Assembly: GCA_030390025.1 (NCBI GenBank)
Contig: JASTWF010000069.1
Coordinates: 744,001-808,000 of the forward strand
DNA length: 64,000 nt
DNA from: Squalus acanthias
Taxonomy: Eukaryota
Direction: 5' to 3'
The notes below the pieces were generated by a model. That model had not been told where the DNA came from and made no database searches. It was given only the letters and a program-made list of their open reading frames with translations. How positions within the stretch are numbered: the first letter of the stretch is position 1; the number at the start of each line of letters is the position of its first letter. Below, one piece after another: positions 1-64,000 of this stretch. A program made the translations under genes and the position numbers.

Positions 1-3000
1 GTACTGCCCCTCCGACAGTGCGGCGCTCCCTCAGTACTGCCCCTCCGACAGTGTCGCACTCCCTCAGTAATGCCCCTTCGACAGCGCAGCGCTCACTCAG
101 TACTGCCCCTCTGATAGTGCGACGCTCCCTCAGTACTACCCCTCCGACAGTGCGGCGCTCCCTCAGTACTGACCCACCGACAGAGCGGTGCTCCCTCAGT
201 ACTCCCTCTCCGACAGTGCAGCGCTCCCTCAGTACTGCCCCTCCGACAGTGCGGCGCTCCCGCAGTACTGCCCCTCCGACAGTGCAGCGCTCACTCAGTA
301 CTGCCCCTCCGAAAGTGCGGCGCTCCTTCAGTACTGCCCCTCCGACAGTGCGGCGTTCCCTCAGTACTGCCCCTCCGACAGTGCGGCGTTCCCTCAGTAC
401 TGCCCCTCCGACAGTGCGGCGCTCCATCAGTAATGCCCCTCTGAAAGTGCGGCGCTCCCTCAGTACTGCCCCACCGACAGTGCGGCGCTCACTCAGTACT
501 GCCCTTCCGAGAGTGCGGCGCTCCCTCAGTACTGCCCCTCCGACAGTGCAGCACTCCCTCAGTACAAGCCCCTCAGACAGTGCAGCGCACCCTCAGTACT
601 GCCCCTCCGACAGTGCGGCGCTCCCTCAGTACTGCCCCTCCGACAGTGCAGCGCTCCCTCAGTACTGTCCCTCCAACAGTGCGGCGCTCCCTCAGTACTG
701 ACACTCCGACAGTGCGGCGCTTCATCAGTAATGCCCCTCTGACAGTGCGGCGCTCCCTCAGTGCCGCCCCTCCGACAGTGCGGCCCTCCCTCAGTAGTGA
801 CCCTCCAACAGTGCGGCGCTCCCTCAGTACTGCCCCTTCGACAGTGCAGCGCTCCCTCAGTACTGCCCCCTCCAGCAGTGCGGCACTCCCTCAGTACTGA
901 TCCTCCGACAGTGTGGCGCTCCCTCAGTACTGCCCCTCCGACAGTGCGGCGCTCCATCAGTAATGCCCCTCTGACAGTGCGGGGCTCACTCAGTACCGCC
1001 GCTCCGACATTGCAGCGATCCCTCAGTACTCCCTCTCCGACAGTGCAGCGCTCCCTCAGTATTGCCCCTCCGACAGTGCAGCGCTCCCTCAGTAATGCCC
1101 CTTCGACAGCGCAGCGCTCACTCAGTACTGCCCCTCCGACAGTGTGACGCTCCCTCAGTACAGCCCCTCTGACAGTGCGGCGCTCCGTCAGTACTGACCC
1201 GACGACAGAGCGGTGCTCCCTCAGTACTGCCCCTCCGACAGTGCTGCGCTCCCGCAGTACTGAGCTACGACAGTGCAGCGCTCACTCAGTCCTGCCCCTC
1301 CAACAGTGCAGCGCTCCTTCAGTACTGCCCCTCCGACAGTGCGGCCTTCCCTCAGTACTGCCCCTCAGACAGTGCGGCGCTCCCTCAGTACTGCCCCTCC
1401 GACAGTGTCGCACTCCCTCAGTAATGACCCTTCGACAGCGCAGCGCTCACTCAGTACTGCCCCTCTGACAGTGCGACGCTCCCTCAGTACTACCCCTCCG
1501 ACAGTGCGGCGCTCCCTCAGTACTGACCCACCGACAGAGCGGTGCTCCCTCAGTACTGCCTCTCCGACAGTGCAGCGCTCCCTCAGTACTGCCCCTCCGA
1601 CAGTGCGGCGCTCCCGCAGTACTGCCCCTCCGACAGTGCGGCACTCCCTCAGTACTGCCCCTTAGACAGTGCGGCGCTCCATCAGTAATGCCCCTCTGAA
1701 AGTGCGGCGCTCCCTCAGTACTGCCCCACCGACAGTGCGGCGCTCACTCAGTACTGCCCTTCCGAGAGTGCGGCGCTCCCTCAGTAGTGCCCCTCCGACA
1801 GTGCAGCACTCCCTCAGTACAAGCCCCTCAGACAGTGCAGCGCACCCTCAGTACTGCCCCTCCGACAGTGCGGCGCTACCTCAGTACTGCCCCTCCAACA
1901 GTGCAGCGCTCCCTCAGTACTGGCCCTCCGACAGTGCGGCGCTCCCTCAGTACTGCCCCTACGACAGTGCGGCGCTCCCTCAGTACTGGCCCTCCGACAG
2001 TGCGGCGCTCCCTCAGTACTGCCCCTCCGACAGTACTGCCCCTCCGACAGTGCGGCACTCCTTTCAGTAATGCCCCTCCGACAGTGCAGCGCTCACTCAG
2101 TACTGCCCTCCGACAGTGCGGCGCTCCATCAGTAATGCCCCTCTGAAAGTGCGGCGCTCCCTCAGTACTGCCCATCCGCTTGTGCGGCGCTCCCTCAGTA
2201 CTACCCCTCCGACAGTGCTGCGCTCCAGCAGTACTGCCCCTCCGACAGTGCGGCGCTCCCTCAGTACTGCCCCTCTGACAGTGCTGCGCTCCCGCAGTAC
2301 TGCCCCTCCGACAGTGCAGAGCTCACTCAGTACTACCCCTCCGACAGTGCGGCGCTCCATCAGTACTGTCCCTCCGACAGTGCGGCGTTCCCTCAGTACT
2401 GCCCCTCCGACAGTGCGGTGCTCCCTCAGTATTGCCCCTGCGACAGTGCGGCGCTCCGTCAGTCCTGCCCCTCTGATGGTGCGGCGCTCCCTCAGTACTG
2501 TCCCTTCGACCGTGCGGCACTCCCTCAGTACTGCCCCTCCGACAGTGCAGCGCTCCCTCAGTACAAGCCTCTCAGACAGTGCAGCGCACCCTCAGTACTG
2601 CCCTTCCGACAGTGCGGCGCTCCCTCAGTACTGCCCCTCCGACAGTGCAGCAGTCCCTCAGTACAAGCCCCTCAGACAGTGCAGCGCACCCTCAGTACTG
2701 CCCCTCCGACAGTGCAGCGCTCCCTCAGTACTGCTGCTCCAACAGTGCAGCGCTCCCTCAGTACTGTCCCTCCAACAGTGCGGCGCTCCCTCAGTACTGC
2801 CCCTCCGACAGTGCGGCGCTTCATCTGTAATGTCCCTCTGACAGTGCGGCGCTCCCTCAGTTCCGCCCCTCCGACAGTGCGGCGCTCCCTCAGTACTGAC
2901 CCTCCGACAGTGCGGCGCTCCCTCAGTACTGCCCCTCCGACAGTGCAGCGCTCCCTCAGTACTGCCCCTCCGACAGTGCAGCGCTCCCTCAGTACTGCCC

Positions 3001-3346
3001 CCTTCAGCAGTGCAGCGATCACTCAGTACAGCCATTCCGACAGTGCGGCGCTCCCTCAGTATCTCCCCTCCGAAAGTGCAGCGCTGCTTCAGTGCTGCCC
3101 CTCCGACAGTGCAGCGCTCCCTCAGTACAGCCCCTCCGACAGTGCGGCGCTCCCTCAGTCCTGCCCCTCCGATAGTGCGGCGCCCCCTCAGTACTTCCCC
3201 CTCCAACAGTGCAGCGATCCCTCAGTACAGCCATTCCGACAGGTCGGCGCTCCCTCAGTACTGACCCTCCGACAGTGCGGCGCTCCCTCAGTACCTCCCC
3301 TCCGACAGTGCAGCGCTCGCTCAGTACCGCCCCTCCGACAGTGCAG
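1..3346. repeat. 33-bp minisatellite (CAGTACTGCCCCTCCGACAGTGCGGCGCTCCCT)n, SINE-derived
   Basis: About 100 variant units; ends at the gtgcag|tcaaaaggagtaac junction with CR1. Confidence 0.97.
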
Positions 3347-6277
3347 TCAAAAGGAGTAACACGGAGGATTGATGAAGGGAATGCAATGGATGTTGTCTGC
3401 ATGAATTTTTGGAAGGCGTTTGACAAAGTACCACATAGAAGGCTGGTTAATAAAATTGAGGCTCATGGAATAGGTGGGTCAGTGGCAGCTTGGATTGGAA
3501 TTGGCTTCAGGACAGAAAACAGCGTGTTGTGGTAAATGGCTGTTTTTCAGACTGGAGGATGGTAGACAGTGGTGTTCCCCAAGGGTCACTGCTGGAGCCA
3601 CTGTTTTATTTGATATATATAAATGACCTGGATATTGGAATACAGAGTAGAATTTATAAATTTGCCGCTGACACCAAAGTTGGGTGTTGTAATGGATTCT
3701 GACCCTGCGTGTCTCGCAGCCTGTGAGATTCACGCGGCTCTGTGCAGCCTGTATGTCAGTGCGGGTCTAGGCCTTGTTGCCTGTTCTGGTCTCCAGCCAG
3801 TCTGGGAACACTAGACACACCTGTGAGTGGTTCGAATCACTCTCCCTTACGGTTCTAGACACTGGACTTAGATGCGAGAGCAGTAATGGAGATAAAACTC
3901 ATGTAGACTTGGTTTGAATGGTACGAAATGGAAAATCTTTATTGCATGATACTTAAGATTATGAAATACATGTCATAAGCACAGATTAATGACAGTACAA
4001 TCTTACAAACAGTTATATAGTCGATCTTAGGGAAACGAGGAACGAACGGCACAAAGTAAATAGGGGCACACATTACAAATATCCTTAATCCTTAAACCCT
4101 CCCCTATCAATATCTATCCTAAACTAGATTCGTAGGATTTCGAGACTCATGCTCACCACTCGTGATAACTCGGAGAAATTCCGAATAGCTGATCGGATGT
4201 TTTTCACCGCAGCACCCACGTGTCGGTCAGGAGATCTCCTGGTCCCACTTGTTTACTTGCTTCTACTGCTCCGGCTAGCAGGCTGGACCGTCTGCTGTGA
4301 TGAAGACCTGTGTTGGTTGGTTTAACAGGTACTCTTGGAGCACAGTTGTCAATATCGTCGATACGATATGTTTTCACATTCCAGTTACTTTGGGCACAGT
4401 CCAGTTATCATCGATGCAATATGTTTCGTTATAAGTTCGAAGAAGTCTTCCTAGCAAGGAAAACTTGGATAATCGACCTACAGGCGCGGTCGGGATTTAC
4501 TGACCGTGGCGATGGATATGGTCTTCCTCTCTTCTCATCTCATCTCATCTCATCTCGGGCCTTCAGTTCCGCTGCCAGTTACCAACATAGGTCTTCGTTA
4601 CGCGACACGAGGTAGATCCGAACGGATCAGAAAGTTCAACAGTCTTTTCAGAAGAGGCAACAGGCAAGCAGAAGCCCAACTACGAGTACACAGGAGCAGC
4701 CACGAGGTTACGAATCGACCGGATAAAAGCACAGGAGCAGCCACGATGATAAGAGCAGCAAGAGCAAGAGAGAGAATGGACGGTTTGGAGCCTGCAATTA
4801 TAGTGCAAAATCTTCCGTTTCCCGCCCAACTATAATGTCCATTCTTTTGTTTAGGGTTTGGCGCCCAAATGTCTTGTATGGGTGATCTCCGTTCTTAATG
4901 GGTTTCGGGGCTACTCGTAAATGTCTGAGTACCTGTTAATATTTCTCCCATTGTTAAATCGGTCGGTGTTCTCCCTGGAGGGGTTTGGGGCTTCCAAGTG
5001 TCCTGTATAACTACCTGCTAACGGCTCTCTCATCGTAGAGTCGTTGGGATTTTACATATTAATGTCTTTTGGATGGGCCCTCGGTACAATGGCTTTCCTT
5101 TGTACCTGGGAGACCGATTTCAGTATCTATGTGTATACTGCAAACCCATAATGTCTCGTGTATTATCTTCACTGTGCTGAATCTTAATCGATCTTGCACA
5201 AATGTTTATTGGAACGCCATCTTGTCTGCCTGTTGAAAAGTCTAGAATGTTCTGTCACGAGGTGCGGCGGCCATTTTACAGGCTGCTTGTGTCCACTTTA
5301 AACCTGCCAGCATTCTGCTGAAATAAAAGCTGTTTGAACGAAACTCTGTGTTTTCTCCTTATTAATAAAATCGCGATATATTGCGAATTCTACAGTGTGT
5401 GGCAAACAGTGACGATGATACCAATCGACTGCAACAGGACATAGAAAGGCTAGCAGAATGGGCAGACAAGTGGCAGATGGAATTTAATACAGAGTAGTGT
5501 GAGGTGATGTATTTTGGCAGAAGGAACACTTAATGCCACAGTTTTAAAGAGTGTGCAGGGACAGAGGGACCTGGGAGGTAATTTGCATCGGTTCCTGAAG
5601 GTGGCAGGACATATTGAGAGTGTGGTTAACAAAGCAAATGGGATCTTCGGCTTCATAAATAGAGGCATTGAGTACAAAAGTAGAGAAGTTATGCTGAACC
5701 TTTATAAAGCGCTGGTTAGGCCACAACTGGAGTATTGCGTCCAGTTCTGGTCACCACACTTTAGGAAGGATGTGAAGGCCCTTGAGAGGTTGCAGAGGAG
5801 ATTTACCAGAATGGTTCCAGGGATGGGGGATCTTAGCTACAAGGACAGGTTGGAGAAGCTGGATTTGTTTTCATTAGAGCAAAGGAGGTTGAGGGGTGAT
5901 TTGATAGAGCTGTACAAGATTCTGATGGGTTTGGATAGGCTAGACAGGGAAAGGCTGTTCCCACTAGTTGATGGTACAAGGACTAGGGGACACAGATTAA
6001 TGTTTTGGGCAAGAGATACAGAGGGAATGTGAGGAAAAATGTTTTTACGCAGCGAGTGGTGAGGACCTGGAACTCGCTGCCGACGGAAGTGGTGGAAGCG
6101 GAGACACTCAATGTTTTCAAGGGGAGACTGGATAGGCACTTGTGGGAAATAAACTTGCAGGGCTACGGGGATAGAGCGGGGGGAATGGGACTGACTGGAT
6201 TGCTCTACAGAGAGCCGGCACGGACTCGATGGGCCGAATGGCCTCCTACTGTGCAGTATGACTCTATGACTCTATGA
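3347..6277 (+). mobile_element. 5'-truncated CR1 LINE (RT plus 3' UTR), interrupted by a solo LTR
   Basis: RT motifs [15 protein letters not shown] and LVRPQLEYCVQFWSP; (TATGACTC)n tail; frameshifted. Confidence 0.93.
3688..5394 (-). mobile_element. 1707-bp solo LTR with 4-bp TSD (GTGT)
   Basis: TGTA...TACA termini. GTGT duplicated at 3684-3687 and 5395-5398. The empty site is seen in the paralogous CR1 near 18380. AATAAA on the - strand near 3940. Confidence 0.85.
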
Positions 6278-6544
6278 CCCTAGTGTATCAGAATGCAGAT
6301 AGTGGCGTGAGTTCTGACGGATCCTAATCCACTGTTCCTGCCTTGAAAGTCAGCACAGAATATACCTCAATGGGTGCATCATTTTGGCATTGTGTTGGGT
6401 GGAAGACTTCACTGAACAGGGTCCTGAGGTCTGTGAGCCAATATACAATGAACTTGTCCACTCCCGTGCCGAGGATTCCCTTCCATCCGTTGGTTGATGG
6501 AGCCATCTGTTGGGTCAAGAATTGTCTTCACATACAGAAACATT

Positions 6545-7308
6545 GGCCCAGAAATTTGACTCGGAGGCTTGCCGCGGGGGTAAGGATCGCGCGCGATCTT
6601 ACCTACCGCGCCTGCCGTTGTGTTTCGGGCCCACAGGATCTTCACGTCCTGGGCCTCTCCCTCGTGCCGGCGCGCAGTGTGTGCGTGTCCCAGGGGCGCA
6701 GTTAGTGCGATGCGACCTCTGGAATCACGTGGGCCATGGAGAGCCAATGGCAGCAGACCATCTTTCATTCATAGATTTGACAGGAGACCTGTCAAATCTA
6801 TGAATACAGATTGCCCCCAAAAGAACAGCTAAACATCAAATAAATTTTTTTAAAAACCGTCACATTAATAAAATAACTATAGTTAAATAAATTAACCACT
6901 TTAAACAAAAATTTAAATTTTTGAAAAAATTTAAATTCTTTTTAAAAGTTATAAAAATAAACTTACCTTTCTTTAAAGTCTCTAAAAAAGATAAACCTGT
7001 TGAAAAAAATGTAAAATTATACTTAATTAACTACTTACCTTGTTAAAAGGGGGTCTTACGCCTCCTTTTTACTTGTGTAAAATCTTCCATACTTACCCTC
7101 GCGTTGAAACCTGAAAAAAAACCTAAGTGTGCTGCGTGCGCGCAGCCTCTAGTGCGCACGCGGTTCACCTAGGAACCGCCCCCTTCGCCATACCGGAAGT
7201 GCCGGTTTCCCGCGCATGCGCAGTGCATGCAGGAAACCGGCACTTCGGGACCGAATACGGGTGAGTACACAACGGGTACTCTCCCGTATTCGGACGAATT
7301 TCTTGCCC
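6545..7308. mobile_element. MITE family A (non-autonomous DNA transposon)
   Basis: Imperfect TIRs GGCCCAGAAATT / AATTTCTTGCCC and an AT-rich core. The empty site is visible at ~57780 in copy 3. Confidence 0.8.
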
Positions 7309-7662
7309 AATATTGTGTGCTGAGGAAAAGGCACGAGGACAGGCGGGTGCGATGTCCACGGGCAAGGTGACTATGAGTCTGTCCGACATGTGGGTTCACT
7401 ATAATGCTCCCCAATCACAGAACACGGGGCGCAGTGTTTGATATTCATTCTTGGATTGTGTTGTCTGAGTAGCTCTTGTCCTTCTGGGTGGTAGAGGTCA
7501 CAGGGGAGGGCGGTGCTGTCAATGTAACCTTGGTGAGTTCCTTGTGTGTCCTGTAGATGGTCCACACTGCAGACACTGTGCGCCAGTGACGGAGGGGGTG
7601 GATATCGAGTCCAGTGGAGCGACAAGCCATCCAGTGCTAAATATTGATATTTCTCTCCCCAG

Positions 7663-8028
7663 CTGTATTGTCAGAGGAGTGGAAAGGCGAGACTCCACGA
7701 GAGGTGACAGCACAGGAAGGTTTGTGTGCACAGATTCCATGTCATTACACTTATCCATCGCGTCTGGCAAACCAACCACGAGTTGGAATCTGGATTAATT
7801 ATGGGGAACGGAGATCATCGTCTATAGCCTTTCACTCCAAGGATCACAATCACTCGTTGCCACAGTTTCGCCATCGGACACGGCTGTCTGGAGACCTGAG
7901 AGATGGTGACTGTTCCCTGATTATAAACAACATCACACAGCGAGACGCAGGACCTTATTATTTCAGAATAGAATTTGACAACTGGAATCAGTTTGACTAC
8001 TGGCCTGGAACACAGCTTCATGTTTCTG
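7663..8028 (+). CDS. Siglec V-set exon (copy 1)
   Basis: ctctccccag|CT GTA TTG ... TCT G|gtaagt, 366 nt, open. Siglec Cys pattern and YYFRIE are present. Confidence 0.93.
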
Positions 8029-8319
8029 GTAAGTGCTGGGTTATAATTACTCCACAATTCACGCTCAACAGTCAGTGGGAAATAACAGAAACTGTGGCGG
8101 TTACACATTAACACAAAACACAGCTTATTATAACACAGCGTCTGATTATCAATAACCTGGCGATACCTTCCAGTTCAGTCCTAAAGCAAACTCTAATACT
8201 CACTTTTTTATCAATGATTGAATGTCTTGACTGTGTCCATCATTGTTATCAGGTTATCGACTCCCATCTATCTCTCTAATTGTGTTTAAAAGTCTTACAT
8301 ACAGACAAAAGACAGTCTC

Positions 8320-8598
8320 ACATTTCTCCAGCACCTTTCACCACCTCAGGAGGTTCCAAAGCGCTTCACAGACAATGAAGTTCTTTTTTTGAAGTGTGGT
8401 CACTGTTGTAATGTAGGAAACATGGCAGCCAGTTTGTGCACAGCAAGCTCCCACAAACAGCAATGGGTTAATGAGCAGATCATCGGGTTTAACATTTCAA
8501 AAGTACTTCATTGGCTGTGAAGCGCTTTGGGACGTCCTGAGGTCTGAAATGCGCTGTAGCAATGCAAGTCTTTCTTTTAAATGTTGGTTGAGGGATAA
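8320..8598 (-). mobile_element. DeuSINE-type SINE 3' fragment (paralogues at ~22180-22457 and ~56500-56770)
   Basis: cacagcaagctcccacaaacagcaatg and ggttgagggataa motifs shared with other SINE copies in the window. Confidence 0.65.
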
Positions 8599-8829
8599 TT
8601 GCAAATTGTTTCTGTCCTGCCATGGAGAGGATTTAATTTAACATTGGCGGAGATCTCTGAGCGAGTGGAGAGCCAGTATTCCTGGGGCTGTGACCAGGTC
8701 CTCCACCCCCACCCAGTATTGTCAATTCAAGGGTCTCGGAGAGAAAGTGCATTATGCTCAGTGACAGAAACTCCGCCAATCCTGGAAATAGGAAATAATA
8801 TTTTCTTACAGATTCACACAAAGTTACAT

Positions 8830-9297
8830 AGAGTCTACCGCACAGAAAGAGGACATTCAGCACAACTGGTCCATCCCGGTGTTTATGCTCCACACCAGCC
8901 TCCTCCCACCCCTCTTCATCTCACCCCATCAACATATCCTTCTATTCCTTTCTCCCTCATGTGTTTATTCAGCTTCCCCTTAAATGCATCTCTGCTCTTC
9001 GCCTCAACCACTCCCTGTGGTAGCGAGTTGCCCATTCTCACCACTCTCTGGGTAAAGAAGTTTCTCCTGAATTCCCTATTGGATTTATCAGTGACTATCT
9101 TATATTGATGGCCCTTAATTCTGGTCTCCCCCACAAGTGGAAACATCTTCTCTACGTCTACCCTATCAAACCCTACCATGATTTTTTGGACCTCTATCAG
9201 GTCACCCCTCAGCCTTCTCTTTTCTAGAGAAAAGAGCCCCAGCCTGTTCAATCATTCCTGATTGTTGTAACCTCTCAGTTCTGGTATTATCCTTGTA
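8830..9297 (-). mobile_element. CR1 3' fragment in the V-C2 intron (paralogues 22690-23157 on -, 55055-55520 on +)
   Basis: LGLFSLEKRRLRGDLIEV...NFFTQRVV CR1 ORF2 C-terminus. Confidence 0.88.
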
Positions 9298-9387
9298 AAA
9301 GTACTTTCTCTTGCGGGACTGTGATTTCTATTTGAACTGATGCCTCAAGTTATATTTATCTAAAAGCATCCATTCTCTGTGTGTTAG

Positions 9388-9681
9388 ATTTCACAGATAA
9401 ACCCAGGATATTCCCTGCTGAAATGATTGCAGGAAAGCGTGTGAACGTAAGCTGCACCTTCAACACCACGTGCACTGGAACAGCACCTGTCTTAACCTGG
9501 GTCAATCACACTGACGTACCCGGGTCAGTCTCAAACAGTGTAACTCAGCATGGCGTCACTCTGACATATACTTCTGTTCTGTCCCTGATTCCATCACTCA
9601 AACACCACGGACAAACTCTCAGCTGCAGAGTCAGATATCCATCTGTTTCATCGGAGCAGACCCTCGCAGTCACTTTGCAAT
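9388..9681 (+). CDS. Siglec C2-set exon (copy 1)
   Basis: gtgttag|AT ... CAA T|gtaagt, 294 nt, open, phase 1/1. Confidence 0.93.
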
Positions 9682-9884
9682 GTAAGTACGGGCTTCCTTA
9701 ATTCTACATTCCCTGTGACAGTCCAGATTGTGCACAGCAAGATCCCACAAGCAGCAATGTTCCGATGACAAGATCATCTGTATTTTACAGCTGGAGCCTT
9801 TGTGGAATAGTGTCAGGGGGACATTTATATCCACCTGAGAGGGCAGACGGTGCCTCAGGTTATAAAATTCATGTGAAAGACGGC

Positions 9885-12800
9885 ACCTCCAACAGTGCGG
9901 CGCTCCCTCAGTACGGCCCCTCGGACAGTGCGGCGCTCGCTCAGTACTGCCCCTTCGACAGGTCGTGGCTTCCTCAGTAATGCCCCTCCAACAGTGCGGC
10001 GCTCCCTCAGTACTGCCCCTCCGACAGTGCGGCGCTCCATCAGTAATGCCCCTCTGACAGTGCGGGGTTCAATCAGTACCGCACCTCCGACAGTGCAGCG
10101 CTCTCTCAGTACTGCCTCTGCGACAGTGCAGCACTCCCTCAGTATTGCACTTCCGACAGTGCATCATTCCCTCAGTGCTCCCCCTCAGACAGTGCGGCGC
10201 TCCCTCAGTACTGCACCCCCGACAATGCGGCGCTCCCTCAGTACTGCCCCTCCGACAGTGCAGCGCTCCCTCAGTAATGCCCCTTCGACAGCGCAGCGCT
10301 AACTCAGTATTGCCCCTCCGACAGTGCGACGCTCTCTCAGTACTGCCCCTCCGACAGTGCGGCGCTCCCTCAGTACTGCCCCTCCGACAGTGCGGCGCTC
10401 CCTCAGTACTGCCCCTCCGACAGTGCAGCGCTCCATCAGTAATGCCCCTCTGAAAGTGCGGCGCTCCCTCAGTACCACCCCTCCGACAGTGCGGCGCTCC
10501 CTCAGTACCACCTCTCCGACAGTGCAGCACTCCCACAGCACTGCCCCCTCCGCCAGTGCGGTGCTCCCTCAGTACTGCCCCTCCGCCAGTGCGGCGCTCC
10601 CTCAGTACTGCCCCTCAGACAGTGCAGCCTACCCTCAGTACTGCTCCTCGGACAGTGCGGCGCTCCCTCAGTACTGCCCCTCCGACAGTGCGGCGCTCCC
10701 TCAGTACTGCCCCTCCGACAGTGCGGTGCTCCCGCAGTACTGCCCCTCCGACAGTGCGGCGCTCACTCAGTATTGCCCCTCCGACAGTGCAGCAATCCCT
10801 CAGTACTGCCCCTCCGACAGTGCAGCGCTCCCTCAGTACTGGCCCTCCGACAGTGCGGCGCTCCCTCAGTACTGCCCCTCCGACAGTGCGGCGCTCCCTC
10901 AGTACTGTTATCCGACAGTGCGGCGCTCCCTCAGTATTGCCCCTCCGATAGTGCGTCACTCCCCCAGTACTGACTCTCCGACAATGCGGCGCTCCATCAG
11001 TAATACCCCTTTGACAGTGCAGCGCTCCCTCAGTACCTCCCCTCCGACAGTGCAGCGCTCCCTCAGTACTGCCTCTCCGACAGTGCAGCGCTCCCTCAGT
11101 ACTGCCCCTCCGATAGTGCGGCGCTCCCTCAGTACTGACCCCCTGACAGTGCGGCGCTCCCTCAGTGCTGCCCCTCCGACAGTGCGGCACTCCCTCAGTA
11201 CTGCCCCTCCGACAGTGCAGCCGCTCCCTCAGTACTGCCCCTCCGACAGTGCGGCGCTCCCTTATTACTGCCCCCTCCGACAGTGCGGTGCTCCCTCAGT
11301 ACTGCCCCTCCGACTAGTGCGGCGCTCCCTCAGTACTGCCCCTCCGACAGTGCGGCGCTCCCTCAGTACTGCCCTCCGACAGTGCGGCGCTCCCTCAGTA
11401 CTGCCCCTCCGACAGTGCGGCGCTCCCTCAGTACTGCCCCTCCGACAGTGCGGCGCTCCCTCAGTACTGCCCCTCCGACAGTGCGGCGCTCCATCAGTAC
11501 TGCCCCTCCGACAGTGCAGGCGCTCCCTCAGTACTGCCCCTCCGACAGTGCAGGCGCTCCCTCAGTACTGCCCCTCCGACAGTGCGGCGCTCCCTCAGTA
11601 CTGCCCCTCCGACAGTGCAGCCTCCCTCAGTACTGCCCTCCGACAGTGCGGCGCTCCCTCAGTACTGCCCCTCCGACAGTGCGGCGCTCCCTCAGTACTG
11701 CCCCTCGGACAGTGCAGGCGCTCCCTCAGTACTGCCCCTCCGACAGTGCGGCGCTCCCTCAGTACTGCCCCTCCAACAGTGCGGCGCTCCCTCAGTACTG
11801 CCCCTCCGACAGTGCGGCGCTCCATCAGTAATGCCCCTCTGACAGTGCGGGGTTCAATCAGTACCGCACCTCCGACAGTGCAGCGCTCTCTCAGTACTGC
11901 CTCTGCGACAGTGCAGCACTCCCTCACTATTGCACTTCCGACAGTGCATCATTCCCTCAGTGCTCCCCCTCAGACAGTGCGGCGCTCCCTCAGTACTGCA
12001 CCCCCGACAATGCGGCGCTCCCTCAGTACTGCCCCTCCGACAGTGCAGCGCTCCCTCAGTAATGCCCCTTTGACAGCGCAGCGCTAACTCAGTATTGCCC
12101 CTCCGACAGTGCGACGCTCTCTCAGTACTGCCCCTCCAACAGTGCGGCGCTCCCTCAGTACTGACACTCCGACAGTGCGGCGCTCCCTCAGTACTGCCCC
12201 TCCGACAGTGCAGCGCTCCATCAGTAATGCCCCTCTGAAAGTGCGGCGCTCCCTCAGTACCACCCCTCCGACAGTGCGGCGCTCCCTCAGTACCACCTCT
12301 CCGACAGTGCAGCACTCCCACAGCACTGCCCCCTCCGCCAGTGCGGTGCTCCCTCAGTACTGCCCCTCCGCCAGTGCGGCGCTCCCTCAGTACTGCCCCT
12401 CAGACAGTGCAGCCTACCCTCAGTACTGCTCCTCGGACAGTGCGGCGCTCCTTCAGTACTGCCCCTCCGACAGTGCGGCGCTCCCTCAGTACTGCCCCTC
12501 CGACAGTGCGGTGCTCCCGCAGTACTGCCCCTCCGACAGTGCGGCGCTCACTCAGTATTGCCCCTCCGACAGTGCAGCAATCCCTCAGTACTGCCCCTCC
12601 GACAGTGCAGCGCTCCCTCAGTACTGCCCCTCCGACAGTGCGGCGCTCCCTCAGTACTGCCCCTCCGACAGTGCGGCGCTCCCTCAGTACTGTCCCTCCA
12701 ACAGTGCGGCGCTCCCTCAGTACTGCCCTCCGACAGTGAGGCTCTCCCTCAGTTCGGCCCCTCCGACAGTGCGGCGCTAACTCAGTACTGCCCATCCGCT

Positions 12801-15800
12801 GGTGCGGCGCTCCCTCACTACTGCCCCTCTGACAGTGCGGCACTCCATCAGTACTTCCCCTCCGTCAGTGCAGCGCTCCATCTGTAATGCCCCCTCCGCC
12901 AGTGCGGCGCTCCCTCAGTACTGCCCCTCCGACAGTGCGGCGCTCACTCAGTACTGCCCCTCCGACAGTGCAGCACCACCTCAGTACTGCCCCTCAGACA
13001 GTGCAGCGTACCCTCAGTACTGCCCCTCGGACAGTGCGGCGCTCCCTCAGTACCGCCCGTCCGACAATGCGGCCCTCCCTCAGTACCGCCTCTCCGACAG
13101 TGCGGCGCTCCCTCATTACTGCCCCCTCCGCCAGTGCGGTGCTCCCTCAGTACTGCCCCTCCGATAGTGCGGCGCTCCCTCAGTACTGCCCCTCCGATAG
13201 TGCAGCGCTCACTCAGTAATGCCTCTCAGACAGTGCGGCGCTCCCTCAGTACTGCCCCTCGGACAGTGCGGCGCTCCCTCAGTACTGCCCCTCCGACAGT
13301 GCGGCGCTCCCTCAGTACTGCCCCTCCGACAGTGCGACGCTCCCGCAGTACTGCCCCTCCGACAGTGCGGCGCTCCCTCAGTACTGCCCCCTCCGACAGT
13401 GCGGCGCTCCCTCAGTACTGCCCCTCCAATAGTGCGGCGCTCACTCAGTACTGCCTCTCAGACTGTGCAGCCTACCCTCAGTAATGCCCCTCGGACAGTA
13501 CGGTGCTCCCTCAGTACTGGTCCTCCGACAGTGCGGCGCTCCCTCAGTACAGGCCCACCGACTATGCGGCACTCCGACTATGCGGCACTCCCTCAGTAAT
13601 GCCCCTCTGACAGTACGGCGCTCCCTCAGTACTGCCCCTCCAACAGTGCAGCGCTCCCTCAGTACTGCCCCTCCGACAGTGCGGCGCTCCATCAGTAATG
13701 CCCCTCTGACAGTGCGGGGTTCAATCAGTACCGCACCTCCGACAGTGCAGTGCTCTCTCAGTACTGCCTCTCCGACAGTGCAGCGCTCCCTCAGTATTGC
13801 ACTTCTGACAGTGCATCATTCCCTCAGTGCTCCCCCTCAGACAGTGCGGCGCTCCCTCAGTACTGCACCCACGACAATGCGGCGCTCCCTCAGTACTGCC
13901 CCTCCGACAGTGCAGCGCTCCCTCAGTAATGCCCCTTCGACAGCGCAGCGCTAACTCAGTATTGCCCCTCCGACAGTGCGACGCTCTCTCAGTACTGCCC
14001 CTCCGACAGTGCGGCGCTCCCTCAGTACTGACACTCCGACAGTGCGGCGCTCCCTTAGTACTGCCCCTCCGACAGTGCAGCGCTCCATCAGTAATGCCCC
14101 ACTGAAAGTGCGGCGCTCCCTCAGTACCGCCCCTCCGACAGTGCGGCGCTCCCTCAGTACCGCCTCTCCGACAGTGCAGCACTCCCACAGCACTGCCCCC
14201 TCCGCCAGTGCGGTGCTCCCTCAGTACTGCCCCTCCGCCAGTTCGGCGCACCCTCAGTACTGCCCCTCAGACAGTGCAGCCTACCCTCAGTACTGCCCCT
14301 CGGACAGTGCGGCGCTCCCTCAGTACTGCCCCTCCGACAGTGCAGCGCTCCCTCAGTACTGCCCCTCCGACAGTGCGCGCTCCCTCAGTACTGCCCCTCC
14401 GACAGTGCGGCGCTCCCTCAGTGCTGTCCCTCCAAAAGTGCGGCGCTCCCTCAGTACTGCCCTCCGACAGTGCGGCGCGCCCTCAGTTCGGCCACTCCGA
14501 CAGTGCGGCGCTAACTCAGTACTGCCCATCCGCCGATGCGGCGCTCCCTCACTACTGCCCCTCTGACAGTGCGGCACTCCATCAGTACTTCCCCTCCGTC
14601 AGTGCAGCGCTCCATCTGTAATGCCCCCTCCGCCAGTGCGGCGCTCCCTCAGTACTGCCCCTCAGACAGTGCAGCGTACCCTCAGTACTGCCCCTCGGAC
14701 AGTGCGGCGCTCCCTCAGTACCGCCCCTCCGACAATGCGGCCCTCACTCAGTACCGCCTCTCCGACAGTGCGGCGCTCCCTCGTTACTGCCCCCTCCGCC
14801 AGTGCGGTGCTCCCTCAGTACTGCCCCTCCGATAGTGTGGCGCTCCCTCAGTACTGCCCCTCCGATAGTGCAGCGCTCACTCAGTAATGCCTCTCAGACA
14901 GTGCGGCGCTCCCTCAGTACTGCCCCTTGGACAGTGCGGCGCTCCCTCAGTACTGCCCCTCCGACAGTGCGGCGCTCCCTCAGTACTGCCCCTCCGACAG
15001 TGCGACGCTCCCGCAGTACTGCCCCTCCGACAGTGCAGCGTACCCTCAGTACTGCCCCTCGGACAGTGCGGCGCTCCCTCAGTACCGCCCCTCCGACAAT
15101 GCGGCCCTCCCTCAGTACCGCCTCTCCGACAGTGCGGCGCTCCCTCATTACTGCCCCCTCCGCCAGTGCAGTGCTCCCTCAGTACTGCCCCTCCGATAGT
15201 GCGGCGCTCCCTCAGTACTGCCCCTCCGATAGTGCAGCGTTCACTCAGTAATGCCTCTCAGACAGTGCGGCGCTCCCTCAGTACTGCCCCTCGGACAGTG
15301 CGGCGCTCCCTCAGTACTGCCCCTCCGGCAGTGCGGCGCTCCCTCAGTACTGCCCCTCCGACAGTGCGACGCTCCCGCAGTACTGCCCCTCCGACAGTGC
15401 AGCGCTCCCTCAGTACTGCCCCCTCCGACAGTGCGGCGCTCCCTCAGTACTGCCCCTCCAATAGTGCGGCGCTCACTCAGTACTGCCTCTCAGACTGTGC
15501 AGCCTACCCTCAGTAATGCCCCTCGGACAGTACGGTGCTCCCTCAGTACTGGTCCTCCGACAGTGCGGCGCTCCCTCAGTACAGGCCCACCGACTATCCG
15601 GCACTCCGACTATGCGGCACTCCCTCAGTAATGCCCCTCTGACAGTACGGCGCTCCCTCATTACTGCCCCTTCGACAGGTCGTGGCTCCCTCAGTACTGC
15701 CCCTCCAACAGTGCGGCGCTCCCTCAGTACTGCCCCTCCGACAGTGCGGCGCTCCATCAGTAATGCCCCTCTGACAGTGCGGGGTTCAATCAGTACCGCA

Positions 15801-18043
15801 CCTCCGACAGTGCAGTGCTCTCTCAGTACTGCCTCTCCGACAGTGCAGCGCTCCCTCAGTATTGCACTTCCGACAGTGCATCATTCCCTCAGTGCTCCCC
15901 CTCAGACAGTGCGGCGCTCCCTCAGTACTGCACCCCGACAATGCGGCGCTCCCTCAGTACTGCCCCTCCGACAGTGCAGCGCTCCCTCAGTAATGCCCTT
16001 TCGACAGCGCAGCGCTAACTCAGTATTGCCCCTCCAACAGTGCGACGCTCTCTCAGTACTGCCCCTCCGATAGTGCGGCGCTCCCTTAGTACTGCCCCTC
16101 CGACAGTGCAGCGCTCCATCAGTAATGCCCCACTGAAAGTGCGGCGCTCCCTCAGTACCGCCCCTCCGACAGTGCGGCGCTCCCTCAGTACCGCCTCTCC
16201 GACAGTGCAGCACTCCCACAGCACTGCCCCCTCCGCCAGTGCGGTGCTCCCTCACTACTGCCCCTCCGCCAGTGCGGCGCTCCCTCAGTACTGCCCCTCA
16301 GACAGTGCAGCCTACCCTCAGTAGTGCCCCACGGACAGTGCGGCGCTCCCTCAGTACTGCCCCTCCGACAGTGCAGCGCTCCCTCAGTACTGCCCCTCCG
16401 ACAGTGCGCGCTCCCTCAGTACTGCCCCTCCGACAGTGCGGCGCTCCCTCAGTACTGTCCCTCCGAAAGTGCGGCGCTCCCTCAGTACTGCCCTCCGACA
16501 GTGCGGCGCGCCCTCAGTTCGGCCACTCCGACAGTGCGACGCTCCCGCAGTACTACCCCTCCGACAGTGCGGCGCTCCCTCAGTACTGCCCCCTCTGCCA
16601 GTGCGGCGCTCCCTCAGTACTGCCCCTCCAATAGTGCGGCGCTCACTCAGTACTGCCTCTCAGACTGTGCAGCCTACCCTCAGTAATGCCCCTCGGACAG
16701 TACGGCGCTCCCTCAGTACTGGTCCTCCGACAGTGCGGCGCTCCCTCAGTACTGACCCACCGACTATGCGGCACTCCGACAGTACGGCGCTCCCTCAGTA
16801 CTGACCCTCCGACAGTGCGGCACTTCATCAGTAATGCCCCTCTGAGAGTTCGGCGCTCCCTCAGTACTGCCCCTCGGACAGTGCGGCGCTCCCTCAGTAC
16901 TGCCCCTCCGACAGTGCGGCGCTCCATCAGTAATGCCCCTCTGACAGTGCGGCGCTCCCTCTTTACCACCCCTCCGACTGTGCAGCGCTCCCTCAGTACT
17001 GGCCCTCCGATAGTGCGGCGCTCCCTCAGTACTGCCCCTCCGACAGTGCGGCGCTCCCTCATGACTGCCCCCTCCGCCAGTGCGGCGCTCCCTCAGTACT
17101 GCCCCTCCGACAGTGCGGCGCTCACTCAGTACTGCCCCTCCGACAGTGCAGCACCAACTCAGTACTGCCCCTCAGACAGTGCAGCGTACCCTCAGTACTG
17201 CCCCTCCGACAGTGCGGCGCTCCCTCAGTACCGCCCCTCCGACAGTGCGGCACTCCCTCAGTACTGCCCCTCCGACAGTGCGGCGCTCCCTCATTACTGC
17301 CCCCTCCGCCAGTGCGGCGCTCCCGCAGTACTGCCCCTCCGATAGTGCGGCACTCACCCAGTACTGCCCCTCAGACAGTGCAGCCTACCCTCAGTACTGC
17401 CCCTCGGACAGTGCGGCGCTCCCTCAGTACTGCCCCTCCGACAGTGCGGCGCTCCCTCAGTACTGCCCCTCCGACAGTGCGGCACTCCCTCAGTACTGCC
17501 CCTCCGACAGTGCTGCGCTCACTCAGTACTGCCCCCGGACAGTGCAGCGCTCCTTCAGTACTGCCCCTCCGAAAGTGCGGCGTTCCCTCAGTACTGCCCC
17601 TCAGACAGTGCAGCGCTCACTCAATACTGCCCCTCCGACAGTGTAGCGCTCCTTCAGTACTGCCCCTCCGACAGTGCGGCGTTCCCTCAGTACTGCCCCT
17701 CCGACGGTGCGGCGCTCCATCAGTAATGCCCCTCTGAAAGTGCGGCGCTCCCTCAGTACTGCCCCTCCGACTGTGCGGCGCTCACTCAGTACTGCCCCTC
17801 CGACAGTGCAGCTCTCCCTCAGTACCTGCCCCTCTGATAGTGCGGCGCTCCCTCATTCCTGCCCCTCCGACAGTGCGGCGTTCCCTCAGTACTGTCCCTC
17901 CGACAGTGCTGCACTCCCTCTGTACTGCCCCTCCGACAGTGCAGCGCTCCCTCAGTATTGCCCCTCCGACAGTGCGGCGCTCCCTCAGTGCAGCCATTCC
18001 GACAGTGCAGCGCTCCCTCAGTACCGCCCCTCCGACAGTGCAG
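9885..18043. repeat. 8.2-kb 33-bp minisatellite array with higher-order blocks, growing out of a SINE remnant (9730-9890)
   Basis: About 245 units. Starts at gaaagacggcacctcc of the SINE and ends at the same CR1 junction as 3346. Confidence 0.97.
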
Positions 18044-19395
18044 TCAAAAGGAGTAACACGGAGAATTGATGAAAGGAATGCAATGGATGTTGTCTACATG
18101 AATTTTTGGATGGCGTTTGACATAGTACCACATAGAAGGCTGGTTAATAAAATTGAGGCTCATGGAATAGGTGGGTCAGTGGCAGCTTGGATAAGGAATT
18201 GGCTTCAGGACAGAAAACAGCGAGTTGTGGTAAATGGCTGTTTTTCAGACTGGAGGATGGTAGACAGTGGTGTTCCCCAAGGGTCAGTGCTGGGGCCAGT
18301 GTTTTATTTGATATATATAAATGACCTAGATATTGGAATATAGAGTAGAATTTCTAAATTTGCCGCTGACACCAAACTTGGGTGTGTGGCAAACAGTGAC
18401 GATGATTCCAATCGACTGCAACAGGACATAGAAAGGCTCGCAGAATGGGCAGATATGTGGCCGATGGAATTTAATACACTGAAGTGTGAGGTGATACATT
18501 TTGGCAGAAGGAACAGGGAGAGGCAATATACACTTAATGGCACAGTTTTAAAGAGTGTGTAGGGACAGAGGGACCTGGGAGTTAATGTGTATAGGTTCCT
18601 GAAGGTGGCGGGACATATTGAGAGAGTGCTTAGCAAAGCAAATGGGATCTTGGGCTTCATAAATAGAGGTCATGATGTGGAGATGCCGGCGTTGGACTGG
18701 GGTGGACAAAAATGAGAAGTCGCACTGTAATTTTAAATAAATCTGTTGGACTATAACCTGGTGTTGTGCGACTTCTCATTTTCATAAATAGAGGCATTGA
18801 GTACAAAAGTAGAGAAGTTATGCTGAACCTTTATAAAGCGCTGGTTCGGCCACAACTGGAGTATTGCATCCAGTTCTGGTCACCACACTTTAGGAAGGAT
18901 GTGAAGGCCCTTGAGAGGTTGCAGAGGAGATTTACCAGAATGGTTCCAGGGATGGGGGATCTTAGCTACAAGGACAGGTTGGAGAAGCTGGATTTGTTTT
19001 CATTAGAGCAAAGGAGGTTGAGGGGTGATTTGATAGAGGTGTACAAGATTATGATGGGTTTGGATAGGCTAGACAGGGAAAGGCTGTTCCCACTAGTTGA
19101 TGGTACAAGGACTAGGGGACGCAGATTAAGGTTTTGGGCAAGAGATACAGAGGGAATGTGAGGAAAAATGTTTTTACGCAGCGAGTGGTGAGGACCTGGA
19201 ACTCGTTGCCGACGGAAGTGGTGGAAGCGGAGACACTCAATGTTTTCAAGGGGAGACTGGATAGGCACTTGAGGGAAATAAACTTGCAGGGCTACGGGGC
19301 TGGAGCGGGGGAATGGGACTGACTGGATTGCTCTACAGAGAGCCGGCACGGACTCGATGGGCCGAATGTGCTCCTTCTGTTCCACATGACTCTAT
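18044..19395 (+). mobile_element. 5'-truncated CR1 LINE, paralogue of 3347-6277
   Basis: Same 5' junction, RT motifs, stops. Confidence 0.93.
18670..18780. mobile_element. 111-bp insertion, probably a Penelope-like element terminus, with a 14-bp target duplication
   Basis: TTCATAAATAGAGG at 18656-18669 and 18781-18794. Internal inverted repeat AAAATGAGAAGTCGCAC / GTGCGACTTCTCATTTT. Family call is from recall only. Confidence 0.6.
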
Positions 19396-20131
19396 GGGGT
19401 AAAAATTGAGTCGCGCCCCATTTGGTGCGCTAACCTCGCCGGGGCGCGACTTTTAGCGCCCCGAAAAAATTAGCGGCCCCGCGCCGGAACTTCAGTGGTT
19501 GCGCCCCAAGAGGGAAGCGGGGCGCCACTGGAAGCACCCCGCATCCCTCTTGGGGCGCTGCGAGGGAATATCCTGGCGCCGCGGTATTGCAGGCCTTCCT
19601 CCCCTTCTTAAAGGGGAGGGACCCTGCGCAGCGCGAACCGGGGCCCAGCTGGGCCCCCAGGGATCGGGAGTGCCGGCAAAAGAGCCCGGCACTCAAGAGA
19701 AGTGCCGGGCTCTTGGAGCGCAGCCGGCACTTCACGGTGGGGGGGCTTCACGGGGGCCGGGGACAGCAACGGGGGCAGGTGCTGGCAGGCGGCCAGCAAC
19801 AAAAATGGCCGCCTGCCACCTCCCCTTTAAATATCGCCGCCCCGGCCGCACGTACGCCTCCCTGAACCCGTCGGACATAGCGTCTGGCGGTAAATCAGGG
19901 GGCGCGACTGAAGATCGCGGCTGGAGCGCGAGCGGGGTGCTGCACACGGCGATGACGTCATCGCCGGCGGCGCAGCGCCACAGGGCGCTACCGGCTGGCG
20001 CCGCCGCTAACCTCCCGCTGAATTTTTCGGGAGGCGTGGGCGGCGCTGCGCCCGGGCGTTAGCTGCTTTACGCCCCATTAGCGCCCTCTTAAGGCGCTAA
20101 CGGGAGGCGCAAGCAGCTGAATTTTTCCCCC
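19396..20131. mobile_element. MITE family B (GC-rich, PIF/Harbinger-like), 3-bp TSD TAT
   Basis: GGGGTAAAAATTGAG ... CTGAATTTTTCCCCC TIRs; TAT on both sides; inserted in the CR1 tail. Confidence 0.82.
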
Positions 20132-20403
20132 TATGACTCTAGTGATTCAGGATGGAGATAGTGGCGTGAGTTCTGACGGATCCTAATCCACTGTTCCTGC
20201 CTTGAAAGTCAGCACAGAATATACCTCAATGGGTGCATCATTTAGGCATTGTGTTGGGTGGAAGACTTCACTGAACATGGTCCTGAGGTCTGTGAGCCAA
20301 TATAGAATGAACTGTTCCACTCCCGTGCCGAGGATTCCCTTCCATCCGTTGGTTGATGGAGCCATCTGTTGGGTCAAGAATTGTCTTCACATACAGAAAC
20401 ATT

Positions 20404-21168
20404 GGCCCAGAAATTTGACTCGGAGGCTTGCCGCAGGGGTAAGGATCGCGCGCGATGTTACCTACCGCGCCTGCCGTTGTGTTTCGGGCCCACAGGATCT
20501 TCGGGTCCTGGGTCTCTCCCTGGTGCCGGCGCGCAGTGTGTGCGTGTCCCAGGGGCGCAGTTAGTGCGATGCGACCTCTGGAATCACGTGGGCCATGGAG
20601 AGCCAATGGCATCATGCCATCTTTCATTCATAGATTTGACAGGAGACCTGTCAAATCTATGAATACAGATTGCCCCCTAAAGAACAGCTAAACATCAAAT
20701 AAATTTAAAAATAAACCCGTCACATTAATAAAATAATTATAGTTAAATAAATTAACCACTTTAAAAAAAATTAAAATTTTTGATAAAATTTAAATTCTTT
20801 TTAAAAGTTATAAAAATAAACTTACCTTTCTTTAAAGGCTCTAAAAAAGAGAAACCTGTTGAAAAAAATGTAAAATTATACTTAATTAACTACTTACCTT
20901 GTTAAAAGGGGGTCTTACGCCTCCTTTTTACTTGTGTAAAATCTTCCATACTTAACCTCGCGTTGAAACCTGAAAAAAAACCTAAGTGTGCTGCGTGCGC
21001 GCAGCCTCTAGTGCGCACGCGGTTCACCTAGGAACCGCCCCCTTCGCCATACCGGAAGTGCAGGTTTCCCGCGCATGCGCAGTGCATGCAGGAAACCGGC
21101 ACTTCGGGACTGAATACGGGTGAGTACACAAGCGGGTACTCTCCCGTATTCGGACGAATTTTTGGGCC
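20404..21168. mobile_element. MITE family A (duplicate of 6545-7308)
   Basis: GGCCCAGAAATT / AATTTTTGGGCC TIRs at the same insertion site. Confidence 0.82.
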
Positions 21169-21520
21169 AATTGTGTGCTGAGGAAAAGGCATGAGGACAG
21201 GCGGGTGCGATGTCCACGGGCAAGGTGACTATGAGTCTGTCCGACATGTGGGTTCACTATAATGCTCCCCAATCACAGAACACGGTGCGCAGTGTTTGAT
21301 ATTCATTCTTGGATTGTGTTGTCTCAGTAGCTCTTGTCCTTCTGGGTGGTAGAGGTCGCAGGGGAGGGCGGTGCTGTCAATGTAACCTTGGTGAGTTCCT
21401 TGTGTGTCCTGTAGATGGTCCACACTGCAGACACTGTGCGCCAGTGACGGAGGGGGTGGATATCGAGTCCAGTGGAGCGACAAGCCATCCAGTGCTAAAT
21501 ATTGATATTTCTCTCCCCAG

Positions 21521-21886
21521 CTGTATTGTCAGAAGAGTGGAAAGGCGAGACTCCACGAGAGGTGACAGCACAGGAAGGTTTGTGTGCACAGATTCCATGT
21601 CATTACACTTATCCATCGCGTCTGGCAAACAAACCACGAGTTGGAATCTGGATTAATTATGGGGAACGGAGATCATGGTCTATAACCTTTCACTCCAAGT
21701 ATCACAATCACCTGTTGCCACAGTTTCACCATCGGACCCGGCTCTCTGGAGACCTGAGAGATGGTGACTGTTCCCTGATTATAAACAACATCACACAGCG
21801 AGACGCAGGACCTTATTATTTCAGAATAGAATTTGACAACTGGAATCAGTTTGACTACTGGCCTGGAACACAGCTTCATGTTTCTG
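21521..21886 (+). CDS. Siglec V-set exon (copy 2)
   Basis: Same splice sites as copy 1. Six aa differences from copy 1; essential Arg retained. Confidence 0.93.
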
Positions 21887-23247
21887 GTAAGTGCTGGGTT
21901 ATAATTACTCCACAATTCACGCTCAACAGTCAGTGGGAAATAACATAAACTGTGGCGGTTACACATTAACACAAAACACAGCTTATTATAACACAGCGTC
22001 TGATTATCAATAACCTGGCGATACCTTCCAGTTCAGTCCTAAAGCAACCTCTAATACTCACTTTATTATCAATGATTGAATGTCTTGACTGTGTCCATCA
22101 TTGTTATCAGGTTATCGACTCCCATCTATCTCTCTAATCGTGTTTAAAAGTCTTACATACAGACAAAAGACAGTCTCACATTTCTCCAGCACCTTTCACC
22201 ACCTCAGGAGGTCCCAAAGCGCTTCACAGACAATGCAGTTATTTTTTTGAAGTGTGGTCACTGTTGTAATGTAGGAAACGTGGCAGCTAGTTTGTGCACA
22301 GCAAGCTCCCACAAACAGCAATGTAATAATGACCAGATCATTTGGTTTAACACTTCAAAAGTACTTCATTGGCTGTGAAGCACTTTGGGTCATCCTGAGG
22401 TCATGAAATGCACTGTGGGAATGCAAGTCTTTCTTTTAAGTGTTGGTTGAGGGATAATTGCAAATTGTTTCTGTTCTGCCGTGGAGAGGATTTAATTTAA
22501 CATTGCAGGAGATCTCTGAGCGAGTGGAGAGCCAGTGTTCCTGGGGCTGTGAACAGGTCCTCCACCCCCACCCAGTATAGTCAATTCAAGGGTGTCGGAG
22601 AGAAAGTGTATTAAGCTCAGTGACACGACACTCCGCCAATACTGGAAATAGGAAACAATATCTTCTTACAGATTCACACAAAGTTACATAGAGTCTGCCG
22701 CACAGAAAGAGGCCATTCAGCACAACTGGTCCATCCCGCTGTTTATGCTCCACACCAGCCTCCTCCCAACCCTTTTCATCTCACCCCATCAACATATCCT
22801 TCTATTCCTTTCTCCCTCGTGTGTTTATTCAGCTTCCCCTTAAATGCATCTCTGCTATTCGCCTCAACCACTCCCTGTGGTAGCGAGTTCCCCATTCTCA
22901 CCACTCTCTGGGGAAAGAAGTTTCTCCTGAATTCCCTATTGGATTTATCAGTGACTATCTTATATTGATGGCCCCTAGTTCTGGTCTCCCCCACAAGTGG
23001 AAACATCTTCTCTACGTCTACCCTATCGAAACCCTTCATAATTTTAAAGACCTCTATCAGGTCACCCCTCAGCCTTCTCTTTTCTAGAGAAAAGAGCCCC
23101 AGCCTGTTCAATCTTTCCTGATCGTTGTAACCTCTCAGTTCTGGTATTATCCGTGTAAAAGTACTTTCTCTTGCGGGACTGTGATTTCTATTTGAACTGA
23201 TGCCTCACGTTATATTTATCTAAAAGGTTCCATTCTCTGTGTGTTAG

Positions 23248-23541
23248 ATTTCACAGATAAACCCAGGATATTCCCTGCTGAAATGATTGCAGGAAAGCGT
23301 GTGAACGTAAGCTGCACCTTCAACACCACGTGCACTGGAACGGCACCTGTCTTAACCTGGGTCAATCCCACTGACGCACCCGGGTCAGTCTCAAACAGTG
23401 TAACTCAGCATAGCGTCACTCTGACATATACTTCTGTTCTGTCCCTGATTCCATCACTCAAACACCACGGACCAACTCTCACCTGCAGAGTCAGATATCC
23501 ATCTGTTTCATCGGAGCAGACCCTCGCACTCACTGTGCAAT
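23248..23541 (+). CDS. Siglec C2-set exon (copy 2)
   Basis: Same splice sites, 294 nt, open. Confidence 0.93.
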
Positions 23542-23744
23542 GTAAGTACGGACATCCTTAATTCTACATTACCCGTGAATGTCTACTTTGCGCACAGCAA
23601 GATCCCACAAGCAGCAATGGTTCTGATGTCAAGATCATCTGTATTTTACAGATAGGACTCTTCATTGAATAGTGTCATGGGATCTTTTCCATCCACCTGA
23701 GAGGGCAGACGTTCCCTCGGTGTAATGTCTCATGTGAAAGACAG

Positions 23745-24336
23745 CACTTCCAACAGTGCGGCGCTCCCTCAGTACTGTCCCTCCGACAGTGCAGCACTCC
23801 CTCAGTACTGCCCTTCCGACAGTGCAGCGCTCCCTCAGTACTGCCCCTCCGACATTGCGGCGCTCCCTCAGTACTGCCCCTCCGACATTGCGGCGTTCCC
23901 TCAGTACTGCCCCTCCGACATTGCGGCGCTCCCTCAGTACTGCCCCTCCGACAGTGCGGCGCTCCCTCAGTACTGCCCCTCCGACAGTGCAGCTCTCCCT
24001 CAGTAATGCCCCTCCGACAGTGCGGCGCTCCCTCAGTAATGCCCCTCCGACAGTGCGGCGCTCCCTCAGTACTGCCCCTCCGACAGTGCGGCGCTCCCTC
24101 AGTACTGCCCCTCCGACAGTGCGGCGCTCCCTCAGTACTGCCCCTCCGACAGTGCAGCGCTCCCTCATTACTGCCCCTCCGACAATGCGGCACTTCCTCA
24201 GTACTGCCCCTCCGACAGAGCGGCGCTCCCTCAGTACTGCCACTCCGACAGTGTGGTGCTCCCTCAGTACTGCCCCTCCGACAGTGCGGCGCTCCCTCAG
24301 TACTGACCTTCCGACAGTGCGGCGCTCCCTCAGTAC
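23745..24336. repeat. 33-bp minisatellite (~18 units) after C2 copy 2
   Basis: Same unit; preceded by a SINE remnant at 23590-23745. Confidence 0.95.
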
Positions 24337-25307
24337 CAATCATCTTCGGCTGCTTCATCAATGACCTTCCCTCCAACATCAGGTCAGAAATGGGGATGTT
24401 CGCTGATGACTGCACAATTTTCAGCGCCATTCGCAACTTGTCAGATAATGAAGCAGTCCATGCCCCCATGCAACAAGACCTGGATGACATTCAGGCTTGG
24501 GCTGATAAGTGGCAGGTAACATTCATGTCACACAAGTGCCAGGCAATGACTATCTCCAACAAGCGAGAGTCTAAACACCGTCCCTTGACATTCAATTGCA
24601 TTACCTTTGCCGAATTCCCCCACCATCAACATCCTGGGGGTCACCATTGAACAGAAACTTAACTGGACCAGCCACATAAATACTGTGGCCACAAGAGCAG
24701 GTCAGAGGCTGGGTATTCTTCAGCGAGTGTCTCATCTCCTGACTCCCCAAAGCCTTTCCACCATCTACAAGGCACAAGTAAGTAGTGTGATGGAACATTC
24801 TCCACTTGCCTGGACGAGTGCAGCTCCAACAACACTCAAGAAGCTCGACACCATCCAAGCAAAGCAGCCCGCTTGATTGGCACCCCATCCACCAGCTTAA
24901 ACATTCACTCCCTCCACCACCGGCGCACCGTGGCTGCAGTGTGTACCATCTACAAGATGCACTGCAGCAACTCGCCAAGGCTTCTTCGGCAGCACCTCCC
25001 AAACCCGCGACCTCTTCCACCTAGAAGGACAAGGGCAGCAGGCGCATGGGAACACCACCACCTCCAAGTTCCCCTCCAAGTCACACACCATCCTGACTTG
25101 GAGATATATCGGCGATCCTTCATCGTCGCTGGGTCAAAATCCTGGAACTCCCTCCCTAACAGCACTGTGGGAGCACCTTCACCACACGGACTGCAGCGGT
25201 TCAAGAAGGCGGCTCACCACCACCTTCTCAAGGGGCATCTAGGGATGGGCAATAAATGCCGGCCTTGCCAGCGACGCCCACATCCCGAGAATGAATTAAA
25301 AATAAAA
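24337..25307 (+). mobile_element. L2/CR1-group LINE 3' fragment (distinct family)
   Basis: FINDLP...MFADD RT motif; tail GGCAATAAATGCCGGCCTTGCCAGCGACGCCCACATCCC. Confidence 0.85.
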
Positions 25308-25972
25308 TTTACAGGACAGAAATTATTTTGTGATTCACGTGAGATGGTGTGTGTACGTGAGAAGTGAGCTGGATCAAGTCATTTCCCTCAAGCCTGTGAT
25401 CGCTCCCTGAGTAAAGATGACTTGATTCGCGCAGTGCACTGTACTGGCTACTTCATCTCACCCCATCAACACATCCTTCTATTCCTTTCTCCCTCGTGTG
25501 TTTATCCAGCTTCCCCTTAAATGCATCGCTGCGATTCGCCGCAACCACTCCCTGCGGTGGCGAGTTCCACATTCTCCCCACTCTCTGGGTAACGAGCAGA
25601 AGTGATTATTAAGCGGGGCGTGTAACGGGAGTCCGATCCGATAGCGCCCCAACTGCACAACTGCCCGTCATGAATTTTCACCCTGTGATAAATGTTTCCA
25701 GATCATTCTACAGCACAACCCTGCACACGTCAATAGATCAGGCCCTTGGACAGGGTGTAAAACAGTCCACTAACGCCAGCGTTCCACCCTGAGGAGCGAG
25801 TTACAATTGCTCCCTCTCACAGTGTTTGCCATGAAATCATTCCTTACAGATGTTTTAGTCGATGTATGAATGTGACACCAAATATTCCAGTAATATTAAG
25901 CTTGATTGCTGATCGCACAGCGAGGGATCGAAAGCGGAGAGTAAGTCATCGTTTCTTGCTGTATGTTTCCAG

Positions 25973-26166
25973 GCACTCTGCACACGATTCAGATCCTGGG
26001 AATACGAGCTGCGATATTCATTCTCGCCGTCATCGCCACTGTCACTGGGGTTCGCGTCTGGGACCGAAGACCAGCTAAAGGAAGCCGAGAGCCTGTTGAG
26101 AGCTGTGAGGATACGGGAGTCGGGAATCAGCGGCCTGACCACTTATTTCATCGGACAACTGACTAA
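25973..26166 (+). CDS. TM plus short-tail exon of an activating-type Siglec (TLHTIQILGIRAAIFILAVIATVTGVRVWDRR...TTD*)
   Basis: Acceptor tttcttgctgtatgtttccag| in phase 1, compatible with the C2 donor at 23541. Hydrophobic span contains an Arg; the tail has no Tyr. AATAAA at 26868-26873. Confidence 0.75.
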
Positions 26167-26974
26167 AGCCGAGCGCTCGCCCCCACGAGCACACTTCTCA
26201 TTGCTAGAAAAGCGAGGGAAAGAACAAGGGAGAGTCAGAGCCGCCTGCAGCTTATCTTTTATCTCTTTCTCAATCAGTGGGAACGCGCAAAGCTTTGTGA
26301 GTCGTTGAAACATAACCAAATACAAATCCCTTTTGCTAATTTTCAGCATTAAGCTTTGCTAGATTGTAGTTTAATATTAAGTTTTCTAGTTTACAGTTTT
26401 ATTAATTTAGTCTCATTTCTCCTCTGTTAGAATCAGGGGAAAGTCTATTAAAGTCTAGATTTTATTTACAGTGGGAACCCATTGTCCTCTTGTTCCTGGG
26501 TTGCCTTATCTCCATGGAAACAGAAAGCAAGCACCGAAAGAGCTTGTGCTGAGGGTAAAAAGCAGATAAGGGAGGCCCAGAGCCTGTGCCTGGACACAGA
26601 GAACCCGCCGTGCCTATGGTTGGATGGGTTTCTCCACAGTTCCGGCTCTTGGGGGACATCCTGGTGGGTTTGGTCTGGGTCTCAGTGTAGAAGGGCCAGC
26701 AAGGACACCGATCCGGACAGGTGCAGACACGCAGGGGGAGGAGGAGGATCGGGGGAAACGGGCCAGGCCTTCTACTCAAAGGGGGCAACAGCGGGTAATA
26801 CAATTCTCAATCGTACTTTGTAAACTGATGCTCAGATACCGAGTGTATTCGGTCTCACTGCTGCTTCAATAAAATCAGAACTCTTACCAATACGGAGTCA
26901 GCTTCGAACCATTGACCAGACAGTCCACAGGGAATCCAAATCCATTCTTACATAAGAACATAAGAAATAGGAGC

Positions 26975-27900
26975 AAATTTCTAAATTTGCCGATGACACC
27001 AAACTTGGGGGTGTGGCAAACAGTGATGATGACATCAATCGACTGCAACAGGACATAGAAAGGCTAGCAGAATGGGCAGACAAGTGGCAGATAGAATTTA
27101 ACACAGAGAAGTGTGAGGTGATGCATTTTGGCAGAAGGAACAGGGATTGGCAATATACACTTAATGGCACAGTTTTAAAGAGTGTGCAGGGACAGAGGGA
27201 CCTGGGAGTTAATGTGCATAGGTCCCTGAAGGTGGCAGTACATATTAAGAGAGTGCTTAAAAAAGAATATGGGATCTTGGGCTTCAGAAATAGAGGTATT
27301 GAGTACAAAAGTAGAGAAGTTATGCTGAACATTTATTAAGTGCTGGTTAGGCCACAACTGAAGTATTGCATCCAGTTCTGGTCACCACACTTTAGGAAGG
27401 ATGTGAAGGCACTTGAGAGGGTGCAGAAGAGATTTACCAGAATGGTTCCGGGGATGGGGGTTCTTAGCTACAAGGACAGGTTGGAGAAGCTGGATTTGTT
27501 ATCATTAGTGCAAAGGAGGTTGAGGGGTGATTTGATGGAGGTGTACACGATTATGATGGGTTTGGATAGGCTAGACGGGGAAAGGCTGTTCCCACTAGTT
27601 GATGGTACAAGGACTAGGGGACACAGATTTAAGGTTTTGGGCAAGAGATACAGGAGGGATGTGAGGAAAATCTTTTTTACGCAGCGAGTGTTGAGGACCA
27701 GGAACTCGCTGCCGACGGAAGTGGTGGAAGCGGAGACACTCAATGTTTTCAAGGGGAGACTGGATAGGCACTTGAGGGAAATAAACTTGCAGGGTTACGG
27801 GGATAGAGCGGGGGAATGGGACTGACTGGATTGCTCTACAGAGAGCTGGCACGGACTCAATGGGCCGAATGGCCTCCTTCTGTGCCGTTATGACTCTATA
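26975..27900 (+). mobile_element. 5'-truncated CR1 LINE
   Basis: [10 protein letters not shown]...LVRPQLKYCIQFWSP; TATGACTCTAT tail. Confidence 0.92.
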
Positions 27901-27962
27901 AGTCGGCCATTCGGCCCCTCGAGCCTGCCAAGCCATTCAATGAGATCATGGCTGATCTGATA

Positions 27963-28370
27963 GCAAAATACTGCGGATGCTGGAAATCCAAAATAACAAC
28001 AGAAAACGCTGTAAAAACTCAGCAGGCCAGGCAGCATCCGTGGAGACAGAAACAGAGTTAACGTTTCAGGTCGAAGACCTTTCGTCAGAACTGGAAAAAA
28101 GCAGGAAATGAAATAGATTTTTAAGCAAGTATAGCCTGGGAAAAGCGGGAGGGGATGAAAGAACAAAAACGGTCAGTGATAGGATAGAAAGCAGGAGAGA
28201 TTAAGAGACATTGAGAGACATTAAGAGATATTCAAGGCAAGAGGAGGTGGTAATGGGACAGGTTGAGGAACAAAGGATGGCTCGAGATGAAGTGTGAAAT
28301 GCGCTGGCAGAATGAAGGACAGCTGCGAGGGAAAAAAAACAAGGGCCAAACAAAAGGGTGGATAAAAAAA
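27963..28370 (-). mobile_element. Penelope-like element remnant
   Basis: Terminus aaatactgcggatgctggaaatc...gcagcatc and an embedded minimal hammerhead. Right edge uncertain. Confidence 0.6.
28056..28092 (-). ncRNA. Minimal type-I hammerhead ribozyme motif
   Basis: The - strand reads AGUU-CUGACGA-A-AGGUC UUC GACCU-GAAA-CG-UU-AACU: core boxes, 5-bp stem II, palindromic stem III (AACGUU) and stem I AGUU/AACU. Confidence 0.65.
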
Positions 28371-28454
28371 ACCATCCTGTGTTCCTCATGTCACGTTGTA
28401 ATTACACCCTCCTACCAGTGGTGGCGCTGTAGTGTCGCAGCTCTGCTTCTCAGA

Positions 28455-29400
28455 GGAAATCTTCCTGTGTTTACGATGTTGTTAAGACACAGGGACTGGG
28501 GGGAAATCTTACGGCTGTGTTTACGATGTTGTTAAGACAGAGGGACCAGGGGGAAATTTTACGGCTGTATTTACGATGTTGTTGAGACATTGGGACCAGG
28601 GGGGATTCTTCCCACTGTCTTTCGGATGTTGTTAAGACACAGGGACTGGGGGGAAATCTGCCAGCTGTGTTTACGATGTTGTTAAGACAGAGGGACCGGG
28701 GGTGGGGGAGAATCTTCCCACTGTTTAGGATGTTGCTAAGACACAGGGACTGGAGGGAAATCTTGCGGCTGTGTTTACGATGTTGTCGAGACACAGGGAC
28801 CAGGGGGAATCTTCCGGATGTGTTTACGATGTTGTTGATACACAGGGACCAGGGGGGAATCTTCTGGCTGTGTTTACGATTTTGTTAAGACACAGGGCCC
28901 AGGGGGAATCTTCCGGCTGTTTTTACGATGCTGTTAAGACACATGGACCAGGGGGGAATCTTCCGGTTGTGTTTACGATGTTGTTAAGACACAGGGACCA
29001 GGGAGGAATCTTCTGGCTGTGTTTATGATGTTGTTAAGACACAGGGACCAGGGGAGAATCTTCCGGCTGTGTTTACGATGTTGTTAAGACACAGGGACCA
29101 GGGGGAATCTTCCAGCTGTGTTTACGATGTTGTTAAGACACAGGAACAAGGGGGGTTTCTTCCAGCTGTGTTTACGATGTTGTTAAGACACAGGAACGCG
29201 GGGGGAATCTTCTGGCTGTGTTTACGATGTTGTTAAGACACAGGGACTGGGGGAAATCTTCCGGCTGTGTTTACGATGTTGTTGAGACACAGGGACCAGG
29301 GGGAATCTTCCGGATGTGTTTACGATGTTGTTGATACACAGGGACCAGGGGAATCTTCCGGCTGTGGTTACGATGTTAAGACAGAGCACTGAGGAAATCT
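28455..29400. repeat. ~50-bp VNTR (GTGTTTACGATGTTGTTAAGACACAGGGACCAGGGGGAATCTTCCGGCT), ~19 copies
   Basis: ttacgatgtt recurs at 28471, 28521, 28571 and onward. Confidence 0.95.
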
Positions 29401-29642
29401 TCCTTCACCTTCAACTTGAGGGCAGGTCCAGCCTGTCTGTGAGGCCCTCACGAACTCCCTCATCATTCTGATTGAGTTTACTTCAGCACCCAGGACACAT
29501 TGAACCCTCCATTGATTGCTGCTGGGCTTGTTCCAGTATCTGAGACACATTGAACCTCCTCATGGCTGTGGATGGGCTGGCTTGGGTACTTCTTATGGTT
29601 TAGCGTTTTCACCAGACACTCCCTTTTTACCTCTTTATTACT

Positions 29643-31058
29643 ATTCAGTCCCACGAGCCTGTTACACAGGAACAGGAGGAGGCCCATTCAGCCCCTCGAG
29701 CCTGTTACATAGGAACAGGAGAAGGCCCATTCAGCCCCTCGAGCCATTTACACAGGAACAGGAGGATGCCCAATTAGCCCCCTCGAGCCGGTTACACAGG
29801 AACAGGAGGAGGCCCAATCAGGCCCTCGACCCTGTTACACATGAACAGGAGGAGGCCCATTCAGCCCCTCAAGCCTGTTACGCAGGAACAGGAGGAGGCA
29901 CATTCAGCCCCTCGAGCCAGTTACAGAGGAACAGCAGTAGGCCCATTCAGCCCCCTGGAGCCTATTACACAGGAAGAGGAGGCCCATTCGGCCCCTCGAG
30001 CCTGTTACACAGGAACAGGAGGAGGCAGATTTTGATCATCGAGCCTGTTACACAGGAACAGGAGGAAGCCCATTCAGCACCTCGAGCCTGTTACACAGGA
30101 AGAGGAGGAAGCCCATTCAGCACCTCGAGCCTGTTACACAGGAACAGGAGGAGGCCCATTCAGTCCCCTCGAGCCTGTTACACAGGAACAAGAGGAGTCC
30201 CATTCAGATCATCGAGCCTGTTACACAGGAACAGGAGGAGGCCCACTCAGCCCCCTCGAGCCTGTTACACAGGAACAGGAGAATGCCTATTCATCCACCT
30301 CGAGCCTATTACACAATAACAGGAGGAGGCACATTCAGTCCCCTCAAGCCTGTTACACAGGAACAGGAGGAGGCCCATTCAGCCCCCTCGAGCCTGTTAC
30401 ACAGGAACAGGAGGAGTCTCATTCAGCCCCTCAAGCCTGTTACACAGGAACAGGAGGAGGCCCATTCAGATGCTCGAGCCTGTTACAAAAGAACAGGAGG
30501 AGGCACATTCAGCCCCTTGAGCCTGTTACACAGGAACAGGAGGAGGAGCTTTGAGCCCGCTAGATCCTGTTACACAAGAACAGGATGAGACCCATTCAGC
30601 CCCTCGAGCCTTTTACACAGGAACAGGAGGAGGCCCATTCAGATCATCGAGCCTGTTACACAGGAACAGGAGAAGGCCCATTTAGCCCCTCGAGCCTGTT
30701 ACACAGGAACTGTAGGTGGCCCATTCAGCCCCCTCGAACCTGTTACACAGGAACAGGAGGAGGCCCATACAACCCTTGAGCCTGTTACACTGGAACAGGA
30801 GGAGGCACATTCAGCCCCTCGAGCCTGTTACACAGGAACAGGAGGAGGCCCATTCAGCCCCTCGAGCCTGTTACACAGGAACAGCAGGAGTCCCAGTCAG
30901 CCCCCGAGCCTTGTACACAATAACAGGAGGAGGCCCATTGAGCCCCCTTTAACCTGTTACACAGGAACAGGAGGAGGCACATTCAGCCCCTCGAGCATGT
31001 TACACAGGAACAGGAGGAGGACCATTCAACCCCTCGAGCCTGTTACACAGGAACAGGA
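29643..31058. repeat. ~43-bp VNTR derived from the CR1 3' UTR, ~33 copies
   Basis: CTCGAGCCTGTTACACAGGAACAGGAGGAGGCCCATTCAGCCC; same unit as 63750-64000 in the opposite orientation. Confidence 0.95.
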
Positions 31059-31710
31059 TGTTAGATTCGAATTTGGAGAAACTCTAGACGGAGACGGAAT
31101 TGAGGACAAGAACAAAATTTATTAAAACAACTAAGAGAGACTTGTGCACAAGGGGAGCCACCCAGCTTCCTCAAGCTTGAGGTGCACTCACAAAGGAAAA
31201 ACAGCGGTTCATTCAAGATATACAGTTCTATAAGCAACGCCCACTTACGACAGAATGGGGGCGTACACGTACGAACAACGTCGCCACAGTTACTCTTTAT
31301 TGGCTTTGGTGTTTAGTCACCAAATTAGTGTTATTTAGTTAATTAGTGAAGAGACGCCTTGCAGCCTGCAAAAGTGCCTGTTCCTTGCATTTTACGATCC
31401 CCTTATCACTTTTACTGGTCTCTGATGTTCGATATTCGACCTGGCTTACATCCCTGCTATCTGTTCCCAGCTGCATGTTGTCAGTCTCCATTTTAATTAA
31501 GCCCCATCTTTGAATCTACAGCTAATCCTTACAAGTGCCTTTTTTATGAGAGGCTTAAACATAGTCAAGTATCCCAGAATTCTTTGGGAACTAGCTGGAT
31601 CCTTCAGCTTGTTTAAAACGCCCGAAGTGAGTAGAAAGCTTGGTTGAAGCATGTCCAGTTAACCATTTGCCCCGGTTTGCAGGGCCGCACTCAAATGGGT
31701 TTTGTTCCCG
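31059..31710 (-). mobile_element. Probable truncated LTR
   Basis: Starts abruptly with TGTTAG inside the VNTR; AATAAA on the - strand near 31120. The other end and TSD were not found. Confidence 0.4.
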
Positions 31711-34441
31711 AATCCCGTGTCTGATTAGGGTCCGGGATGGCTGGTTGGAAAGCCCCGGCGCCGCCGCACACTATATTGCTGCACTGGCCCCGGGCGAGTT
31801 GGGGAAAGTGTCGGAATCCCGTGCCGCCTGCCGGGCCGTCGGTCAGCGGGCACGTTATCCGGTATAACTTCGGGCAGGAATGTCGGATCCGGACCTGGTC
31901 AACGGCGCCTGAATGGGGTGGCGGGGCTGAAGAGACCGGGACCGACCCGGTGTAGCTGCGCCTTTGCCCGGCTGGGTGACAGCAGTCAGGCTGCAGACCG
32001 CTTTCCGACTGCTAAATCGGCGGGCCGGCCACCGATCTGCTGGGGGGCGCCGTTTGCGGAAGATGAGGGCAAGCGGCATCGGCCGGTACCAGAACCAGAG
32101 CGGTGGCCCACCGGGGAGCGTGTCGGCAGTCGCCGAAACTTGGCAGGGTGACCCCGCCCGCCCCGCTGGAAAAGGTGCAAAATGCCGCAAAAACCACCCG
32201 GGGAGCTCGAGCCGAGTGGGAAACGCTCATCTGGAAAGCCGCGACATTTTTCAACAAAGTCGTCCATACGAACGAAAATTCTTGCAAAAGTGGCAGAGAC
32301 TGAGTGGGAAAGTGACAAATGGGTAACCAAATGTCAAAGGAACAAATAGTTAACCAAAGTCTCAGAAGTGGGAACTCATTAACTGACCTTTGAAAAGTGA
32401 CAAATGTTTCACCAAATGTCAAAGGGACGACATTTTATAACCTTTTAGTTTGGAATTTTTTTTCCATTTTTGCCCATTTTTCGGGTTTTGGTCAGGCTTA
32501 AAAAACGGCCGCCTGATGCCCGGCAGAGGCCGGGAATTCGCCTCCCTGCGTAAGGGACCGTGTCCGAACCGATTGAGGCCGAGAGACCCGAGTTCAGGCC
32601 GGAAAATATTTTCCCCGAAATCGGCTGAAAATTAAAAAAAAATTCTCTGTCCGTCGGCCGGTGTCGGCGTTCGACTGGGCACCGGGAATCCGCGTCTAAC
32701 GGTGGCAAAACCGCGTGTCTCCGACGCCGGAGTGCGGAGATATGGCCGTTCAAAGTTGTTCCGGAGGTCCGAAGGGATCTGATTTGGCCGCCTGACCGGG
32801 GCTCGGGTGATGATTTCCCGTTGGGGAAGCGAGTTGCTCCCGGCAAATGGTCATGTGCATTTTCTGGCAAGTGTTCAGAACACTGGTTTATGAGTTGGCG
32901 GGCGGGAAATCTTGAATTCAATCGGAAGTCTGGATAGAGATTGGAAAACTGGCTCTTTGCGGGGATTTGATGCTCCTGGTCGGACGGAGTTGGTCTTTCG
33001 AGCCACTGATTTGACATTTGTCATTTCTGCACTCGGGGATTGGCGGGTTACCTGCAGAAAGGTGATCAATGCCGCAGTCAAACGCCTCCCGTTCCGGACT
33101 GCCGTGTCTGATTAGGGTCGGGGATGGCTGGTTGGAAAGCCCCGGTGCTGCCGCTCACTATATTGCTGCGCTGACCCCGGGCGAGTTCGTGAAAGTGTCG
33201 GAATCCCGTGCCGCCTGCCGGGCCGTCGGTCAGCGGGACGGGTATCGTGAATAACTTCGGGCAGGAAGGTCGGATCCGTAGCTGGTCAACGGCGTCTGAA
33301 TGGGCTTGCGGGGCTGAAGAGACCGGGATGGACCCGGTGTAGCTGCGCCTTTGCGCGGCCGAGCGACGGCAGTCAGGCTGCAGACCGCTTTCCGACAGCT
33401 GAGTCGGCGGGTCGGCCACCGATCTTGGTGGCCGAGCGGCCTGGGCAGGCCGGGGGCAAGGGGCATCCAGCGGTACCGGAACGGTGTCAGTGCGACACCG
33501 GGAAGCCGGGTGCCGCTCGCTCCGAGTCCAGCCTGGGTTTTCCCGTTTAAAACGACGGGAATGAGTGCTGCCCTCTGGTGGTGGAATCCTGCCATTGCAG
33601 CTTTTCGTATACAATTACCGTTTGCCCCGGTCGGCGGGGCGGCAGACATACGCCTGACGTTCCGGGCTGGCGTGTCCGATTTCGGTCGGCCATGGCTCGT
33701 TGGAAAGCCCCGGCGATGGCGCACACTATATTGCTGCGCTGGCTCCGGGCCTGTTCGGGAAAGTGTCGGAATCGCCTGCCGCCTGCCGGGCCGTCATTCA
33801 CGGGGGCCGGGTATCGGTTATAACTTCTGGCGGAAGGACGGATCCGCACCGGGTCAACGGCGCCTGACTGCGCTTGCGGGGCTGAAGAGACCAGTACCGA
33901 CCCGGTGCAGCTGCGCCTTTGCCCGGCCGGGTTACGGTAGTCAGGCTGCAGACCGCTTTCCGACTGCTAAATCGGCGGGCCGGTCACCGATCTGCTGGGG
34001 GGCGCCGTTTGCGGAAGCCGAGGGCAAGCGGCATCGGCCGGTACCAGAACCAGAGCGGTGGCCCACCGGGCAGCGTGTCGGCAGGCGCCGAAACTTGGCA
34101 GGGTGACCCCGCCCGCCCCGCTGGAAAAGGTGCAAAATGCCGCAAAAACCACCCGGGGAGCTCGAGCCGAGTGGGAAACGCTCATCTGGAAAGCCGGGAC
34201 ATTTTTCAACAAAGTCGTCCATACGAACGAAAATTCTTGCAAAAGTGGCACAGAGACTGAGTGGAAAAGTGACAAATGGTTAACAAAATATCAATGGGAC
34301 AAATAGTTAACCAAAGTCTCAAAAGTGGGAACTCATTAACTGATCTTTGAAAAGTGACAAATGGTAAACCAAAGAGTCGAAAGTGGGACCTTAGTAACTG
34401 AAATGTGTCAATCCAAAGTCTCAAAGTGATAAATGATGCAT

Positions 34442-36915
34442 TATGGTGGTTCGCCACCTAAACGGGCATAACCCACTTTTCCATCTGTGGACAATATATC
34501 GGTGAACCTTCCCTTTAAGGCACCTTACCTTTAAGACAGGAGTGGGCGGGGCTTCAGGGTTTTTCCAGAGAATTCTGGGAGCAGCTTTCTCAGCCATTTT
34601 GTGTGCCATGCAGTGAATTAAAGTTTCTTGTTTTCCACATATGGATTCAGCCTCCATTCGTGTTTCGCGGCAGCCTCAACATTGGTGACCCCGACGCTCA
34701 GAACGTATTCCGAGCACTGCAATGGCGGACACGAACGCAGTTTCCATGAAACTGCCGGAGTTTTGGGAAAACCAGCCGAAGCCTGGTTTCTCCAAGCTGA
34801 ATCTCGCTTCCGGCTGCGAAATATCACCACAGATGGGACGAAGTACGACTATCTCGTCACATCACTCAATAGCGCCGCAGTTTCGAAGGTTTGGACAACG
34901 CTGCAGAACCCACCGGAGGAAGGCAAGTACGCACATCTCAGGACAGCGCTCCTTAAAAAATTTACGGCCTCGGCATATCAGCGAAACTGCCACCTCCTCG
35001 ACCTTCCAGGCCTCGGTGATGCCTCACCGTCAGACCTCCTCTCCCACATGCTCTCCCTCACCGACGAGAGCCCACCCGGATCCCTCTTCCGCACGCTGTT
35101 CATCCGCCAGCTCCCTCTCAGCATCTGCCCAGCGATCGTGGCGTCCGGCCTCACGAACCTGGAAGCCCTGGCCGATGAGGCCGACAAGCTGCTGTCCGCT
35201 CACTCCAGCCGCGACGTCACTCCGGACCTGGCAGCCAATGCCTGGGCGCGCCCCTCACCATCCAGCACGTGGCCACAAGGGCCTGTCACCAGGCCCATGG
35301 GGCCTTCACGCCCCACTAACCCGGGCCACTGTTACTACCACGCACGGTTCGGCGCCAGGGCACAACGGTGCACACCTCCCTGCTCTTTCAAGTCCGCCCC
35401 CGTACCAGCCCCCGCGATGGCTGTGGGCCACGCGGGCTCCCTGCTGTTCATTACGGATGACAAAACCGGCCGCCGGTTCCTGTGCGACACTGGGGCTCAG
35501 CACAGCATCATCCCGGCCTCCTCCCTCGACATCCAAAAGGGCGAACGAGGACCGGCGCTGGCTGCTAACAGCTCGGAAATCCGGACGTATGGCACCCGGA
35601 CAGTCACCCTCGACCTCGCTGGTCGCCGCTACCGATGGGAGTTCATCACTGCCAAGGTACAGCAACACACGAAAGCACCCCTCGAGGAGTTTACCGTCCC
35701 CTCGCGGAGATTCGACCTCATCCACGTGGACATTGTCGGGCCCCTGCCGCCGTCGCAAGGCCACACGCACTTGCTGACCATCGTTGACCGCACCACACGC
35801 TGGCCTGAGGCAATTCCACTGACCTCTACCACCACCGCCGACATCGCCAGAGCCTTCGTCAGCACCTGGGTCGCACGGTTCGGCGTCCCCTCCGACATGA
35901 CGTCGGACAGAGGTCCGCAATTTACCTCTGAACTCTGGACCGCCGTTGCACGCAATCTCGGGGTGACCATTCACCGCACCACTGCATACCACCCCCAAGC
36001 CAACGGACTGTGTGAGCGGTTCCACAGATCCTTGAAGGCATCTCTTCGAGCCAGCTACCAAGATGGCGCCTGGACCGACCGACTTCCGTGGGTCCTCCTT
36101 GGCCTGCGCACCGCGGTTAAAGAAGACCTCCATGCATCGGCAGCAGAGCTCGTGTACGGTCAGCCGCTGCACGTACCCGGCGAGTTCCTGCCCACCGCCA
36201 CGAAACCCTGGTCAGCCGACCAGCAATGCCACGACTTCACCTCACCGGCGCTGCAGTTCGCCCCAGTGCCCATTGCTCGACACGGCGAATCCACCTCACA
36301 CGTCCCACTAAGCCTGCACCAGGCACGGTTTGTTTTCGTCCGGCACGACGCCCACCGCGGACCCCTTCAACCCCCGTACGACGGGCCCTACAAGGTGCTA
36401 CAGGCTGGGGACAAATTTTTCACCCTGCAAGTGAGCGACAGGACCGAAAAAGTGTCGGTTGACCGACTCAAGCCAGCACACTTGGAGCCCGGTGAGCAGG
36501 TCCCTGTAGCTCGTCCACCTCCACGCGGCCGACCTGCCCTCAAGCCGGTTCACCCGGCTGCTCCACGCCCGGCCGTCCCACGTCCACCGGCGTCCTACAA
36601 GAGCCGCTCCGGCCGGCCCATCAGACCGCCGCACCGTCTCGTCCACACCTCCTAAGCGGATTCTGGGGGGAGCTGTGTGGCGGATCGCCACCTAAACGGG
36701 CATAACCCACTTTTCCGTCTGTGGACAATATATCGGTGAACCTTCCCTTTAAGGCACCTTACCTTTAAGACAGGAGTGGGCGGGGCTTCAGGGTTTTTCC
36801 AGAGAATTCTGGGAGCAGCTTTCTCAGCCATTTTGTGTGCCATGCAGTGAATTAAAGTTTCTTGTTTTCCACATATGGATTCAGCCTCCATTCGTGTTTC
36901 GCGGCAGCCTCAACA
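34442..36915 (+). mobile_element. Internally deleted Ty3/Gypsy LTR retrotransposon (2474 bp)
   Basis: 240-bp LTRs at 34442-34681 and 36676-36915 (4 differences seen). PBS TGGTGACCCCGACG (tRNA-Trp) at 34683. PPT GGGGGGAG near 36665. TSD GCAT/ACAT. Confidence 0.95.
34722..36655 (+). pseudogene. Gypsy gag-protease fused in frame to integrase; RT and RNase H deleted; 1-nt frameshift at ~34776
   Basis: KLPEFWENQP/EAWF split over two frames. CYYHARFG..A..C..PC gag motif; LCDTGA protease; integrase VDIVGP..SDRGPQF..NGLCERF and GPY. Confidence 0.9.
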
Positions 36916-39900
36916 ACATCAAGATTTTAAAGTGACAAATGGTTAACCAAATGTCAAAGAGACAAATGATGAACCAATGTATCACAAGTGGGACCTGATG
37001 AACTGAAATGTCAAACCGACAAATGTTTCACCAAAACTCAAAGGGACGACATTTTATATCCTTTTTGGTTGGAATTATTTTTCCATTTTTGCCCATTTTT
37101 CGGGTTTTTGGTCGGGCTTAAAAAACGGCGGCCTGACGCCCGGCAGAGGCCGGGGATTCGGCTCCCCTGCGTAAGGGACCGTATCCGAACCGATTGAGGC
37201 CGAGAGACCCGAGTTCAGGCCGGAAAATGTTTTTCCCGAAATCGGCCGAAAATTAAAAAACATTTCCTGGCCGTCGGCCGGAGGGGCGTTCGACTGGGCA
37301 CCGGGAATCCACGTCTAACGGTGTCAAAACCGCATGGCTCCGACGCCGGAGTGCGGAGATATGGCCGTTCAAAGTTGTTCCGGAGGTCCGAAGGGATCTG
37401 ATTCGGCCGCCTTACCGGGGCTTCGGGTGATGATTTCCCGCTTTGGGAAGCGAATTGCTCCCGGCAAATGGACATGTGCATTTTCTGGCAACTTTTCAGA
37501 ACACTGGTTAATGAGTTGGCGGGCGGGAAATCATGAATTCAATCGGAAGTCTGGATGGAGAAATGAAAACTGGCCCTTTGCGGGGAATTGAGTGTTCCTG
37601 GTAGGACGGAGTTGGTTGTTCGAGCCGCTGATTTGACACTTGTCATTTCTGTACTTGGCGATTGTTGGGTTACCTGCAGAAAGGTGATCAATGCCACAGT
37701 CAAATGCCTCCCGTTCCGGACTGCCGTGTCCGATTTCGGTCGGGGATGGCTGGTTGGAAAGCCCCGGCGCCGGCGCTCACTATATTGCTGTGCTGGCCCC
37801 GGGCGAGTTCGGGAAAGTGTCGGAATCCCGTGCCGCCTGCGGGCCGTCGGTCAGCGAGCACGTCGTCGGTCATAACTTCAGGGAGGAAAGTCGGATCCGG
37901 ACCGGGTAAACGGCGCCTGAATGGGCTTGCGGGGCTGAAGAGACCGGGATCGACCCGGTGTAGCTGCGCCTTTGCCCGGCCGAGTGACGGCAGTCAGGCT
38001 GCAGACCGCTTTCCGACAGCTGAGTCGGCGGGCCGGCCACCGACCTTGGTGTCCGAGCGGCCTGGGCAGGCCGGGGGCAAGGGGCATCCAGCGGTACCGG
38101 AACGGTGTCGGTGCGACACCGGGAAGCCGGGTGCCGCTCGCTCCGAGTCCAGCCTGGGTTTTCCCGTTTAAAACGACGGGAATGAGTGCTGCCCTCCGGT
38201 GGTGGAATCCTGCCATTGCAGCTTTTCGTATACAATTACCATTTGCCCCGGTCGGCGGGGCGGCAGTCAAACGCCTGACGTTCCGGACTGGCGTGTCCGA
38301 TTTCGGTCGGCCATGGCTCGTTGGAAAGCCCCGGCGCTGGCGCACACTATATTGCTGCGCTGGCCCCGGGCCCGTTCGGGAAAGTGTCGGAATCGCCTGC
38401 CGCCTGCCGGGCCGTCGGTCAGCGGGCCGGGTATCGGGAATATCTTCGGGCAGGAATGTCGGATCCGGACCCGGTAAACGGCGCCTGAATGGGCTTGCGG
38501 GGCTGAAGAGACCAGTACCGACCCGGTGTAGCTGCGCCTTTGCCCGGCCGAGCTACGGCAGTCAGGCTGCAGACCGCTTTCCGACTGCTATATCGGCGGG
38601 CCGGCCACCGATCTGCTGGGGGGCGCCGTTTGCGGAAGCCGAGGGCAAGCGGCATCGGCCGGTACCAGAACCAGAGCGGTGGCCCACCGGGGAGCGTGTC
38701 GACAGGCGCCGAAACTTGGCAGGGTGACCCCGCCCGCTCCGCTGGAAAAGGTGCAAAATGCCGCAAAAACCACCCGGGGAGCTCGAGCCGAGTGGGAAAC
38801 GCTCATCTGGAAAACCGGGACATTTTTGAACAAAGTCGTCCATACGAACGAAAATTCTTGCAAAAGTGGCGCAGAGACTGAGTGGAAAAGTGACAAATGG
38901 AAAACCAAAAGTCAAAGGGACAAATAGTTAACCAAAGTCTCAAAAGAGGGAACTCAGTAACTGAAATGTCAAAGGGACGACATTTTATACCCTTTTTGGA
39001 TGGATTTTTTTTTCCATTTCTGCCAATTTGGACGGGCTTAAAAAACAGCCGCCTGACGCCCGGCAGAGACCGGGGATTCGCCTCCCCTGCGTAAGGGATC
39101 GTGTCCGAACCGATTGAGGCCGAGAGACCCGAGTTCAGGGCGGACATTTTTTTTCCCGAAATCGGCCGAAAATTTAAAAAAAATTCCCTGTCCGCCGGCC
39201 GGGACGGCGTTCGACTGGGCACCGGGAATCCGCGTCTAACGGTGTCAAAACCGCTTGTCTCCGACGCCGGAGTGCGGAGATATGGCCGTTCAAAGTTGTT
39301 CCGGAGGTCCGAATGGATCGGATTCGGCCGCCTTACCCGGGCTTCGGGTGATGATTTCCCGCTTGAGGAAGCGAGTTGCTCCCGGCGAATGGACATGTGC
39401 ATTTTCTGGCAAGTGTTCAGAACACTGGTTAATGAGTTGGCGGGCGGGAAATCTTGAACTCAATCGGAAGTTTGGATGGAGAAAAAAACTGGCCATTTGC
39501 GGGGATTTGGGTGCTCCTGGTCGGATCGAGGTGGCGGTTCGACCCGCTGATTTGACACTTGTCATTTCTGTCCTTGGGGGTTGGCGGGGTTCCTGCAGAA
39601 TGGTCGGAGGTGGCATTTCCAGACTCGGTCTGTTTTCCAGATTAATGTCTAGCGCCTCCAGGTCTGCAGAGACCGACCCGGGCTGCCGTCCCACCGACTT
39701 TTAACCCTTTTTGGGTGGAAATTATTTACAATTTTCGACCATTTTTCGGGTTTTTGGTCGGTCTTGAAAACGGCCGCCTGACGCCTGGCAGAGGCCGGGG
39801 CTTCGGCTCCCTTGCGGAAGGGACCGTATTCGACCCGATTCAGCCCCGAAAGTGGATCCAAAGTCGGCCGATAGACCCGAGTTCAGGTCCGGTGACGCCC

Positions 39901-40585
39901 CGGCGTCTAACTCAGTAACCAAAAATGAAAGACTTGGGTTGCTGGAGAGACTGAGTCCCGGGCTGGGCACATCATTAACCAAAAATGAAAAAGGCCAGGC
40001 TGAGTTTGGACCAGGGCCAACTGATTAACCAAAGTGCACACCGACCGGGCTGACATTGAGTGAGCTGCCCGTGGCTAGGGGGGTAGAAAGCGGCAGAGAG
40101 TCAAAACCCCGAAAATACGGAAGTCCGATGGGATCGGATTTGGCCGCCTTATTAGGGCGGAGTGTGAAGCCTTCCCGCTTGGGGAAGTGAGTTGCTCCCG
40201 GCAAATGGTGATGTGCCAATTCTGGGAAGTGTTCCCGAACCATGGTTAACGAGTTAGCAGGTGGGAAATCATTAACCAAGTCGGAAGTCCGGATGAAGGA
40301 AAAAAAATGCCATTTGCGGCGATTTGGGTGCTCCTGGTCGGACCGAGCTGGCCCTTTGACCCGCTGATTTGACACTTGTCATTTCTGTACTTGGGGGTTG
40401 GCGGGGTGCCCGGAGATTTACGGGAACACGATTTTCAGAACAAATTTTACACAGCGAGTACATTTTGAAAATGCCCGAAAAATGTAACTTTGCTAAAAGG
40501 CTCATTTTATCAAACTTGAGACCTTTCAAAGAGTAATCGAAAGTCATTAAAAATGGTATTGGTGGTTTTTTGACTTTGCTGACTT

Positions 40586-41552
40586 TATTGATATATATAA
40601 ATGACCTGGATATTGGAATACAGAGTAGAATTTCTAAATTTGCTGATGACACCAAACTTTGGGGGTGTGGCAAACAGTGATGATGATACCAATCGACTGC
40701 AACATGACATAGAAAGGCAAGCAGAATGGGCAGATATGTGGCAGATAGAATGTAATACACTGAAGTGTGAGGTGATACATTTTGGCAGAAGGAACAGGGA
40801 GAGGCAATATACACTTAATGGCACAGTTTTGAAGAATGTGCAGGGACAGAGGGACCTGGAAGTTAATGTGCATAGGTCCCTGAAGGTGGCGGGACATATT
40901 GAGAGAATGGTTAGCAAAGCATATGGGATCTTGGGCTTCAGAAATAGAGGTATTGAGTACAAAAGTAGAGAAGTTATGCTGAACCTTTATAAAGCGCTGG
41001 TTAGGCCACAACTGGAGTATTGCGTCCAGTTCTGGTCACCACACTTTAGGAAGGATGTGAAGGCACTTGAGAGGCTGCAGAGGAGATTTACCAGAATGGT
41101 TCCGGGGATGGGGGAATCTTAGCTACAAGGACAGGTTGGAGAAGTTGGATTTGTTTTCATTAGAGCAAAGGAGTTTGAGGGGTGATTTAATCGAGGTGTA
41201 CAAGATTATGACGGGTTTGGATAGGCTAGACGGGGAAAGGCTGTTCTCACTAGTTGATGGAACAAGGACTAGGGGACACAGATTTAAGATTTTGGGCAAG
41301 AGATACAGGGGGGCGTGAGGAAAAACTTTTTTACACAGTGAGTGGTGAGGGCATGGAACTCGCTGCTGACGGAAGTGGTGGAAGTGGAGACATTCAATGT
41401 TTTCAAGGGGAGACTGGATAGGCACTTGAGGGAAATAAACTTGCAGGGCTACAGGGATAGAGCGGGGGAATGGGACTGACTGGATTGCTCTACAGAGAGC
41501 CGGCACGGACTCGATGGGCCGAATGGCCTCCTTCTGTGCCGTATGACTCTAT
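40586..41552 (+). mobile_element. 5'-truncated CR1 LINE (part of a relic Siglec intron unit)
   Basis: Same subfamily as 18044-19395. Confidence 0.92.
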
Positions 41553-42451
41553 GGGGGAGAAATTCAGTATCGCCCCATTTGGGGCGCAATTATCGGCCGG
41601 GCACAAAGATTAGCGCCTGGCACTAATTATCGCCACCGACTGCAAACTTGACTTTTATCGCCCCTGGAGGTAATTGGAGTGCTAAATCAGGCGCTTCACA
41701 CCTGTCTTAAGGCGCAAAGGCCGAGGAGCGAGGTGCTACCTCAGAGCGCTGGCGAAGCTCATGTAATGTCAGTCAGCAATGGAACACACACACAATGGCA
41801 CGGGCCAGTTCTTAAAGGGGATGGTTAATCTCACTTTCCATCCACAACCTGCTAATTGCAACCTTGAATCTCGGCCTGGAGAGACCTGCACATCAAATCT
41901 GCTGGAAAGAACAATGGAGAGTACCAGGCAAAGAGCTCAGAGTGCAGCCCCCACAGTCTCTTCTAAATCGATACAAGGAATGGCAAATCAAAATGAACCT
42001 GCAAAGTGCTGCTCAGTACCCAAAACTCCTTCACACAACGTTGAAACTCTCCAGAAGTCTCTCTCTCTCTCTCTCTCTCTCAGAATGCATAGTTCAAAAA
42101 TGGCACCAACAATAAAAGGCAGGAAGCGGTCACCTTTAAATAGCGCTCCCCCTTTCCCTTCATGACTGCAGAACACTCAACTCAAACTGTCGTTGCTAGC
42201 ATCAGGCGGTAAGGCAGGGGGCGCCACTCAATATCCGCTCCGGGGCGATAACAGGGCGTTGCGCACTCGACTGACGTCACGATCTGCCGGTGCAGGAGAT
42301 CGTGGCGGTAGTTTTTAGCACCGCCGCAAAATGTCTAGTTAATTTCACGAGCGGCGCAAACTTCGCCGCGCCTGGGTGCTAGATGCTTTGCGTCCCATTA
42401 GCGCCCTCTTAAGGTGCTAACGGGAGGCGCAACCAACTGAATTTTTCCCCC
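41553..42451. mobile_element. MITE family B, 3-bp TSD TAT
   Basis: GGGGGAGAAATTCAG / CTGAATTTTTCCCCC TIRs; TAT at 41550-41552 and 42452-42454. Confidence 0.85.
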
Positions 42452-44583
42452 TATGACTCTAATGATTCAGGATGGAGATAGTGGCGTGAGTTCTGACGGC
42501 TCCTAATCCACTGTTCCTGCCTTGTAAGTCAGCACAGAATATACCTCAATGGATGCGTCATTTAGGCATTGTGTTGGGTGGAAGATTTGCTTCAGTCACC
42601 AGGGTCCTGAGGTCTGTGAGCCAATATAGAATGAACTTGTCCACTCCCGTGTCAACGATTCCCTTCCATCCGTTGGATTGATGGAGCCATCTGTGTGGAG
42701 AGGTAAGTGTGTGAGGTGAGGGAGAAGTGAGAGAAAATGTTAACTTACCTTTGTTTCTTCCTGCAGGCTTCAACAGTTGGGGATGCGGAGAGTCTCGCAT
42801 CTCACCGGCAGAGATGACAGAATGCTCGTTGCATTCTCCAATGCAACAACCATCTGATTTCTGCTCACAAAAGAGGTTTGATGAGTCTTGAGTACAAGGA
42901 CTCATCAAACAACAGAGAATGTCAGTGTTTGACAGCGTCACAGAGCTGTCAAACTATGACAAGTCATCTGTCCAAAATCTTTGACAGATGAAACGTCACA
43001 CGCTGACGTTCTCTGTAACCAGCTTCCCCTTAATTGGCCTGCTAAACCTGCTGGGCGGGCTAAACAAGGTCAACCAAGGGGAACTAGCGTGGGTTGGCCA
43101 CAAGTCGATGGAGGCGGGACTGAAACCCGACAAGCAGCAGTCCCTCTGTAGCTTTCAGAAGCTCTTTATAATAATTTGTCCGTGACTACACAAACCACTC
43201 TGGGTCCAGGTATATTGTGTATCAGTAAAACAGGTTTATTGTGCATTAAACATCCAGTACAAGGAAATAATAATTAACAAGAAGATAGTCGCAGTCTGTT
43301 CATTGCACCCCAGCGTTCCTTCCGAGTGACTCTTTAACACTTGCTGTGTTCTGTTGACTGAAGCTTCTCATCCTCTGGTTTCGCGCTGCTTTCAGTGTTC
43401 AACAGCTGTTCTGCAAAAACATTATGCCTTGGAATTTCTGCTGACCGCAGGTGCTGGGGGGCATCACAAGCAGCCTTATTATTGCACAAACACACTTCTC
43501 ATTGCTAGAAAAGTGAGGGAAAGAACGAGGGAGACTCAGAGTTGCAGATAATGGAGGCCTAGAGCCTGTGCCTGGACACAGAGAACCCGCCGTGCCTATG
43601 GTTGGATGGGTTTCTCCACAGTTCCGGCTCTTGGGGGACATCCTGGTGGGTTTGGTCTCGGTCTCAGTGTAGAAGGGCCAGCAAGGACACCGATCCGGAC
43701 AGGTGCAGACACGCAGGGGGAGGAGGAGGATCGGGTGAAATGGGCCAGGCCTTCTAACCAAAGGGGGAAAGAGCGACGGGCGCGAGCAAAAGCCGTTGGG
43801 GGGACAAAATGGTTCAAATTGGATAGTGGGCTGGGAGGTGAAAGGTCAAACTCAATGGCCAACTTCAGAAAGCTCAGTCTATTGGGGGAAAAACACATTC
43901 AGGAAGCCCAGAGTTGGAGCTGTTGGGGGGGAAATGTTTAATGAGATGGGAGAAGCAGATGGATATACCCTAAAGAAGGTTTTTTTGTGAAAGAATGAGT
44001 TTATTGGCTGGGATTGAGGCTTCCTGGAGGAGGGTGACAGGACAAGGAGGATAACAAGTCTTCTTTCTCTTCTGTGCCCAGTGCCACATTCTTCGACAAA
44101 ACCTCCCAAACACATCACCTCCAGCACCACTCCTGGAAGGACAAGGACATCCGGCGCATGTGAACAGGGGAGAGTTCTTTCAGCGAGCTAGCACAGGGGG
44201 AGACGGGCCGAATGGGGGAAGGGTGGAGGAACGGGACTAAGTGGATAGCTCTTTCAGGCGTGATGGGCCCAATGGTCTCCTCCTGAGCCATCGAATTCCC
44301 TGACTTTACGCAGGGAGCTCATATCAGCTTCTCCGCCCATCACATTGGATGATTGTGTGTGAGAGGTGTTTGTGCGGAGAGAGGCGGACCTTTGAATCTC
44401 CTGCCCCAATGAGTCAGCATCAAGTTGTCCCTGGTCAAGCATTGCATCCCAATCACATCAAATGCAAAACCTTTCCGTCCCTTCCCTCCTCCCAACATCT
44501 CCCCCAGCAGGTTGTCTGTTGTTACCCGGAATCTCAAACACACCCCACCCCTCATTCCTCACCTCCTCCCATCACACCTCCTC

Positions 44584-47000
44584 ACATAGAAACATAGAAG
44601 ATAGGAGCAGGAGTAGGCCAGTCGGCCCCTCGAGCCTGCTCCACCATTCGATGAGATCATGGCTGATCATCCAAATTCAGTACCCTGTCCCTGCCTTCTC
44701 CCCATATCCCTTGATACCTTTAGCCTTAAGAAATATATCTAACTCCTTCTTGAATATATTTACTGACTTGGCCTCAACTGCCTTCTGTGGTAGAGAATTC
44801 CATAGGTTCACCACTCTCTGGGTGAAGAAATTCCTCCTCATCTCTGTCCTAAATGGCTTACCCCTTATCTTTAGACTGTGACCTCTTGTTCTGGACTCCC
44901 CCGCCATCGGGAACATCCTTCCTGCATCCAGTCTGTCTAGCCCTGTTAGAATTTTATAAGTTTCAATGAGATATCCTCTCATTCTTCTAAACTCCAGCGA
45001 CTATAAGCCCAATCGACCCAATCTCTCCTCGTACGTCATTCCTGCCATCCCAGGTATCAGTCTGGTGAATCTTCGCTGCACTCCCTCCATGGCAAGAACA
45101 TCCTTCCTCAGATAAGGCGACCAAAACTGCACACAATACTCAAGGTGTGGTCTCACCAAGGCCCTGTACAGCTGCAGCAAGTCATCCTTGTTCCTGTACT
45201 TAAACCCTCTCGCTACGAAGGCCAACATACCATTTGCCTTCTTAACCACCTGCTGTACCTGCATGCTTACCTTCAGCGACTGGTGCACAAGGACACCCAG
45301 GTCTCGTTGCACTTCCCCTTCTCCCAATCTATTGCCGTTCAGATAATAATCTGCCTTTCTGTTTTTGCCACTAAAGTGGATAACCTCGCATTTATCCACA
45401 TTATACTGCATCTGCCATGCTTCTGCCTGTTGGTGAAAAATAATTTCACTCGAGTCTGTCTCAAAGCAAAATATCACAGTTTATTATTCAAAGCACATTG
45501 GGAGAAGAGTCATAGACCCCCGCGGTCTAGTGACCAGCTTCTCAATTTAATAGTAGCAGCCAAGCTTCTTTATACACTTCAAGAAGCCAGAAAGTACAAA
45601 CATCAGCAGTTATTACATCATGAGTGACCGTAAGTCAGGGTCTCTAAAAACAACCTGATTAGAATTTTACAATGTTAGCGAAACCCATTCCCTAGTTCTG
45701 CTTTTGTCTAATGGTGGTTAGCCATCTGGGCTGCAAGGTTTATTCTTGCTCCATCATAGCTTCGGTCAACCTGAGTTGTCTGTTGGTGATTGGACACCAT
45801 TCAAGGTTAGTTTATTATAGACAACAATGATTCACGTTTTGTTCTGCAGTGTCTGCATTATCTATACCGCAGACCAAGCAAGCAGGTTCTTATTTAATTA
45901 CACCACTGTCTCCATTGGCTTGTGGCCTTCGGGAGATATTTTGACCTTTACTCTAGTCCTGTAAGCAGTCCAACTAACTTTAAGCATTACAACTGATTTG
46001 CCCTTACATTATTACAATTAATTTTACCCTTACATGCCTAATCACCCAACCTGTCCAAATCATACTGGAGTTTCTCGGCATCCTACTCGCAGCACACACG
46101 CCCACCCAGCTTTGTGTCATCTGCAAACTTGGAGATATTACATCTAGTTCCCTCGTCTAGATCATTAATATATATAGTGAATAGCTGGGGTCCTAGGACC
46201 GATCCCTGCGGAACCCCACTAGTCACTGCCTGCCACTCGGAAAAAGACCCGTTTATTCCAACTCTTTGCTTCCTGTCTGCCAACCAGTTCTCTATCCAAG
46301 TCAGTACCTTGCCCCCAATCCCAGGTGCCTTAACTTTACACGCGAATCTCTTATGCGGGACCTTATCGAACGCCTTCTGAAAGTCCAAATACACCACATC
46401 CACTGGTTCTCCCTTATCTATTCTATCAGTTACATCCTCAGAAAATTCCAGTAGATTAGTCAAGCACGATTTACCTTTTGTAAATCCATGTTGACTTTGT
46501 CCAATCCTGTCACTGTTTTCCAAGTGCTCTGCTATTACATCTTTTATAATGGACTCTAGCATTTTCCCCACAACCGATGTCAGGCTTACCGGTCTATAAT
46601 TCCCCGTTTTTTTTTTACCACCTTTTTTGAACATTGGGGTAACATTAGCTACCCTCCAATCCATGGGAACTGCTCCAGAGTCTATAGAATTTTGGAAGAT
46701 GACCAGCAATGCATCTACTATTTCTAGGGCCACTTCCTTAAGTACCCTAGGATGTAGATTATCAGGCCCTGGGGATTTATCGGCCTTTAATGCCGTCAAT
46801 TTCCCTAACACTATTTCCCTACAAATACTGATTTCATTCAGTTCCTCCCTCTCATTAGACCTATGTTCCCCGACATCTCTGGGAGGTTATTTGTGTCCTC
46901 CTATGTGAAGACAGAGCCAAAGTATGTATTTAATTGTTCTGCCATTTCTTTGTTCCCCATTATAAATTCCCCTGATTCTGACTGCAAGGGACCTATGCTT
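44584..47000 (-). mobile_element. CR1 LINE (second subfamily) interrupted by a solo LTR
   Basis: [24 protein letters not shown] and [10 protein letters not shown]; TTCTATGT tail. Confidence 0.93.
45428..46034 (-). mobile_element. 607-bp solo LTR, TSD TGCC
   Basis: TG...CA termini. TGCC at 45424-45427 and 46035-46038. TATAAA (~45572) and AATAAA (~45480) on the - strand. Confidence 0.88.
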
Positions 47001-47004
47001 GACT

Positions 47005-47305
47005 AATCACCCCACACCCCCTCACCCCCTCACCCCTCACCCCGTCACCTCCTCAACCCTCCCCCCTCACCCATCACTTCCTCACCCCTCACCTCACCCA
47101 CTCACCCCTCACCCCCTCACCACTCAACCCCTCACAACCCTCAACCCCTCCCCCCTCACAACCCTGACGCCCCTCACCCCTTCACCCCTCACCCCTCACC
47201 TCCTCACCCATTACCCCCCACCTCCTCACCCCTCACCTCCTCACCCCTCACCCCCACCTCCTCACCCCTCACCCCTCACCTCCTCACCCCTCACCCCTCG
47301 CCCCG
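47005..47305. repeat. (CCCCTCA)n-like low-complexity tract in the 3' UTR of the inhibitory Siglec
   Basis: C-rich tract starting ~15 nt after the stop codon; GGGGTGA repeats on the mRNA strand. Confidence 0.9.
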
Positions 47306-47319
47306 TTTCATGCTCAGTT

Positions 47320-47562
47320 TCACTGAAATCTGATCTCTGCGTATTCCGTGCCCTCGTCCTTGTCAACAGTCCCGTCGCCATTGGACAGCTTTAAGAAGTT
47401 GATGCTGGCGTACAGAAGGTCCTCGTGCTTGGCGGGTTGTCCATGTCCAGCATCTCCTCCCGCCCGACCTTCAGAGAGACCCCGGGGAGCTGGTGTCTCC
47501 GCCTCGCTCGTTGCATCACTGGTTACATTCCAGGAGTCAGGAACCGTCTCGCACTGCGAACC
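47320..47562 (-). CDS. Terminal cytoplasmic exon with ITIM (LLYASI) and ITIM-like motif (TEYAEI)
   Basis: tttgctttgtag|GGT..., 80 aa GSQCETV...HEDLLYASINFLKL...EGTEYAEIRFQ then TGA. This is the tail layout typical of CD33-related Siglecs. Confidence 0.92.
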   Translation of the reverse strand, partial: GSQCETVPDSWNVTSDATSEAETPAPRGLSEGRAGGDAGHGQPAKHEDLLYASINFLKLSNGDGTVDKDEGTEYAEIRFQ

Positions 47563-50500
47563 CTACAAAGCAAATGGAAGCACAAGACATTCTCAGGTCA
47601 TTTCCCGGGGCTGATGGGGTGAAATGATTGCACAGACTAACCAGTGTAAGTTGTGGCTGAGTGGGTTTAACACTCGCTCGCTCGTCTCTGAGTCAGAAGG
47701 TCGTTGGTTCGAGTCCCCACTCCAGAGACTTGAGCCCCATAATTCACAAGCTCAGGACATCCCAAAACACTTCAAAGCCAATGAAATACTTCGTGATGTT
47801 GGTTGAGGGATAAAAATTGCTCCTTGACTCTGGGGAGAACTTCCCCTGCTCTTCGCAATATTAGCCATGGGATCTTCCATGTTAACCTTACAGGTTTAAT
47901 GTCTCATCTGAAAAACTGCCCCTACGACGGTGCAGCGCTCCCTCAGTACTGCCCCTCCGACAGTGCGGCGCTCCCTCAATACTGCCCCTCCGACGGTGCA
48001 GCGCTCCCTCAGTACCGCCCCTCCGACAGTGCGGCACTCCCTCAGTACTGCCCCTCCGACAGTGCAGCGCTCCCTCAGTACTGCCACTCCGACGGTGCAG
48101 CGCTCCCTCAGTGCTGCCCCTCCGACAGTGCGGCGCTCCCTCAGTACTGCCCCTCTGACAGTGCGGTGCTCCCTCAGTACTGCCCCTCCGACAGTGCGGC
48201 GCTCCCTCAGTACCGCCCCTCCGACAGTGCAGCGCTCCCTCAGTACTGCCCCTCCGACAGTGCGGCGCTCCCTCAGTACTGCCCCTCCGACAGTGCGGCA
48301 CTCCCTCAGTACTGCCCCTCCGACAGTGCGGTGCTCCCTCAGTACTGACCCTCCGACAGTGCGGCACTCCCTCAGTACTGCCCCTCCGACAGTGCGGTGC
48401 TCCCTCAGTACTGCCCCTCCGACAGTGCGGCGCTCCCTCAGTACTGCCCCTCCGACAGTGCGGTGCTCCCTCAGTACTGCCCCTCCGACGGTGCAGCGCT
48501 CCCTCAGTACTGACCCTCCGACAGTGCAGCGCTCCCTCAGTACTGCCCCTCCGACAGTGCGGCGCTCCCTCAGTACTGCCCCTCCGACAGTGCGGCACTC
48601 CCTCAGTACTGCCCCTCCGACAGTGCGGTGCTCCCTCAGTACTGCCCCTCCGACAGTGCGGCGCTCCCTCAGTACTGCCCCTCCGACAGTGCGGCACTCC
48701 CTCAGTACTGCCCCTCCGACAGTGCGGTGCTCCCTCAGTACTGCCCCTCCGACGGTGCAGCGCTCCCTCAGTACTGATACTGGGGAGTGTCGGCCTGGAT
48801 TATGGGCTCAAGTCTCTGGAGTGGGGACTTGAACCCACGACCTTCTGACTCAGAGTCGAGAGGGAGATTTGTAAACCCACTGAGCCACGACTGACATCTC
48901 AGGCAGAAATTCGTGGGCAACCTGTCTGGGAATCTCCAACACGTGTTGTCTACACCCTGAGATTGAGGCTTCAGACTAAGTGCAAACAGCTTCTGTACCT
49001 GGTGCTTGGCGGAGAGTGGACTGGTGGTCATTGCAATGTCACTGGGCTCTGAAGCTCTCTCCTCAGTCGCTGCCTTTCTCCTGAAATAGCCGAATATCAC
49101 ACTGCGGTTATATCTCAGAGTGTAACGTTACAGCAACTACTGGACTGTCTCTTTAAATCGCTTCTGTCCACAGACATAGAATCACACAGCACAGAAAGAG
49201 GCCATTTCGCCCTTTGTTCCTGTGCTGGCTCTTTGAACGAGCTCTCCAATTAGCCCCACTCCCCCCCTGCTCTTTCCCCACAGCCCTGTGAATTTTTCCC
49301 CTTCAAGTATTTATCCAATTCCCCTTTTGAAAGTCGCTGTTGAATCTGCTTCCACCGCCCTTTCAGGCAGCGCGTTCCTGATCACAACAGCTGGACACTG
49401 AGCCGTGAAAGGCACACTCCAGGTCATAGCGGACGCAGGGACCGCTCACGGGGAGTGGCGTCTGCTGCTGAACCCGAGGGAAACAGTCACTGACTCAAGG
49501 AGAGATGATTGGAGTAAAGATTTAAAATACAATGAAACCTTCGCACTTACTTTCGCACGCACTCGAAGATTACGAATCCAGCCAGTGCAATGCTCAGTGC
49601 GATCCCAGCAGCAAGCAATCCTACTCTCCATTCATTGCCGTCTCCACCTGGAAAAACTGCCATCAATTCATTAATTTTTAGCCATTCATTATCAGGGTGT
49701 GAGCGTTGCTGGCAAGGCCATCCATAGTTGGACGGTGTAAGATTCTAAACACTGTAATTAAACCGCTGCTACCGTCTGGAGATCCAGGTTCAGAATGAAT
49801 TGTGAATTGGTTACAGACAGATTCAAAATGTAGGAGGTGAGCATGTGTTCTTTGTTTGTGAAGACACAGAATGGTGGAAGTCAGCAGGGGGTCCCTTGCC
49901 TGGTGGTCAGTCTGGTCCTTAGTTTGTAAGGCCACATGGACAGGAAGGAGAAACACCGGGTGAAGAGGAAGTCCCGTCCCATCCCCCCACACACCTCACA
50001 GGAACATGAACGTGTCATGCAGGAGGAACGCCAATCAGGGAAGGTTTAGAGTGAAACTGACCTATCAGAGGGATGGCAGACAGTGATATACAAGGGGGGC
50101 TGGCAGAAAGGCCCTAGAAAGAGTGACCCAGAGGCGGGGAATTCAGAACACAGAAGGTACAAAGAAGACAGAACGCAAGAGCAGACGGACAGAGGAAGCT
50201 GGCCAGTCTATGTTTCAATTTTAAACTTTTCTGTATTGATCACGCAGAGATAAAGGAGTATGTATGAAAGTCGGACATGGAGCTTAGATATTGTTAAAAG
50301 GGGGACTTTTATGTACGGTTGACTTGGAATATAAATCGCCCAGAGGTAGCGGGTAAATTGCTGGGCCGTACTTTAATGTACGGGTAAATTGGGCGCATAT
50401 TGATTGCGATTGTACACTTGAATTTTGAACTGTAGTGTGAATAAAGACCAATTATATTGATCACATACTTGTCTCTCATTGTTACGCTTATTCGTAATTC

Positions 50501-53500
50501 TCGAGGTCCGAACAGTAGTAAGAGAAAGGCTTACAGCGGTCTTCTTGAACCACTGGTTGCGGGTTTGATAGAAACTGAGTGGCCACTTCAGAGGGCAGTT
50601 AGGAGTCAACCATGTTAGTGTGGGACTGGAGTCACCTATAGGCCCAGACTGGGTAAGGATGGCAGGTTTCCTTCCCTCAAGGGATATAAGTGAACCACCT
50701 TATATATGTAATATCTATATCCATATCGATATCTATATATATATATATCAGCCAACGTCACTAAAATAACAGATTATCTGGTCATTATCACATTGCTGTT
50801 TGTGGGAGCTTGCTGTGCGTAAAATGGAGGCCATGTTCCTACATTACAACAGTGACTACACTGGTATGTCCTGTCCACAAACACAGGACAAATCCAATCC
50901 GGCCAATTACCGCCCCATCAGTCTACTCTCAATCATCAGCAAAGTGATGGAAGGTTTCATTGACAGTGCTATCAAGTGGCACTTACTCACCAATAACCTA
51001 CTCACCGTTGCCCAGTTTGGGTTCCGCCAAGATCACTCGGCTCCAGACTTCATTACAGCCTTGGACCAAACCTGGACAAAGGAGTTGAATTCCAGAGGTG
51101 AGGCGAGAGTGACTGCCCTTGACATCAAGGCAGCGTTTGACCGAGTGAGGCATCAAGGAGCCCCAGTAAAACTGAAGTCAATGGGAATCGGGGGGAAATC
51201 TTTCCACTGGCTGGAGTCATACCTAGCACAAAGGACGATGGTTGTGGTTGTTGAAGTTCAATCATCACAGCCCCAGGACATCGCTGCAGGCACTCCTCAG
51301 GGCAGCCTCCAAGGCCCAACCATCTTCAGCTGCTTCATCAATGACCTTCCCTTCATCATAGGTTCATAGTCATAGAGTCATACAGGCACAGAACGAGGCC
51401 ATTAGGCCCATTGAGTCCGTGCCAGCTCTCTGTAGAGCAATCCAGTCCATCCTATTCCCCCTTTCTATCCCCGTAGCCCTGCAAGTTTATTTCCCTCAAG
51501 TGCCTATCCAATCTCCCCTTGAAAACATCGAGTGTCTCCGCTTCCACAACTTCCGTCGGCAGCGAGTTCCAAGTCATCACCACTCGCTGCATAAAAAGGC
51601 TTTCCCTAACATCCCCCCTGTATCTCTTGCCCAAAACCTTAAATCTGTGTCCCCTAGTCCTTGTACCATCAACTAGTGGGAACAGCCTTTCCCCGTCGAG
51701 CCTATCCAAACCCATCATAATCTTGTACACCTCTATCAAATCACCCCTCAACCTCCATTGCTCTAATGAAAACAAATCCAGCTACTCCTACCTGTCCTTG
51801 TAGCTAAGATCCCCCATCCCCGGAACCATTCTGGTAAATCTCCTCTCCACCCTCTCAAGCTCCTTCACATCCTTCCTAAAGTGTGGTGACCAGAACTGGA
51901 TGCAATACTCCAGTTGTGGCCTAAACAGCACTTTATAAAGATTCAGCATAACTTCTCTACTTTTGTACTCAATACTTCTATTTATGAAGCCCAAGATCCC
52001 ATATGCTTTGCTAACCACTCTCTCAATATGTCCTGTCACCTTCAGGAACCTATGCAAATTAACTCCCAGGTCCCTCTGACCCTGCACACTCTTTAAAACT
52101 GTGCCATTAAGTGTATATTAGCTCTCCCTGTTCCTTCTGCCAAAATGCATCACCTCACACTTCTCTGTATTAAATTCAATCTGCCACTTGTCTGCCCATT
52201 CTGCTAGCCTTTCTATGTCCTGTTGCAGTCGATTGGTATCATCCTCACTGTTTGCCACACCCCCAGGTTTGGTGTGGCCGGCAAATTTAGAAATTCTACT
52301 CTGTATTCCAATATCTAGATTATTTATATATATCAAAAAAAGCAGTGGCCCCAGCACTGACCCTTGGGGAACACCACTGTCTACCATCCTCCAGTCTGAA
52401 AACCAGCCATTTACCACAACTCCCTGTTTTCTGTCCTTAAGCCAATTCCTTATCCACCTGCCACTGACCCACCTATTCCATGAGCCTCAATTTTATTAAC
52501 CAGCCTTCCATGTGCTACTTTGTCAAACGCCTTCCAAAAATTCATGTAGCCAACATCCATTGCATTCCCCTCATCAATTCTCCTTGTTACTCCTTGTGAC
52601 TGCATTGTCGGAGGGCCAGTACTGAGGGAGAACTGTGCTGTCGGAGGGGAGGTACTGAGGTAGTGCTGCACTGTCGGAGGGGCAGTACTGAGGGAGCACT
52701 GTAATGTCGGAGGGGCTGTATTGAGGGAGTGTTGCACTGTCAGAGGGACAGTTCTGAGGGGGTGCCGCACTGTCAGAGGGGCATTACTAATTGAGCGCCG
52801 CACTGTCGGAGGGGCAGTACTGAGGGAGCGGCGCACTGTCGGAGGGGCAGTACTGAGGGAGTGCCGCACTGTCGGAGGGGCAGTACTGCGGGAGTGCCGC
52901 ACTGTCAGAGGGGCATTACTGAGGGAGCGCCGCACTGTCGGATGGGCAGTAGTGAGGGAGCGCCGTACTGTCGGAGGGGCAGTACTGAGTGTGCACCGCA
53001 GTGTCGGAGGGGCAGTACCGAGGGAGCGCCGCACTTTCAGAGGAGCAGTACTGAGGGAACGTCGCACTGTCGGGGGGGCAGTACTGAGGGAGCGCCACAC
53101 TGTCGGAGGGGCAGTACTGCGGGAGCGCCGCACTGTCAGAGGGGCATTACTGAGGGAGCGCCGCACTGTCGGATGGGCAGTACTGAGGGAGCGCCGCACT
53201 GTCGGAGGGGCAGTACTGAGTGTGCACCGCACTGTCGGAGGGGCAGTACTGAGGGAGCGCCGCACTTTCAGAGGGGCAGCACTGAGGGAACGCCGCACTG
53301 TCGGAGGGGCAGTACTGAGGGAGCGCCGCACTGTCGAGGGGCGGTACTGAGGGAGCGCTGCACTGCCGGAGGGGCAGTACTGAGGGAGCGGCACACTGTC
53401 GGAGGGGCAGTACTGAGGGAGTGCCGCACTGTCGGAGGGGCAGTACTTCGGGAGCGCCGCACTGTCAGAGGGGCATTACTGCGGGAGCGCTGCACTGTCG

Positions 53501-56500
53501 GAGAGGCAGTAATGAGGGAGCGCTGCACTGTCGGAGGGACAGCTCTGAGGGGGTGCCGCACTGTCAGAGGGGCATTACTGATTGAGCGCCGCACTGTCGG
53601 AGGGGCAGTACTGAGGGAGCGGCGCACTGTCGGAGGGGCAGTACTGAGGGAGTGCCGCACTGTCGGAGGGGCAGTACTGCGGGAGTGCCGCACTGTCAGA
53701 GGGGCATTACTGAGGGAGCGCCGCTCTGTCGGATGGGCAGTACTGAGGGAGCGCCGCACTGTCGGAGGGGCAGTACTGAGTGTGCACCGCACTGTCGGAT
53801 GGGCAGTACTGAGGGAGCGCCGCACTGTCGGAGGAGCAGTACTGAGTGTGCACCGCACTGTCGGAGGGGCAGTACTGAGGGAGCGCCGCACTTTCAGAGG
53901 GGCAGTACTGAGGGAACGCCGCACTGTCGGAGGGGCAGTACTGAGGGAGCGCCGCACTGTCGAGGGGCGGTACTGAGGGAGCGCTGCACTGCCGGAGGGG
54001 CAGTACTGAGGGAGCGGCACACTGTCGGAGGAGCAGTACTGAGGGAGTGCCGCACTGTCGGAGGGGCAGTACTGAGGGAGTGCCGCACTGTCGGAGGGGC
54101 AGTACTGCGGGAGCGCCGCACTGTCAGAGGGGCATTACTGCGGGAGCGCCGCACTGTCGGAGAGGCAGTAATGAGGGAGTGCCGCACTGTCGGAGGGGCA
54201 GTACTGAGGGAGCGCCGCACTTTGAGAGGGACAGTACTGAGGGAACGCCGCACTGTCGGAGGGGCAGTACTGAGGGAGCGCCGCACTGTCGGAGGGGCAG
54301 TACTGATGGAGCGCTGCACTGTCGGAGGGGCAGTACTGAGGGAGCACCGCACTGTCAGAGGGGCAGAACTGAGGGACCGAAGCAGTGTCGGAGGGTCAGT
54401 ACTGAGGGAGCGCCGCACTGTCGGAGGGGCAGTACTGAGGGAGCGCCGCACTGTCGGAGGTGCCGTCTTTCACATGAGATATTAACCCGAGGCACCGTCT
54501 GTTCTCTCAGGTAGATGTAAAAGATCCCATGACACTATTCAACAAAGAGTCCTGTCTGTAAAATACAGATGATCTTGTCATCGGAACATTGCTGCTTGTG
54601 GGATCTTGCTGTGCGCAAAGTAGACATTCACGGGTAATGTAGAATTAAGGATGTCCTTACTTACATTGCACAGTGAGTGCGAGGGTCTGCTCCGATGAAA
54701 CAGATGGATATCTGACTCTGCAGGTGAGAGTTTGTCCGTGGTGTTTGAGTGATGGAATCAGGGACAGGACAGAAGTATATGTCAGAGTGACACCATGCTG
54801 AGTTACACTGTTTGAGACTGACCCGGGTACGTCAGTGGGATTGACCCAGGTTAAGACAGGTGCTGTTCCATTGCACGTGGTGTTGAAGGTGCAGCTTACG
54901 TTCACACGCTTTCCTGCAATCATTTCAGCAGGGAATATCCTGGGTTTATCTGTGAAATCTAACACACAGAGAATGGATCCTTTTAGATAAATATAACGTG
55001 AGGCATCAGTTCAAATAGAAATCACAGTCCCGCAAGAGAAAGTACTTTTAACAGGATTATACCAGAACTGAGAGATTACAACGATTAGGAAAGATTGAAC
55101 AGGCTGGCGCTCTTTTCTCTAGAAAAGAGAAGGCTGAGGGGTGACCTGATAGAGGTCTTTAAAATTATGAAGGGTTTCGATAGGGTATACGTAGAGACGA
55201 TGTTTCCACTTGTGGGGGAGACCAGAACTAGGGTCCATCAATATAAGATAGTCACTGATAAATCCAATCGGGAATTCAGGAGAAACTTCTTTCCCCAGAG
55301 AGTGGTGATAATGGGGAACTCGCTACCACAGGGAGTGGTTGAGGCGAATAGCAGAGATGCATTTAAGGGGAAGCTGGATAAACACATGAGGGAGAAAGGA
55401 ATAGAAGGATATGTTGATGGGGTGAGATGAAGAGGCGTGGGAGAGGCTAGTGTGGAGCATAATCACCGGGATGGACCAGTTGTGCTGAATGGCCTCTTTC
55501 TGTGTGGCAGACTCGATGTAACTTTGTGTGAATCTGTAAGAAGATTATGGCCCAGAAATTGATCTCGCTCTGTTCCCGCGGGGGTAAGCCTTTCCCGCGA
55601 TGTCTCACCTCGCTTATGCTTTTTCAGATCCAGCTCGCACGAACTTGATGTTCCAGACATCAGCTGTGCTGGGCTTGCGTATCCCAGCGGCGTAGTGAAT
55701 TCGTGCGAGCTGTGGGATCACGTGACTCAGTTAGAGCCAATGGCAGCACACCATCTTCCATTCATAAGTCTCACAGCATGGCGGTGAAATCTATGAATCT
55801 TACACCCCCCCAAAATAACAGCTAAACCTCAATTAAATTAAAAAAAAAAACCATCACATTAATAAAATAAGTATAGTTAATTAAATTAACCATTTTAAAT
55901 AAAAAATTACATTTTTGAAAAAATTTAAAATCTTTTAAAAAGTTATAAAAATAAACTTACCTGTCTTTAAAGTCTCTAAAAAAGATATACCTGTAAAAAA
56001 AAATTCAAAAAAATACTTAATTCACTACTTACCTTCTTAAAAGCGGGTCTTACTCCTCCTTTTTACATTTCCAAAATCTTCCCTACTTACCTGCGCGTCC
56101 AAAGCATGAAGTGCACAGCGTGCGCGCAGCCTGTAGCGCGCACGCGATGCACCCAGGCCCCGCCCCCTTTTCAGAAGAGCAATTGCCGGTTTTCAGCGCA
56201 TGCGCAGGGCATGCAGAAAACCGGCAATTGGAGTGGGAATACGCGAGAGTATGCAGTGCGTACTCTCGCGTCCCGGGATCAATTTTCGGCCCATTGTTTC
56301 CTATTTCCAGTATTGGCAGAGTGTCTGTCACTGAGCTTAATACACTTTCTCTGCGAGACCCTTGAATTCACTATACTGGGTGGGGGTGGAGGATCTGGTC
56401 ACAGCCCCAGGAACACTGGCTCTCCAATCGCTCAGAGATCTCTGCCAATGTTAAATTAAATCCTCTCCACGGCAGGACAGAAACAATTTGCAATTATCAC

Positions 56501-59500
56501 TCAACCAAAACATAAAAGAAAGACTTGCATTGCTACAGCGCATTTCATGACCTCAGGACATCCCAAAGCGCTTCACAGCCAATGAAGTACTTTTGAAGTG
56601 TTAAACCAGATGATCTGGTCATTATCACATTGCTGTTTGTGGGAGCTTGCTGTGCGCAAATTGGCTGCCACGTTTCCTACATGACAACAGTGACCACACT
56701 TCAAAAAAAGAACTTCATTGTCTGTGAAGCGCTTTGGGACCTCCTGAGGTGGTGAAAGGTGCTGGAGAAATGTGAGTCTGTCATTTGTTTGCATGTAAGA
56801 CTTTTAAACACGATTAGAGAGATAGATGGGAGTCGATAAACTGATAACAATCATGGACACAGTCAAGACATTCAATCATTTATAATAAAGTGAGTATCAG
56901 AGGTTGATTTAGGACTGAACTGGAAGGTATCGCCAGGTTATTGATAATCAGACGCTGTGTTATAATAAGCTGTGTTTTGTGTTAATGTGTAACCGCCGCA
57001 GTTTATGTTATTTCCCACTGACTGTTGAGCGTGAATTGTGGAGTAATTATAACCCAGCACTTACCAGAAACATGAAGCTGTGTTCCAGGCCAGTAGGTAT
57101 AGTTATCACTGTTGTTAAATTCTATTCTGAAATAATAAGTTCCTGCGACTCGCTGTGTGATGTTGTTTATAATCAGGGAACAGTCACCATCTCTCAGGTC
57201 TCCAGACAGCCGGGTCCGATGGCGAAACTGTGACGACTCACGATTGTGATCCTTGGAGTGAAAGGCTATAGACCATGATCTCTGTTCCTCATTATTAATC
57301 CAGATTCCAGCTCGCGGTTGGTTTGCCAGATACGATGGATAAGTGTAATGACATGGAATCTGTGCACACAAACCTTCCTGTGCTGTCACCTCTCGTGGAG
57401 TCTCGCCTTTCCACTCCTCTGACAATACAGCTGGGGAGAGAAATATCAATATTTAGCACTGGATGGCTTGTCGCTCCACTGGACTCGATATCCACCCCCT
57501 CCGTCACTGGCGCACAGTGTCTGCAGTGTGGACCATCTACAGGACACACAAGGAACTCACCAAGGTTACATTGACAGCACCGCCCTCCCCTGCGACCTCT
57601 ACCACCCAGAAGGACAAGAGCTACTGAGACAACACAATCCAAGAATGAATATCAAACACTGCGCACCGTGTTCTGTGATTGGGGAGCATTATAGTGAACC
57701 CACATGTCGGACAGACTCATAGTCACCTTGCCCGTGGACATCGCACCCGCCTGTCCTCATGCCTTTTCCTCAGCACACAATGTTTCTGTATGTGAAGACA
57801 ATTCTTGACCCAACAGATGGCTCCATCAACCCAACGGATGGAAGGGAATCCTCGGCACGGGAGTAGACAAGTTCATTCTATAGTGGCTAACAGACCTCAG
57901 GACCCTGTTAAGTGAAGCAAGTCTTCCACCCAACACAATGCCTAAATGACGCACCAATTGAGGTATATTCTGTGCTGATTTACAAGGCAGGAACAGTGAA
58001 TTAGGATCCGTCAGAACTCACGCCACTATCTCCATTCTGAATCACTTTCGTCATAGAGTCATAGAGTCATAACGGCACAGAAGGAGGCCATTCGGCCCAT
58101 CGAGTCCGTGCCGGCTCTCTGTAGAGCAATCCAGTCCGTCCCAATCCCCCGCTCTATCCCCGTAGCCCTGCAAGTTTATTTCCCTCAAGTGCCTATCCAG
58201 TCTCCCCTTGAAAAGATTGAGTGTCTCCGCTTCCACCACTTCCATCAGCAGCGAGTTCCAGGTCCTCACCACTCGTTGCATAAAAAAGATTTTCCTCACA
58301 ATCCGCTGCTCTCTTGCCCAAAACCTTAAATCTGTGTCCCCTAGGACTTGTACCATCAACTAGTGGGAACACCCTTTCCCCGTCTAGCCTATCCAAACCC
58401 ATCATAATCTTGTACACCTCTATCAAATCACCCCTCAACCTCCTTTGCTCTAATGACAACAAATCCAGCTTCTCCAACCTGTCCTTGTAGCTAAGATCCC
58501 CCATCCCCGGAACCATTCTGGTAAATCTCCTCTGCACCCTCTCAAGGGCCTTCACATCCTTCCTAAAGTGTGGTGACCAGAACTGGATGCAATACTCCAG
58601 TTGTGGCCTAACCAGTGCTTTATAAAGCTTCAGCATAACCTCTCTACTTTTGTACTCAATACCTCTATTTTTGAAGACCAAGATCCCATATGCTTTGCTA
58701 ACCACTCTCTCAAAATGTCCCGCCACCTTCAGGGACCTATGCACATTAACTCCCAGGTCCCTCTGTCCCTGCACACGGTTTAAAACTGCCATTAAGTGTA
58801 TATTGCCTCTCCCTGTTCCTTCTGACCAAAATGCATCACCTCATACTTCTCTGTATTAAATTCCATCTGCCACTTGTCTGCCCATTCTGCTAGCCTTTCT
58901 ATGTCCTGTTGCAGTCGATTGGTCTCATCACTGTTTGCCACACCCCCAAGTTTGGTGTCGTCGGCAAATTTAGAAATTCTACTCTGTATTCCAATATCCA
59001 GGTCATTGATAGATATAAGAAAAAGCAGTTGCACCAGCACTGACCCTTGGGGAACACCACTGTCTACCATCCTCCAGTCTGAAAAACAGCCATTTACCAC
59101 ATCTCGCTGTTTTCTGTCCATAAGCCAATTCCTTATCCAAGCTGCCACTGACCCACCTATTCCATGAGCCTCAATTTTGTTAACCAGCCTTCTATGTGGT
59201 ACTTTGTCAAACGCCTTCCGAATATCCATGCAGGCAACATCCATTGCATTCCCTTCATCAATCCTCCTTGTTACTTCACAAAAAATTCAGTTACATTAGT
59301 CAAACACGATCTGCCTTTTACAAATCCGTGTTGGCTCTCCTTAATTAGCTTAAACATCTCCAAGTGTCCGATAATTTTTTCCTTGATTATTGTTTCTAAA
59401 ACTACACCCACCAACGATGTTATACTGACCGGCCTGTAGTTATTAGAATTGTCCGTACACCCTGTCTTTAACAATGGTGTCACATTTGACACTTTCCAAT

Positions 59501-61714
59501 CCTTAGGCACCTGCTCTGCATCTAGGGAAGATTGGAAAATTATGGCAAGCCCTTCCGCTATCTCCTCCCCCAATTCCCTTAGCAAGCCTGACCTTCTTGT
59601 TTGCTCTTCAGCCCTCTTGATTGTCTAAGCTGATTCAGTCTACTTGGCGAATTTTGGATTCTCATTGACCCACCTATTCCATGAGCCTCAATTTTGTTAA
59701 CCAGCCTTCTATGTGGTACTTTGTCAAACGCCTTCCTAAAATCCATGTAGACAACATTCATTGCATTCCCTTCATTTACCGTCCCTGTTACTTCATCAAA
59801 AAATTCAATTATATTAGTCAAACATGATAGCCTTTTACAAATCTGTGTTGGCTCTCCTTAATTAGCTTAAACATCTGCAATTATCCCATAACTTTTTCCT
59901 AGCAAGCCTAACTTTCTTGTTTGCTCTTCAGCCCTTCTGATTGTCTAAGCTGATAGAGTCTACTTGGCGAATTTTGGATCCACATTGTACAAGGAATCTC
60001 TTTGGATTCTCATTGACTGCAGAATCTCTTTGGATCCTCATTGTCTAAGCAAACTCTTTGGATCCTCATTGTCTAAGGAATCTCTTTGGATTCTCATTGT
60101 CTAAGGAATCTCTTTGGATTCTCAATGTCTAAGGAATCACTTTTGATTCTCATTGTCTAAGGAATCTCTTTGGATTCTCATTGTCTAAGGAATCTCTTTG
60201 GATTCTCATTGTCTAAGGAATCACTTTGGATTCTCATTGTCGAAGGAATCTCTGTGGATCCTCATTGTCTAAGGAATCTCTGTGGATCCTCATTGTCTAA
60301 GGAATCTCTCTGGATTCTCATTGTCTAAGGAATCTCTTTGGATCCTCATTGTCTAAGGAATCTCTTTGGATCCTCATTGTCTAAGGAATATCTTTGGATT
60401 CTCATTGTCTAAGGAATCTCTTTGGATTCTCATTGTCTAAGGAATCTCTTTGGATTCTCATTGTCTAAGGAATCTCTTTGGATTCTCATTGTCTAAGGAA
60501 TCTCTTTGGATTCTCATTGTCTAAGGAATATCTTTGGATTCTCATTGTCTAAGGAATCTCTTTGGATTCTCATTGTCTAAGTAATCTCTTTGGATTCTCA
60601 TTGTCTGAGGGATTATTTTAGTTCCAACAATATTGCTGTAGGGTGATTCCGATACAGCATTGTAGACTGACTTGTCCCCAAGCTCAGCACTGGCCCTACT
60701 CCAGCAGACTCTTTGAAGCACAGGAGCGAATCGCCTCTCGCCTGAGCGCTGTATGTGTCGGAGGTGCAGAGGCATTGGGTTCATGACTTTTGCAGGCGGT
60801 CTCGCTGCGTGTTTGTTAAAACTGAACTATGCCTCACACTAAACGTCGGTGGCAAACACACCTTGTTCCGTGTTCGTCTGAAATATTCATGATTTCAGCA
60901 GGGCTGTGGGGAAAGAGCGGGGGAGTGGGATTAATTGGATAGCTCTATCAAAGAGCCGGCACAGGCACGATGGGCAGAATGGCCTCCTTCTGTGCTGTAT
61001 CATTCTATGATTCTATTAAATGTAACTGCACAGCAGATCAGAGGCAAACAGAGAAACTGTATATATGACACCTTTATATACTTCCTGTCTTGTTTGCTTG
61101 TTATCTTAACCACATCTTGCACCCTTACCACGGTTGCTATCATCCTGAGAATGGGCAGTAATTGTGAGGACTGAACTGCCTGTCTATTCTCAGCACTGCT
61201 GTGCTGTCATCATGGCGAATTGTAACTAAAATTTGGATCTCTGTAATACACCAATTCTGGCCTCTTGTCCATCCCCGAGTTTTGGAAGGGAATTCCAGAG
61301 CTTATGGTCTGGACGTCTGAAGGCACGGCCGCCATTGGTGGATTGATGGAAATCGGGGAGGCACAAGAGGCCTGAATGGGTGGAACGCAGAGATCTCGGA
61401 GGCTTGCAGGGCTGGAGGAGGTTACAGAGATAGTGAGGCAGGGGGCGAGGCCATGGAGCGATTTGAAGACGAGGATGAGGATTTTAAATTTGGGGCGTTG
61501 CCGGACCGGGAGCCAATGTAGATCAGCGAGCGCAGGGTTGAGGAGTGAACGGGACTTGGTGCGAGTTAGGACACTGGGTCACTGCTGAATTTGGCCCCCA
61601 ATCATAGCTCAATAAGAATGATCTTTCACAAAGACTATTAACCATAAGTATGTCCGAGCTGACGATGATATTACCTTGGAGGAGTGACAGGAGGAAGTAA
61701 GATTTTCTGATCAT
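47320..61714 (-). CDS. Complete CD33-like inhibitory Siglec gene (leader-V-C2-TM-cyt1-cyt2), join of 6 exons, 373 aa
   Basis: Exons of 40+366+294+97+82+243 = 1122 nt. All introns are GT-AG with matching phases (1,1,1,2,0) and there are no stops. The protein runs MIRKSYFLLSLLQAVLSEEW...YYFRIE...TM...LLYASI...TEYAEIRFQ*. Orthology is not assigned. Confidence 0.9.
47750..48890 (-). mobile_element. tRNA-derived DeuSINE-type SINE with an internal 33-bp minisatellite expansion (47915-48776)
   Basis: A box GTGGCTCAGTGG and B box GGTTCAAGTCC on the - strand, then ~26 units, then the AGATGAGACATTAAACC...GATCCCATGG core. Confidence 0.8.
48999..49080 (-). CDS. First cytoplasmic exon (RKAATEERASEPSDIAMTTSPLSAKHQ)
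   Basis: ctatttcag|G AGA AAG ... CAC CAG|gtacag, 82 nt, phase 2 in and phase 0 out, exactly bridging the TM and ITIM exons. Confidence 0.85.
49551..49647 (-). CDS. Transmembrane exon of the inhibitory Siglec (GDGNEWRVGLLAAGIALSIALAGFVIFECVRK)
   Basis: gtttttccag|GT...CGAAA|gtaagt, 97 nt, phase 1 in and phase 2 out. Hydrophobic span followed by a basic stop-transfer. This frame is not in the ORF track. Confidence 0.88.
49736..50535 (+). mobile_element. 800-bp solo LTR
   Basis: TGTAAG...CTTACA termini; TSD ACGG/GCGG; AATAAA at 50440. Antisense to the Siglec. Confidence 0.8.
50865..51365 (+). mobile_element. L2/CR1-group LINE RT fragment
   Basis: NYRPISLLS, QFGFR, LDIKAAFDRV, PQGS. Confidence 0.88.
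51366..52599 (-). mobile_element. CR1 copy 'b' in the C2-TM intron of the inhibitory gene
   Basis: Same 5' junction with the minisatellite as at 3347 and 18044; has its own 3' tail and flank. Confidence 0.93.
52600..54462. repeat. 33-bp minisatellite (reverse orientation), ~56 units
   Basis: AGGGAGCGCCGCACTGTCGGAGGGGCAGTACTG units followed by the SINE core at 54462-54620. Confidence 0.97.
54665..54958 (-). CDS. Siglec C2-set exon (copy 3)
   Basis: gtgttag|AT TTC ACA ... CAA T|gtaagt, 294 nt. DFTDKP...VSC.FNTTC.GT.P.LTW...HHGQTLTC.V, including the extra Cys expected for the V-C2 inter-domain disulfide. Confidence 0.95.
55549..56292. mobile_element. MITE family A in the V-C2 intron of the inhibitory gene
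   Basis: GGCCCAGAAATTGA / TCAATTTTCGGCCC TIRs; absent at the paralogous sites ~8800 and ~22660. Confidence 0.82.
57065..57430 (-). CDS. Siglec V-set exon (copy 3, inhibitory gene)
   Basis: ctctccccag| ... TCTG|gtaagt, 366 nt, phase 1/1. Motifs EGLC..IPC, GDCSL.I and YYFRIE with the essential F-strand Arg. Confidence 0.95.
58051..59890 (-). mobile_element. CR1 copy 'a' in the leader-V intron (58051-59580), plus a locally duplicated fragment
   Basis: Extends further 5' (NYRPVSITS, SQHGFVKGRSCLTN) than the other copies; (TATGACTC)n tail at 58051. Confidence 0.9.
59975..60608. repeat. 28-bp VNTR (CTCATTGTCTAAGGAATCTCTTTGGATT), ~22 copies
   Basis: Direct inspection. Confidence 0.95.
61675..61714 (-). 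CDS. Signal-peptide exon of the inhibitory Siglec (MIRKSYFLLSLLQ/A)
   Basis: ggacaATG with A at -3. Ends CAAG|GTAATA in phase 1 and joins the V exon to give ...LLQAVLS-EEW, a plausible signal peptide. An upstream acceptor (ctttctctttcag) would start the exon at 61756. Confidence 0.8.
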
Positions 61715-62429
61715 TGTCCACTCCCCGATATTTCATCAACTTCTCACTCTCAAGGTCTGAAAGAGAAAGGAGTTAATGAGACCTCACCTCTTGCCCGACA
61801 GCTCTCGAGAGATCAAAACTGCTTTGAGACAATGTCCTCATGGAATAATTTGACTCACTGTGGGATGATAGGTGCTCTGCAGTGAGTTACAAGGCTTTAA
61901 GAAAGAAAAACAAAGAAATACTTGCATTTCTCCAGCACCTTTCACCACCTCAGGACGTCCCAAAGTGCTTCACAGCCAATGAAGTACTTCTTACAGTGTA
62001 GTCACTGTTGTAATGTAGGAAATGCAGCAGCCAAATGGCACACAGCAAGATCCCACGGACAGCGATGGGATAAACGATCAGACAGTCTGTTCTTGATGTT
62101 ACCGACACTCACTGCTTGGGCTGAATGGCCTCTTCCTGTGCTGCACCCTCTGTGTATTCAACTTTAAATGTTGATGCGTAGCAGTGAGTTAAATCAGGAA
62201 GCTGTGTACCAGTGAGATAACATCACTTTGTCCGGCCTTATAAGAAAACTGTTAACCCTTTGAGTCCTGACACTCTGAAGTTATTTCTGCTCGAAGCTGG
62301 GCAGACGTTGCCATGGAGTTTCCACCGGGGCTCAGTCAGTTTAGCTCTCTCTCTTTCTCTCCCTCTCCCTCTCTCTCTCCCTCACCCTCTCCTCTGAGTC
62401 AGAAGGTTCTGGGCTCAGAGACTGTTGAA

Positions 62430-63310
62430 TGATGCTGGTTGAGGGATAAATATTGGCCCCAGGACACCGGGAAGAACTCCTCCTGCTCTTCTTCAAAATA
62501 TTGGCCCTGGGATCTTTTACGTCCACCTGAGAGAGCAGACAGGGCATCGGTTTAACATCTCATCTGAAAGACGGCACCTCCGACAGTACAGCACTGACCC
62601 TCCGACAGTCCGGCGCTCCCTCAGTACTGCCCCTCCGACAGTGCGGTGCTCCCTCAGTGCTGCCCCTCTGACAGTGCGGCGCTCCCTCAGTATTGACCCT
62701 CCGACAGTGCAGCGCTCCCCCAGTACTGCCCCTCTGACAGTGCGGCGCTCCCTCAGTTCTGCCCCTCCGACATTGGGGTGCTCCCTCAGTACTGCCCCTC
62801 CGACAGTGCGGCACTCCCTCAGTACTGACCCTCCGACAGTGCAGTGCTCCCTCAATACTGCCCCTCCGACAGTACGGCGCTCCCTCAGTACTGCCCCTCC
62901 GACACTGCGGCGCTCCCTCAGTACTGACCCTCCGACAGTGCAGCGCTCCCTCAGTACTGCCCCTCCGACAGTGCGGTGCTCCCTCAGTACTGCCCCTCCG
63001 ACAGTGCGGCGCTCCCTCAGTACTGCCCCTCCGACAGTGCGGCACTCCCTCAGTACTGACCCTCCGACAGTGCAGTGCTCCCTCAGTACTGCCCCTCCGA
63101 CAGTGCGCCGCTCCCTCAGTACTGCCCCTTCGACAGTGCAGTGCTCCCTCAGTACTGCCCCTCCGACAGTGCGGCGCTCCCTCTGTCCTGGCACCATGAG
63201 TCTCGGCCTGGATTATGTGTTGAAGTCTCTGGAGTGAGGCCTTGAAACCACAACCTTCTGACTCAGAGGCGAGAGTGAGAAAGAGAGAGTGATGAACCCC
63301 CTGAGCTACA
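62430..63310 (-). mobile_element. DeuSINE-type SINE with a 33-bp minisatellite expansion (62575-63183)
   Basis: Head near 63200-63310, array, then the core GGTGCCGTCTTTCAGATGAGATGTTAAACCG on the - strand. Confidence 0.8.
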
Positions 63311-63494
63311 ACTGCCACAGGATAGATTGAGGATTGTGTTAGGAACAGAGAACCCAGTCTGGCCTTGAGTTGATAAAGGGAAGTCTTTCAATTTTAGTTT
63401 ATTTTTTAAAGGAGAAATAATCTCAAATGGAATATAGGATCTGTCATTATGTTGTGTGAAATTTCTTTCCTTCCTATTTCTCAATCGTAATCTC

Positions 63495-64000
63495 TAACAA
63501 CGGATTCCGGAACAAGGGTGCAGAATCTTAAAATAACATCTAGGCTGCTCAGGGCTGATGTCAGGAAGCACGTCTTCACACAAAGGGTGGTGGAAATCTG
63601 GAACACTCTCCACAAAAAGGCTGTGGATGCAGGAAGTCTTTAGAAATTGAGATTGCTAGATTTTTGTTGGTTAAGAGTGTCAAGAGATGTGGAGCAAAGG
63701 CGGGCAATTGGAGTTGACGTACAAATCAGCCATGATCGAATTGAATGGTGGAGCAGGCTCGAGGGGCTGAATGGGCCTCCTCCTGTTCCTGTGTAACAGG
63801 CTCGAGGGGCTAAAGGGGCTCCTCCTGTTCCTGTGTAACAGGCTCGAGGGGCTAATTGGGCCTCCTCCTGTTCCTGTGTAACAGGCTCGAGGGGCTGAAT
63901 GGGCCTCCTCCTGTTCCTGTGTAACAGGCTCGAGGGGCTGAATGGGCCTCCTCCTGTTCCTGCGTAACAGGCTCGAGCGGGCTGAATGGGCCACCTCCTG
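63495..64000 (+). repeat. CR1 3' end running into the 43-bp tandem repeat
   Basis: ttcacacaaagggtggtggaaatctggaac...gaatggtggagcaggctcgaggggctgaatgg then tandem copies to the window end. Confidence 0.88.

Follow-up and report, generated by a model that had tools for sequence, protein, structure and literature searches.

Gene layout and domain identity

The window, the 64,000-nucleotide stretch of DNA analysed here (C3542:744001-808000, from a genome of 3.7 Gb), opens within a gene whose surroundings we examined over contig positions 444,001-1,108,000. The gene has the order leader-(V-C2)x3-transmembrane (TM) exon with an arginine; modules 1 and 2 lie inside the window, and the leader and module 0 lie upstream of it. 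A sequence-only reading of the window had described two phase-1 V-C2 modules about 13.86 kb apart, had proposed at least one more module upstream and had advised searching there for a MIRKSY-like leader. Both the module and the leader are present, and the components are as follows (window coordinates unless prefixed with C3542).

C3542:734009-734048, + strand: leader, MIRKSY-like, located by BLASTN
C3542:740248-740615, + strand: V0 exon, 368 nt, frameshifted as assembled
C3542:742256-742549, + strand: C2(0) exon of module 0
1..3346, + strand: 3' part of a 4.6-kb array of a 33-bp minisatellite, within the intron that follows C2(0)
3347..6270, + strand: hybrid CR1 LINE fragment, module 0-to-1 junction
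3688-5394: LTR-like insert within this CR1, with TG...CA ends and a GTGT target duplication
7663..8028, + strand: V1 exon, Siglec-type V-set with Cys21, Cys26, Cys83 and Arg101 (P0001 numbering)
9388..9681, + strand: C2(1) exon (a contig match from run X10 begins at 9387)
9880..18043, + strand: 33-bp minisatellite array, 8.2 kb, in the intron between modules 1 and 2
18044-19396, + strand: hybrid CR1 fragment, module 1-to-2 junction
~19397-20130, + strand: GC-rich insert private to the module 1-to-2 junction
21521..21886, + strand: V2 exon
23248..23541, + strand: C2(2) exon
23741..24340, + strand: short 33-bp minisatellite behind module 2
25973..26166, + strand: terminal exon encoding a stalk Cys, a TM whose Arg sits close to the N-terminal end, a tyrosine-free tail and a stop

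The exon order, phases and splice sites, and the presence of one leader and one TM exon, are established. All acceptors carry AG and all V and C2 donors carry GTAAGT; V1, C2(1), V2 and C2(2) are each a multiple of three in length, and phase 1 is kept at every joint. The V1-to-V2 spacing is 13,858 bp, and C2(1) joins V2 in frame (VTLQ-S-VLSEEWK), as the sequence-only reading had it. Its further claim that no leader or TM exon lies between the modules held up in several searches, and a separate leader or family TM exon for each module was rejected. BLASTN placed no leader, no TM exon of either type and no cytoplasmic exon in contig 734063-769955, and tblastn with 117 relatives revealed no further family exon between modules (two weak intron matches, with 2 queries each). 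A hydrophobic-exon scan that recovered the real TM exon as control returned zero candidates between modules 1 and 2. The scan did flag two sites between modules 0 and 1, both within the LTR-like insert, and the stronger (window 4213, with an acceptor-like site) is unrelated to the family TM exons and probably a chance match. A stalk micro-exon resembling the SGGE of relatives was sought in the gene and not found.

V1 matches Siglec-5, Siglec-8, MAG and CD33 at E values of ~1e-12 to 1e-13, and the YYFRIE motif of V1 and V2 aligns with YFFRVE of Siglec-5 (E ~3e-13), with the essential F-strand Arg present; V0 carries the same essential-Arg codons. Two reports name this conserved V-set Arg as the residue to which the carboxylate of sialic acid binds in Siglecs (PMC13358205, PMC13220637). 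Cys21, Cys26 and Cys83 align with cysteines of Siglec-5 and CD33 and are predicted to form intra-V plus V-to-C2 bonds, and a Cys in the C2 B-C loop of a close relative aligns with CD33 C169, which takes part in an interdomain bond (PMC7426717). Pfam assigns V-set and C2-set_2 domains, and the gene has a type I membrane layout of leader, V-set then C2-set, and TM. Apart from Siglec-12, Siglecs have a single N-terminal V-set; this gene has three V exons, each with its own C2. We call the receptor Siglec-like, its sialic-acid binding being predicted only.

Clustering, a fast-evolving V exon and exchange between paralogues (seen as mosaic identities) are shared with the CD33-related Siglecs, and the bit scores of a relative's V-C2 (98 to CD33, 93 to Siglec-5, 83 to MAG) give a lean only in that direction. 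As in the activating members of paired receptor families, there is an Arg in the TM and neither an ITIM nor a tail Tyr, and ITIM-bearing paralogues occur in the window and in the cluster; 7/117 relatives share the activating-type TM (one motif). An Arg near the N-terminal end of the TM helix is typical of FcR-gamma-coupled receptors.

The paralogue cluster and the origin of the tandem

In contig 444-1108 kb we count ten genes that have a leader, V and C2, two of them multi-module: the present gene and an inhibitory-type gene at C3542:1041971(-), which reads L-V-C2-V-C2-TM-ITIM and is open over 593 aa. At 887846 a leader is followed by an activating TM with no V or C2 in between, and broken pieces in the cluster comprise three V-less leaders, an orphan V and two frameshifted V exons beyond V0. 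Elsewhere in the genome no V-C2 tandem lacking an intervening leader was found, as judged by match coordinates only. The window itself holds a single-module inhibitory-type paralogue on the opposite strand.

47320..61714, - strand: single-module inhibitory-type paralogue, with CR1 copies flanking its V-C2-minisatellite
61714-61675, - strand: its leader
57430-57065, - strand: its V exon
54958-54665, - strand: its C2 exon
49647-49551, - strand: its TM exon
49080-48999, - strand: its cytoplasmic exon
47562-47320, - strand: its ITIM exon

The V exons of the cluster show an excess of amino-acid change, with pN/pS at 3.0 (9 intact 366-nt exons; 5/14 dropped for indels) and pN above pS in 35/36 pairs (which are non-independent and uncorrected), versus a pN/pS of 0.86 for the C2 exons (n=13). 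Between V1 and V2 alone there is no such excess (pN 0.023, pS 0.043).

Single-module inhibitory genes carry one CR1 ahead of V and another directly behind the C2-minisatellite, in the same orientation and 92% alike. A hybrid CR1 junction is common to the present gene, where it occurs twice, and the intact two-module ITIM paralogue. All three junctions have one derived 5' boundary at the minisatellite, like that of the downstream CR1, together with two derived letters and a V-upstream end, and at the last 12 diagnostic CR1 sites 10-11 are of the upstream-of-V type in each. The middle of the CR1 junction mixes both letter types with no clean switch, which argues against a simple crossover. Nevertheless, the three junctions fit one unequal crossover that was copied later: a crossover of the CR1 behind the C2-minisatellite with the CR1 ahead of V would have created the first tandem, and later exchange would have carried it to activating and inhibitory tails. 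The flanks of the gene are mosaic. C2(0) together with the next 180 nt matches the first module of the two-module inhibitory gene at 1041971(-) without a difference; the leader-side 6.2 kb shares 98.1% identity with another activating gene; and the downstream flank of module 2 is activating-type (3-4 differences), its short minisatellite being followed by a different LINE fragment, like that of single-module activating-type genes. V1 and V2 are sisters, 10 nt (6 aa) apart versus 17-35 nt to other copies.

An assembly artefact, in which the array would be a false duplication or separate genes would have been misjoined via long minisatellite arrays, is conceivable given that the junctions traverse 4.6-kb and 8.2-kb arrays of a repeat abundant in the region and that no junction-spanning read was seen. 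Yet modules 1 and 2 share 95.5% identity across 3.6 kb (~4.4% diverged) and carry private insertions, and no N gap interrupts contig 673301-1108000; false duplication, which the sequence-only reading had named as a refuting outcome, was therefore rejected as unlikely. A misjoin would need genes with a leader-minisatellite-hybrid CR1-V arrangement, of which none was found among 13 leaders, and the minisatellite-CR1-V junction is a distinct derived sequence with three occurrences. We consider such an artefact distinctly improbable. Unit-length errors in the long minisatellite array (29/247 units) were set aside as a measure of assembly noise because some are repeated at an offset of 2,031 bp and are probably genuine.

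V0 frameshift as assembled, transcription and module use

As assembled, V0 is 368 nt long, with one extra T and one extra G that each lengthen a short run, so the L-V0 frame stops after 59 aa and the three-module reading frame is broken, which counts against concatenation of all three modules. Skipping V0 leaves 615 aa open to the TM, and skipping module 0 leaves 517 aa (V1-C2-V2-C2-TM). Across the cluster, 3/14 V exons and 0/13 C2 exons are frameshifted; all 5 frameshifting indels are single-base, copy-specific and confined to two hypervariable patches, and 4 of the 5 clearly, and 1 possibly, are changes in homopolymer length. Over 6,250 columns aligned with the nearest paralogue, 2 single-base gaps fall in V0 and 3 in the other 5.9 kb. 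When contigs were aligned to module 1, none of the rows listed carried a +1 at the V0 sites, a weak sign, since run X1 was read to ~55% for this check and may represent another individual, and V0-specific contigs may fall under the 88% cut. The pattern of indels is that expected where polishing fails between paralogues, and we regard the V0 insertions as somewhat more probably consensus errors than real.

Were the insertions real, protein would come solely from V0-skipping transcripts (517 aa, V1-C2-V2-C2-TM), or the gene may be a null allele in which the main transcript with V0 is degraded and V1 and V2 act as gene-conversion donors only. Besides the frameshift as assembled and the other broken pieces of the cluster, a null allele would agree with the in-frame 3-nt deletion at the V0 indel patch in two cluster copies and an X11 contig, which indicates that real indels occur at that patch, and with the null alleles of human activating Siglecs mentioned in the part consulted of PMC6288428. 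Against this stand the polishing-like distribution of the five indels, the lack of any in-frame substitution stop on either side of those in V0, and the intactness of V1, V2, their C2 exons and the TM exon. We rate a null allele as unlikely, if still deserving some weight.

Three runs of one study (X10-X12) are guessed to be RNA, none being on record as such; they show coverage of V and C2 but none in four unique intron bins where the DNA run has depth. Matches of X10 and X11 contigs to window 7870-8028 contain 1 difference and end at the V donor; within 7872-8028 the contig match differs from V1 by 0, from V2 by 2 and from the other 12 copies by 7-13. Provided that these runs are RNA, other individuals transcribe and splice an exon of V1/V2 type. 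These transcripts may stem from a single-module allele in those individuals, and the best DNA run contains only 0.68 of the words, which speaks against tying them to the present gene. A C2-to-V joint is absent among the 15 joints listed; 306 more lie behind SINE/LINE repeat joints.

The sequence-only reading had offered two outcomes, a multivalent lectin or selection of one module. Multivalency is the better reading on indirect grounds, and selection is left without positive support: the leader is single, the splice signals are as in paralogues with one module, and all joins keep the frame. Compared with most of those paralogues, the 300 nt preceding V1 and V2 show 0-6 nt differences and the donors none. 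Under regulated choice, each transcript would carry one V-C2 module ahead of the constant activating exon, so that ligand specificity would vary. In its favour, L-V1-C2-TM and L-V2-C2-TM both have an open frame (297 aa each), the modules differ at predicted ligand-facing positions, and many isoforms are listed for the elephant and shark clusters. Such choice is improbable with one leader only, with C2 donors that join the following V acceptor in frame at standard sites, and with splice signals that match constitutive copies. RNA docking elements were sought solely as inverted repeats within the window, where those between introns are all short and ~78-83% identical. In addition, steric exclusion is inapplicable to a two-exon cassette with long introns, and the layout differs from the protocadherin/Dscam1 type in having one leader and neighbours that join in frame at standard sites. 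The inter-module introns, 9.1 and 11.8 kb long, each contain AATAAA sites, several in all. Their length and these sites count against concatenation, and the sites would permit early termination in the introns, yielding secreted V-C2 forms or forms anchored by the 4213 stretch, with downstream modules rarely used; the acceptor-like site and hydrophobic frame at 4213 and the TM-less short V-C2 models among relatives (P0016, P0047) point the same way. AATAAA is, however, common in AT-rich introns, the 4213 stretch belongs to an LTR-like insert missing from the other junctions, and V1/V2-type exons are transcribed and spliced, so that early termination appears very improbable.

We thus favour concatenation over mutually exclusive choice. 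With confidence a little better than even, we read the locus as one Siglec-like gene with V0 frameshifted as assembled, likely built by CR1 unequal crossing-over, likely spliced module by module and predicted to encode a multivalent activating receptor. In favour of this reading count the exon map and phases, the open two-module ITIM paralogue, the common CR1 junctions, the excess change among V exons, the V1/V2-type contigs, the cysteine pattern of V-after-V domains in relatives (below) and the V-C2-V-C2 order of some distant proteins. By default each C2 donor would be spliced to the next V acceptor, and whole modules could be skipped in frame. The spare Cys of each V would pair with its own C2, stacking the V-C2 units as rigid pairs; two or three Arg-bearing V domains could bind sialylated or pathogen ligands with higher avidity or broader specificity, and the TM arginine would recruit an ITAM adaptor.

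Relatives and comparison with known systems

Among named relatives, shark proteins come closest to the V exon, at up to 79% identity. Adjacent V-V domains occur in 31/117 longer shark/ray relatives, and strict V-C2-V-C2 in 0/117 close relatives, which weighs against concatenation; one V-C2-TM-V-C2 model among the 117 looks like a gene merge. Among 132 distant proteins, nine have strict V-C2-V-C2 (softshell turtle, arapaima, caecilian (2), African elephant, tilapia, Darwin's frog, Xenopus and croaker). All multi-module relatives are automatic gene models, some with near-identical repeats (elephant, turtle), a further point against concatenation. The architecture thus appears less unusual than the sequence-only reading had suggested: the single-V norm is indeed broken, but sharks and rays commonly have multi-V relatives, and several other vertebrates have V-C2-V-C2 models.

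An extra Cys in the B-C loop is present in 38/49 V domains that directly follow a V versus 1/109 other V domains (excluding 12 partial domains, and counting isoforms and kin among the rows); it occupies the same place as the C2 Cys matching CD33 C169. The extra Cys probably replaces that of C2 as disulfide partner, which suggests that this family does make multi-V chains as proteins. V1 and V2 have no such Cys and, with a C2 each, require none. The rule did not extend to distant V-V proteins (0/16). In sharks and rays the V-after-V Cys is a testable structural rule that did not turn up in the papers searched, and no title listed in the largely open-access literature covered dealt with shark Siglecs of multi-V or (V-C2)n type.

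If the modules are concatenated, valency would be a variable trait of paired Siglec-like receptors, the cluster holding genes with 0, 1, 2 and 3 modules across both activating and inhibitory tails. A bolder and improbable proposal is that one activating tail receives, by splicing, any of three diversified V-C2 cassettes or several of them, such that single cells differ in valency and ligand specificity. Were this true, the Siglec system of cartilaginous fishes would be modular and would reach multivalency in two ways: V-on-V stacks with a compensating Cys, and LINE-built V-C2 arrays common to activating and inhibitory partners. The underlying principles, paired receptors, exon-set duplication and fast V evolution, are already known.

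Exchange between paralogues is described for paired CD33-related Siglecs in the portions consulted of PMC6288428 and PMC13358205. Like Siglec-5/14 and Siglec-11/16, the shark genes combine an essential-Arg V-set and the Siglec Cys pattern with near-identical ectodomains on ITIM or charged-TM tails. Unlike these pairs, the present gene has three V-C2 modules and its TM Arg lies near the N-terminal end of the helix. Siglec-12, which the sequence-only reading had cited as a two-V comparison, does have more than one V-set, but its order is V-V-C2, the first C2 being Ig3 (PMC6288428, in part); the shark Vs each have their own C2 and an activating-type tail. The shark/ray multi-V models, bearing database names such as 'Siglec 12' and 'CD33-like', belong to the same family and have the same two TM types, with V domains 50-79% identical and 2-7 V per model. 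They stack V on V, the later V mostly with the extra Cys, whereas this gene repeats V-C2 without it. The (V-C2)n models of other vertebrates share the V-C2-V-C2 order, but have independent origins, ~30-35% identity and automatic annotations.

The V-C2-V-C2 ectodomain of CD4 and LAG-3 is attributed to tandem duplication of a V-C2 exon set, and their C2 domains have a WxC motif in strand F (PMC10768021, in part). CD4/LAG-3 is a mechanistic precedent and no relative: strand F of the shark C2 lacks WxC and reads TLSC or TLTC, the V is Siglec-type, the tails are different and the duplication is recent. The gene is likely a recent instance of CD4/LAG-3-type V-C2 tandem duplication in which the recombination scar can still be read.

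Further family members in the genome

Among the other family genes on the contig that carries the gene studied (C3542) are the first two listed here, and another sequence of the same genome (C3) bears the last two arrangements:

G000:C3542:1012454-1041971, minus strand (loci L041-L044): intact gene of the inhibitory type, arranged as L-V-C2-V-C2-TM-ITIM and encoding 593 aa
G000:C3542:887846-893855, plus strand (loci L028-L029): zero-module gene that has a leader and, after it, an activating TM exon, but neither V nor C2
G000:C3:186411867-186414805, minus strand: broken V-V-C2 arrangement
C3:188480530-188486483, plus strand: three half-C2 matches in tandem, behind a V-C2 gene

The two-module inhibitory-type gene and the gene studied have the hybrid CR1 junction in common. 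Among activating TM exons on C3542, a 10-nt repeat indel close to the tail end gives rise to three different C-termini in 6 copies.

Probable mobile elements in the window

3688-5394: 1.7-kb LTR-like insert between modules 0 and 1, bounded by TG...CA and showing a target duplication of GTGT
34622-36655, minus strand: 677-aa open frame, inside 31662-40416

The LTR-like insert has two further copies (at contig positions 895620 and 906685; 89.7% alike), and at window 4213 an acceptor-like site within it leads into a hydrophobic frame. The 677-aa frame, which presumably comprises gag-, protease- and integrase-like parts, is flanked by long GC-rich repeats, and the element as a whole looks like a retrotransposon.

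Splice joints and cysteines

C2-to-TM splicing creates a stalk Cys codon in both the activating gene (window 9681/25973) and the window's single-module inhibitory-type gene (window 54665/49647), a position occupied by Tyr or Asp in relatives; this residue is possibly a homodimer cysteine. By eye, an acceptor-like site is seen at 25921, 52 nt 5' of the TM acceptor, and splicing to this predicted site would shift the frame and yield a product lacking the TM.

In shark and ray Siglec-like gene models (P0004-P0033), an additional B-C loop Cys occurs in 38 of 49 V domains preceded by another V versus 1/109 other V domains, and in 0/16 V-after-V domains of distant proteins. In the shark and ray models it likely forms a V-to-V disulfide.

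Follow-up and report, generated by a model that had tools for sequence, protein, structure and literature searches.

Hybrid CR1-type LINEs as the likely scar of one old crossover at tandem V-C2 exon pairs of a Siglec-like gene in Squalus acanthias

Introduction

Crossover between LINEs is a known mechanism of duplication, described for the mouse Abp cluster and, with L1 elements, for the globin genes of simian primates (PMC3669608). In the account given there of the Abp cluster, duplication was mediated by L1Md_T elements, with the breakpoint separating 384 divergent sites from 127, a clean switch that can be attributed to the very recent date of the event. Repeats have likewise been placed at exchange points of immune receptor genes, KIR hybrid genes being reported with breakpoints in Alu or MaLR repeats (PMC2816608). 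Among lectin receptors, Siglec-11 together with Siglec-16 is presented as a pair of inverted inhibitory and activating genes whose ectodomains are homogenized by gene conversion, and the same source defines Siglecs by one V-set domain plus C2-set domains (PMC5701461). CR1-type LINEs figure among the elements listed for cartilaginous fish (PMC3747384).

Here, we describe a locus of the shark Squalus acanthias, contained in a stretch of 64,000 nucleotides that was analysed as a whole (the window), where LINEs with hybrid junctions lie among repeated V-set and C2-set exons. The mechanism that we favour is known, and the locus is new. It adds a case that is from a cartilaginous fish, CR1-type and intragenic, with both putative parents and two hybrids within one 64-kb stretch.

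Results

The window holds two Siglec-like genes arranged tail-to-tail, one on the plus strand with an Arg in its transmembrane (TM) segment, as in activating receptors, and one on the minus strand that is inhibitory (ITIM). The tandem V-C2 units sit in the plus-strand gene, not in the minus-strand ITIM gene. The genes and their minisatellites are laid out as follows.

1..3346, plus strand: 33-bp minisatellite array, truncated where the window begins
6281..7662, plus strand: pre-V intron of unit 1, which contains an inverted-repeat element (~6546-7310)
7663..8028, plus strand: V-set exon 1, Siglec-like, F-strand Arg present
9388..9681, plus strand: C2-set exon 1
9880..18043, plus strand: 33-bp minisatellite array, 8.2 kb
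20140..21520, plus strand: pre-V intron of unit 2, containing the larger part of a 364-bp tract (from 21170) that is identical to the inhibitory gene
21521..21886, plus strand: V-set exon 2
23248..23541, plus strand: C2-set exon 2
23741..24337, plus strand: minisatellite belonging to the last unit; the next element is a LINE of a second family (24338-~25300), not LINE b (below)
25973..26166, plus strand: TM exon that encodes an Arg and a short tail devoid of tyrosine, probably of activating type
47320..49647, minus strand: TM exon (49551-49647) and tail exons (48999-49080, 47320-47562) of the inhibitory gene
52600..54467, minus strand: minisatellite of the inhibitory gene
54665..57430, minus strand: C2 exon (54665-54958) and V exon (57065-57430) of the inhibitory gene
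61675..61714, minus strand: leader exon of the inhibitory gene, N-terminus as in shark homologues

The plus-strand gene has an open, spliceable V-C2-V-C2-TM(Arg) frame, and its Arg-TM/short-tail motif recurs in 9 of 147 homologues. The inhibitory gene has a 373-aa open frame with AG/GT splice sites, and its tail exons encode the motifs LLYASI and TEYAEI. Because the 33-bp array follows the C2 exon in the other three units, the array at 1..3346 suggests a further V-C2 unit upstream of the window start. A tblastn search revealed no further TM or tail exon between the units; masked self-BLAST of the window found no second leader copy, and Rfam gave 0 matches.

The top 18 matches of the V domain are all Siglec-family chains. 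The YYFR motif of the inhibitory V domain and of V2, which holds the F-strand Arg, aligns with MAG and Siglec-5, and V1 has the same motif. Siglecs typically carry three cysteines in the V domain and an extra one in the first C2 domain; those of the inhibitory protein stand at 35, 40 and 97 (V) and at 158, 164 and 215 (C2). The signalling features of Siglecs are present as an ITIM and a distal tyrosine motif in the inhibitory gene and as the TM Arg in the plus-strand gene, whereas the order of one V-set domain followed by C2-sets holds for the inhibitory gene but would not hold for the plus-strand gene were both of its units included in the transcript. By domain sequence, both genes are Siglec-like, with putative sialic acid binding. 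Between the partners, V differs at 30 of 366 bases and the V flanks at 6 of 621, and dN did not significantly exceed dS in V (26/282 vs 4/81, P=0.26).

The LINEs of interest and the elements attached to them are the following.

3347..6277, plus strand: LINE X1, with a b-type 5' junction and an a-type 3' junction
18044..19395, plus strand: LINE X2, with hybrid junctions like those of X1
19396..20131, no strand assigned: terminal-inverted-repeat element of 736 bp in the X2 tail, with a 3-bp duplication
26976..27899, plus strand: LINE c, of the same family, with its own junctions
40584..42694, plus strand: LINE d (40584-41552), an inverted-repeat element (41553-42451) and ~240 bp of pre-V sequence
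51366..52599, minus strand: LINE b, whose 5' junction lies in the minisatellite and whose 3' end is fused to a fragment of a LINE
58051..59900, minus strand: LINE a (58051-~59596) and its partial tandem duplicate a2 (59663-59900)

The family appears to be CR1-type, by its reverse transcriptase (copy a matches RVT_1, E=3.5e-21), the truncated 5' ends of its copies and its tail repeats. A hallmark of CR1 elements is a 3' end in short 8-bp tandem repeats without poly(A), and the tails here are short (8-bp) tandem repeats with no poly(A). X1 is interrupted by a 1707-bp TG..CA insertion at 3688-5394 (4-bp duplication), X2 by a 110-bp insertion at 18670-18779 (14-bp duplication); a 43-bp patch of X2 (18454-18496) is common to copy d. 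Copy a extends about 300 bp further 5' than X and so is not simply a piece of X.

An earlier note on this DNA had proposed that co-oriented LINEs flank V-C2 of the inhibitory gene, and a and b indeed lie around its V and C2 exons, both on the minus strand and 92.2% identical. It had also held that b has a minisatellite 5' junction in common with the LINEs at 3347 and 18044, and this too was borne out: the junction motif has three copies in the window (3343+, 18040+, 52603-), and b, X1 and X2 agree in the phase of the 33-bp minisatellite, in the truncation point in the reverse transcriptase (RT) region and in a tandem duplication, 10 bp long, of the bases with which the LINE begins. Within the window, this junction is restricted to sites behind C2-minisatellite units. 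The pre-V flank at the other end, supposed to be unique, has four copies in the window (6298, 20157, 42477, 58030-), the one at 42477 lying behind LINE d, which has an a-type 3' junction and no V exon downstream. Copies a, d, X1 and X2 have a common 3' insertion site, X2 after setting aside its 736-bp insertion. The proposal that X1 and X2 are chimaeras thus holds for their b-type 5' and a-type 3' junctions, with the qualification that in X2 the 736-bp element precedes the pre-V sequence. The inverted-repeat elements of X2 and d sit at the same base of the LINE tail, but we rejected a single shared insertion, as they align at their ends only, at about 71%.

Near d, 43485-43775 matches 26184-26793; d may mark a deleted activating gene, or the match may be a shared repeat.

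X1 and X2 are 95.7% identical to each other, compared with 92.6-93.6% between X and a, b, c or d, and share 6 derived sites in columns 315-1245. An inverted-repeat insertion in the pre-V intron is common to units 1 and 2 (26 of 764 columns differ) and missing from the inhibitory gene, which has an empty site at ~57780. Judged by these shared features, a single event gave rise to both X1 and X2, which are sisters.

The switch from b-type to a-type SNPs that the earlier note expected along X was found for its b-type part only. X1 or X2 shares 6 of the 42 b-derived alleles; these 6 fall within the first 18 (5' half), and the last 24 contribute none (P=0.0035). The first 140 alignment columns were polarised only with a and its duplicate a2, and clustering remained at P=0.02 without the 2 sites concerned; when both X copies were required, sharing was 3/18 vs 0/24 (P=0.07). 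Background sharing with one X copy was 2/20 for c-private and 6/29 for d-private alleles, c, with its own junctions, having served as a control copy. The RT motif is Asn-Phe-Trp in b, X1 and X2 and Asp-x-Arg/Gln in a, a2 and a distant LINE. X1 agrees with a at columns 28 and 60, and a-type alleles recur in X at 1 of 22 sites, an ambiguously aligned column. This scarcity of a-type SNPs does not refute a common origin, since a and d, at the same insertion site, are themselves only 93.1% alike. In maximum-likelihood trees, X groups with b in the 5' half (bootstrap 67, SH-aLRT 93.6) and a stands next to X in the 3' half (55/66); the direction is as predicted but not significant, AU tests rejecting neither the X+a tree (5' half) nor the X+b trees (3' half). 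The terminal minisatellite repeats, taken as a lineage marker, gave weak support (rank 3 of 78 and 10 of 183).

The two shared junctions make LINE-LINE recombination the most economical reading, and the unit boundaries coincide with the two LINE sites. We consider X1 and X2 to be the likely scar of one old crossover between co-oriented CR1-type LINEs, with a probability of roughly 65%. Two young co-oriented LINEs of this type would have lain one behind the C2 exon and one before the V exon, and unequal crossover between them would have left a hybrid and a second V-C2 module in line. The exchange would have occurred 3' of about 5593 (X1) or 18597 (X2), where b-type alleles end, and soon after the LINEs inserted, which would account for the few diagnostic SNPs. 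The 5' parent would be the ancestor of the 5' half of b; for the 3' parent, an a-type copy is proposed that likely lay in an activating paralogue and was not a itself, because the present layout (no b, activating TM) would then need one step. The plus-strand array is not flanked by both parents: at its end come a LINE of another family and the activating TM exon, and its upstream end lies outside the window. A parent in the paralogue predicts that the post-C2 region of unit 1 is closer to the inhibitory gene, whereas the opposite is seen (85.3% for unit 1, 92.4% for unit 2), so that this version would need later conversion. The copying that gave X1 and X2 would have followed through misalignment of the usual sort, between entire units or between their minisatellites, and gene conversion with the inverted inhibitory gene may still be acting on the V flanks. 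The earlier idea that a CR1-CR1 crossover made the tandem V-C2 accordingly survives as the most economical origin, but for one event, and for an array that lies in the activating gene, where b is missing.

An alternative that we regard as improbable, though less so than those that follow, is that X arose directly from a non-homologous tandem duplication, by end joining or template switching, that linked the minisatellite to the middle of LINE a, and that b is a later chimaera, formed when a deletion joined X to a third LINE located behind C2. Under this history, too, both junctions and the restriction of b-X sharing to the 5' half would be expected. End joining can leave short duplications at junctions, and the 10-bp junction duplication is compatible with it. 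Moreover, as a point against the one-crossover reading too, the 3' end of b looks rearranged and b may itself be chimaeric, since it has an excess of private changes there (14 in the last 245 columns vs 17 in 686 elsewhere, P=0.022 uncorrected) and the LINE fragment abutting that end lacks its own 3' half; this extra divergence and the non-contiguous flanks suit such a history. However, four events would be needed (a, the duplication, the third LINE and the deletion) rather than three, and a robust allele shared by a and X in the 5' half is absent, apart from column 60, in X1 only.

We find it quite unlikely that a and b of the inhibitory gene form a standing, reusable substrate, with each hybrid the product of its own crossover and deletion alleles recurring. 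Their co-orientation around V-C2 suits this idea, as does a naive split test for a b-to-a breakpoint (P=0.043 for X1, 0.056 for X2), but we rejected that nominally positive scan: after column 1069, control d shows the same a-type run as X1 (11 a to 2 b) and control c a weaker one (10 to 4), because b has private changes there. The pitfall is a broader one, in that private mutations of one parent can by themselves yield a nominal P of ~0.05 in a naive parent-switch scan. Separate crossovers are already contradicted for X1 and X2 by their sister relationship, and the array is located in the other gene. The minimum for efficient mammalian recombination is ~130-230 bp; the longest perfect match is 63 bp between a and b and 201-364 bp between units, so that the present a and b are, on these lengths, poor substrates and the reusable CR1 accordion proposed earlier is not supported. 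Its corollary, a reciprocal product deleting V-C2, is absent among the 6 main family copies in the window; d was considered for this role and rejected, its 3' flank being a-type, not that of b.

Independent insertion at preferred sites (minisatellite and pre-V), as opposed to descent, is very improbable as the source of the shared junctions. The inverted-repeat elements of X2 and d do reuse the same base, showing that site reuse occurs for another element class, but the same truncation base, 10-bp duplication and RT-motif changes would be needed three times, whereas the 5' ends of a, c and d differ from the b/X truncation point and none of five other array ends (24337, 47.9k, 48.8k, 62.6k, 63.2k) adjoins the LINE family of a, b and X. 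Least probable of all is an assembly artefact joining two haplotypes in series, which the multi-kilobase minisatellites between units might invite, but units 1 and 2 differ at 128 of 2826 columns, X1 and X2 carry different nested insertions, and each haplotype would still need a hybrid junction.

Discussion

The larger lead is a set of elasmobranch Siglec-like receptors, inhibitory paired with activating, that differ in how many V or V-C2 modules they carry. We found no paper on such a family in the literature searched, most subscription journals lying outside it, and no report there of LINE-driven duplication of Ig exons. Tentatively, and with more doubt than confidence, one CR1-CR1 crossover between inhibitory and activating genes could have created a lectin with several V-set domains in which the number of modules differs from one individual to another even now, as one case of a domain-number accordion across the elasmobranch paired-receptor family (with Vn-C2 found in many species and (V-C2)n both here and in a stingray); conversion would homogenize the flanks, and the ligand loops of V would diverge.

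The one-crossover reading of X1 and X2 resembles the mouse Abp cluster, as described, in its two flanking LINEs, tandem duplication and hybrid middle LINE. The Abp event is portrayed as very recent and copied whole genes, whereas the shark event is old, concerns an intragenic exon pair and has mostly no SNP switch. The study of the gamma-globin duplication reportedly names its elements L1a, L1b and L1ba, and the three-element logic, with elements a and b and, separating the copies, a b/a hybrid, is the same; there, however, L1 duplicated a gene, and here a CR1-type LINE would have duplicated a domain pair. The KIR genes, in the published description, are likewise an immune receptor cluster with repeat-located breakpoints, but there the two paralogues have the repeat at matching positions and domain number stays unchanged, whereas the shark repeats lie at two different positions, so that domain number changes.

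Siglec-11 and Siglec-16 offer the closest likeness in gene pairing, with inverted inhibitory and activating partners and conversion between them; as described, they are head-to-head and conversion includes the V exon, whereas the shark genes are tail-to-tail and V has diverged more than its flanks. With at least two V-C2 pairs, the plus-strand gene also departs from the one-V-set definition of Siglecs. Elasmobranch models with Siglec-like names in NCBI or UniRef match V at up to 74% and C2 at up to 89% and include both tail types, the three V domains of the window forming a group of their own (SH-aLRT 96). Compared as protein models, 31 of 147 homologues repeat V alone (Vn-C2), unlike the (V-C2)n of the shark gene, whereas a model from the stingray Hemitrygon akajei (P0113) has at least five V-C2 pairs, with V domains identical at 117-119 of 121 positions.

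A pair of Siglec-like genes

The window carries two related genes arranged tail to tail. Once spliced, the minus-strand gene encodes 373 aa in an open frame that runs from a leader through V, C2 and TM to a tail with LLYASI and TEYAEI, and the plus-strand gene, which starts upstream of the window, has a 503-aa open frame with the order V-C2-V-C2-TM and AG/GT sites. The plus-strand TM carries an Arg, and its short tail lacks Tyr; these motifs suggest the labels "inhibitory" for the minus-strand gene and "activating" for the plus-strand gene. Among the matches listed for the V and C2 exons (112 in one search, 120 of 140 in another), all were shark and ray proteins, with best identities of 74% for V and 89% for C2. 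The closest matches of the V domains are MAG, Siglec-5, CD33 and sialoadhesin, and the F-strand Arg is kept. Both genes appear Siglec-like, with sialic-acid binding putative.

LINE junctions and the origin of the hybrids

We estimate a probability of about 0.65 that the hybrid LINEs preceding the V-C2 units of the activating gene originated in an old LINE-LINE crossover. The copies concerned belong to one 5'-truncated non-LTR family (RVT_1, E=3.5e-21) with 8-bp tail repeats, which, from its general features, is probably CR1:

3347-6277, plus strand: X1, hybrid LINE before unit 1
18044-19395, plus strand: X2, hybrid LINE before unit 2
26976-27899, plus strand: c, control copy
40584-41552, plus strand: d, further copy
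51366-52599, minus strand: b, flanking V-C2 of the inhibitory gene
58051 to about 59596, minus strand: a, the other flanking copy
59580-59972: stretch holding a tandem duplication of the 5' end and flank of a, the duplicate (a2) having an internal deletion, ~90% identical, beside a 28-bp minisatellite

The 5' junctions of b, X1 and X2 share one LINE start base in the RT region, one phase of the 33-bp repeat and a 10-bp tandem duplication, and their 5' end differs from those of a, c and d; the junction motif has three copies in the window (3343, 18040, and 52603 on the minus strand). The LINE family is absent beside the five other minisatellite array ends examined in the window. Because three independent insertions agreeing in every respect are very unlikely, b, X1 and X2 go back to one 5' junction event; a, d, X1 and X2 likewise have a common 3' site. 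The earlier note, which explained the V-C2 tandem duplication by unequal crossover between CR1s, described both junctions correctly but overlooked one of the four copies (6298, 20157, 42477, and 58030 on the minus strand) of the motif for pre-V, the intron stretch upstream of the V exon, namely that at 42477. It also did not mention that X2 is separated from pre-V by an element of 736 bp.

X2 and d each carry an inverted-repeat element, the two only distantly related, at an identical base of the LINE tail (19396-20131 in X2, 41553-42451 in d); either the target site is preferred or one insertion was replaced. A second LINE family is present as two complementary halves overlapping by ~55 bp (24338-25300, 50860-51369), one after the activating gene's minisatellite and the other cut by b, either by coincidence or as an inversion scar. 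Elsewhere, the 33-bp minisatellite, in arrays of 0.6 to 8.2 kb, lies within a SINE-like element that retains its head at 47637-48896 and 62430-63325 but not behind the C2 exons; other minisatellites have periods of 50, 43, 28 and 7. An LTR-type retroelement (34444-36915; 238-bp terminal repeats 98.7% identical, coding region apparently shortened) sits in a complex GC-rich satellite-like block (31662-40420).

The SNP record of the hybrids

Six LINE copies were aligned over 1256 columns, with nested insertions taken out. X1 and X2 are 95.7% identical and the remaining 14 pairs, including those with the unrelated copy c, 91.6-94.0%, X being as close to c as to a or b. Scanning only a/b-discordant sites yields a split from b-type to a-type late in the alignment (X1, P=0.043; X2, P=0.056), the kind of switch that the earlier note had predicted, but it is an artefact, because private changes of b pile up in the final 245 columns: past column 1069, d has 11 a-type versus 2 b-type alleles, equal to X1, and c has 10 versus 4.

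A better test polarised alleles using the other LINE copies. Six of 42 b-derived alleles recur in X1 or X2 (columns 28, 65, 112, 292, 558, 568); each belongs to the first 18, and the last 24 contribute none (P=0.0035; 0.02 when columns 28 and 112 are dropped; 0.07 when both X copies are required). Among these b-type alleles is a change of an RT-motif Asp to Asn, adjoining a common Trp; the Asp is retained in a, a2 and a distant LINE. For a-derived alleles, recurrence is 1/22 (column 1004, within an ambiguous stretch). Background recurrence is 2/20 for c and 6/29 for d. Five of d's lie in one 43-bp patch (18454-18496 in X2, 40735-40777 in d) of otherwise private alleles, likely a short conversion tract. 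Trees point in the predicted direction with weak support, and AU tests leave alternatives unrejected. What stands of the proposed signature is a b-like 5' half, up to about 5593 in X1 and 18597 in X2; the 3' half resembles a only in its junction. An early crossover would be expected to produce this pattern, since a and d, despite a common insertion site, are only 93.1% identical.

A probable single event and later copying

X1 and X2 are copies of one hybrid, because they have in common six derived sites (columns 315-1245) missing from a, b, c and d, and their units a pre-V inverted-repeat insertion with no counterpart in the inhibitory gene. Once the first duplication had happened, whole units offered a better recombination substrate than the LINE pair: a and b have no perfect match longer than 63 bp, against 170 bp for X1 and X2, 201 bp for units 1 and 2, and 364 bp for unit 2 and the inhibitory gene, and kilobases of minisatellite add further homology between units. 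The LINEs were likely the seed of the duplication, not its standing engine. With longer matches offered by the units, the forward-looking claim that the CR1 pair is a reusable accordion for domain number is unsupported; the window contains no reciprocal (deletion) product.

Non-homologous duplication might instead have joined minisatellite to mid-a, making X, with b formed by deletion-fusion of the X 5' half to a third LINE. This equally predicts the identical junctions and 5'-only sharing, and b appears rearranged, with its 3' surplus of changes and a 3' neighbour LINE lacking its own 3' half, but it takes one event more than crossover and we consider it unlikely.

As for which genes recombined, the array lies in the plus-strand gene, where another LINE family and the Arg-TM exon, but not b, come after the last unit. 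Had the crossover been within the inhibitory gene, the array would have had to be relocated in a further step; crossover between b of an inhibitory gene and an a-type copy of an activating paralogue would give the present layout in one, and a-type paralogues do occur on the plus strand, as d shows. Against this, unit 2 is closer than unit 1 to the inhibitory gene after C2 (92.4% versus 85.3%). Conversion could be the source, since it is evident elsewhere; pre-V of unit 2 shows 0 differences from the inhibitory gene in 349 bases (P=5e-8). We favour a putative crossover between inhibitory gene and activating paralogue. The stretch 40584-43775 comprises d, pre-V sequence of 240 bp that lacks a V exon, and sequence with 91-96% identity to 26184-26793, which lies past the stop codon of the activating gene; this may be what a deletion left of a further activating gene, or perhaps no more than shared repeats.

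Between the activating (21170-21886) and inhibitory (57065-57781) genes, V flanks differ at 6/621 bases, with a 364-bp perfect tract, and the V exon at 30/366 (P=9e-9), chiefly in loop regions and directly after the Arg. This suggests either conversion sparing a putative ligand site or selection diversifying it.

Domain number across the family and known systems

Among 147 homologues, which are automatic gene models and not transcripts, a single V is present in 109, several V ahead of one or no C2 in 31, no V in five, and repeated V-C2 in two (P0015, P0113); the Arg-TM motif occurs in nine. P0015, with a TM between its V-C2 pairs, resembles a fusion of two genes, and stingray P0113 contains five or more pairs, their V domains 117-119/121 identical. 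Two shark models, P0001 and P0002, have 6-7 tandem V domains followed by one C2. A quick tree was built from 76 V domains, three of them from the window and 73 from 35 selected proteins. It places the window domains in one group (SH-aLRT 96) and the P0113 domains in a second (100); the two V-C2 expansions are therefore independent. P0001, P0002 and P0113 are independent domain expansions within one family, and domain number is variable across it irrespective of the role of the a/b LINE pair.

Our literature searches on shark Siglecs found no dedicated paper. The crossover reading is probably correct, as an old event by a mechanism already described. Hybrid LINEs are reported at tandem-duplication junctions of mouse Abp genes, in a paper that also cites a primate globin case (PMC3669608); hybrid KIR genes arise via repeat-located breakpoints (PMC2816608); and Siglec-11/16 are inverted paired receptors subject to conversion (PMC5701461).

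Follow-up and report, generated by a model that had tools for sequence, protein, structure and literature searches.

Does this stretch of the Squalus acanthias genome encode a pair of Siglec-type receptors, one ending in an inhibitory tail and the other in an activating-type membrane segment, and how did genes lying tail to tail on opposite strands come to share their ectodomain exons? The window (the whole 64,000-nucleotide stretch analysed) carries three units, each of a V-set and a C2-set exon, which are approximately 95% identical: 7663-9681(+), 21521-23541(+) and 57430-54665(-), here called A, B and C. Two genes with near-identical V and C2 exons, common introns and different ends had been proposed. 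The repeats are real, but there are three modules rather than two, and "near-identical" overstates the likeness of the V exons. The recomputed positions of the V, C2 and TM exons fit the earlier numbers (Table 1).

Table 1. Positions of the receptor exons and duplicated segments in the window
Feature	Position	Strand	Remarks
Duplication unit A	3345..9885	+	33-base satellite on both flanks
V-set exon, copy A	7663..8028	+	frame open; Arg codon 7965-7967
C2-set exon, copy A	9388..9681	+	
Duplication unit B	18042..23746	+	33-base satellite on both flanks
364-base B-C identical tract	21170..21533 (C: 57781-57418)	+	candidate conversion tract or constrained intron end
V-set exon, copy B	21521..21886	+	frame open; Arg codon 21823-21825
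C2-set exon, copy B	23248..23541	+	
Arg-TM exon	25973..26166	+	Arg codon 26005-26007; tail without Tyr; stop 26164-26166
Probable plus-gene 3'UTR	26167..26915	+	AATAAA at 26868; presumed end point
Minus last exon	47320..47562	-	ITIM LLYASI (47401-47418), ITSM-like TEYAEI (47332-47349), stop; 51-55% identity to shark homologue tails
Minus cytoplasmic exon 1	48999..49080	-	KRKAATEERASEPSDIAMTTSPLSAKHQ; 82 bases, phase 2 to phase 0
Minus TM exon	49551..49647	-	core uncharged; phase-2 end; 70% identity to white shark P0020 TM
Duplication unit C, inverted	54461..59275	-	own 747-base insertion in V-C2 intron
C2-set exon, copy C	54665..54958	-	
V-set exon, copy C	57065..57430	-	putative sialic-acid-binding Arg codon 57126-57128
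Minus exon 1	61675..61714	-	ATG and signal peptide MIRKSYFLLSLLQ; phase-1 GT donor; resembles shark homologue leaders, e.g. MIGKSYFLLSLLQ

Siglec identity of the Ig exons

Pfam recognizes V-set, Ig_CD22 and C2-set_2 domains. When the V exon is searched against the PDB with phmmer, every one of the 18 best-scoring distinct sequences is a Siglec (E 5e-13 to 4e-7), and the same is true of all 28 Foldseek matches listed up to rank 35 (TM 0.77-0.87) for the V-set model, which has a pLDDT of 90. The C2 exon is nearest to the C2 domain of CD33, including the extra Cys. Siglecs are defined by a cysteine pattern comprising a B-E intrasheet pair, no F-strand Cys, and additional V and C2 cysteines for an interdomain bond. 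The V exon contains GLCAQIPC and DCSL, with YYF free of Cys, and the C2 sequence VSCTFNTTC aligns with LTCSVSWAC of CD33. The F-strand Arg of YYFRIE, which we take to be the residue that binds the sialic acid carboxylate in Siglecs, corresponds in the alignment to the Arg in MAG YYFRGD and in Siglec-5 YFFRVE; it is present in all three copies and at least 90% conserved among 32 elasmobranch sequences. These sequence and model comparisons support the assignment of the exons to the Siglec type, with binding of sialylated glycans as a putative property.

The minus-strand gene

The minus-strand gene (61714-47320) is complete and in frame with six exons, and its leader, V, C2, TM and tail are those of a CD33-like Siglec. 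The CDS amounts to 1122 bases, being the sum of the lengths of exons that were analysed one by one, and would specify a receptor with two Ig domains. The first cytoplasmic exon is included because the frame of the gene requires it. As anticipated, the TM segment (VGLLAAGIALSIALAGFVIF) lacks a basic residue in its uncharged core, a single Arg lying just outside it, and both tyrosine motifs are found in the last exon, where 17 residues separate them at the C-terminus. The ITIM and the ITSM-like motif would recruit SH2 phosphatases and so dampen leukocyte activation.

The plus-strand modules and the Arg-TM exon

All V and C2 exons, copy C included, possess AG/GT splice sites and are in phase 1 at both sides. 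The four plus-strand Ig exons are open and keep their splice sites, all cysteines and the binding Arg. The predicted Arg within the membrane segment and tyrosine-free tail are read in the Arg-TM exon, which translates as ILGIRAAIFILAVIATVTGV followed by 37 Tyr-free residues and a stop. The plus side would consist of two tandem V+C2 units and then an exon with a conserved-Arg TM and a short Tyr-free tail. If splicing follows the annotated shark homologues, the product would be an activating-type receptor, presumably signalling by way of an ITAM-bearing adaptor whose TM carries an acidic residue.

No plus-strand leader exon was found in the window: BLASTN with the minus leader region returned only chance matches of 11-28 bases, and motif and generic signal-peptide-plus-donor scans of 3345-7662 and 18042-21520 detected none. 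With no leader for unit B itself, three forms of plus transcript are conceivable: V-C2-V-C2-TM, a version built on a single unit, or a defective RNA. Rfam gave no match in the window, which also holds no flanking non-Siglec genes and no adaptor gene.

Transcription evidence

Coverage by RNA-like contigs extends over the plus-type V exon and over the Arg-TM exon with its 3'UTR but not over the unique intron stretches; the RNA nature of the contigs is itself presumed from this exon-limited pattern. In contig sets X1 and X5, exon bins have depths of 23-189 and the unique intron bins 21901-22067 and 25742-25908 a depth of 0. Exon borders are where the contigs break off, with some letters past the border left unplaced. 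An A/B-type V contig stops at 21886, its 16 extra letters not matching the intron, and others begin at 23247 (C2 copy B), preceded by 11-13 unplaced letters. Further downstream, a 141-base contig equals 25993-26133 of the Arg-TM exon at 100% with zero mismatches, and one of 810 bases runs from 26116 to beyond 26400, from that exon into the 3'UTR. B-type diagnostic letters are scarce (depth 3.4 versus 50-83 for the others), and a 10-base insertion polymorphism seen in the contigs shifts the frame of the plus tail.

Transcription of the plus modules, a part of the original prediction, is apparent in these RNA-like contigs for the V and Arg-TM exons, but the C2 to TM joint 23541->25973 is absent among the 15 listed of 2908 joints. 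As a candidate for a complete, spliced and expressed gene, the plus gene is represented by covered exons and uncovered introns, without an in-window leader and without this joint among those listed.

Duplication and divergence of the units

The locus is rich in satellite arrays and LINE copies; the satellite before unit A extends past the left edge of the window, and 8 kb of satellite precedes unit B. Introns and CR1 pieces are common to the units, whose likeness extends over 5-6.5 kb at approximately 95%. Positions 6272-9885 of A and 20131-23746 of B are 95.6% identical, and both match 54461-57781 of C, reversed, at 93-97%. The copies differ by 4.5-5.7% in addition to private insertions, namely the 747 bases in the C intron and, for A and B, approximately 770 upstream bases. 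Divergence is no lower in exons than in introns, at 7-8% for the V exon and 4.6-6% for the intron. Because the likeness runs across introns and transposon pieces, it indicates a segmental copy and not exon-limited homogenisation, and segmental duplication explains most of the resemblance between the V-C2 regions. A likeness confined to the 5' coding parts, as in the primate design, is not supported on this evidence; only the 364-base B-C tract hints at conversion. This tract and a 260-base A-C tract, both identical, were each reached in 0 of 10000 permutations; a constrained intron end could equally account for this.

Across the pair, protein identity is 83-85% for V and 95-96% for C2. The V exon of C differs from that of A at 26 of 363 bases (18 of 121 residues) and from that of B at 30 of 363 (21 of 121 residues). 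Most of the replaced residues lie in loops near the binding Arg, 10 or 11 of them in the C-C' loop and the F-G/G region, and with 18-21 of 121 V residues differing a shared ligand specificity does not follow. The V exon dN/dS of 1.9-2.3 is not significant alone (Fisher p = 0.22); the sole nominally significant signal is the excess of C-private changes in that exon relative to the intron (p = 0.010). The C2 exons of A and B are separated by seven non-synonymous changes and one synonymous change.

We surmise that a block of approximately 5 kb, introns and transposons included, was copied inverted and then in tandem, probably at the satellite arrays, after which the inhibitory copy would have accumulated non-synonymous changes rapidly in its V domain, close to the binding site. 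Local conversion may have added to the exchange. The two end types, which are common to several shark orders, would be old and the V-C2 segment of both genes young.

Relatives in other sharks

The Arg-TM motif ILGIRA occurs in 10 of the 86 elasmobranch proteins examined, from five species (S. canicula, S. torazame, C. carcharias, C. punctatum and C. plagiosum). These proteins were found through a whole-protein search with P0130; the C-terminal region of P0006 as query gave two proteins. P0164, P0166, P0165 and P0130 read TVQ or IVQ, one residue (x) and SGGE..ILGIRA, from which it follows that C2 is joined directly to the Arg-TM in the NCBI shark models. Among these models, which are automatic predictions from other species, the Arg-TM type is represented by S. 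canicula "Siglec-14 isoform X2" (XP_038669862, P0164) and "Siglec-13" (XP_038668956, P0166) and by C. carcharias "CD33-like" XP_041037190 (P0165); the "CD33-like" XP_041037177 (P0157) of the latter species is of the ITIM type. Like the window genes they have leader, V and C2, and then either an Arg-TM (272-273 aa) or a TM with an LLYA..TEYAxI tail (377 aa). Identity to the window is 70-75% for V, 84-89% for C2, 55-60% for the Arg-TM exon and 51-54% for the tail, the window Arg-TM exon starting four residues later and having a longer tail. The best protein identities, 75% (V) and 89% (C2), are with Mustelus, Scyliorhinus and Carcharodon. White shark has dozens of family members, and its XP_041037190 (Arg-TM) and XP_041037191 (a member of an ITIM-tail cluster), judged by scaffold length and accession order, share one 1.82-Mb scaffold.

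In a V-domain tree, the three V domains of the window form one clade (99/97), outside a cluster of galeomorph sequences, with Arg-type and ITIM-type copies as sisters. The tail type switches at least seven times on this tree. In a V-only FastTree (172 rows, a set without named orthologues of CD22, Siglec-1 and Siglec-15), elasmobranch sequences and mammalian CD33, Siglec-8 and Siglec-12 occupy separate clades, the joining forks having approximately 81% support. MAG/SMP orthology was set aside, the "MAG-like" and "SMP-like" proteins of Heptranchias falling in another clade.

A search of openly accessible literature found no study of shark or elasmobranch Siglecs. The system is, all the same, represented in databases: NCBI already carries the names "Siglec-14", "Siglec-13" and "CD33-like" in several sharks.

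Interpretation of the locus

We regard the window as probably holding a local pair belonging to a large elasmobranch CD33-like Siglec family with two membrane/tail end types. It is rather improbable that the plus units are non-functional leftovers of segmental duplication, yielding at most non-coding or aberrant RNA, with function confined to the minus gene and, perhaps, to the Arg-TM exon in some unrelated use. Such decay would fit the want of an in-window leader for A and B, the satellite before unit B, the bias to non-synonymous changes between the A and B C2 exons, the scarcity of B-type letters and the frameshifting insertion. It would leave unexplained why four plus Ig exons remain open with splice sites, cysteines and binding Arg, why an A/B-type V contig stops exactly at an exon border, and why the TM exon is conserved between species and covered by contigs when the preceding intron is not; a leader may, moreover, lie to the left of the window.

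Both genes could instead be functional and yet be no pair of the Siglec-5/14 kind, but birth-and-death neighbours which recognize different glycans, the Arg-TM having a role or partner other than an ITAM adaptor. The V residues replaced next to the Arg, the size of the white shark family and the repeated change of tail type all point this way, as does a 2014 survey that found no FcR gamma chain in sharks (PMC4016189). Against it, the ectodomain units are mutual closest relatives, their C2 domains have diverged little, the 364-base tract suggests continued exchange, and the Arg is invariant at one TM position in five species. Such an invariant Arg ordinarily signals pairing with an adaptor. We consider this reading unlikely. 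An assembly artefact, with haplotypes or mis-joined repeats posing as inverted and tandem copies, is a thought invited by the satellite arrays and LINE copies, and by sequencing runs that each contained less than half of the sampled words, but it is hardly credible for copies which are 4.5-5.7% divergent, bear private insertions, are linked to different downstream exons, and have both architectures matched in other shark assemblies.

Taking the window as a local pair, we tentatively put forward a wider possibility, one which we hold somewhat short of even: that the CD33-like Siglecs of cartilaginous fishes form a large family, ancient and rapidly evolving, whose ITIM and Arg-TM members are repeatedly re-paired by copying or conversion of the V-C2 block. 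If so, the paired logic of primates would be either ancestral to jawed vertebrates or independently arisen, and pairing would work where FcR gamma is reported missing (PMC4016189), pointing to a shark adaptor yet to be identified.

Comparison with known paired receptors

This shark locus places a complete ITIM-bearing two-domain Siglec beside an activating-type relative, with family counterparts in five shark species, and suggests that both signalling designs were present at the base of jawed vertebrates. Its value is comparative, such genes already being in automatic shark annotations. It offers a concrete system for the renewal of pairs by duplication or conversion, for a possible link between binding-site divergence and pathogen pressure, and for the Arg-TM adaptor in sharks. 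The available portions of reviews on fish Siglecs describe inhibitory CD33-related Siglecs as lacking from fish genomes (PMC7226832).

The likeness to mammalian CD33 (Siglec-3) lies in a domain plan of V and a single C2 with an additional Cys pair and in a proximal ITIM with a distal TEY..I/V motif; the C-terminus of Tupaia CD33 (P0132) is LHYASLSFHGMTPQEGTSTEYSEIRTQ, where the window has LLYASINF...TEYAEIRFQ. The elasmobranch proteins form a separate clade in the V tree, linked by forks of approximately 81% support, and orthology does not follow from this likeness.

The primate pairs SIGLEC5/SIGLEC14 and SIGLEC11/SIGLEC16 are described, in the parts of the sources available, as extremely similar (PMC4042635, PMC5701461). 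As far as those accounts go, the shark genes resemble them in having an ITIM-type tail in one partner and a basic TM residue with a short tail in the other, closely related ectodomain DNA, and partly inverted neighbours. The original comparison with this design is upheld for the ITIM and conserved Arg-TM ends, but not for a plus gene with an in-window leader and a listed 23541->25973 joint. The shark differs in that its block of approximately 5 kb is about 95% identical with introns and transposons included, protein identity between its V domains reaches only 83-85%, its plus side has two tandem V-C2 units, and its lineage is elasmobranch.

Paired Ig receptor families outside mammals include the teleost NITR/LITR and the chicken CHIR. 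The CEACAM pairs of Xenopus, in the available text (PMC5112662), are likewise multigene, with ITIM and charged-TM members, related ectodomains and rapid turnover. Xenopus CEACAM, NITR/LITR and CHIR are, however, other Ig families, whereas the shark ectodomain is a Siglec-type lectin domain.

Organization of the locus

The 64 kb sequence is free of Ns and abounds in a 33-base satellite; the 3′ end of a LINE, roughly 900 bases, is also present in several copies. Comparison of the window with itself, with the satellite arrays masked, delimits three V-C2 duplication units, A, B and C. Units A and B share 95.6% identity over 3.6 kb, and C matches both in reverse orientation at 93-97% identity, with which a repeat finder agrees. 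The V-C2 intron of C is longer by a private insertion of 747 bases, while A and B carry approximately 770 additional bases upstream of the V exon. Because each unit has such private insertions, they are separate loci rather than copies of one assembled region, and the inverted duplication of the original prediction is very unlikely to be an assembly artefact.

A repeat of about 600 bases (copies about 80% alike) keeps the same absolute orientation throughout, lying upstream of the V exon in A and B and within the V-C2 intron in C; as independent insertions, its copies mark A, B and C as distinct loci. Every V-C2 unit is bordered by arrays of the one satellite, which are likely to have been the sites of unequal exchange behind the tandem copy, instead of or besides the CR1-CR1 crossover initially proposed. 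A 677-codon open frame with gag-like, aspartic-protease-like and integrase-like parts is flanked by direct repeats of 238 bases (98.7% identity). Around it are GC-rich blocks, each about 2 kb long, that recur at 32309-34343 and 36929-38964; the element looks like a retroelement remnant.

Features of the Siglec locus and their coordinates
Feature	Position	Strand	Remarks
Satellite array	1-3344		borders a V-C2 unit
Satellite array	9886-18041		borders a V-C2 unit
Satellite array	23749-24336		borders a V-C2 unit
Satellite array	47915-48776
Satellite array	52602-54460		borders a V-C2 unit
Satellite array	62589-63190
Unit A	3345-9885	+
Unit B	18042-23746	+
Unit C	54461-59275	-
600-base repeat	6682-7287; 20541-21147; 55676-56271
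Retroelement-like region	34444-36915
677-codon frame	34622-36652	+
Arg-TM exon	25973-26166	+	after unit B; good acceptor, phase 1; reads TLHTIQILGIRAAIFILAVIATVTGV
Leader exon	61714-61675	-	reads MIRKSYFLLSLLQ
V exon (C)	57430-57065	-
C2 exon (C)	54958-54665	-
TM exon	49647-49551	-	uncharged core
82-base exon	49080-48999	-
Last exon	47562-47320	-	LLYASI, TEYAEI, stop

The V-set and C2-set exons

Each unit contains one exon of 366 and one of 294 bases. Their borders are AG/GT, both ends are in phase 1, and they lie where originally predicted. The 366-base exon encodes a Siglec-type V-set domain. It matches the Pfam families V-set (E 7e-12 to 8e-11) and Ig_CD22. Searched by sequence against solved structures, it has Siglecs as all of its 18 best distinct matches (MAG, Siglec-5, CD33, sialoadhesin, Siglec-8, -10, -7 and -15; E 5e-13 to 4e-7), the arginine of its YYFRIE motif aligning with that of MAG and of Siglec-5. 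A structure model built from 32 elasmobranch sequences (mean pLDDT 90) likewise retrieved Siglecs with Foldseek in 28 of the 28 rows listed up to rank 35 (TM 0.77-0.87). The 294-base exon encodes a C2-set domain, to which the C2 of CD33 is nearest, extra cysteine included. If the C2 donor is left unused, every copy runs into a stop 2-6 codons later (9681-9700, 23541-23560 and 54665-54655); a soluble isoform is possible by analogy with two NCBI models (P0003 and P0024) that end just past C2.

The putative inhibitory gene

The minus-strand gene is complete, with six exons that keep a single frame throughout; the 82-base exon, found via shark homologues, is required for that frame. Its TM has an uncharged core and, as first read, its tail carries LLYASI and TEYAEI. 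The exons were searched singly, and the coding length of 1122 bases is the sum of their lengths rather than that of a joined sequence; it is close to that of the 377-residue white shark "CD33-like" protein (XP_041037177).

The putative activating-type gene

On the plus strand, TLHTIQILGIRAAIFILAVIATVTGV is followed by a tail of 37 residues without tyrosine, so that the predicted arginine-bearing TM and tyrosine-free tail are both present. This is no chance frame: of 86 elasmobranch proteins examined, 10 share its ILGIRA motif (Scyliorhinus canicula, S. torazame, Carcharodon carcharias, Chiloscyllium punctatum and C. plagiosum). The Arg-TM of these proteins is 55-61% identical to the window exon. 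C2 is followed directly by Arg-TM in two S. canicula proteins (XP_038669862 and XP_038668956), one of white shark (XP_041037190) and one of S. torazame (P0130). The S. canicula proteins have 273 aa ("Siglec-14 isoform X2") and 272 aa ("Siglec-13"). In all four, the C2-TM joint is the one predicted for the plus side. No plus-side leader exon was found within the 64-kb window, where satellite precedes both units: that before unit A continues beyond the window's left end, and that before unit B spans 8 kb. Since every Ig exon is in phase 1, either V-C2-V-C2-TM or the use of a single unit would be in frame.

Four contig sets, none of them recorded as RNA or derived from the same individual, were aligned to 21400-26400, and exon coverage was read in two of them, X1 and X5. 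Depth was 24-63 in V, 47-189 in C2 and 23-39 in the TM exon and 3′UTR; the bins at 21901-22067 and 25742-25908, which are unique intron sequence, had depth 0. One contig ends at 21886 with 16 unplaced letters beyond, three begin at 23247 preceded by 11-13 unplaced letters, one of 141 bases matches 25993-26133 exactly, and one of 810 bases runs from 26116 to past 26400, in the direction of the AATAAA at 26868. Letters specific to B are scarce (depth 3.4), and several C2 contigs derive from other family members. We read the contigs as spliced RNA and, so taken, they show transcription of the Arg-TM exon and of a V exon of A/B type. For the predicted junction 23541→25973, the exons are covered and the unique intron bins are not; the joint is not among the 15 listed of 2908. 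An activating-type gene of conserved design is plausible and probably transcribed, with its 5′ end incomplete in the window and its C2-TM joint putative.

One X1 contig has a 10-base tandem insertion at 26120, where the Arg-TM exon codes for the tail. The insertion would shift the frame downstream of the TM, a sign that constraint on the distal tail is slight. Two pieces of the 3′UTR (26184-26240 and 26562-26793) recur at 43485-43775 with 91-96% identity, but the TM exon is not copied there.

Segmental copy, possible conversion and divergence

Differences between units
Segment	A-B	A-C	B-C
351 bases before V exon	1.1%	1.1%	0%
V exon	2.7%	7.1%	8.2%
V-C2 intron	4.6%	6.0%	4.6%
C2 exon	2.7%	2.4%	2.4%

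The original prediction likened the two genes to the primate pairs SIGLEC5/SIGLEC14 and SIGLEC11/SIGLEC16, whose 5′ parts are homogenised by gene conversion. Here the exons are held no closer to one another than the introns are, and most of the likeness is therefore that of a segmental copy. The longest identical runs, 364 bases in B-C (21170-21533 against 57781-57418) and 260 bases in A-C, were each matched in 0 of 10000 permutations and fit a recent conversion tract, although a constrained intron end would look alike.

Between plus and minus V domains, 18 (A-C) or 21 (B-C) of 121 residues differ. The V exon dN/dS of 2.3 (A-C) and 1.9 (B-C) is by itself not significant (p = 0.22); changes private to C reach double the intron's density in the V exon (p = 0.010). 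The C-C′ and F-G/G loops of the Siglec V domain set specificity, and on the structure model 10-11 of the 18 A-C differences map to the C-C′ loop and to the F-G/G region beside the arginine.

Relationship to other Siglecs

The V exon found 1085 proteins in a representative library at E ≤ 0.001, the best 28 all being elasmobranch, with the NCBI names Siglec-7/8/10/12/13/14 or CD33-like. In a V-domain tree of 37 rows A, B and C form one clade (99/97). In a second V-domain tree, of 172 rows, mammalian CD33, Siglec-8 and Siglec-12 fall in a clade apart from the elasmobranch proteins and the deep forks are unresolved, so that membership among the CD33-related Siglecs rests on tail motifs and domain layout, not phylogeny. 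On the 37-row tree, tail type changes at least seven times among the 24 rows labelled by it, with many forks weak, one protein (P0171) left out for want of a full V domain, and A and B labelled Arg-type by assumption. These changes suggest that the two kinds of end are old and that the ectodomains have been renewed within lineages.

We found no study of shark Siglecs in the open-access articles searched. The passage of the whale shark genome paper that mentions Siglecs only places them in a list of families that jawed vertebrates gained (PMC8455134), a statement in a 2020 paper has CD33-related Siglecs absent from fish genomes (PMC7226832), and according to a passage of a 2014 survey the FcR gamma chain was not found in sharks (PMC4016189).

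The observed arrangement itself is confirmed. Its reading as paired activating and inhibitory receptors has partial support: on the inhibitory side the gene is complete, and the Arg-TM is conserved, but the plus gene lacks its 5′ end in the window and joins C2 to TM only putatively. In white shark an Arg-TM protein and a member of an ITIM-tail cluster have adjacent accession numbers and lie on the same 1.82-Mb scaffold. The Siglec pair is relevant to comparative immunology, and the system is of a known kind.

Follow-up and report, generated by a model that had tools for sequence, protein, structure and literature searches.

Does a shark Siglec signal through an ITAM-bearing adaptor, and if so, where did it obtain the membrane anchor to do so? 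The question is raised by a 64,000-nucleotide stretch of the Squalus acanthias genome (contig JASTWF010000069.1, positions 744,001 to 808,000; hereafter the window), in which an exon encoding an arginine-bearing transmembrane (TM) segment lies behind Siglec-type immunoglobulin exons. A first-pass annotation had taken this Arg-TM exon for a candidate docking site of an ITAM adaptor, captured from another receptor. Here, we report that the exon probably forms the 3′ end of an activating Siglec gene, the likely counterpart of an ITIM-bearing Siglec gene encoded by the opposite strand, and that an ITAM adaptor, with FcR-gamma as the foremost candidate, is predicted to dock there.

Results

Two Siglec-type genes oriented tail to tail

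The window contained three Siglec-type V+C2 cassettes, A and B on the + strand and C on the − strand, all of whose V and C2 exons were open in phase 1 with AG/GT ends (Table 1). Gene C was complete, comprising a leader, V, C2, an uncharged TM exon and two tail exons, and was oriented tail to tail with the + strand gene. Among 2507 six-frame segments, the HMMs for leader, uncharged TM, ITIM tail and Arg-TM exons each matched once; as the single leader match belonged to gene C and none was found for the + strand gene within the window, the leader of the latter lies outside the window or is missing.

Table 1 Features of the Siglec-type locus in the window
Feature	Position	Strand	Evidence
V-set exon A (tandem cassette; possibly same transcription unit)	7663..8028	+	
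C2-set exon A	9397..9681	+	
Siglec-type V-set exon B, with F-strand Arg and extra Cys	21521..21886	+	
C2-set exon B	23257..23541	+	
33-bp satellite, end of similarity between activating and inhibitory genes	23749..24336	.	
Terminal exon (short stalk, TM with Arg, tail lacking Tyr, stop)	25973..26166	+	Sequence, HMM of relatives
Hydrophobic stretch I5-V26, 22 residues	25987..26052	+	Hydropathy
TM Arg codon CGA	26005..26007	+	Sequence; kept in 21/21 relatives
22 extra tail codons and stop, past the end of the longest relatives; contains GTGAGG at 26105	26098..26166	+	
Last exon of gene C: ITIM LLYASI and ITSM-like TEYAEI	47320..47562	-	
First cytoplasmic exon, gene C	48999..49080	-	
Uncharged TM exon, gene C	49551..49647	-	
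C2-set exon C	54665..54949	-	
V-set exon C	57065..57430	-	
Leader exon of inhibitory gene C (coding part); sole leader found in window	61675..61714	-	HMM

The ectodomain resembled that of known Siglecs. The best solved relatives of the V domain were Siglec-5, MAG, CD33 and Siglec-8 (E 5e-13 to 2e-11), and both Pfam V-set and Ig_CD22 passed the cut-off there. YYFR of V exon B aligned to YFFR of Siglec-5 and YYFR of MAG, and its F-strand arginine is one that we take to be the essential Siglec arginine. Siglecs carry an extra V-domain cysteine, lack the F-strand cysteine and place a partner cysteine in C2, a pattern that the alignment recovered, with LCAQIPC and GDCSL aligned with the cysteines of Siglec-5 and MAG, and CTFNTTC contained in C2. 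The C2-set domain, single TM and type I topology were likewise those of a Siglec, with the leader of the + strand gene not in the window.

The same 33-bp satellite lay 3′ of each C2 exon (arrays at 1-3344, 9886-18041, 23749-24336 and 52602-54460). As the window starts with this satellite and the LINE seen after cassettes A and C, a further cassette probably lies upstream. The V-C2-V-C2 series on the + strand (7663-9681 and 21521-23541), all in phase 1 and with one TM exon, could encode either a receptor of four Ig domains or two cassettes used alternatively. Only one of 126 typed relatives showed this order, V-V-C2 being common. Elsewhere, an orphan copy of the sequence preceding the V cassettes, with the V exon missing, occupied 42197-42694, and an LTR element at 34444-36915, with LTRs 98.7% identical, carried a 675-codon frame with DUF7041 and integrase but no match to reverse transcriptase. 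A GC-rich array of ~2-kb units, 85-92% alike, surrounded this element (31662-40416), and Rfam and tRNA scans of the window gave no matches.

The terminal exon encodes an arginine-bearing membrane segment and a tyrosine-free tail

As annotated, the Arg-TM exon was an in-frame terminal exon behind the V and C2 exons. Its acceptor, CAG at 25970-25972, was preceded by pyrimidines at 15 of 20 bases, compared with 11-14 for correctly placed Ig, TM and first-tail acceptors, and it opened in phase 1, matching the phase-1 donor of C2 exon B at 23541. It translated as TLHT-IQILGIRAAIFILAVIATVTGV-RVWDRR...TD-stop, with TAA at 26164-26166, the TM and short tail being encoded in one exon. The arginine occupied position 7-8 of the best hydropathy window, and position 5-8 in relatives when windows of 21-23 residues were used, or 2-8 with 19-residue windows, by which two of the four relatives examined had it at position 2. 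An acidic residue closed the TM at its C-terminal end, Asp in the window and Glu in all 21 relatives. The tail, previously put at ~40 residues without tyrosine, numbered 37 residues after V26 and contained none. An HMM of the relatives scored 67.7 bits on the exon, its sole such match among the 2507 six-frame segments, although this match is not independent as the model was built with the window exon included. On sequence grounds, the exon is a real and intact one that encodes a conserved Arg-bearing membrane segment.

Two features of the preceding intron deserve mention. A full consensus donor, GTAAGT, at 25941-25946, 32 bases upstream of the acceptor and too near to pair with it, could affect inclusion of the Arg-TM exon; once the four known donors were set aside, GTAAGT words on the + strand numbered only six. 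In addition, intron sequence at 25761-25907 matched part of the chimeric Scyliorhinus torazame model P0002 (44% over 50 residues), which suggests that the flank of the exon is also old.

The module is conserved at the C-terminus of shark Siglec models

A search with V exon B yielded 112 proteins of 161 candidates, all from cartilaginous fish, and seven shark Siglec models ended in a segment 55-61% identical to the Arg-TM exon, whose score against each of five relatives was reached by 0 of 1000 shuffles. After this set was enlarged by a region search (4 of 8 candidates), a profile search (10 of 4754) and cluster look-ups, the module formed the C-terminal end of 21 of 170 collected proteins, a collection that includes three unrelated matches and many isoforms or paralogs. 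Twenty of the carriers were Siglec models and one was of CD2/SLAM type; 13 came from Carcharodon carcharias, three each from S. canicula and S. torazame, and one each from Chiloscyllium punctatum and Mustelus asterias. All of these sequences derive from automated RefSeq annotation, and some, such as P0002, are evident chimeras.

Conservation of the arginine and the frame, on which the first-pass annotation had staked its proposal, was borne out in these shark protein models: the TM arginine was identical in all 21 relatives, and thus in 22 of 22 sequences with the window, and the segment was intact at the carriers' C-termini. Over 11 distinct sequences (the window and ten other cores), 13 of 29 columns were invariant, including ILGIRA. 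The relatives terminated 4-12 residues after the TM, S. canicula having isoforms with 5- and 12-residue tails, and none of the 21 carried a Tyr motif there. The module was not seen in models of rays, Heterodontus, Heptranchias, Pristiophorus, Cetorhinus, Rhincodon, Stegostoma or Hemiscyllium, an absence that weighs little because many models end after C2.

The putatively activating and the inhibitory ectodomains are close kin

Comparison of cassettes B and C revealed no mismatch in the 350 bases before V, 30 in the 366 bases of V, 4-5% in the intron and 7 in the 285 bases of C2, corresponding to 21 of 121 differing residues in V and 4 of 94 in C2; the similarity stopped at the satellite 3′ of C2. 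Approximately 26 of the 30 V changes altered a residue and clustered mid-domain and at the domain end, and we considered positive selection in V, for which there was a trend only (pN 0.092, pS 0.049; Fisher p 0.16, not significant). The + strand gene thus combines a basic TM residue, no ITIM and an inhibitory partner with a near-identical ectodomain, as expected of an activating paired Siglec.

In a tree of 124 V+C2 rows, which like all our trees comprised cartilaginous fish only, window cassettes A, B and C formed one clade (100/98), with a Pristiophorus japonicus protein as sister (100/89). Judged by their sequences, the activating and inhibitory copies of the window are each other's closest kin, the pattern of paired receptors. 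The activating label required nine changes on this tree, at least eight of them forced by starred branches, a count based on labels assigned by pattern match, with 56 rows unlabelled and cassette A assumed activating, and one that chimeric gene models could inflate. A single activating clade was rejected (p-AU 1.3e-6) for a 47-row set from which ray sequences, rows lacking a label or a complete V, duplicates, P0002 and cassette A had been dropped. Together, the nine changes and the rejected clade point to one conserved TM exon repeatedly paired with lineage-specific ectodomains; through duplication or gene conversion, these ectodomains would time and again have been joined to one or the other tail type. 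The sister placement of the Pristiophorus protein hints that the window comes from a squalomorph shark, in which case the exon would be older than the squalomorph-galeomorph split.

Origin of the exon and its occurrence in a SLAM-type model

The earlier observation that the exon bears no similarity to the inhibitory TM exon held at every level, and homology between the two was rejected for DNA, protein and profile alike. Shuffled sequences scored as high as the Arg-TM exon against the TM exon of gene C in 763 of 1000 cases (DNA) and 643 of 1000 (protein); the HMMs of the two families cross-scored at -1.8 to 1.9 bits, compared with 60-90 within a family; and hhalign gave a probability of 0.1%.

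Support for the suggestion of exon capture came from M. asterias XP_078073575.1, a CD2/SLAM-type model annotated as SLAM family member 9-like, which also terminates in the module. Its ectodomain matched CEACAM and CD2 structures and Ig clusters of the Atlas, one of them labelled SLAM family member 8, and its identity to shark Siglec domains did not exceed about 30%. Its TM was identical to the window at 19 of 29 positions and to the Siglec-linked copies at 15-20, the latter sharing 20-28 among themselves, and it had the Thr-Leu start and the Thr at column 24 in common with the window. In this single automatic model, the identity pattern suggests an early split of the Siglec and SLAM lines rather than a recent jump, and ancient exon shuffling would account for the module in both Siglec and CD2/SLAM genes. 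The capture event is thus probably old. The 29 columns are too few to give the direction of sharing, and a search with the exon alone against 1.84 billion representatives gave three weak matches, all of them long unrelated repeat proteins, which we rejected as donors. The exon likewise found no match in the PDB, no Pfam family and no usable ESM Atlas match, and its profile hit one chance endoglucanase in the PDB.

We also considered that the SLAM-linked copy might reflect faulty annotation, with a stray exon included or exons wrongly joined, the module being Siglec-specific and having arisen inside the Siglec cluster. Only one of the ten profile matches among 4754 candidates had a non-Siglec carrier, and that carrier is a single-member cluster beginning partway into the V domain. 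However, the copy is intact and in frame with every invariant residue present, and it differs from the Siglec-linked copies of its own order (17-18/29) as much as the window copy does, which together suggest a separately maintained exon; moreover, XP_078073575.1 lies on a 140.6 Mb contig, whereas the Mustelus Siglec models lie on contigs of 82.9 and 128.0 Mb. We regard an artefact as doubtful; the module seems to be common to Siglec and SLAM-type genes.

A longer tail and the state of the window copy

The module of the RefSeq shark Siglec-7/12/13/14-like or CD33-like models (e.g. XP_041037150.1, XP_038669862.1 and XP_072409577.1) and of XP_078073575.1 matched the window at 16-19 of 29 residues, but their tails counted 4-12 residues compared with 34 after the equivalent Trp in the window, and the Siglec-type carriers began four residues before the window exon start. 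At the end point of the longest relatives the window reads GAG (26098-26100), followed by 22 further residues, the simplest reading of which is that an older stop was lost there. P0002 and P0118 both end in N-S-stop, an ending that, from the genetic code, might arise if the T-V-K codons present in longer tails were read in another frame.

The possible internal donor noted earlier, CT/GTGAGG at 26105, was present as the only GTRAG word in the exon, such words occurring at 1.36 per kb in the window. Its proposed role in altering the tail is probably irrelevant, as it lies past the stop of all relatives and no homologous tail exon follows on the + strand; because both sit past the relatives' stop, the longer tail and this donor look lineage-specific. 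Splicing onto a downstream ITIM exon, which would have overturned the activating assignment, found no candidate on the + strand of the window, where tblastn and tail HMMs matched gene C exons only. The interval from 26.2 to 47.3 kb contained 57 candidate acceptors, of which three yielded a loose Tyr word in phase and none a resemblance to Siglec tails.

Beyond the exon, polyA-type words occurred at 26447 and 26868, and a repeat at 26184-26240 and 26562-26793, also found at 43485-43775, started 18 bases past the stop. Derivation of the tail extension from this repeat was rejected, since the similarity begins only at 26184.

These peculiarities could mean that the window copy is decaying or unexpressed while the exon family is functional elsewhere. 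Read-through beyond the relatives' stop, a Cys-to-Arg change at TM column 27 unique among the 11 sequences, the shortened exon start, the nearby repeat, the consensus donor word ahead of the acceptor and the lack of a leader in the window would all fit such decay. Nevertheless, in all five + strand exons the frame is open, the ends are AG/GT and the phases agree, and no invariant TM residue has been lost, which makes decay improbable.

Discussion

Predicted adaptor docking

The adaptor-docking reading of the TM arginine is well supported by its invariance in the relatives, the short Tyr-free tails and the ITIM-bearing twin nearby. C2 exon B would splice onto the Arg-TM exon, the arginine would form a salt bridge with the Asp pair of an adaptor, and sialoglycan binding would trigger Syk-type signalling. 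Basic TM residues pair in this way with adaptor Asp pairs, and FcR-gamma prefers an arginine in the N-terminal TM segment (position 3 in FcalphaRI) and DAP12 a central lysine (position 9 in KIR) (PMC1440944). Under this rule FcR-gamma is favoured over DAP12, because the residue is always Arg and at position 5-8; yet the same position, deeper than that of FcalphaRI and near that of KIR, leaves the adaptor choice unsettled. For the partner, we predict an FcR-gamma or zeta-type chain with about an even chance, consider the lack of any partner doubtful and DAP12 unlikely, and regard another adaptor as highly improbable.

The TM residue of Siglec-14 is an arginine. Reviews of activating Siglecs describe it as a 'positively charged residue' and list all human activating Siglecs with DAP12 (PMC13358205, PMC6288428, PMC8198044, PMC13233462), so that the shark receptor might couple to DAP12 like Siglec-14, -15 and -16, the three human cases; the window arginine at position 7-8 is also near the central site that DAP12 requires. 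This coupling is a minor candidate, as Lys-to-Arg exchange in KIR reduces DAP12 assembly to 15% (PMC1440944) and the shark residue is Arg in all 22 sequences, within the outer third of the hydrophobic run. Alternatively, the receptor may be a non-signalling decoy, adhesion or endocytic Siglec competing with its ITIM twin for ligand, its arginine marking the outer membrane edge or serving trafficking. Consistent with this, about 18 hydrophobic residues follow the arginine in relatives, nearly a helix's worth, and the SLAM-type model has an identical motif-free end. However, the six or seven residues ahead of the arginine are mostly aliphatic, and ILGIRA is invariant while downstream TM columns vary, which a mere anchor would not need, making such a function quite unlikely and leaving docking of an ITAM adaptor as our preferred reading.

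Implications

The shark genes are already present as automatic models; what seems to emerge is a likely activating class paired with an ITIM Siglec, and sharing of its module with a SLAM-type gene. More tentatively, we speculate that sharks own a portable activating cassette, an LGIR-type TM and stub-tail exon shuffled between Siglec and CD2/SLAM genes before the modern shark orders split, coupled to FcR-gamma rather than DAP12 and re-fitted with the ectodomains of ITIM genes, with satellites as swap points. If true, this would be an FcR-gamma-coupled Siglec, and Siglec pairing would have been invented independently and much earlier than in primates. Paired Siglecs have been described chiefly in primates and are interpreted as an evolutionary answer to pathogens that mimic sialic acid (PMC6288428); a conserved activating class in sharks would mean that pairing evolved independently, and at an early stage, in jawed vertebrates. 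Because sharks belong to the most ancient lineage possessing adaptive immunity, their module also allows the pairing rule of Arg with FcR-gamma and Lys with DAP12 to be put directly to the test there. Within the open-access literature, judged by title and abstract opening, no paper on shark Siglecs was found.

Comparison with known receptor systems

Like the shark pair, the primate paired Siglecs (Siglec-5/14 and Siglec-11/16) each consist of an ITIM gene and a partner that encodes a short tail and a basic TM residue, both with near-identical N-terminal V/C2 domains and homogenised flanks (PMC5701461, PMC13358205). Primate and shark pairs differ in that SIGLEC11/16 are arranged head to head and the shark genes tail to tail, and in that the shark activating TM forms a family separate from the inhibitory one, its adaptor being only predicted. 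Activating KIRs have TMs resembling those of their inhibitory twins (PMC6557307), in contrast to the Arg-TM exon and the TM of gene C.

The likeness to LILRA, FcalphaRI, GPVI and NKp46 drawn in the first-pass annotation stands at the functional level only, because the NxxR motif of such receptors (PMC6557307, PMC2413239) is absent. Membership of this type was rejected: Leu replaces Asn three residues before Arg in 22 of 22 sequences, no DYT-like motif precedes the TM, and the arginine lies deeper; nor did any NxxR-type receptor appear among the profile, 50%-representative or PDB search matches. In other respects, the NxxR-type TMs of LILRA, FcalphaRI, GPVI, NKp46, OSCAR and Xenopus FCRL/SLAM (PMC6557307, PMC4536121, PMC2413239) parallel the shark module in their early arginine, the acidic residue at the inner TM end, a single exon that encodes both the activating TM and the short tail (PMC2413239) and their presence in more than one Ig family, SLAM among them. 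Alongside NxxR, the shark module would be a second example of a TM module that recurs in unrelated Ig families.

Follow-up and report, generated by a model that had tools for sequence, protein, structure and literature searches.

A 64-kb window of the Squalus acanthias genome (the whole stretch of DNA analysed here) contains a minus-strand gene, gene A, which the first-pass annotation described as a complete CD33-like inhibitory Siglec with two Ig domains. This raises the questions of whether the gene is intact, whether its architecture dates to the gnathostome ancestor and whether it stands alone. Taken together, our results indicate that the locus is best read as a paired inhibitory/activating Siglec locus, with gene A facing a plus-strand gene that the annotation had missed.

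Structure of gene A

Gene A consists of six exons on the minus strand, separated by five introns that all have GT-AG borders and pyrimidine-rich acceptors. The intron phases (1,1,1,2,0) all match, and the 1122-nt coding sequence gives 373 aa with a single, terminal stop, in the order leader-V-C2-TM-ITIM-ITSM. The leader exon (61675..61714, 40 nt) encodes a signal peptide in 13 codons plus 1 nt, of a type common to shark relatives, and is followed by a V-set exon (57065..57430, 366 nt) with W20, C35, C40, C97, R115, Y124 and two sequons, N119 and N123, and by a C2-set exon (54665..54958, 294 nt) with C158, C164 and C215. The stalk and TM exon (49551..49647, 97 nt), which is matched by relatives in tblastn, carries Cys234 at its junction and an uncharged TM helix; a first cytoplasmic exon (48999..49080, 82 nt) and the last exon (47320..47562, 243 nt), with an ITIM (Y344), an ITSM (Y367) and the stop, complete the gene. 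Every exon has a counterpart among independently annotated shark proteins. The Kyte-Doolittle profile peaks at 2.47 (19-residue window) over a core without charge, and the family-type leader together with this single hydrophobic helix at about 242-262 predicts a type I membrane protein. The proposed six-exon, phase-matched gene of 373 aa and its order of V, one C2, TM, ITIM and distal motif were thus borne out by splice sites, phases, Pfam domains, TM peak and both tyrosines. The description of the gene as hidden from the ORF track is correct in that the gene is spliced, but trivial, as it was hidden by introns only and its relatives are already annotated automatically.

In the gene model the C2 exon is followed immediately by the TM exon. 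The intron between them yielded no extra Ig exon (best tblastn E 0.37), and a search of the introns gave no remnant of a middle Ig exon in any of them. Two features had escaped the first reading, namely the additional Cys234 created at the C2/TM junction and the two N-glycosylation sequons, N119 and N123, adjoining the binding Arg. Contigs presumed to derive from RNA, from two studies and 91-97% alike, stop exactly at 57065 and 54959, with 11-16 letters beyond, providing a weak hint that comes from relatives or paralogs; over the V and C2 exon stretch no intron-bridging contig was counted. Some bins of unique intron sequence were uncovered, and there was no V-C2 joint among the 15 matches listed (a further 176 lay outside the listing), but we give weight to neither. 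The sequence supports the assignment of gene A as an intact Siglec-type gene with an inhibitory-type ITIM and ITSM tail.

Siglec identity and the predicted binding site

Both Ig exons score above the Pfam cut-offs (V exon, V-set 47.9 bits and Ig_CD22 30.4; C2 exon, C2-set_2 35.2 bits). Siglecs account for 18 of the 26 PDB sequence matches to the V exon, including all of the top 18, with MAG as the top single-sequence match (52.3 bits); ranks 1-47 of a fold search with the V domain are Siglecs, among the matches listed, and an atlas search returned Siglec/V-set clusters only. The F-strand Arg of both MAG and Siglec-5 has its counterpart in Arg115, the A- and G-strand aromatics W20 and Y124 likewise align with the corresponding residues of both proteins, and the essential Arg is kept in 136 of 150 family V domains. 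Cys35/40/97 and Cys158/164/215 fit the Siglec pattern, the three V-domain cysteines being conserved in 149/150, 149/150 and 150/150 family V domains, respectively, and the aligned positions of C40/C97 and C35/C164 predict an intra-sheet and a V-C2 interdomain disulfide. The essential Arg and the Siglec Cys pattern were accordingly read correctly from the outset.

The sequons N119 and N123 beside this site may block binding. Sequons are rare in this loop, occurring at position 123 in 2/150 family V domains and anywhere in the loop in 6/150, and the two V domains of the plus-strand gene (cassettes B and C, below) have none. An inhibitory receptor that is no longer a sialic-acid lectin, whose masked site leaves it with a protein ligand or cis-only action, is nevertheless quite improbable, given that W20, R115 and Y124 are all retained and that N119 and N123 are predicted sites. 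AlphaFold models the V domain with moderate confidence (pLDDT 72); with its loops below 50, the model is uninformative on the binding loops.

A plus-strand gene facing gene A

Two V-C2 cassettes and a TM exon lie on the plus strand. Cassette C comprises a V-set exon (7663..8028) and a C2 exon (9388..9681), and cassette B a V-set exon (21521..21886) and a C2 exon (23248..23541); all four are open, both C2 exons have GT-AG borders, and both V exons retain the Arg at 85% (C) and 83% (B) aa identity to gene A, compared with 95-96% for C2. The TM exon (25973..26166) encodes an Arg within the membrane segment and a tail that lacks tyrosine. Its phase fits that of the C2 donor at 23541, and it shares 60% identity over 40 aa with P0026; identities to short-tailed TM-Arg proteins, which make up 8 of 105 first matches in four named species, are 58-61%. 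Used by itself as a query, the TM-Arg exon, which is short, hydrophobic and hence weak, gave no homolog among 44 candidates (E up to 10). Splicing of the C, B and TM exons yields 503 codons with no internal stop and a tail without Tyr, so this gene looks like an activating-type receptor. The first reading of the locus had its inhibitory gene right and missed this partner. Within the 64-kb window, only local clustering of Siglec-type genes is visible.

It is also conceivable that gene A is a functional inhibitory receptor whereas the cassettes on the plus strand represent fragments of a pseudogene or specify a secreted product, leaving no working pair. The partner leader exon was not found within the 64-kb window, so the partner could be a pseudogene or two fragments; the intron between cassettes C and B is 11.8 kb long and repeat-laden, a candidate mini-exon near 25921-25940, ending at a GT donor near 25941, would put the TM exon out of frame, and human activating Siglecs commonly have null alleles (PMC6288428). 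Set against this, all five exons (four Ig and one TM) are open with canonical splice sites, and conservation is higher in the C2 exons than in intron 2 (7-8/294 versus 62-81/1358 differences). Moreover, one V-C2-minisatellite-LINE repeat unit spans 3345..18042 (plus strand), and its minisatellite/LINE junction at 3345 is found again at 18042 and, within gene A, in intron 3 (~52600); the junction at 3345 implies a further cassette to the left of the window, where the gene would continue. The absence of a working pair is, on balance, unlikely. Cassettes B and C were also considered as an assembly artefact, which was rejected, their introns being 4-6% different from each other and from those of gene A.

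Gene conversion and divergence of the ligand loops

A gene-conversion tract in gene A (57333..57781, minus strand), covering the 3' end of intron 1 and the first 98 nt of the V exon, has its counterpart at ~21170-21618 (plus strand) in cassette B. The tract has 1/449 differences compared with 62/1358 (4.6%) in intron 2 (p 3.5e-7, with boundaries picked after the data were seen), and its 364-nt identical run was reached in 0/10000 permutations. Of the 121 V-domain residues, 18-21 are not shared between gene A and the cassettes, and most of these lie in ligand loops. Between aa 47 and 135, 26 nonsynonymous and 3 synonymous changes were counted, at family-variable columns; over the whole V domain the dN/dS comparison (pN against pS) was not significant (p 0.26). 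Gene A and cassette B are sisters in the careful tree (100/99) and the TM-Arg label requires seven changes for seven rows, suggesting that ectodomains track species, not signalling type. At the sequence level the locus thus combines similar neighbouring ectodomains, an ITIM tail opposite a tyrosine-free gene with a charged TM, and conversion, as in paired receptors.

The elasmobranch family and the two-Ig architecture

Gene A has relatives in an elasmobranch Siglec family of 105 hits from 21 species, which carry automatic NCBI/UniRef names such as CD33-like, Siglec-10/12/13-like and MAG-like; our literature search found no study of this family. The length of the ectodomain is highly labile within the family: the straight first-C2-to-TM form occurs in 20 of 98 family proteins and two to seven V domains in 26 of 98. 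In its strong version, the first-pass annotation had the two-Ig CD33 architecture itself descend from the gnathostome ancestor, and both sharks and rays do possess two-Ig forms with ITIM/ITSM tails (P0105, P0098, P0073 and P0103). However, the two-Ig label requires 12 changes for 15 rows on the tree, the nearest relatives (P0034, P0046 and P0012) carry four to six Ig domains, one and the same ectodomain is present in P0049 and P0050, of which one is a long and the other a short model, and the last base of the gene A C2 exon, which starts a Tyr codon in most longer relatives, here gives a stray Cys. An ancestral two-Ig architecture is therefore very unlikely. As the form recurs all over the family tree, it was probably derived by exon loss; gene A may have lost its middle Ig exons, leaving the two-Ig form and junction Cys234.

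Relationship to CD33-related Siglecs and MAG

A quick tree of 70 rows included one Siglec-15-like row and one CD22-like row from a snake; for the careful tree 14 rows with long branches or near-duplicates were dropped, these two among them. Because a profile search gave no recognisable true orthologues of MAG, Siglec-1 or Siglec-15, these are missing from the trees. In the careful tree, sampled without these three and mammalian CD22, the shark rows join the tetrapod CD33-related rows (99/91) in species-tree order, the grouping that the first-pass annotation had proposed to look for. The family probably represents the shark side of the lineage giving rise to tetrapod CD33-related Siglecs, a placement about evenly balanced against parallel expansion from a MAG-like gene, in which the CD33-related likeness, including the tail, would be convergent or a shared primitive state. 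We give the MAG-like origin slightly less than an even chance. In its favour, five-domain relatives are colinear with MAG domains 1-5 (208 bits), P0178, inside the shark clade, scores 158 with MAG versus 102 with Siglec-8 and 65-73 with CD33, and the AU test does not reject a constraint that unites all 22 shark rows (p-AU 0.054). By contrast, the p-AU is 0.046 when the constraint unites all 33 bony-vertebrate rows, the free tree argues for the CD33-related grouping, and the family V+C2 profile, whose best PDB match is CD33, places CD33 (120-126 bits), Siglec-5 (113) and Siglec-10 (111) above MAG (106-107), although MAG scores about equal to the CD33-related Siglecs. The gene A tail, with a proximal ITIM and a distal ITSM at the C-terminus as in CD33-related tails, also matches that of a turtle CD33-related protein (35% identity over 54 aa), including the Y344-Y367 spacing of 23. 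The proposed gnathostome-ancestor dating is thus not supported for the two-Ig architecture, while the clade and its tail may be of that age, with borderline AU values of 0.054 and 0.046 on trees without MAG.

A more far-reaching reading, which we hold tentatively and with rather more doubt than belief, is that sharks and rays have a full CD33-related Siglec system, co-orthologous to that of tetrapods and as old as the jawed-vertebrate ancestor, with enlarged clusters of ITIM and ITSM receptors, an old activating TM-Arg exon recurrently joined to locally converted ectodomains, and multivalent heads of tandem V or V-C2 units; the window would then hold a complete such pair, its ligand loops diverging under pathogen pressure.

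Proposed function and significance

We consider the following reading fairly likely: the six exons of gene A make up an intact Siglec gene whose product is predicted to engage sialylated glycans via Arg115 and to inhibit leukocytes via its ITIM and ITSM, and the facing gene is its activating partner. By analogy with mammalian Siglecs, ligand binding would cluster the gene A receptor, Src-family kinases would phosphorylate Y344 and Y367, and the phosphorylated tail would recruit SHP-1/SHP-2 and inhibit the leukocyte, while the tyrosine-free partner would use its TM Arg to associate with DAP12 or FcR-gamma as ITAM adaptor for activation. The V-C2 cassette of the partner may have multiplied when the LINEs of introns 1 and 3, which resemble each other, took part in unequal crossover, with gene conversion presumably holding the frameworks alike as the binding loops diverge. 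If true, a converted inhibitory/activating shark pair would mean that sialic-acid self-recognition and its counter-trap for mimicking pathogens predate bony vertebrates or arose twice. Gene A alone is a modest find, because its relatives are already in automatic annotations; the locus as a whole allows a test with two constructs about 20 V-domain residues apart.

Comparison with known systems

The nearest elasmobranch relative is P0034 of Pristiophorus japonicus, and family V identities to gene A are 53-75%. The relatives share its leader, C2, TM and ITIM+ITSM tail, and two-Ig and TM-Arg forms both exist among them; gene A differs in its junction Cys234 and two FG-loop sequons, and the partner in repeating V-C2 cassettes, whereas in the relatives it is mostly just the V domain that is repeated. 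Human CD33 (Siglec-3) and Siglec-5, -7, -8 and -10 have the same V, C2, TM, ITIM and distal motif, F-strand Arg and Cys pattern, at ~30% identity to gene A. Their tail differs in tyrosine spacing (18 in the mammalian CD33-type tail, P0220, versus 23), and mammalian CD33-related genes typically, if not by strict definition, have a short linker exon after the first C2, which gene A lacks. Myelin-associated glycoprotein (Siglec-4), the closest single match of the V exon and colinear with five-domain shark relatives, is a conserved single-copy gene, unlike the multi-copy, fast-evolving shark family with its double-tyrosine tail. Non-mammalian CD33-related Siglecs are reportedly discussed by Cao et al. 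2009. A teleost study describes fish genomes as lacking inhibitory CD33-related Siglecs (PMC7226832).

The paired Siglecs that we found in the literature are primate genes, and published work (PMC5701461, PMC4042635) describes SIGLEC5/14 and SIGLEC11/16 as adjacent genes, one inhibitory and one with a charged TM, whose 5' regions have undergone conversion, like the shark locus, with paralogs clustering within species and homogenised binding domains. In the shark pair, unlike these, conversion spares the V ligand loops, which differ, and the activating gene carries two or more V-C2 cassettes; the shark genes lie tail to tail ~21 kb apart, whereas SIGLEC11/16 are head to head at 9 kb.

Gene A encodes a Siglec-type receptor

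Gene A consists of six minus-strand exons within 61714-47320 with GT-AG borders and phases of 1,1,1,2,0, which bears out the phase-matched assembly in the first-pass annotation; the 373-aa product has a single, terminal stop. Its V exon cleared the V-set and Ig_CD22 cut-offs of Pfam, and its C2 exon that of C2-set_2. Siglecs were the top 18 of the 26 PDB sequence matches of the V exon, in a near-tie of MAG (52.3 bits), Siglec-5 (50.6), CD33 (50.1) and sialoadhesin (49), and the first fold matches of an AlphaFold V model (moderate pLDDT of 72) were Siglec V domains. Arg115, Trp20, Tyr124 and six cysteines occupy Siglec positions, confirming the proposed essential Arg and cysteine pattern. The tail carries an ITIM at Y344 and an ITSM at Y367, in agreement, together with the Pfam domains, with the claimed order of V, one C2, TM, ITIM and distal ITIM-like motif; a search of the C2-TM interval found no additional Ig exon. 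Two sequons, N119 and N123, are present in gene A but absent from cassettes B and C, the V-C2 exon pairs of the putative partner on the facing plus strand, and any loop sequon is present in only 6 of 150 V domains of the related shark-and-ray family.

In presumed-RNA runs from two studies, contigs 91-97% alike stop precisely at 57065 (V donor) and 54959 (C2 acceptor) and carry 11-16 letters beyond, which, being judged from contigs of relatives or paralogs, gives a weak hint that these borders are in use. An out-of-frame ATG at 61736 (-), 22 nt before the leader ATG and in weak context, opens an overlapping 65-codon ORF spanning the first splice. The NCBI models P0098 and P0105 begin at the homologous ATG, which shows it to be conserved, and it may tune translation.

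A search with the V exon yielded 105 matches from 153 candidates; every match was a shark or ray protein (53-75% identity), and going by the names they cover 21 species. The matches are automatic models, some of them incomplete or fused, named CD33-like, Siglec-10/12/13-like or MAG-like; gene A is real and a member of an already auto-annotated family, in whose tree the window genes adjoin a sawshark protein, a placement that probably indicates a squalomorph source.

Literature searches, with subscription papers mostly outside their reach, found no study of shark Siglecs. Non-mammalian members may be treated in Cao et al. 2009 and Bornhofft et al. 2018. The available part of PMC7226832 states that inhibitory CD33-related Siglecs are absent from fish genomes and never mentions sharks. 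In the portions accessible, PMC8455134 places Siglecs among the Ig families of the jawed-vertebrate ancestor, PMC13262535 tabulates the family under Tetrapoda, and PMC13358205 and PMC9630641 add nothing on sharks.

Relation to CD33-related Siglecs

A 15-member family profile scored CD33 at 120-126 bits, followed by Siglec-5 (113), Siglec-10 (111), MAG (106-107) and Siglec-8 (103), with CD22 (58-61) and Siglec-15 (51) far lower. A careful tree was built from V+C2 (56 rows, 221 columns) and rooted on lamprey; the Lampetra outgroup (P0186/P0250) is a protein with two Siglec-like V domains. The family formed one group (100/98), was joined by four other shark rows (98/87), and together with them was sister to an amphibian, reptile and mammal CD33-related clade that includes three rows labelled ray-finned (whole group 99/91), about one third of the non-family labels being named from records and the rest assigned by similarity. 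Over 54 aa, the last exon of gene A is 35% identical to a turtle CD33-related tail, in which the tyrosines are likewise 23 residues apart.

The grouping with tetrapod CD33-related rows, posed as a condition in the first-pass annotation, was recovered, but the tree lacked true MAG, and of two constraints defined after it was seen, that keeping all shark rows together was not rejected (p-AU 0.054) and that keeping all bony-vertebrate rows together was rejected only marginally (p-AU 0.046). Five-domain relatives are also colinear with MAG, and P0178, within the shark clade, is clearly MAG-like. On this evidence membership of the family in the CD33-related Siglecs is about an even call; CD33-related ancestry is plausible, and by analogy gene A is predicted to work in the CD33-related manner.

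The two-Ig form is likely derived

The first C2 is joined directly to the TM in 20 of the 98 family proteins with a V-C2 pair, and 26 of the 98 carry between two and seven V domains. In a quick tree of 74 rows, where species labels cluster (31 changes vs 57 shuffled), the two-Ig label of 15 rows needed 12 changes, V domains being undercounted in two rows. The nearest relatives of gene A have four to six Ig domains, and the last base of its C2 exon, in most longer relatives the first base of a Tyr codon, forms with the TM exon an unpaired Cys234. Taken together, these features indicate that the two-Ig form likely arose via middle-exon loss, parallel to mammalian CD33, and argue against the gnathostome-old architecture raised earlier as one possibility.

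Shark and ray models P0001-P0011 contain three to seven tandem V-set domains with the Arg intact in most, multivalent heads that exceed the two V domains of Siglec-12. Several Siglec subfamilies share what is, by its length, one Heptranchias contig (P0032, P0040, P0048, P0074, P0178 and P0192), and in Chiloscyllium the CD22-like P0132 lies on the same contig as family members, which suggests that sharks have one mixed Siglec cluster.

A putative plus-strand partner and a likely paired locus

Cassettes C (7663-9681, +) and B (21521-23541, +) are open, with splice sites and Arg intact. A tblastn search with 238 retrieved proteins located a TM exon at 25973-26166 (+), encoding a hydrophobic helix that contains an Arg, followed by a tyrosine-free tail (over 40 aa, 60% identity with a protein of the white shark); this type was found in 8 of the 105 first matches, from four species. 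The three parts splice in frame into 503 codons. The 64-kb window yielded no leader exon, and the interval separating the cassettes no TM exon. A candidate mini-exon immediately 5' of the TM exon would disrupt the frame. The minisatellite/LINE junction 3' of the gene A C2 exon recurs at 18042 and 3345; the simplest history would be cassette duplication via unequal crossover between the similar intron 1 and intron 3 LINEs, and we infer a third V-C2 cassette and the leader to the left of the window. Judged from sequence, this is likely a paired inhibitory/activating locus, which would be more interesting than gene A alone.

Arrays of a 33-nt minisatellite (1-3344, 9886-18041, 23749-24336, 47915-48776, 52602-54460 and 62589-63190) reach 8 kb, are joined to SINE ends and yield long spurious ORFs, one translated in protein P0114. 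Copies of the partner 3' flank (96% to 26562-26793) and of an intron-1 fragment, exon-free, lie at 43485-43775 and 42451-42694 and represent either a repeat or a remnant of another duplication. A Gypsy-type LTR retroelement at 34444-36915 (+), with a 677-aa frame (integrase core and DUF7041) and 238-nt flanking LTRs 98.7% identical, sits in GC-rich duplicated repeats at ~31.6-40.4 kb.

By analogy with mammalian Siglecs (PMC6288428, PMC4042635 and PMC5701461), gene A would bind sialylated glycans, self or pathogen, and its tail would recruit SHP-1/2; the partner, as a counter-trap, would signal via an ITAM adaptor, its repeated V domains adding avidity.

Gene A and cassette B show a pattern of concerted evolution: they are sisters (100/99, careful tree), although their TM exon types span shark orders, the TM-Arg label needing 7 changes for 7 rows on the quick tree. 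With boundaries set after the data were seen, the two have a single difference in 449 nt over the last part of intron 1 and the first part of V, compared with 62 in 1358 nt over intron 2 (p 3.5e-7); an identical run of 364 nt was reached in 0 of 10000 permutations. The remaining V, likewise delimited, has 29 differences in 268 nt (26 nonsynonymous vs 3 synonymous), which fall in family-variable columns, pN/pS across the whole V being not significant. Ligand loops are homogenised in primate paired Siglecs but not in this pair, so gene A and its partner may recognise different glycans.
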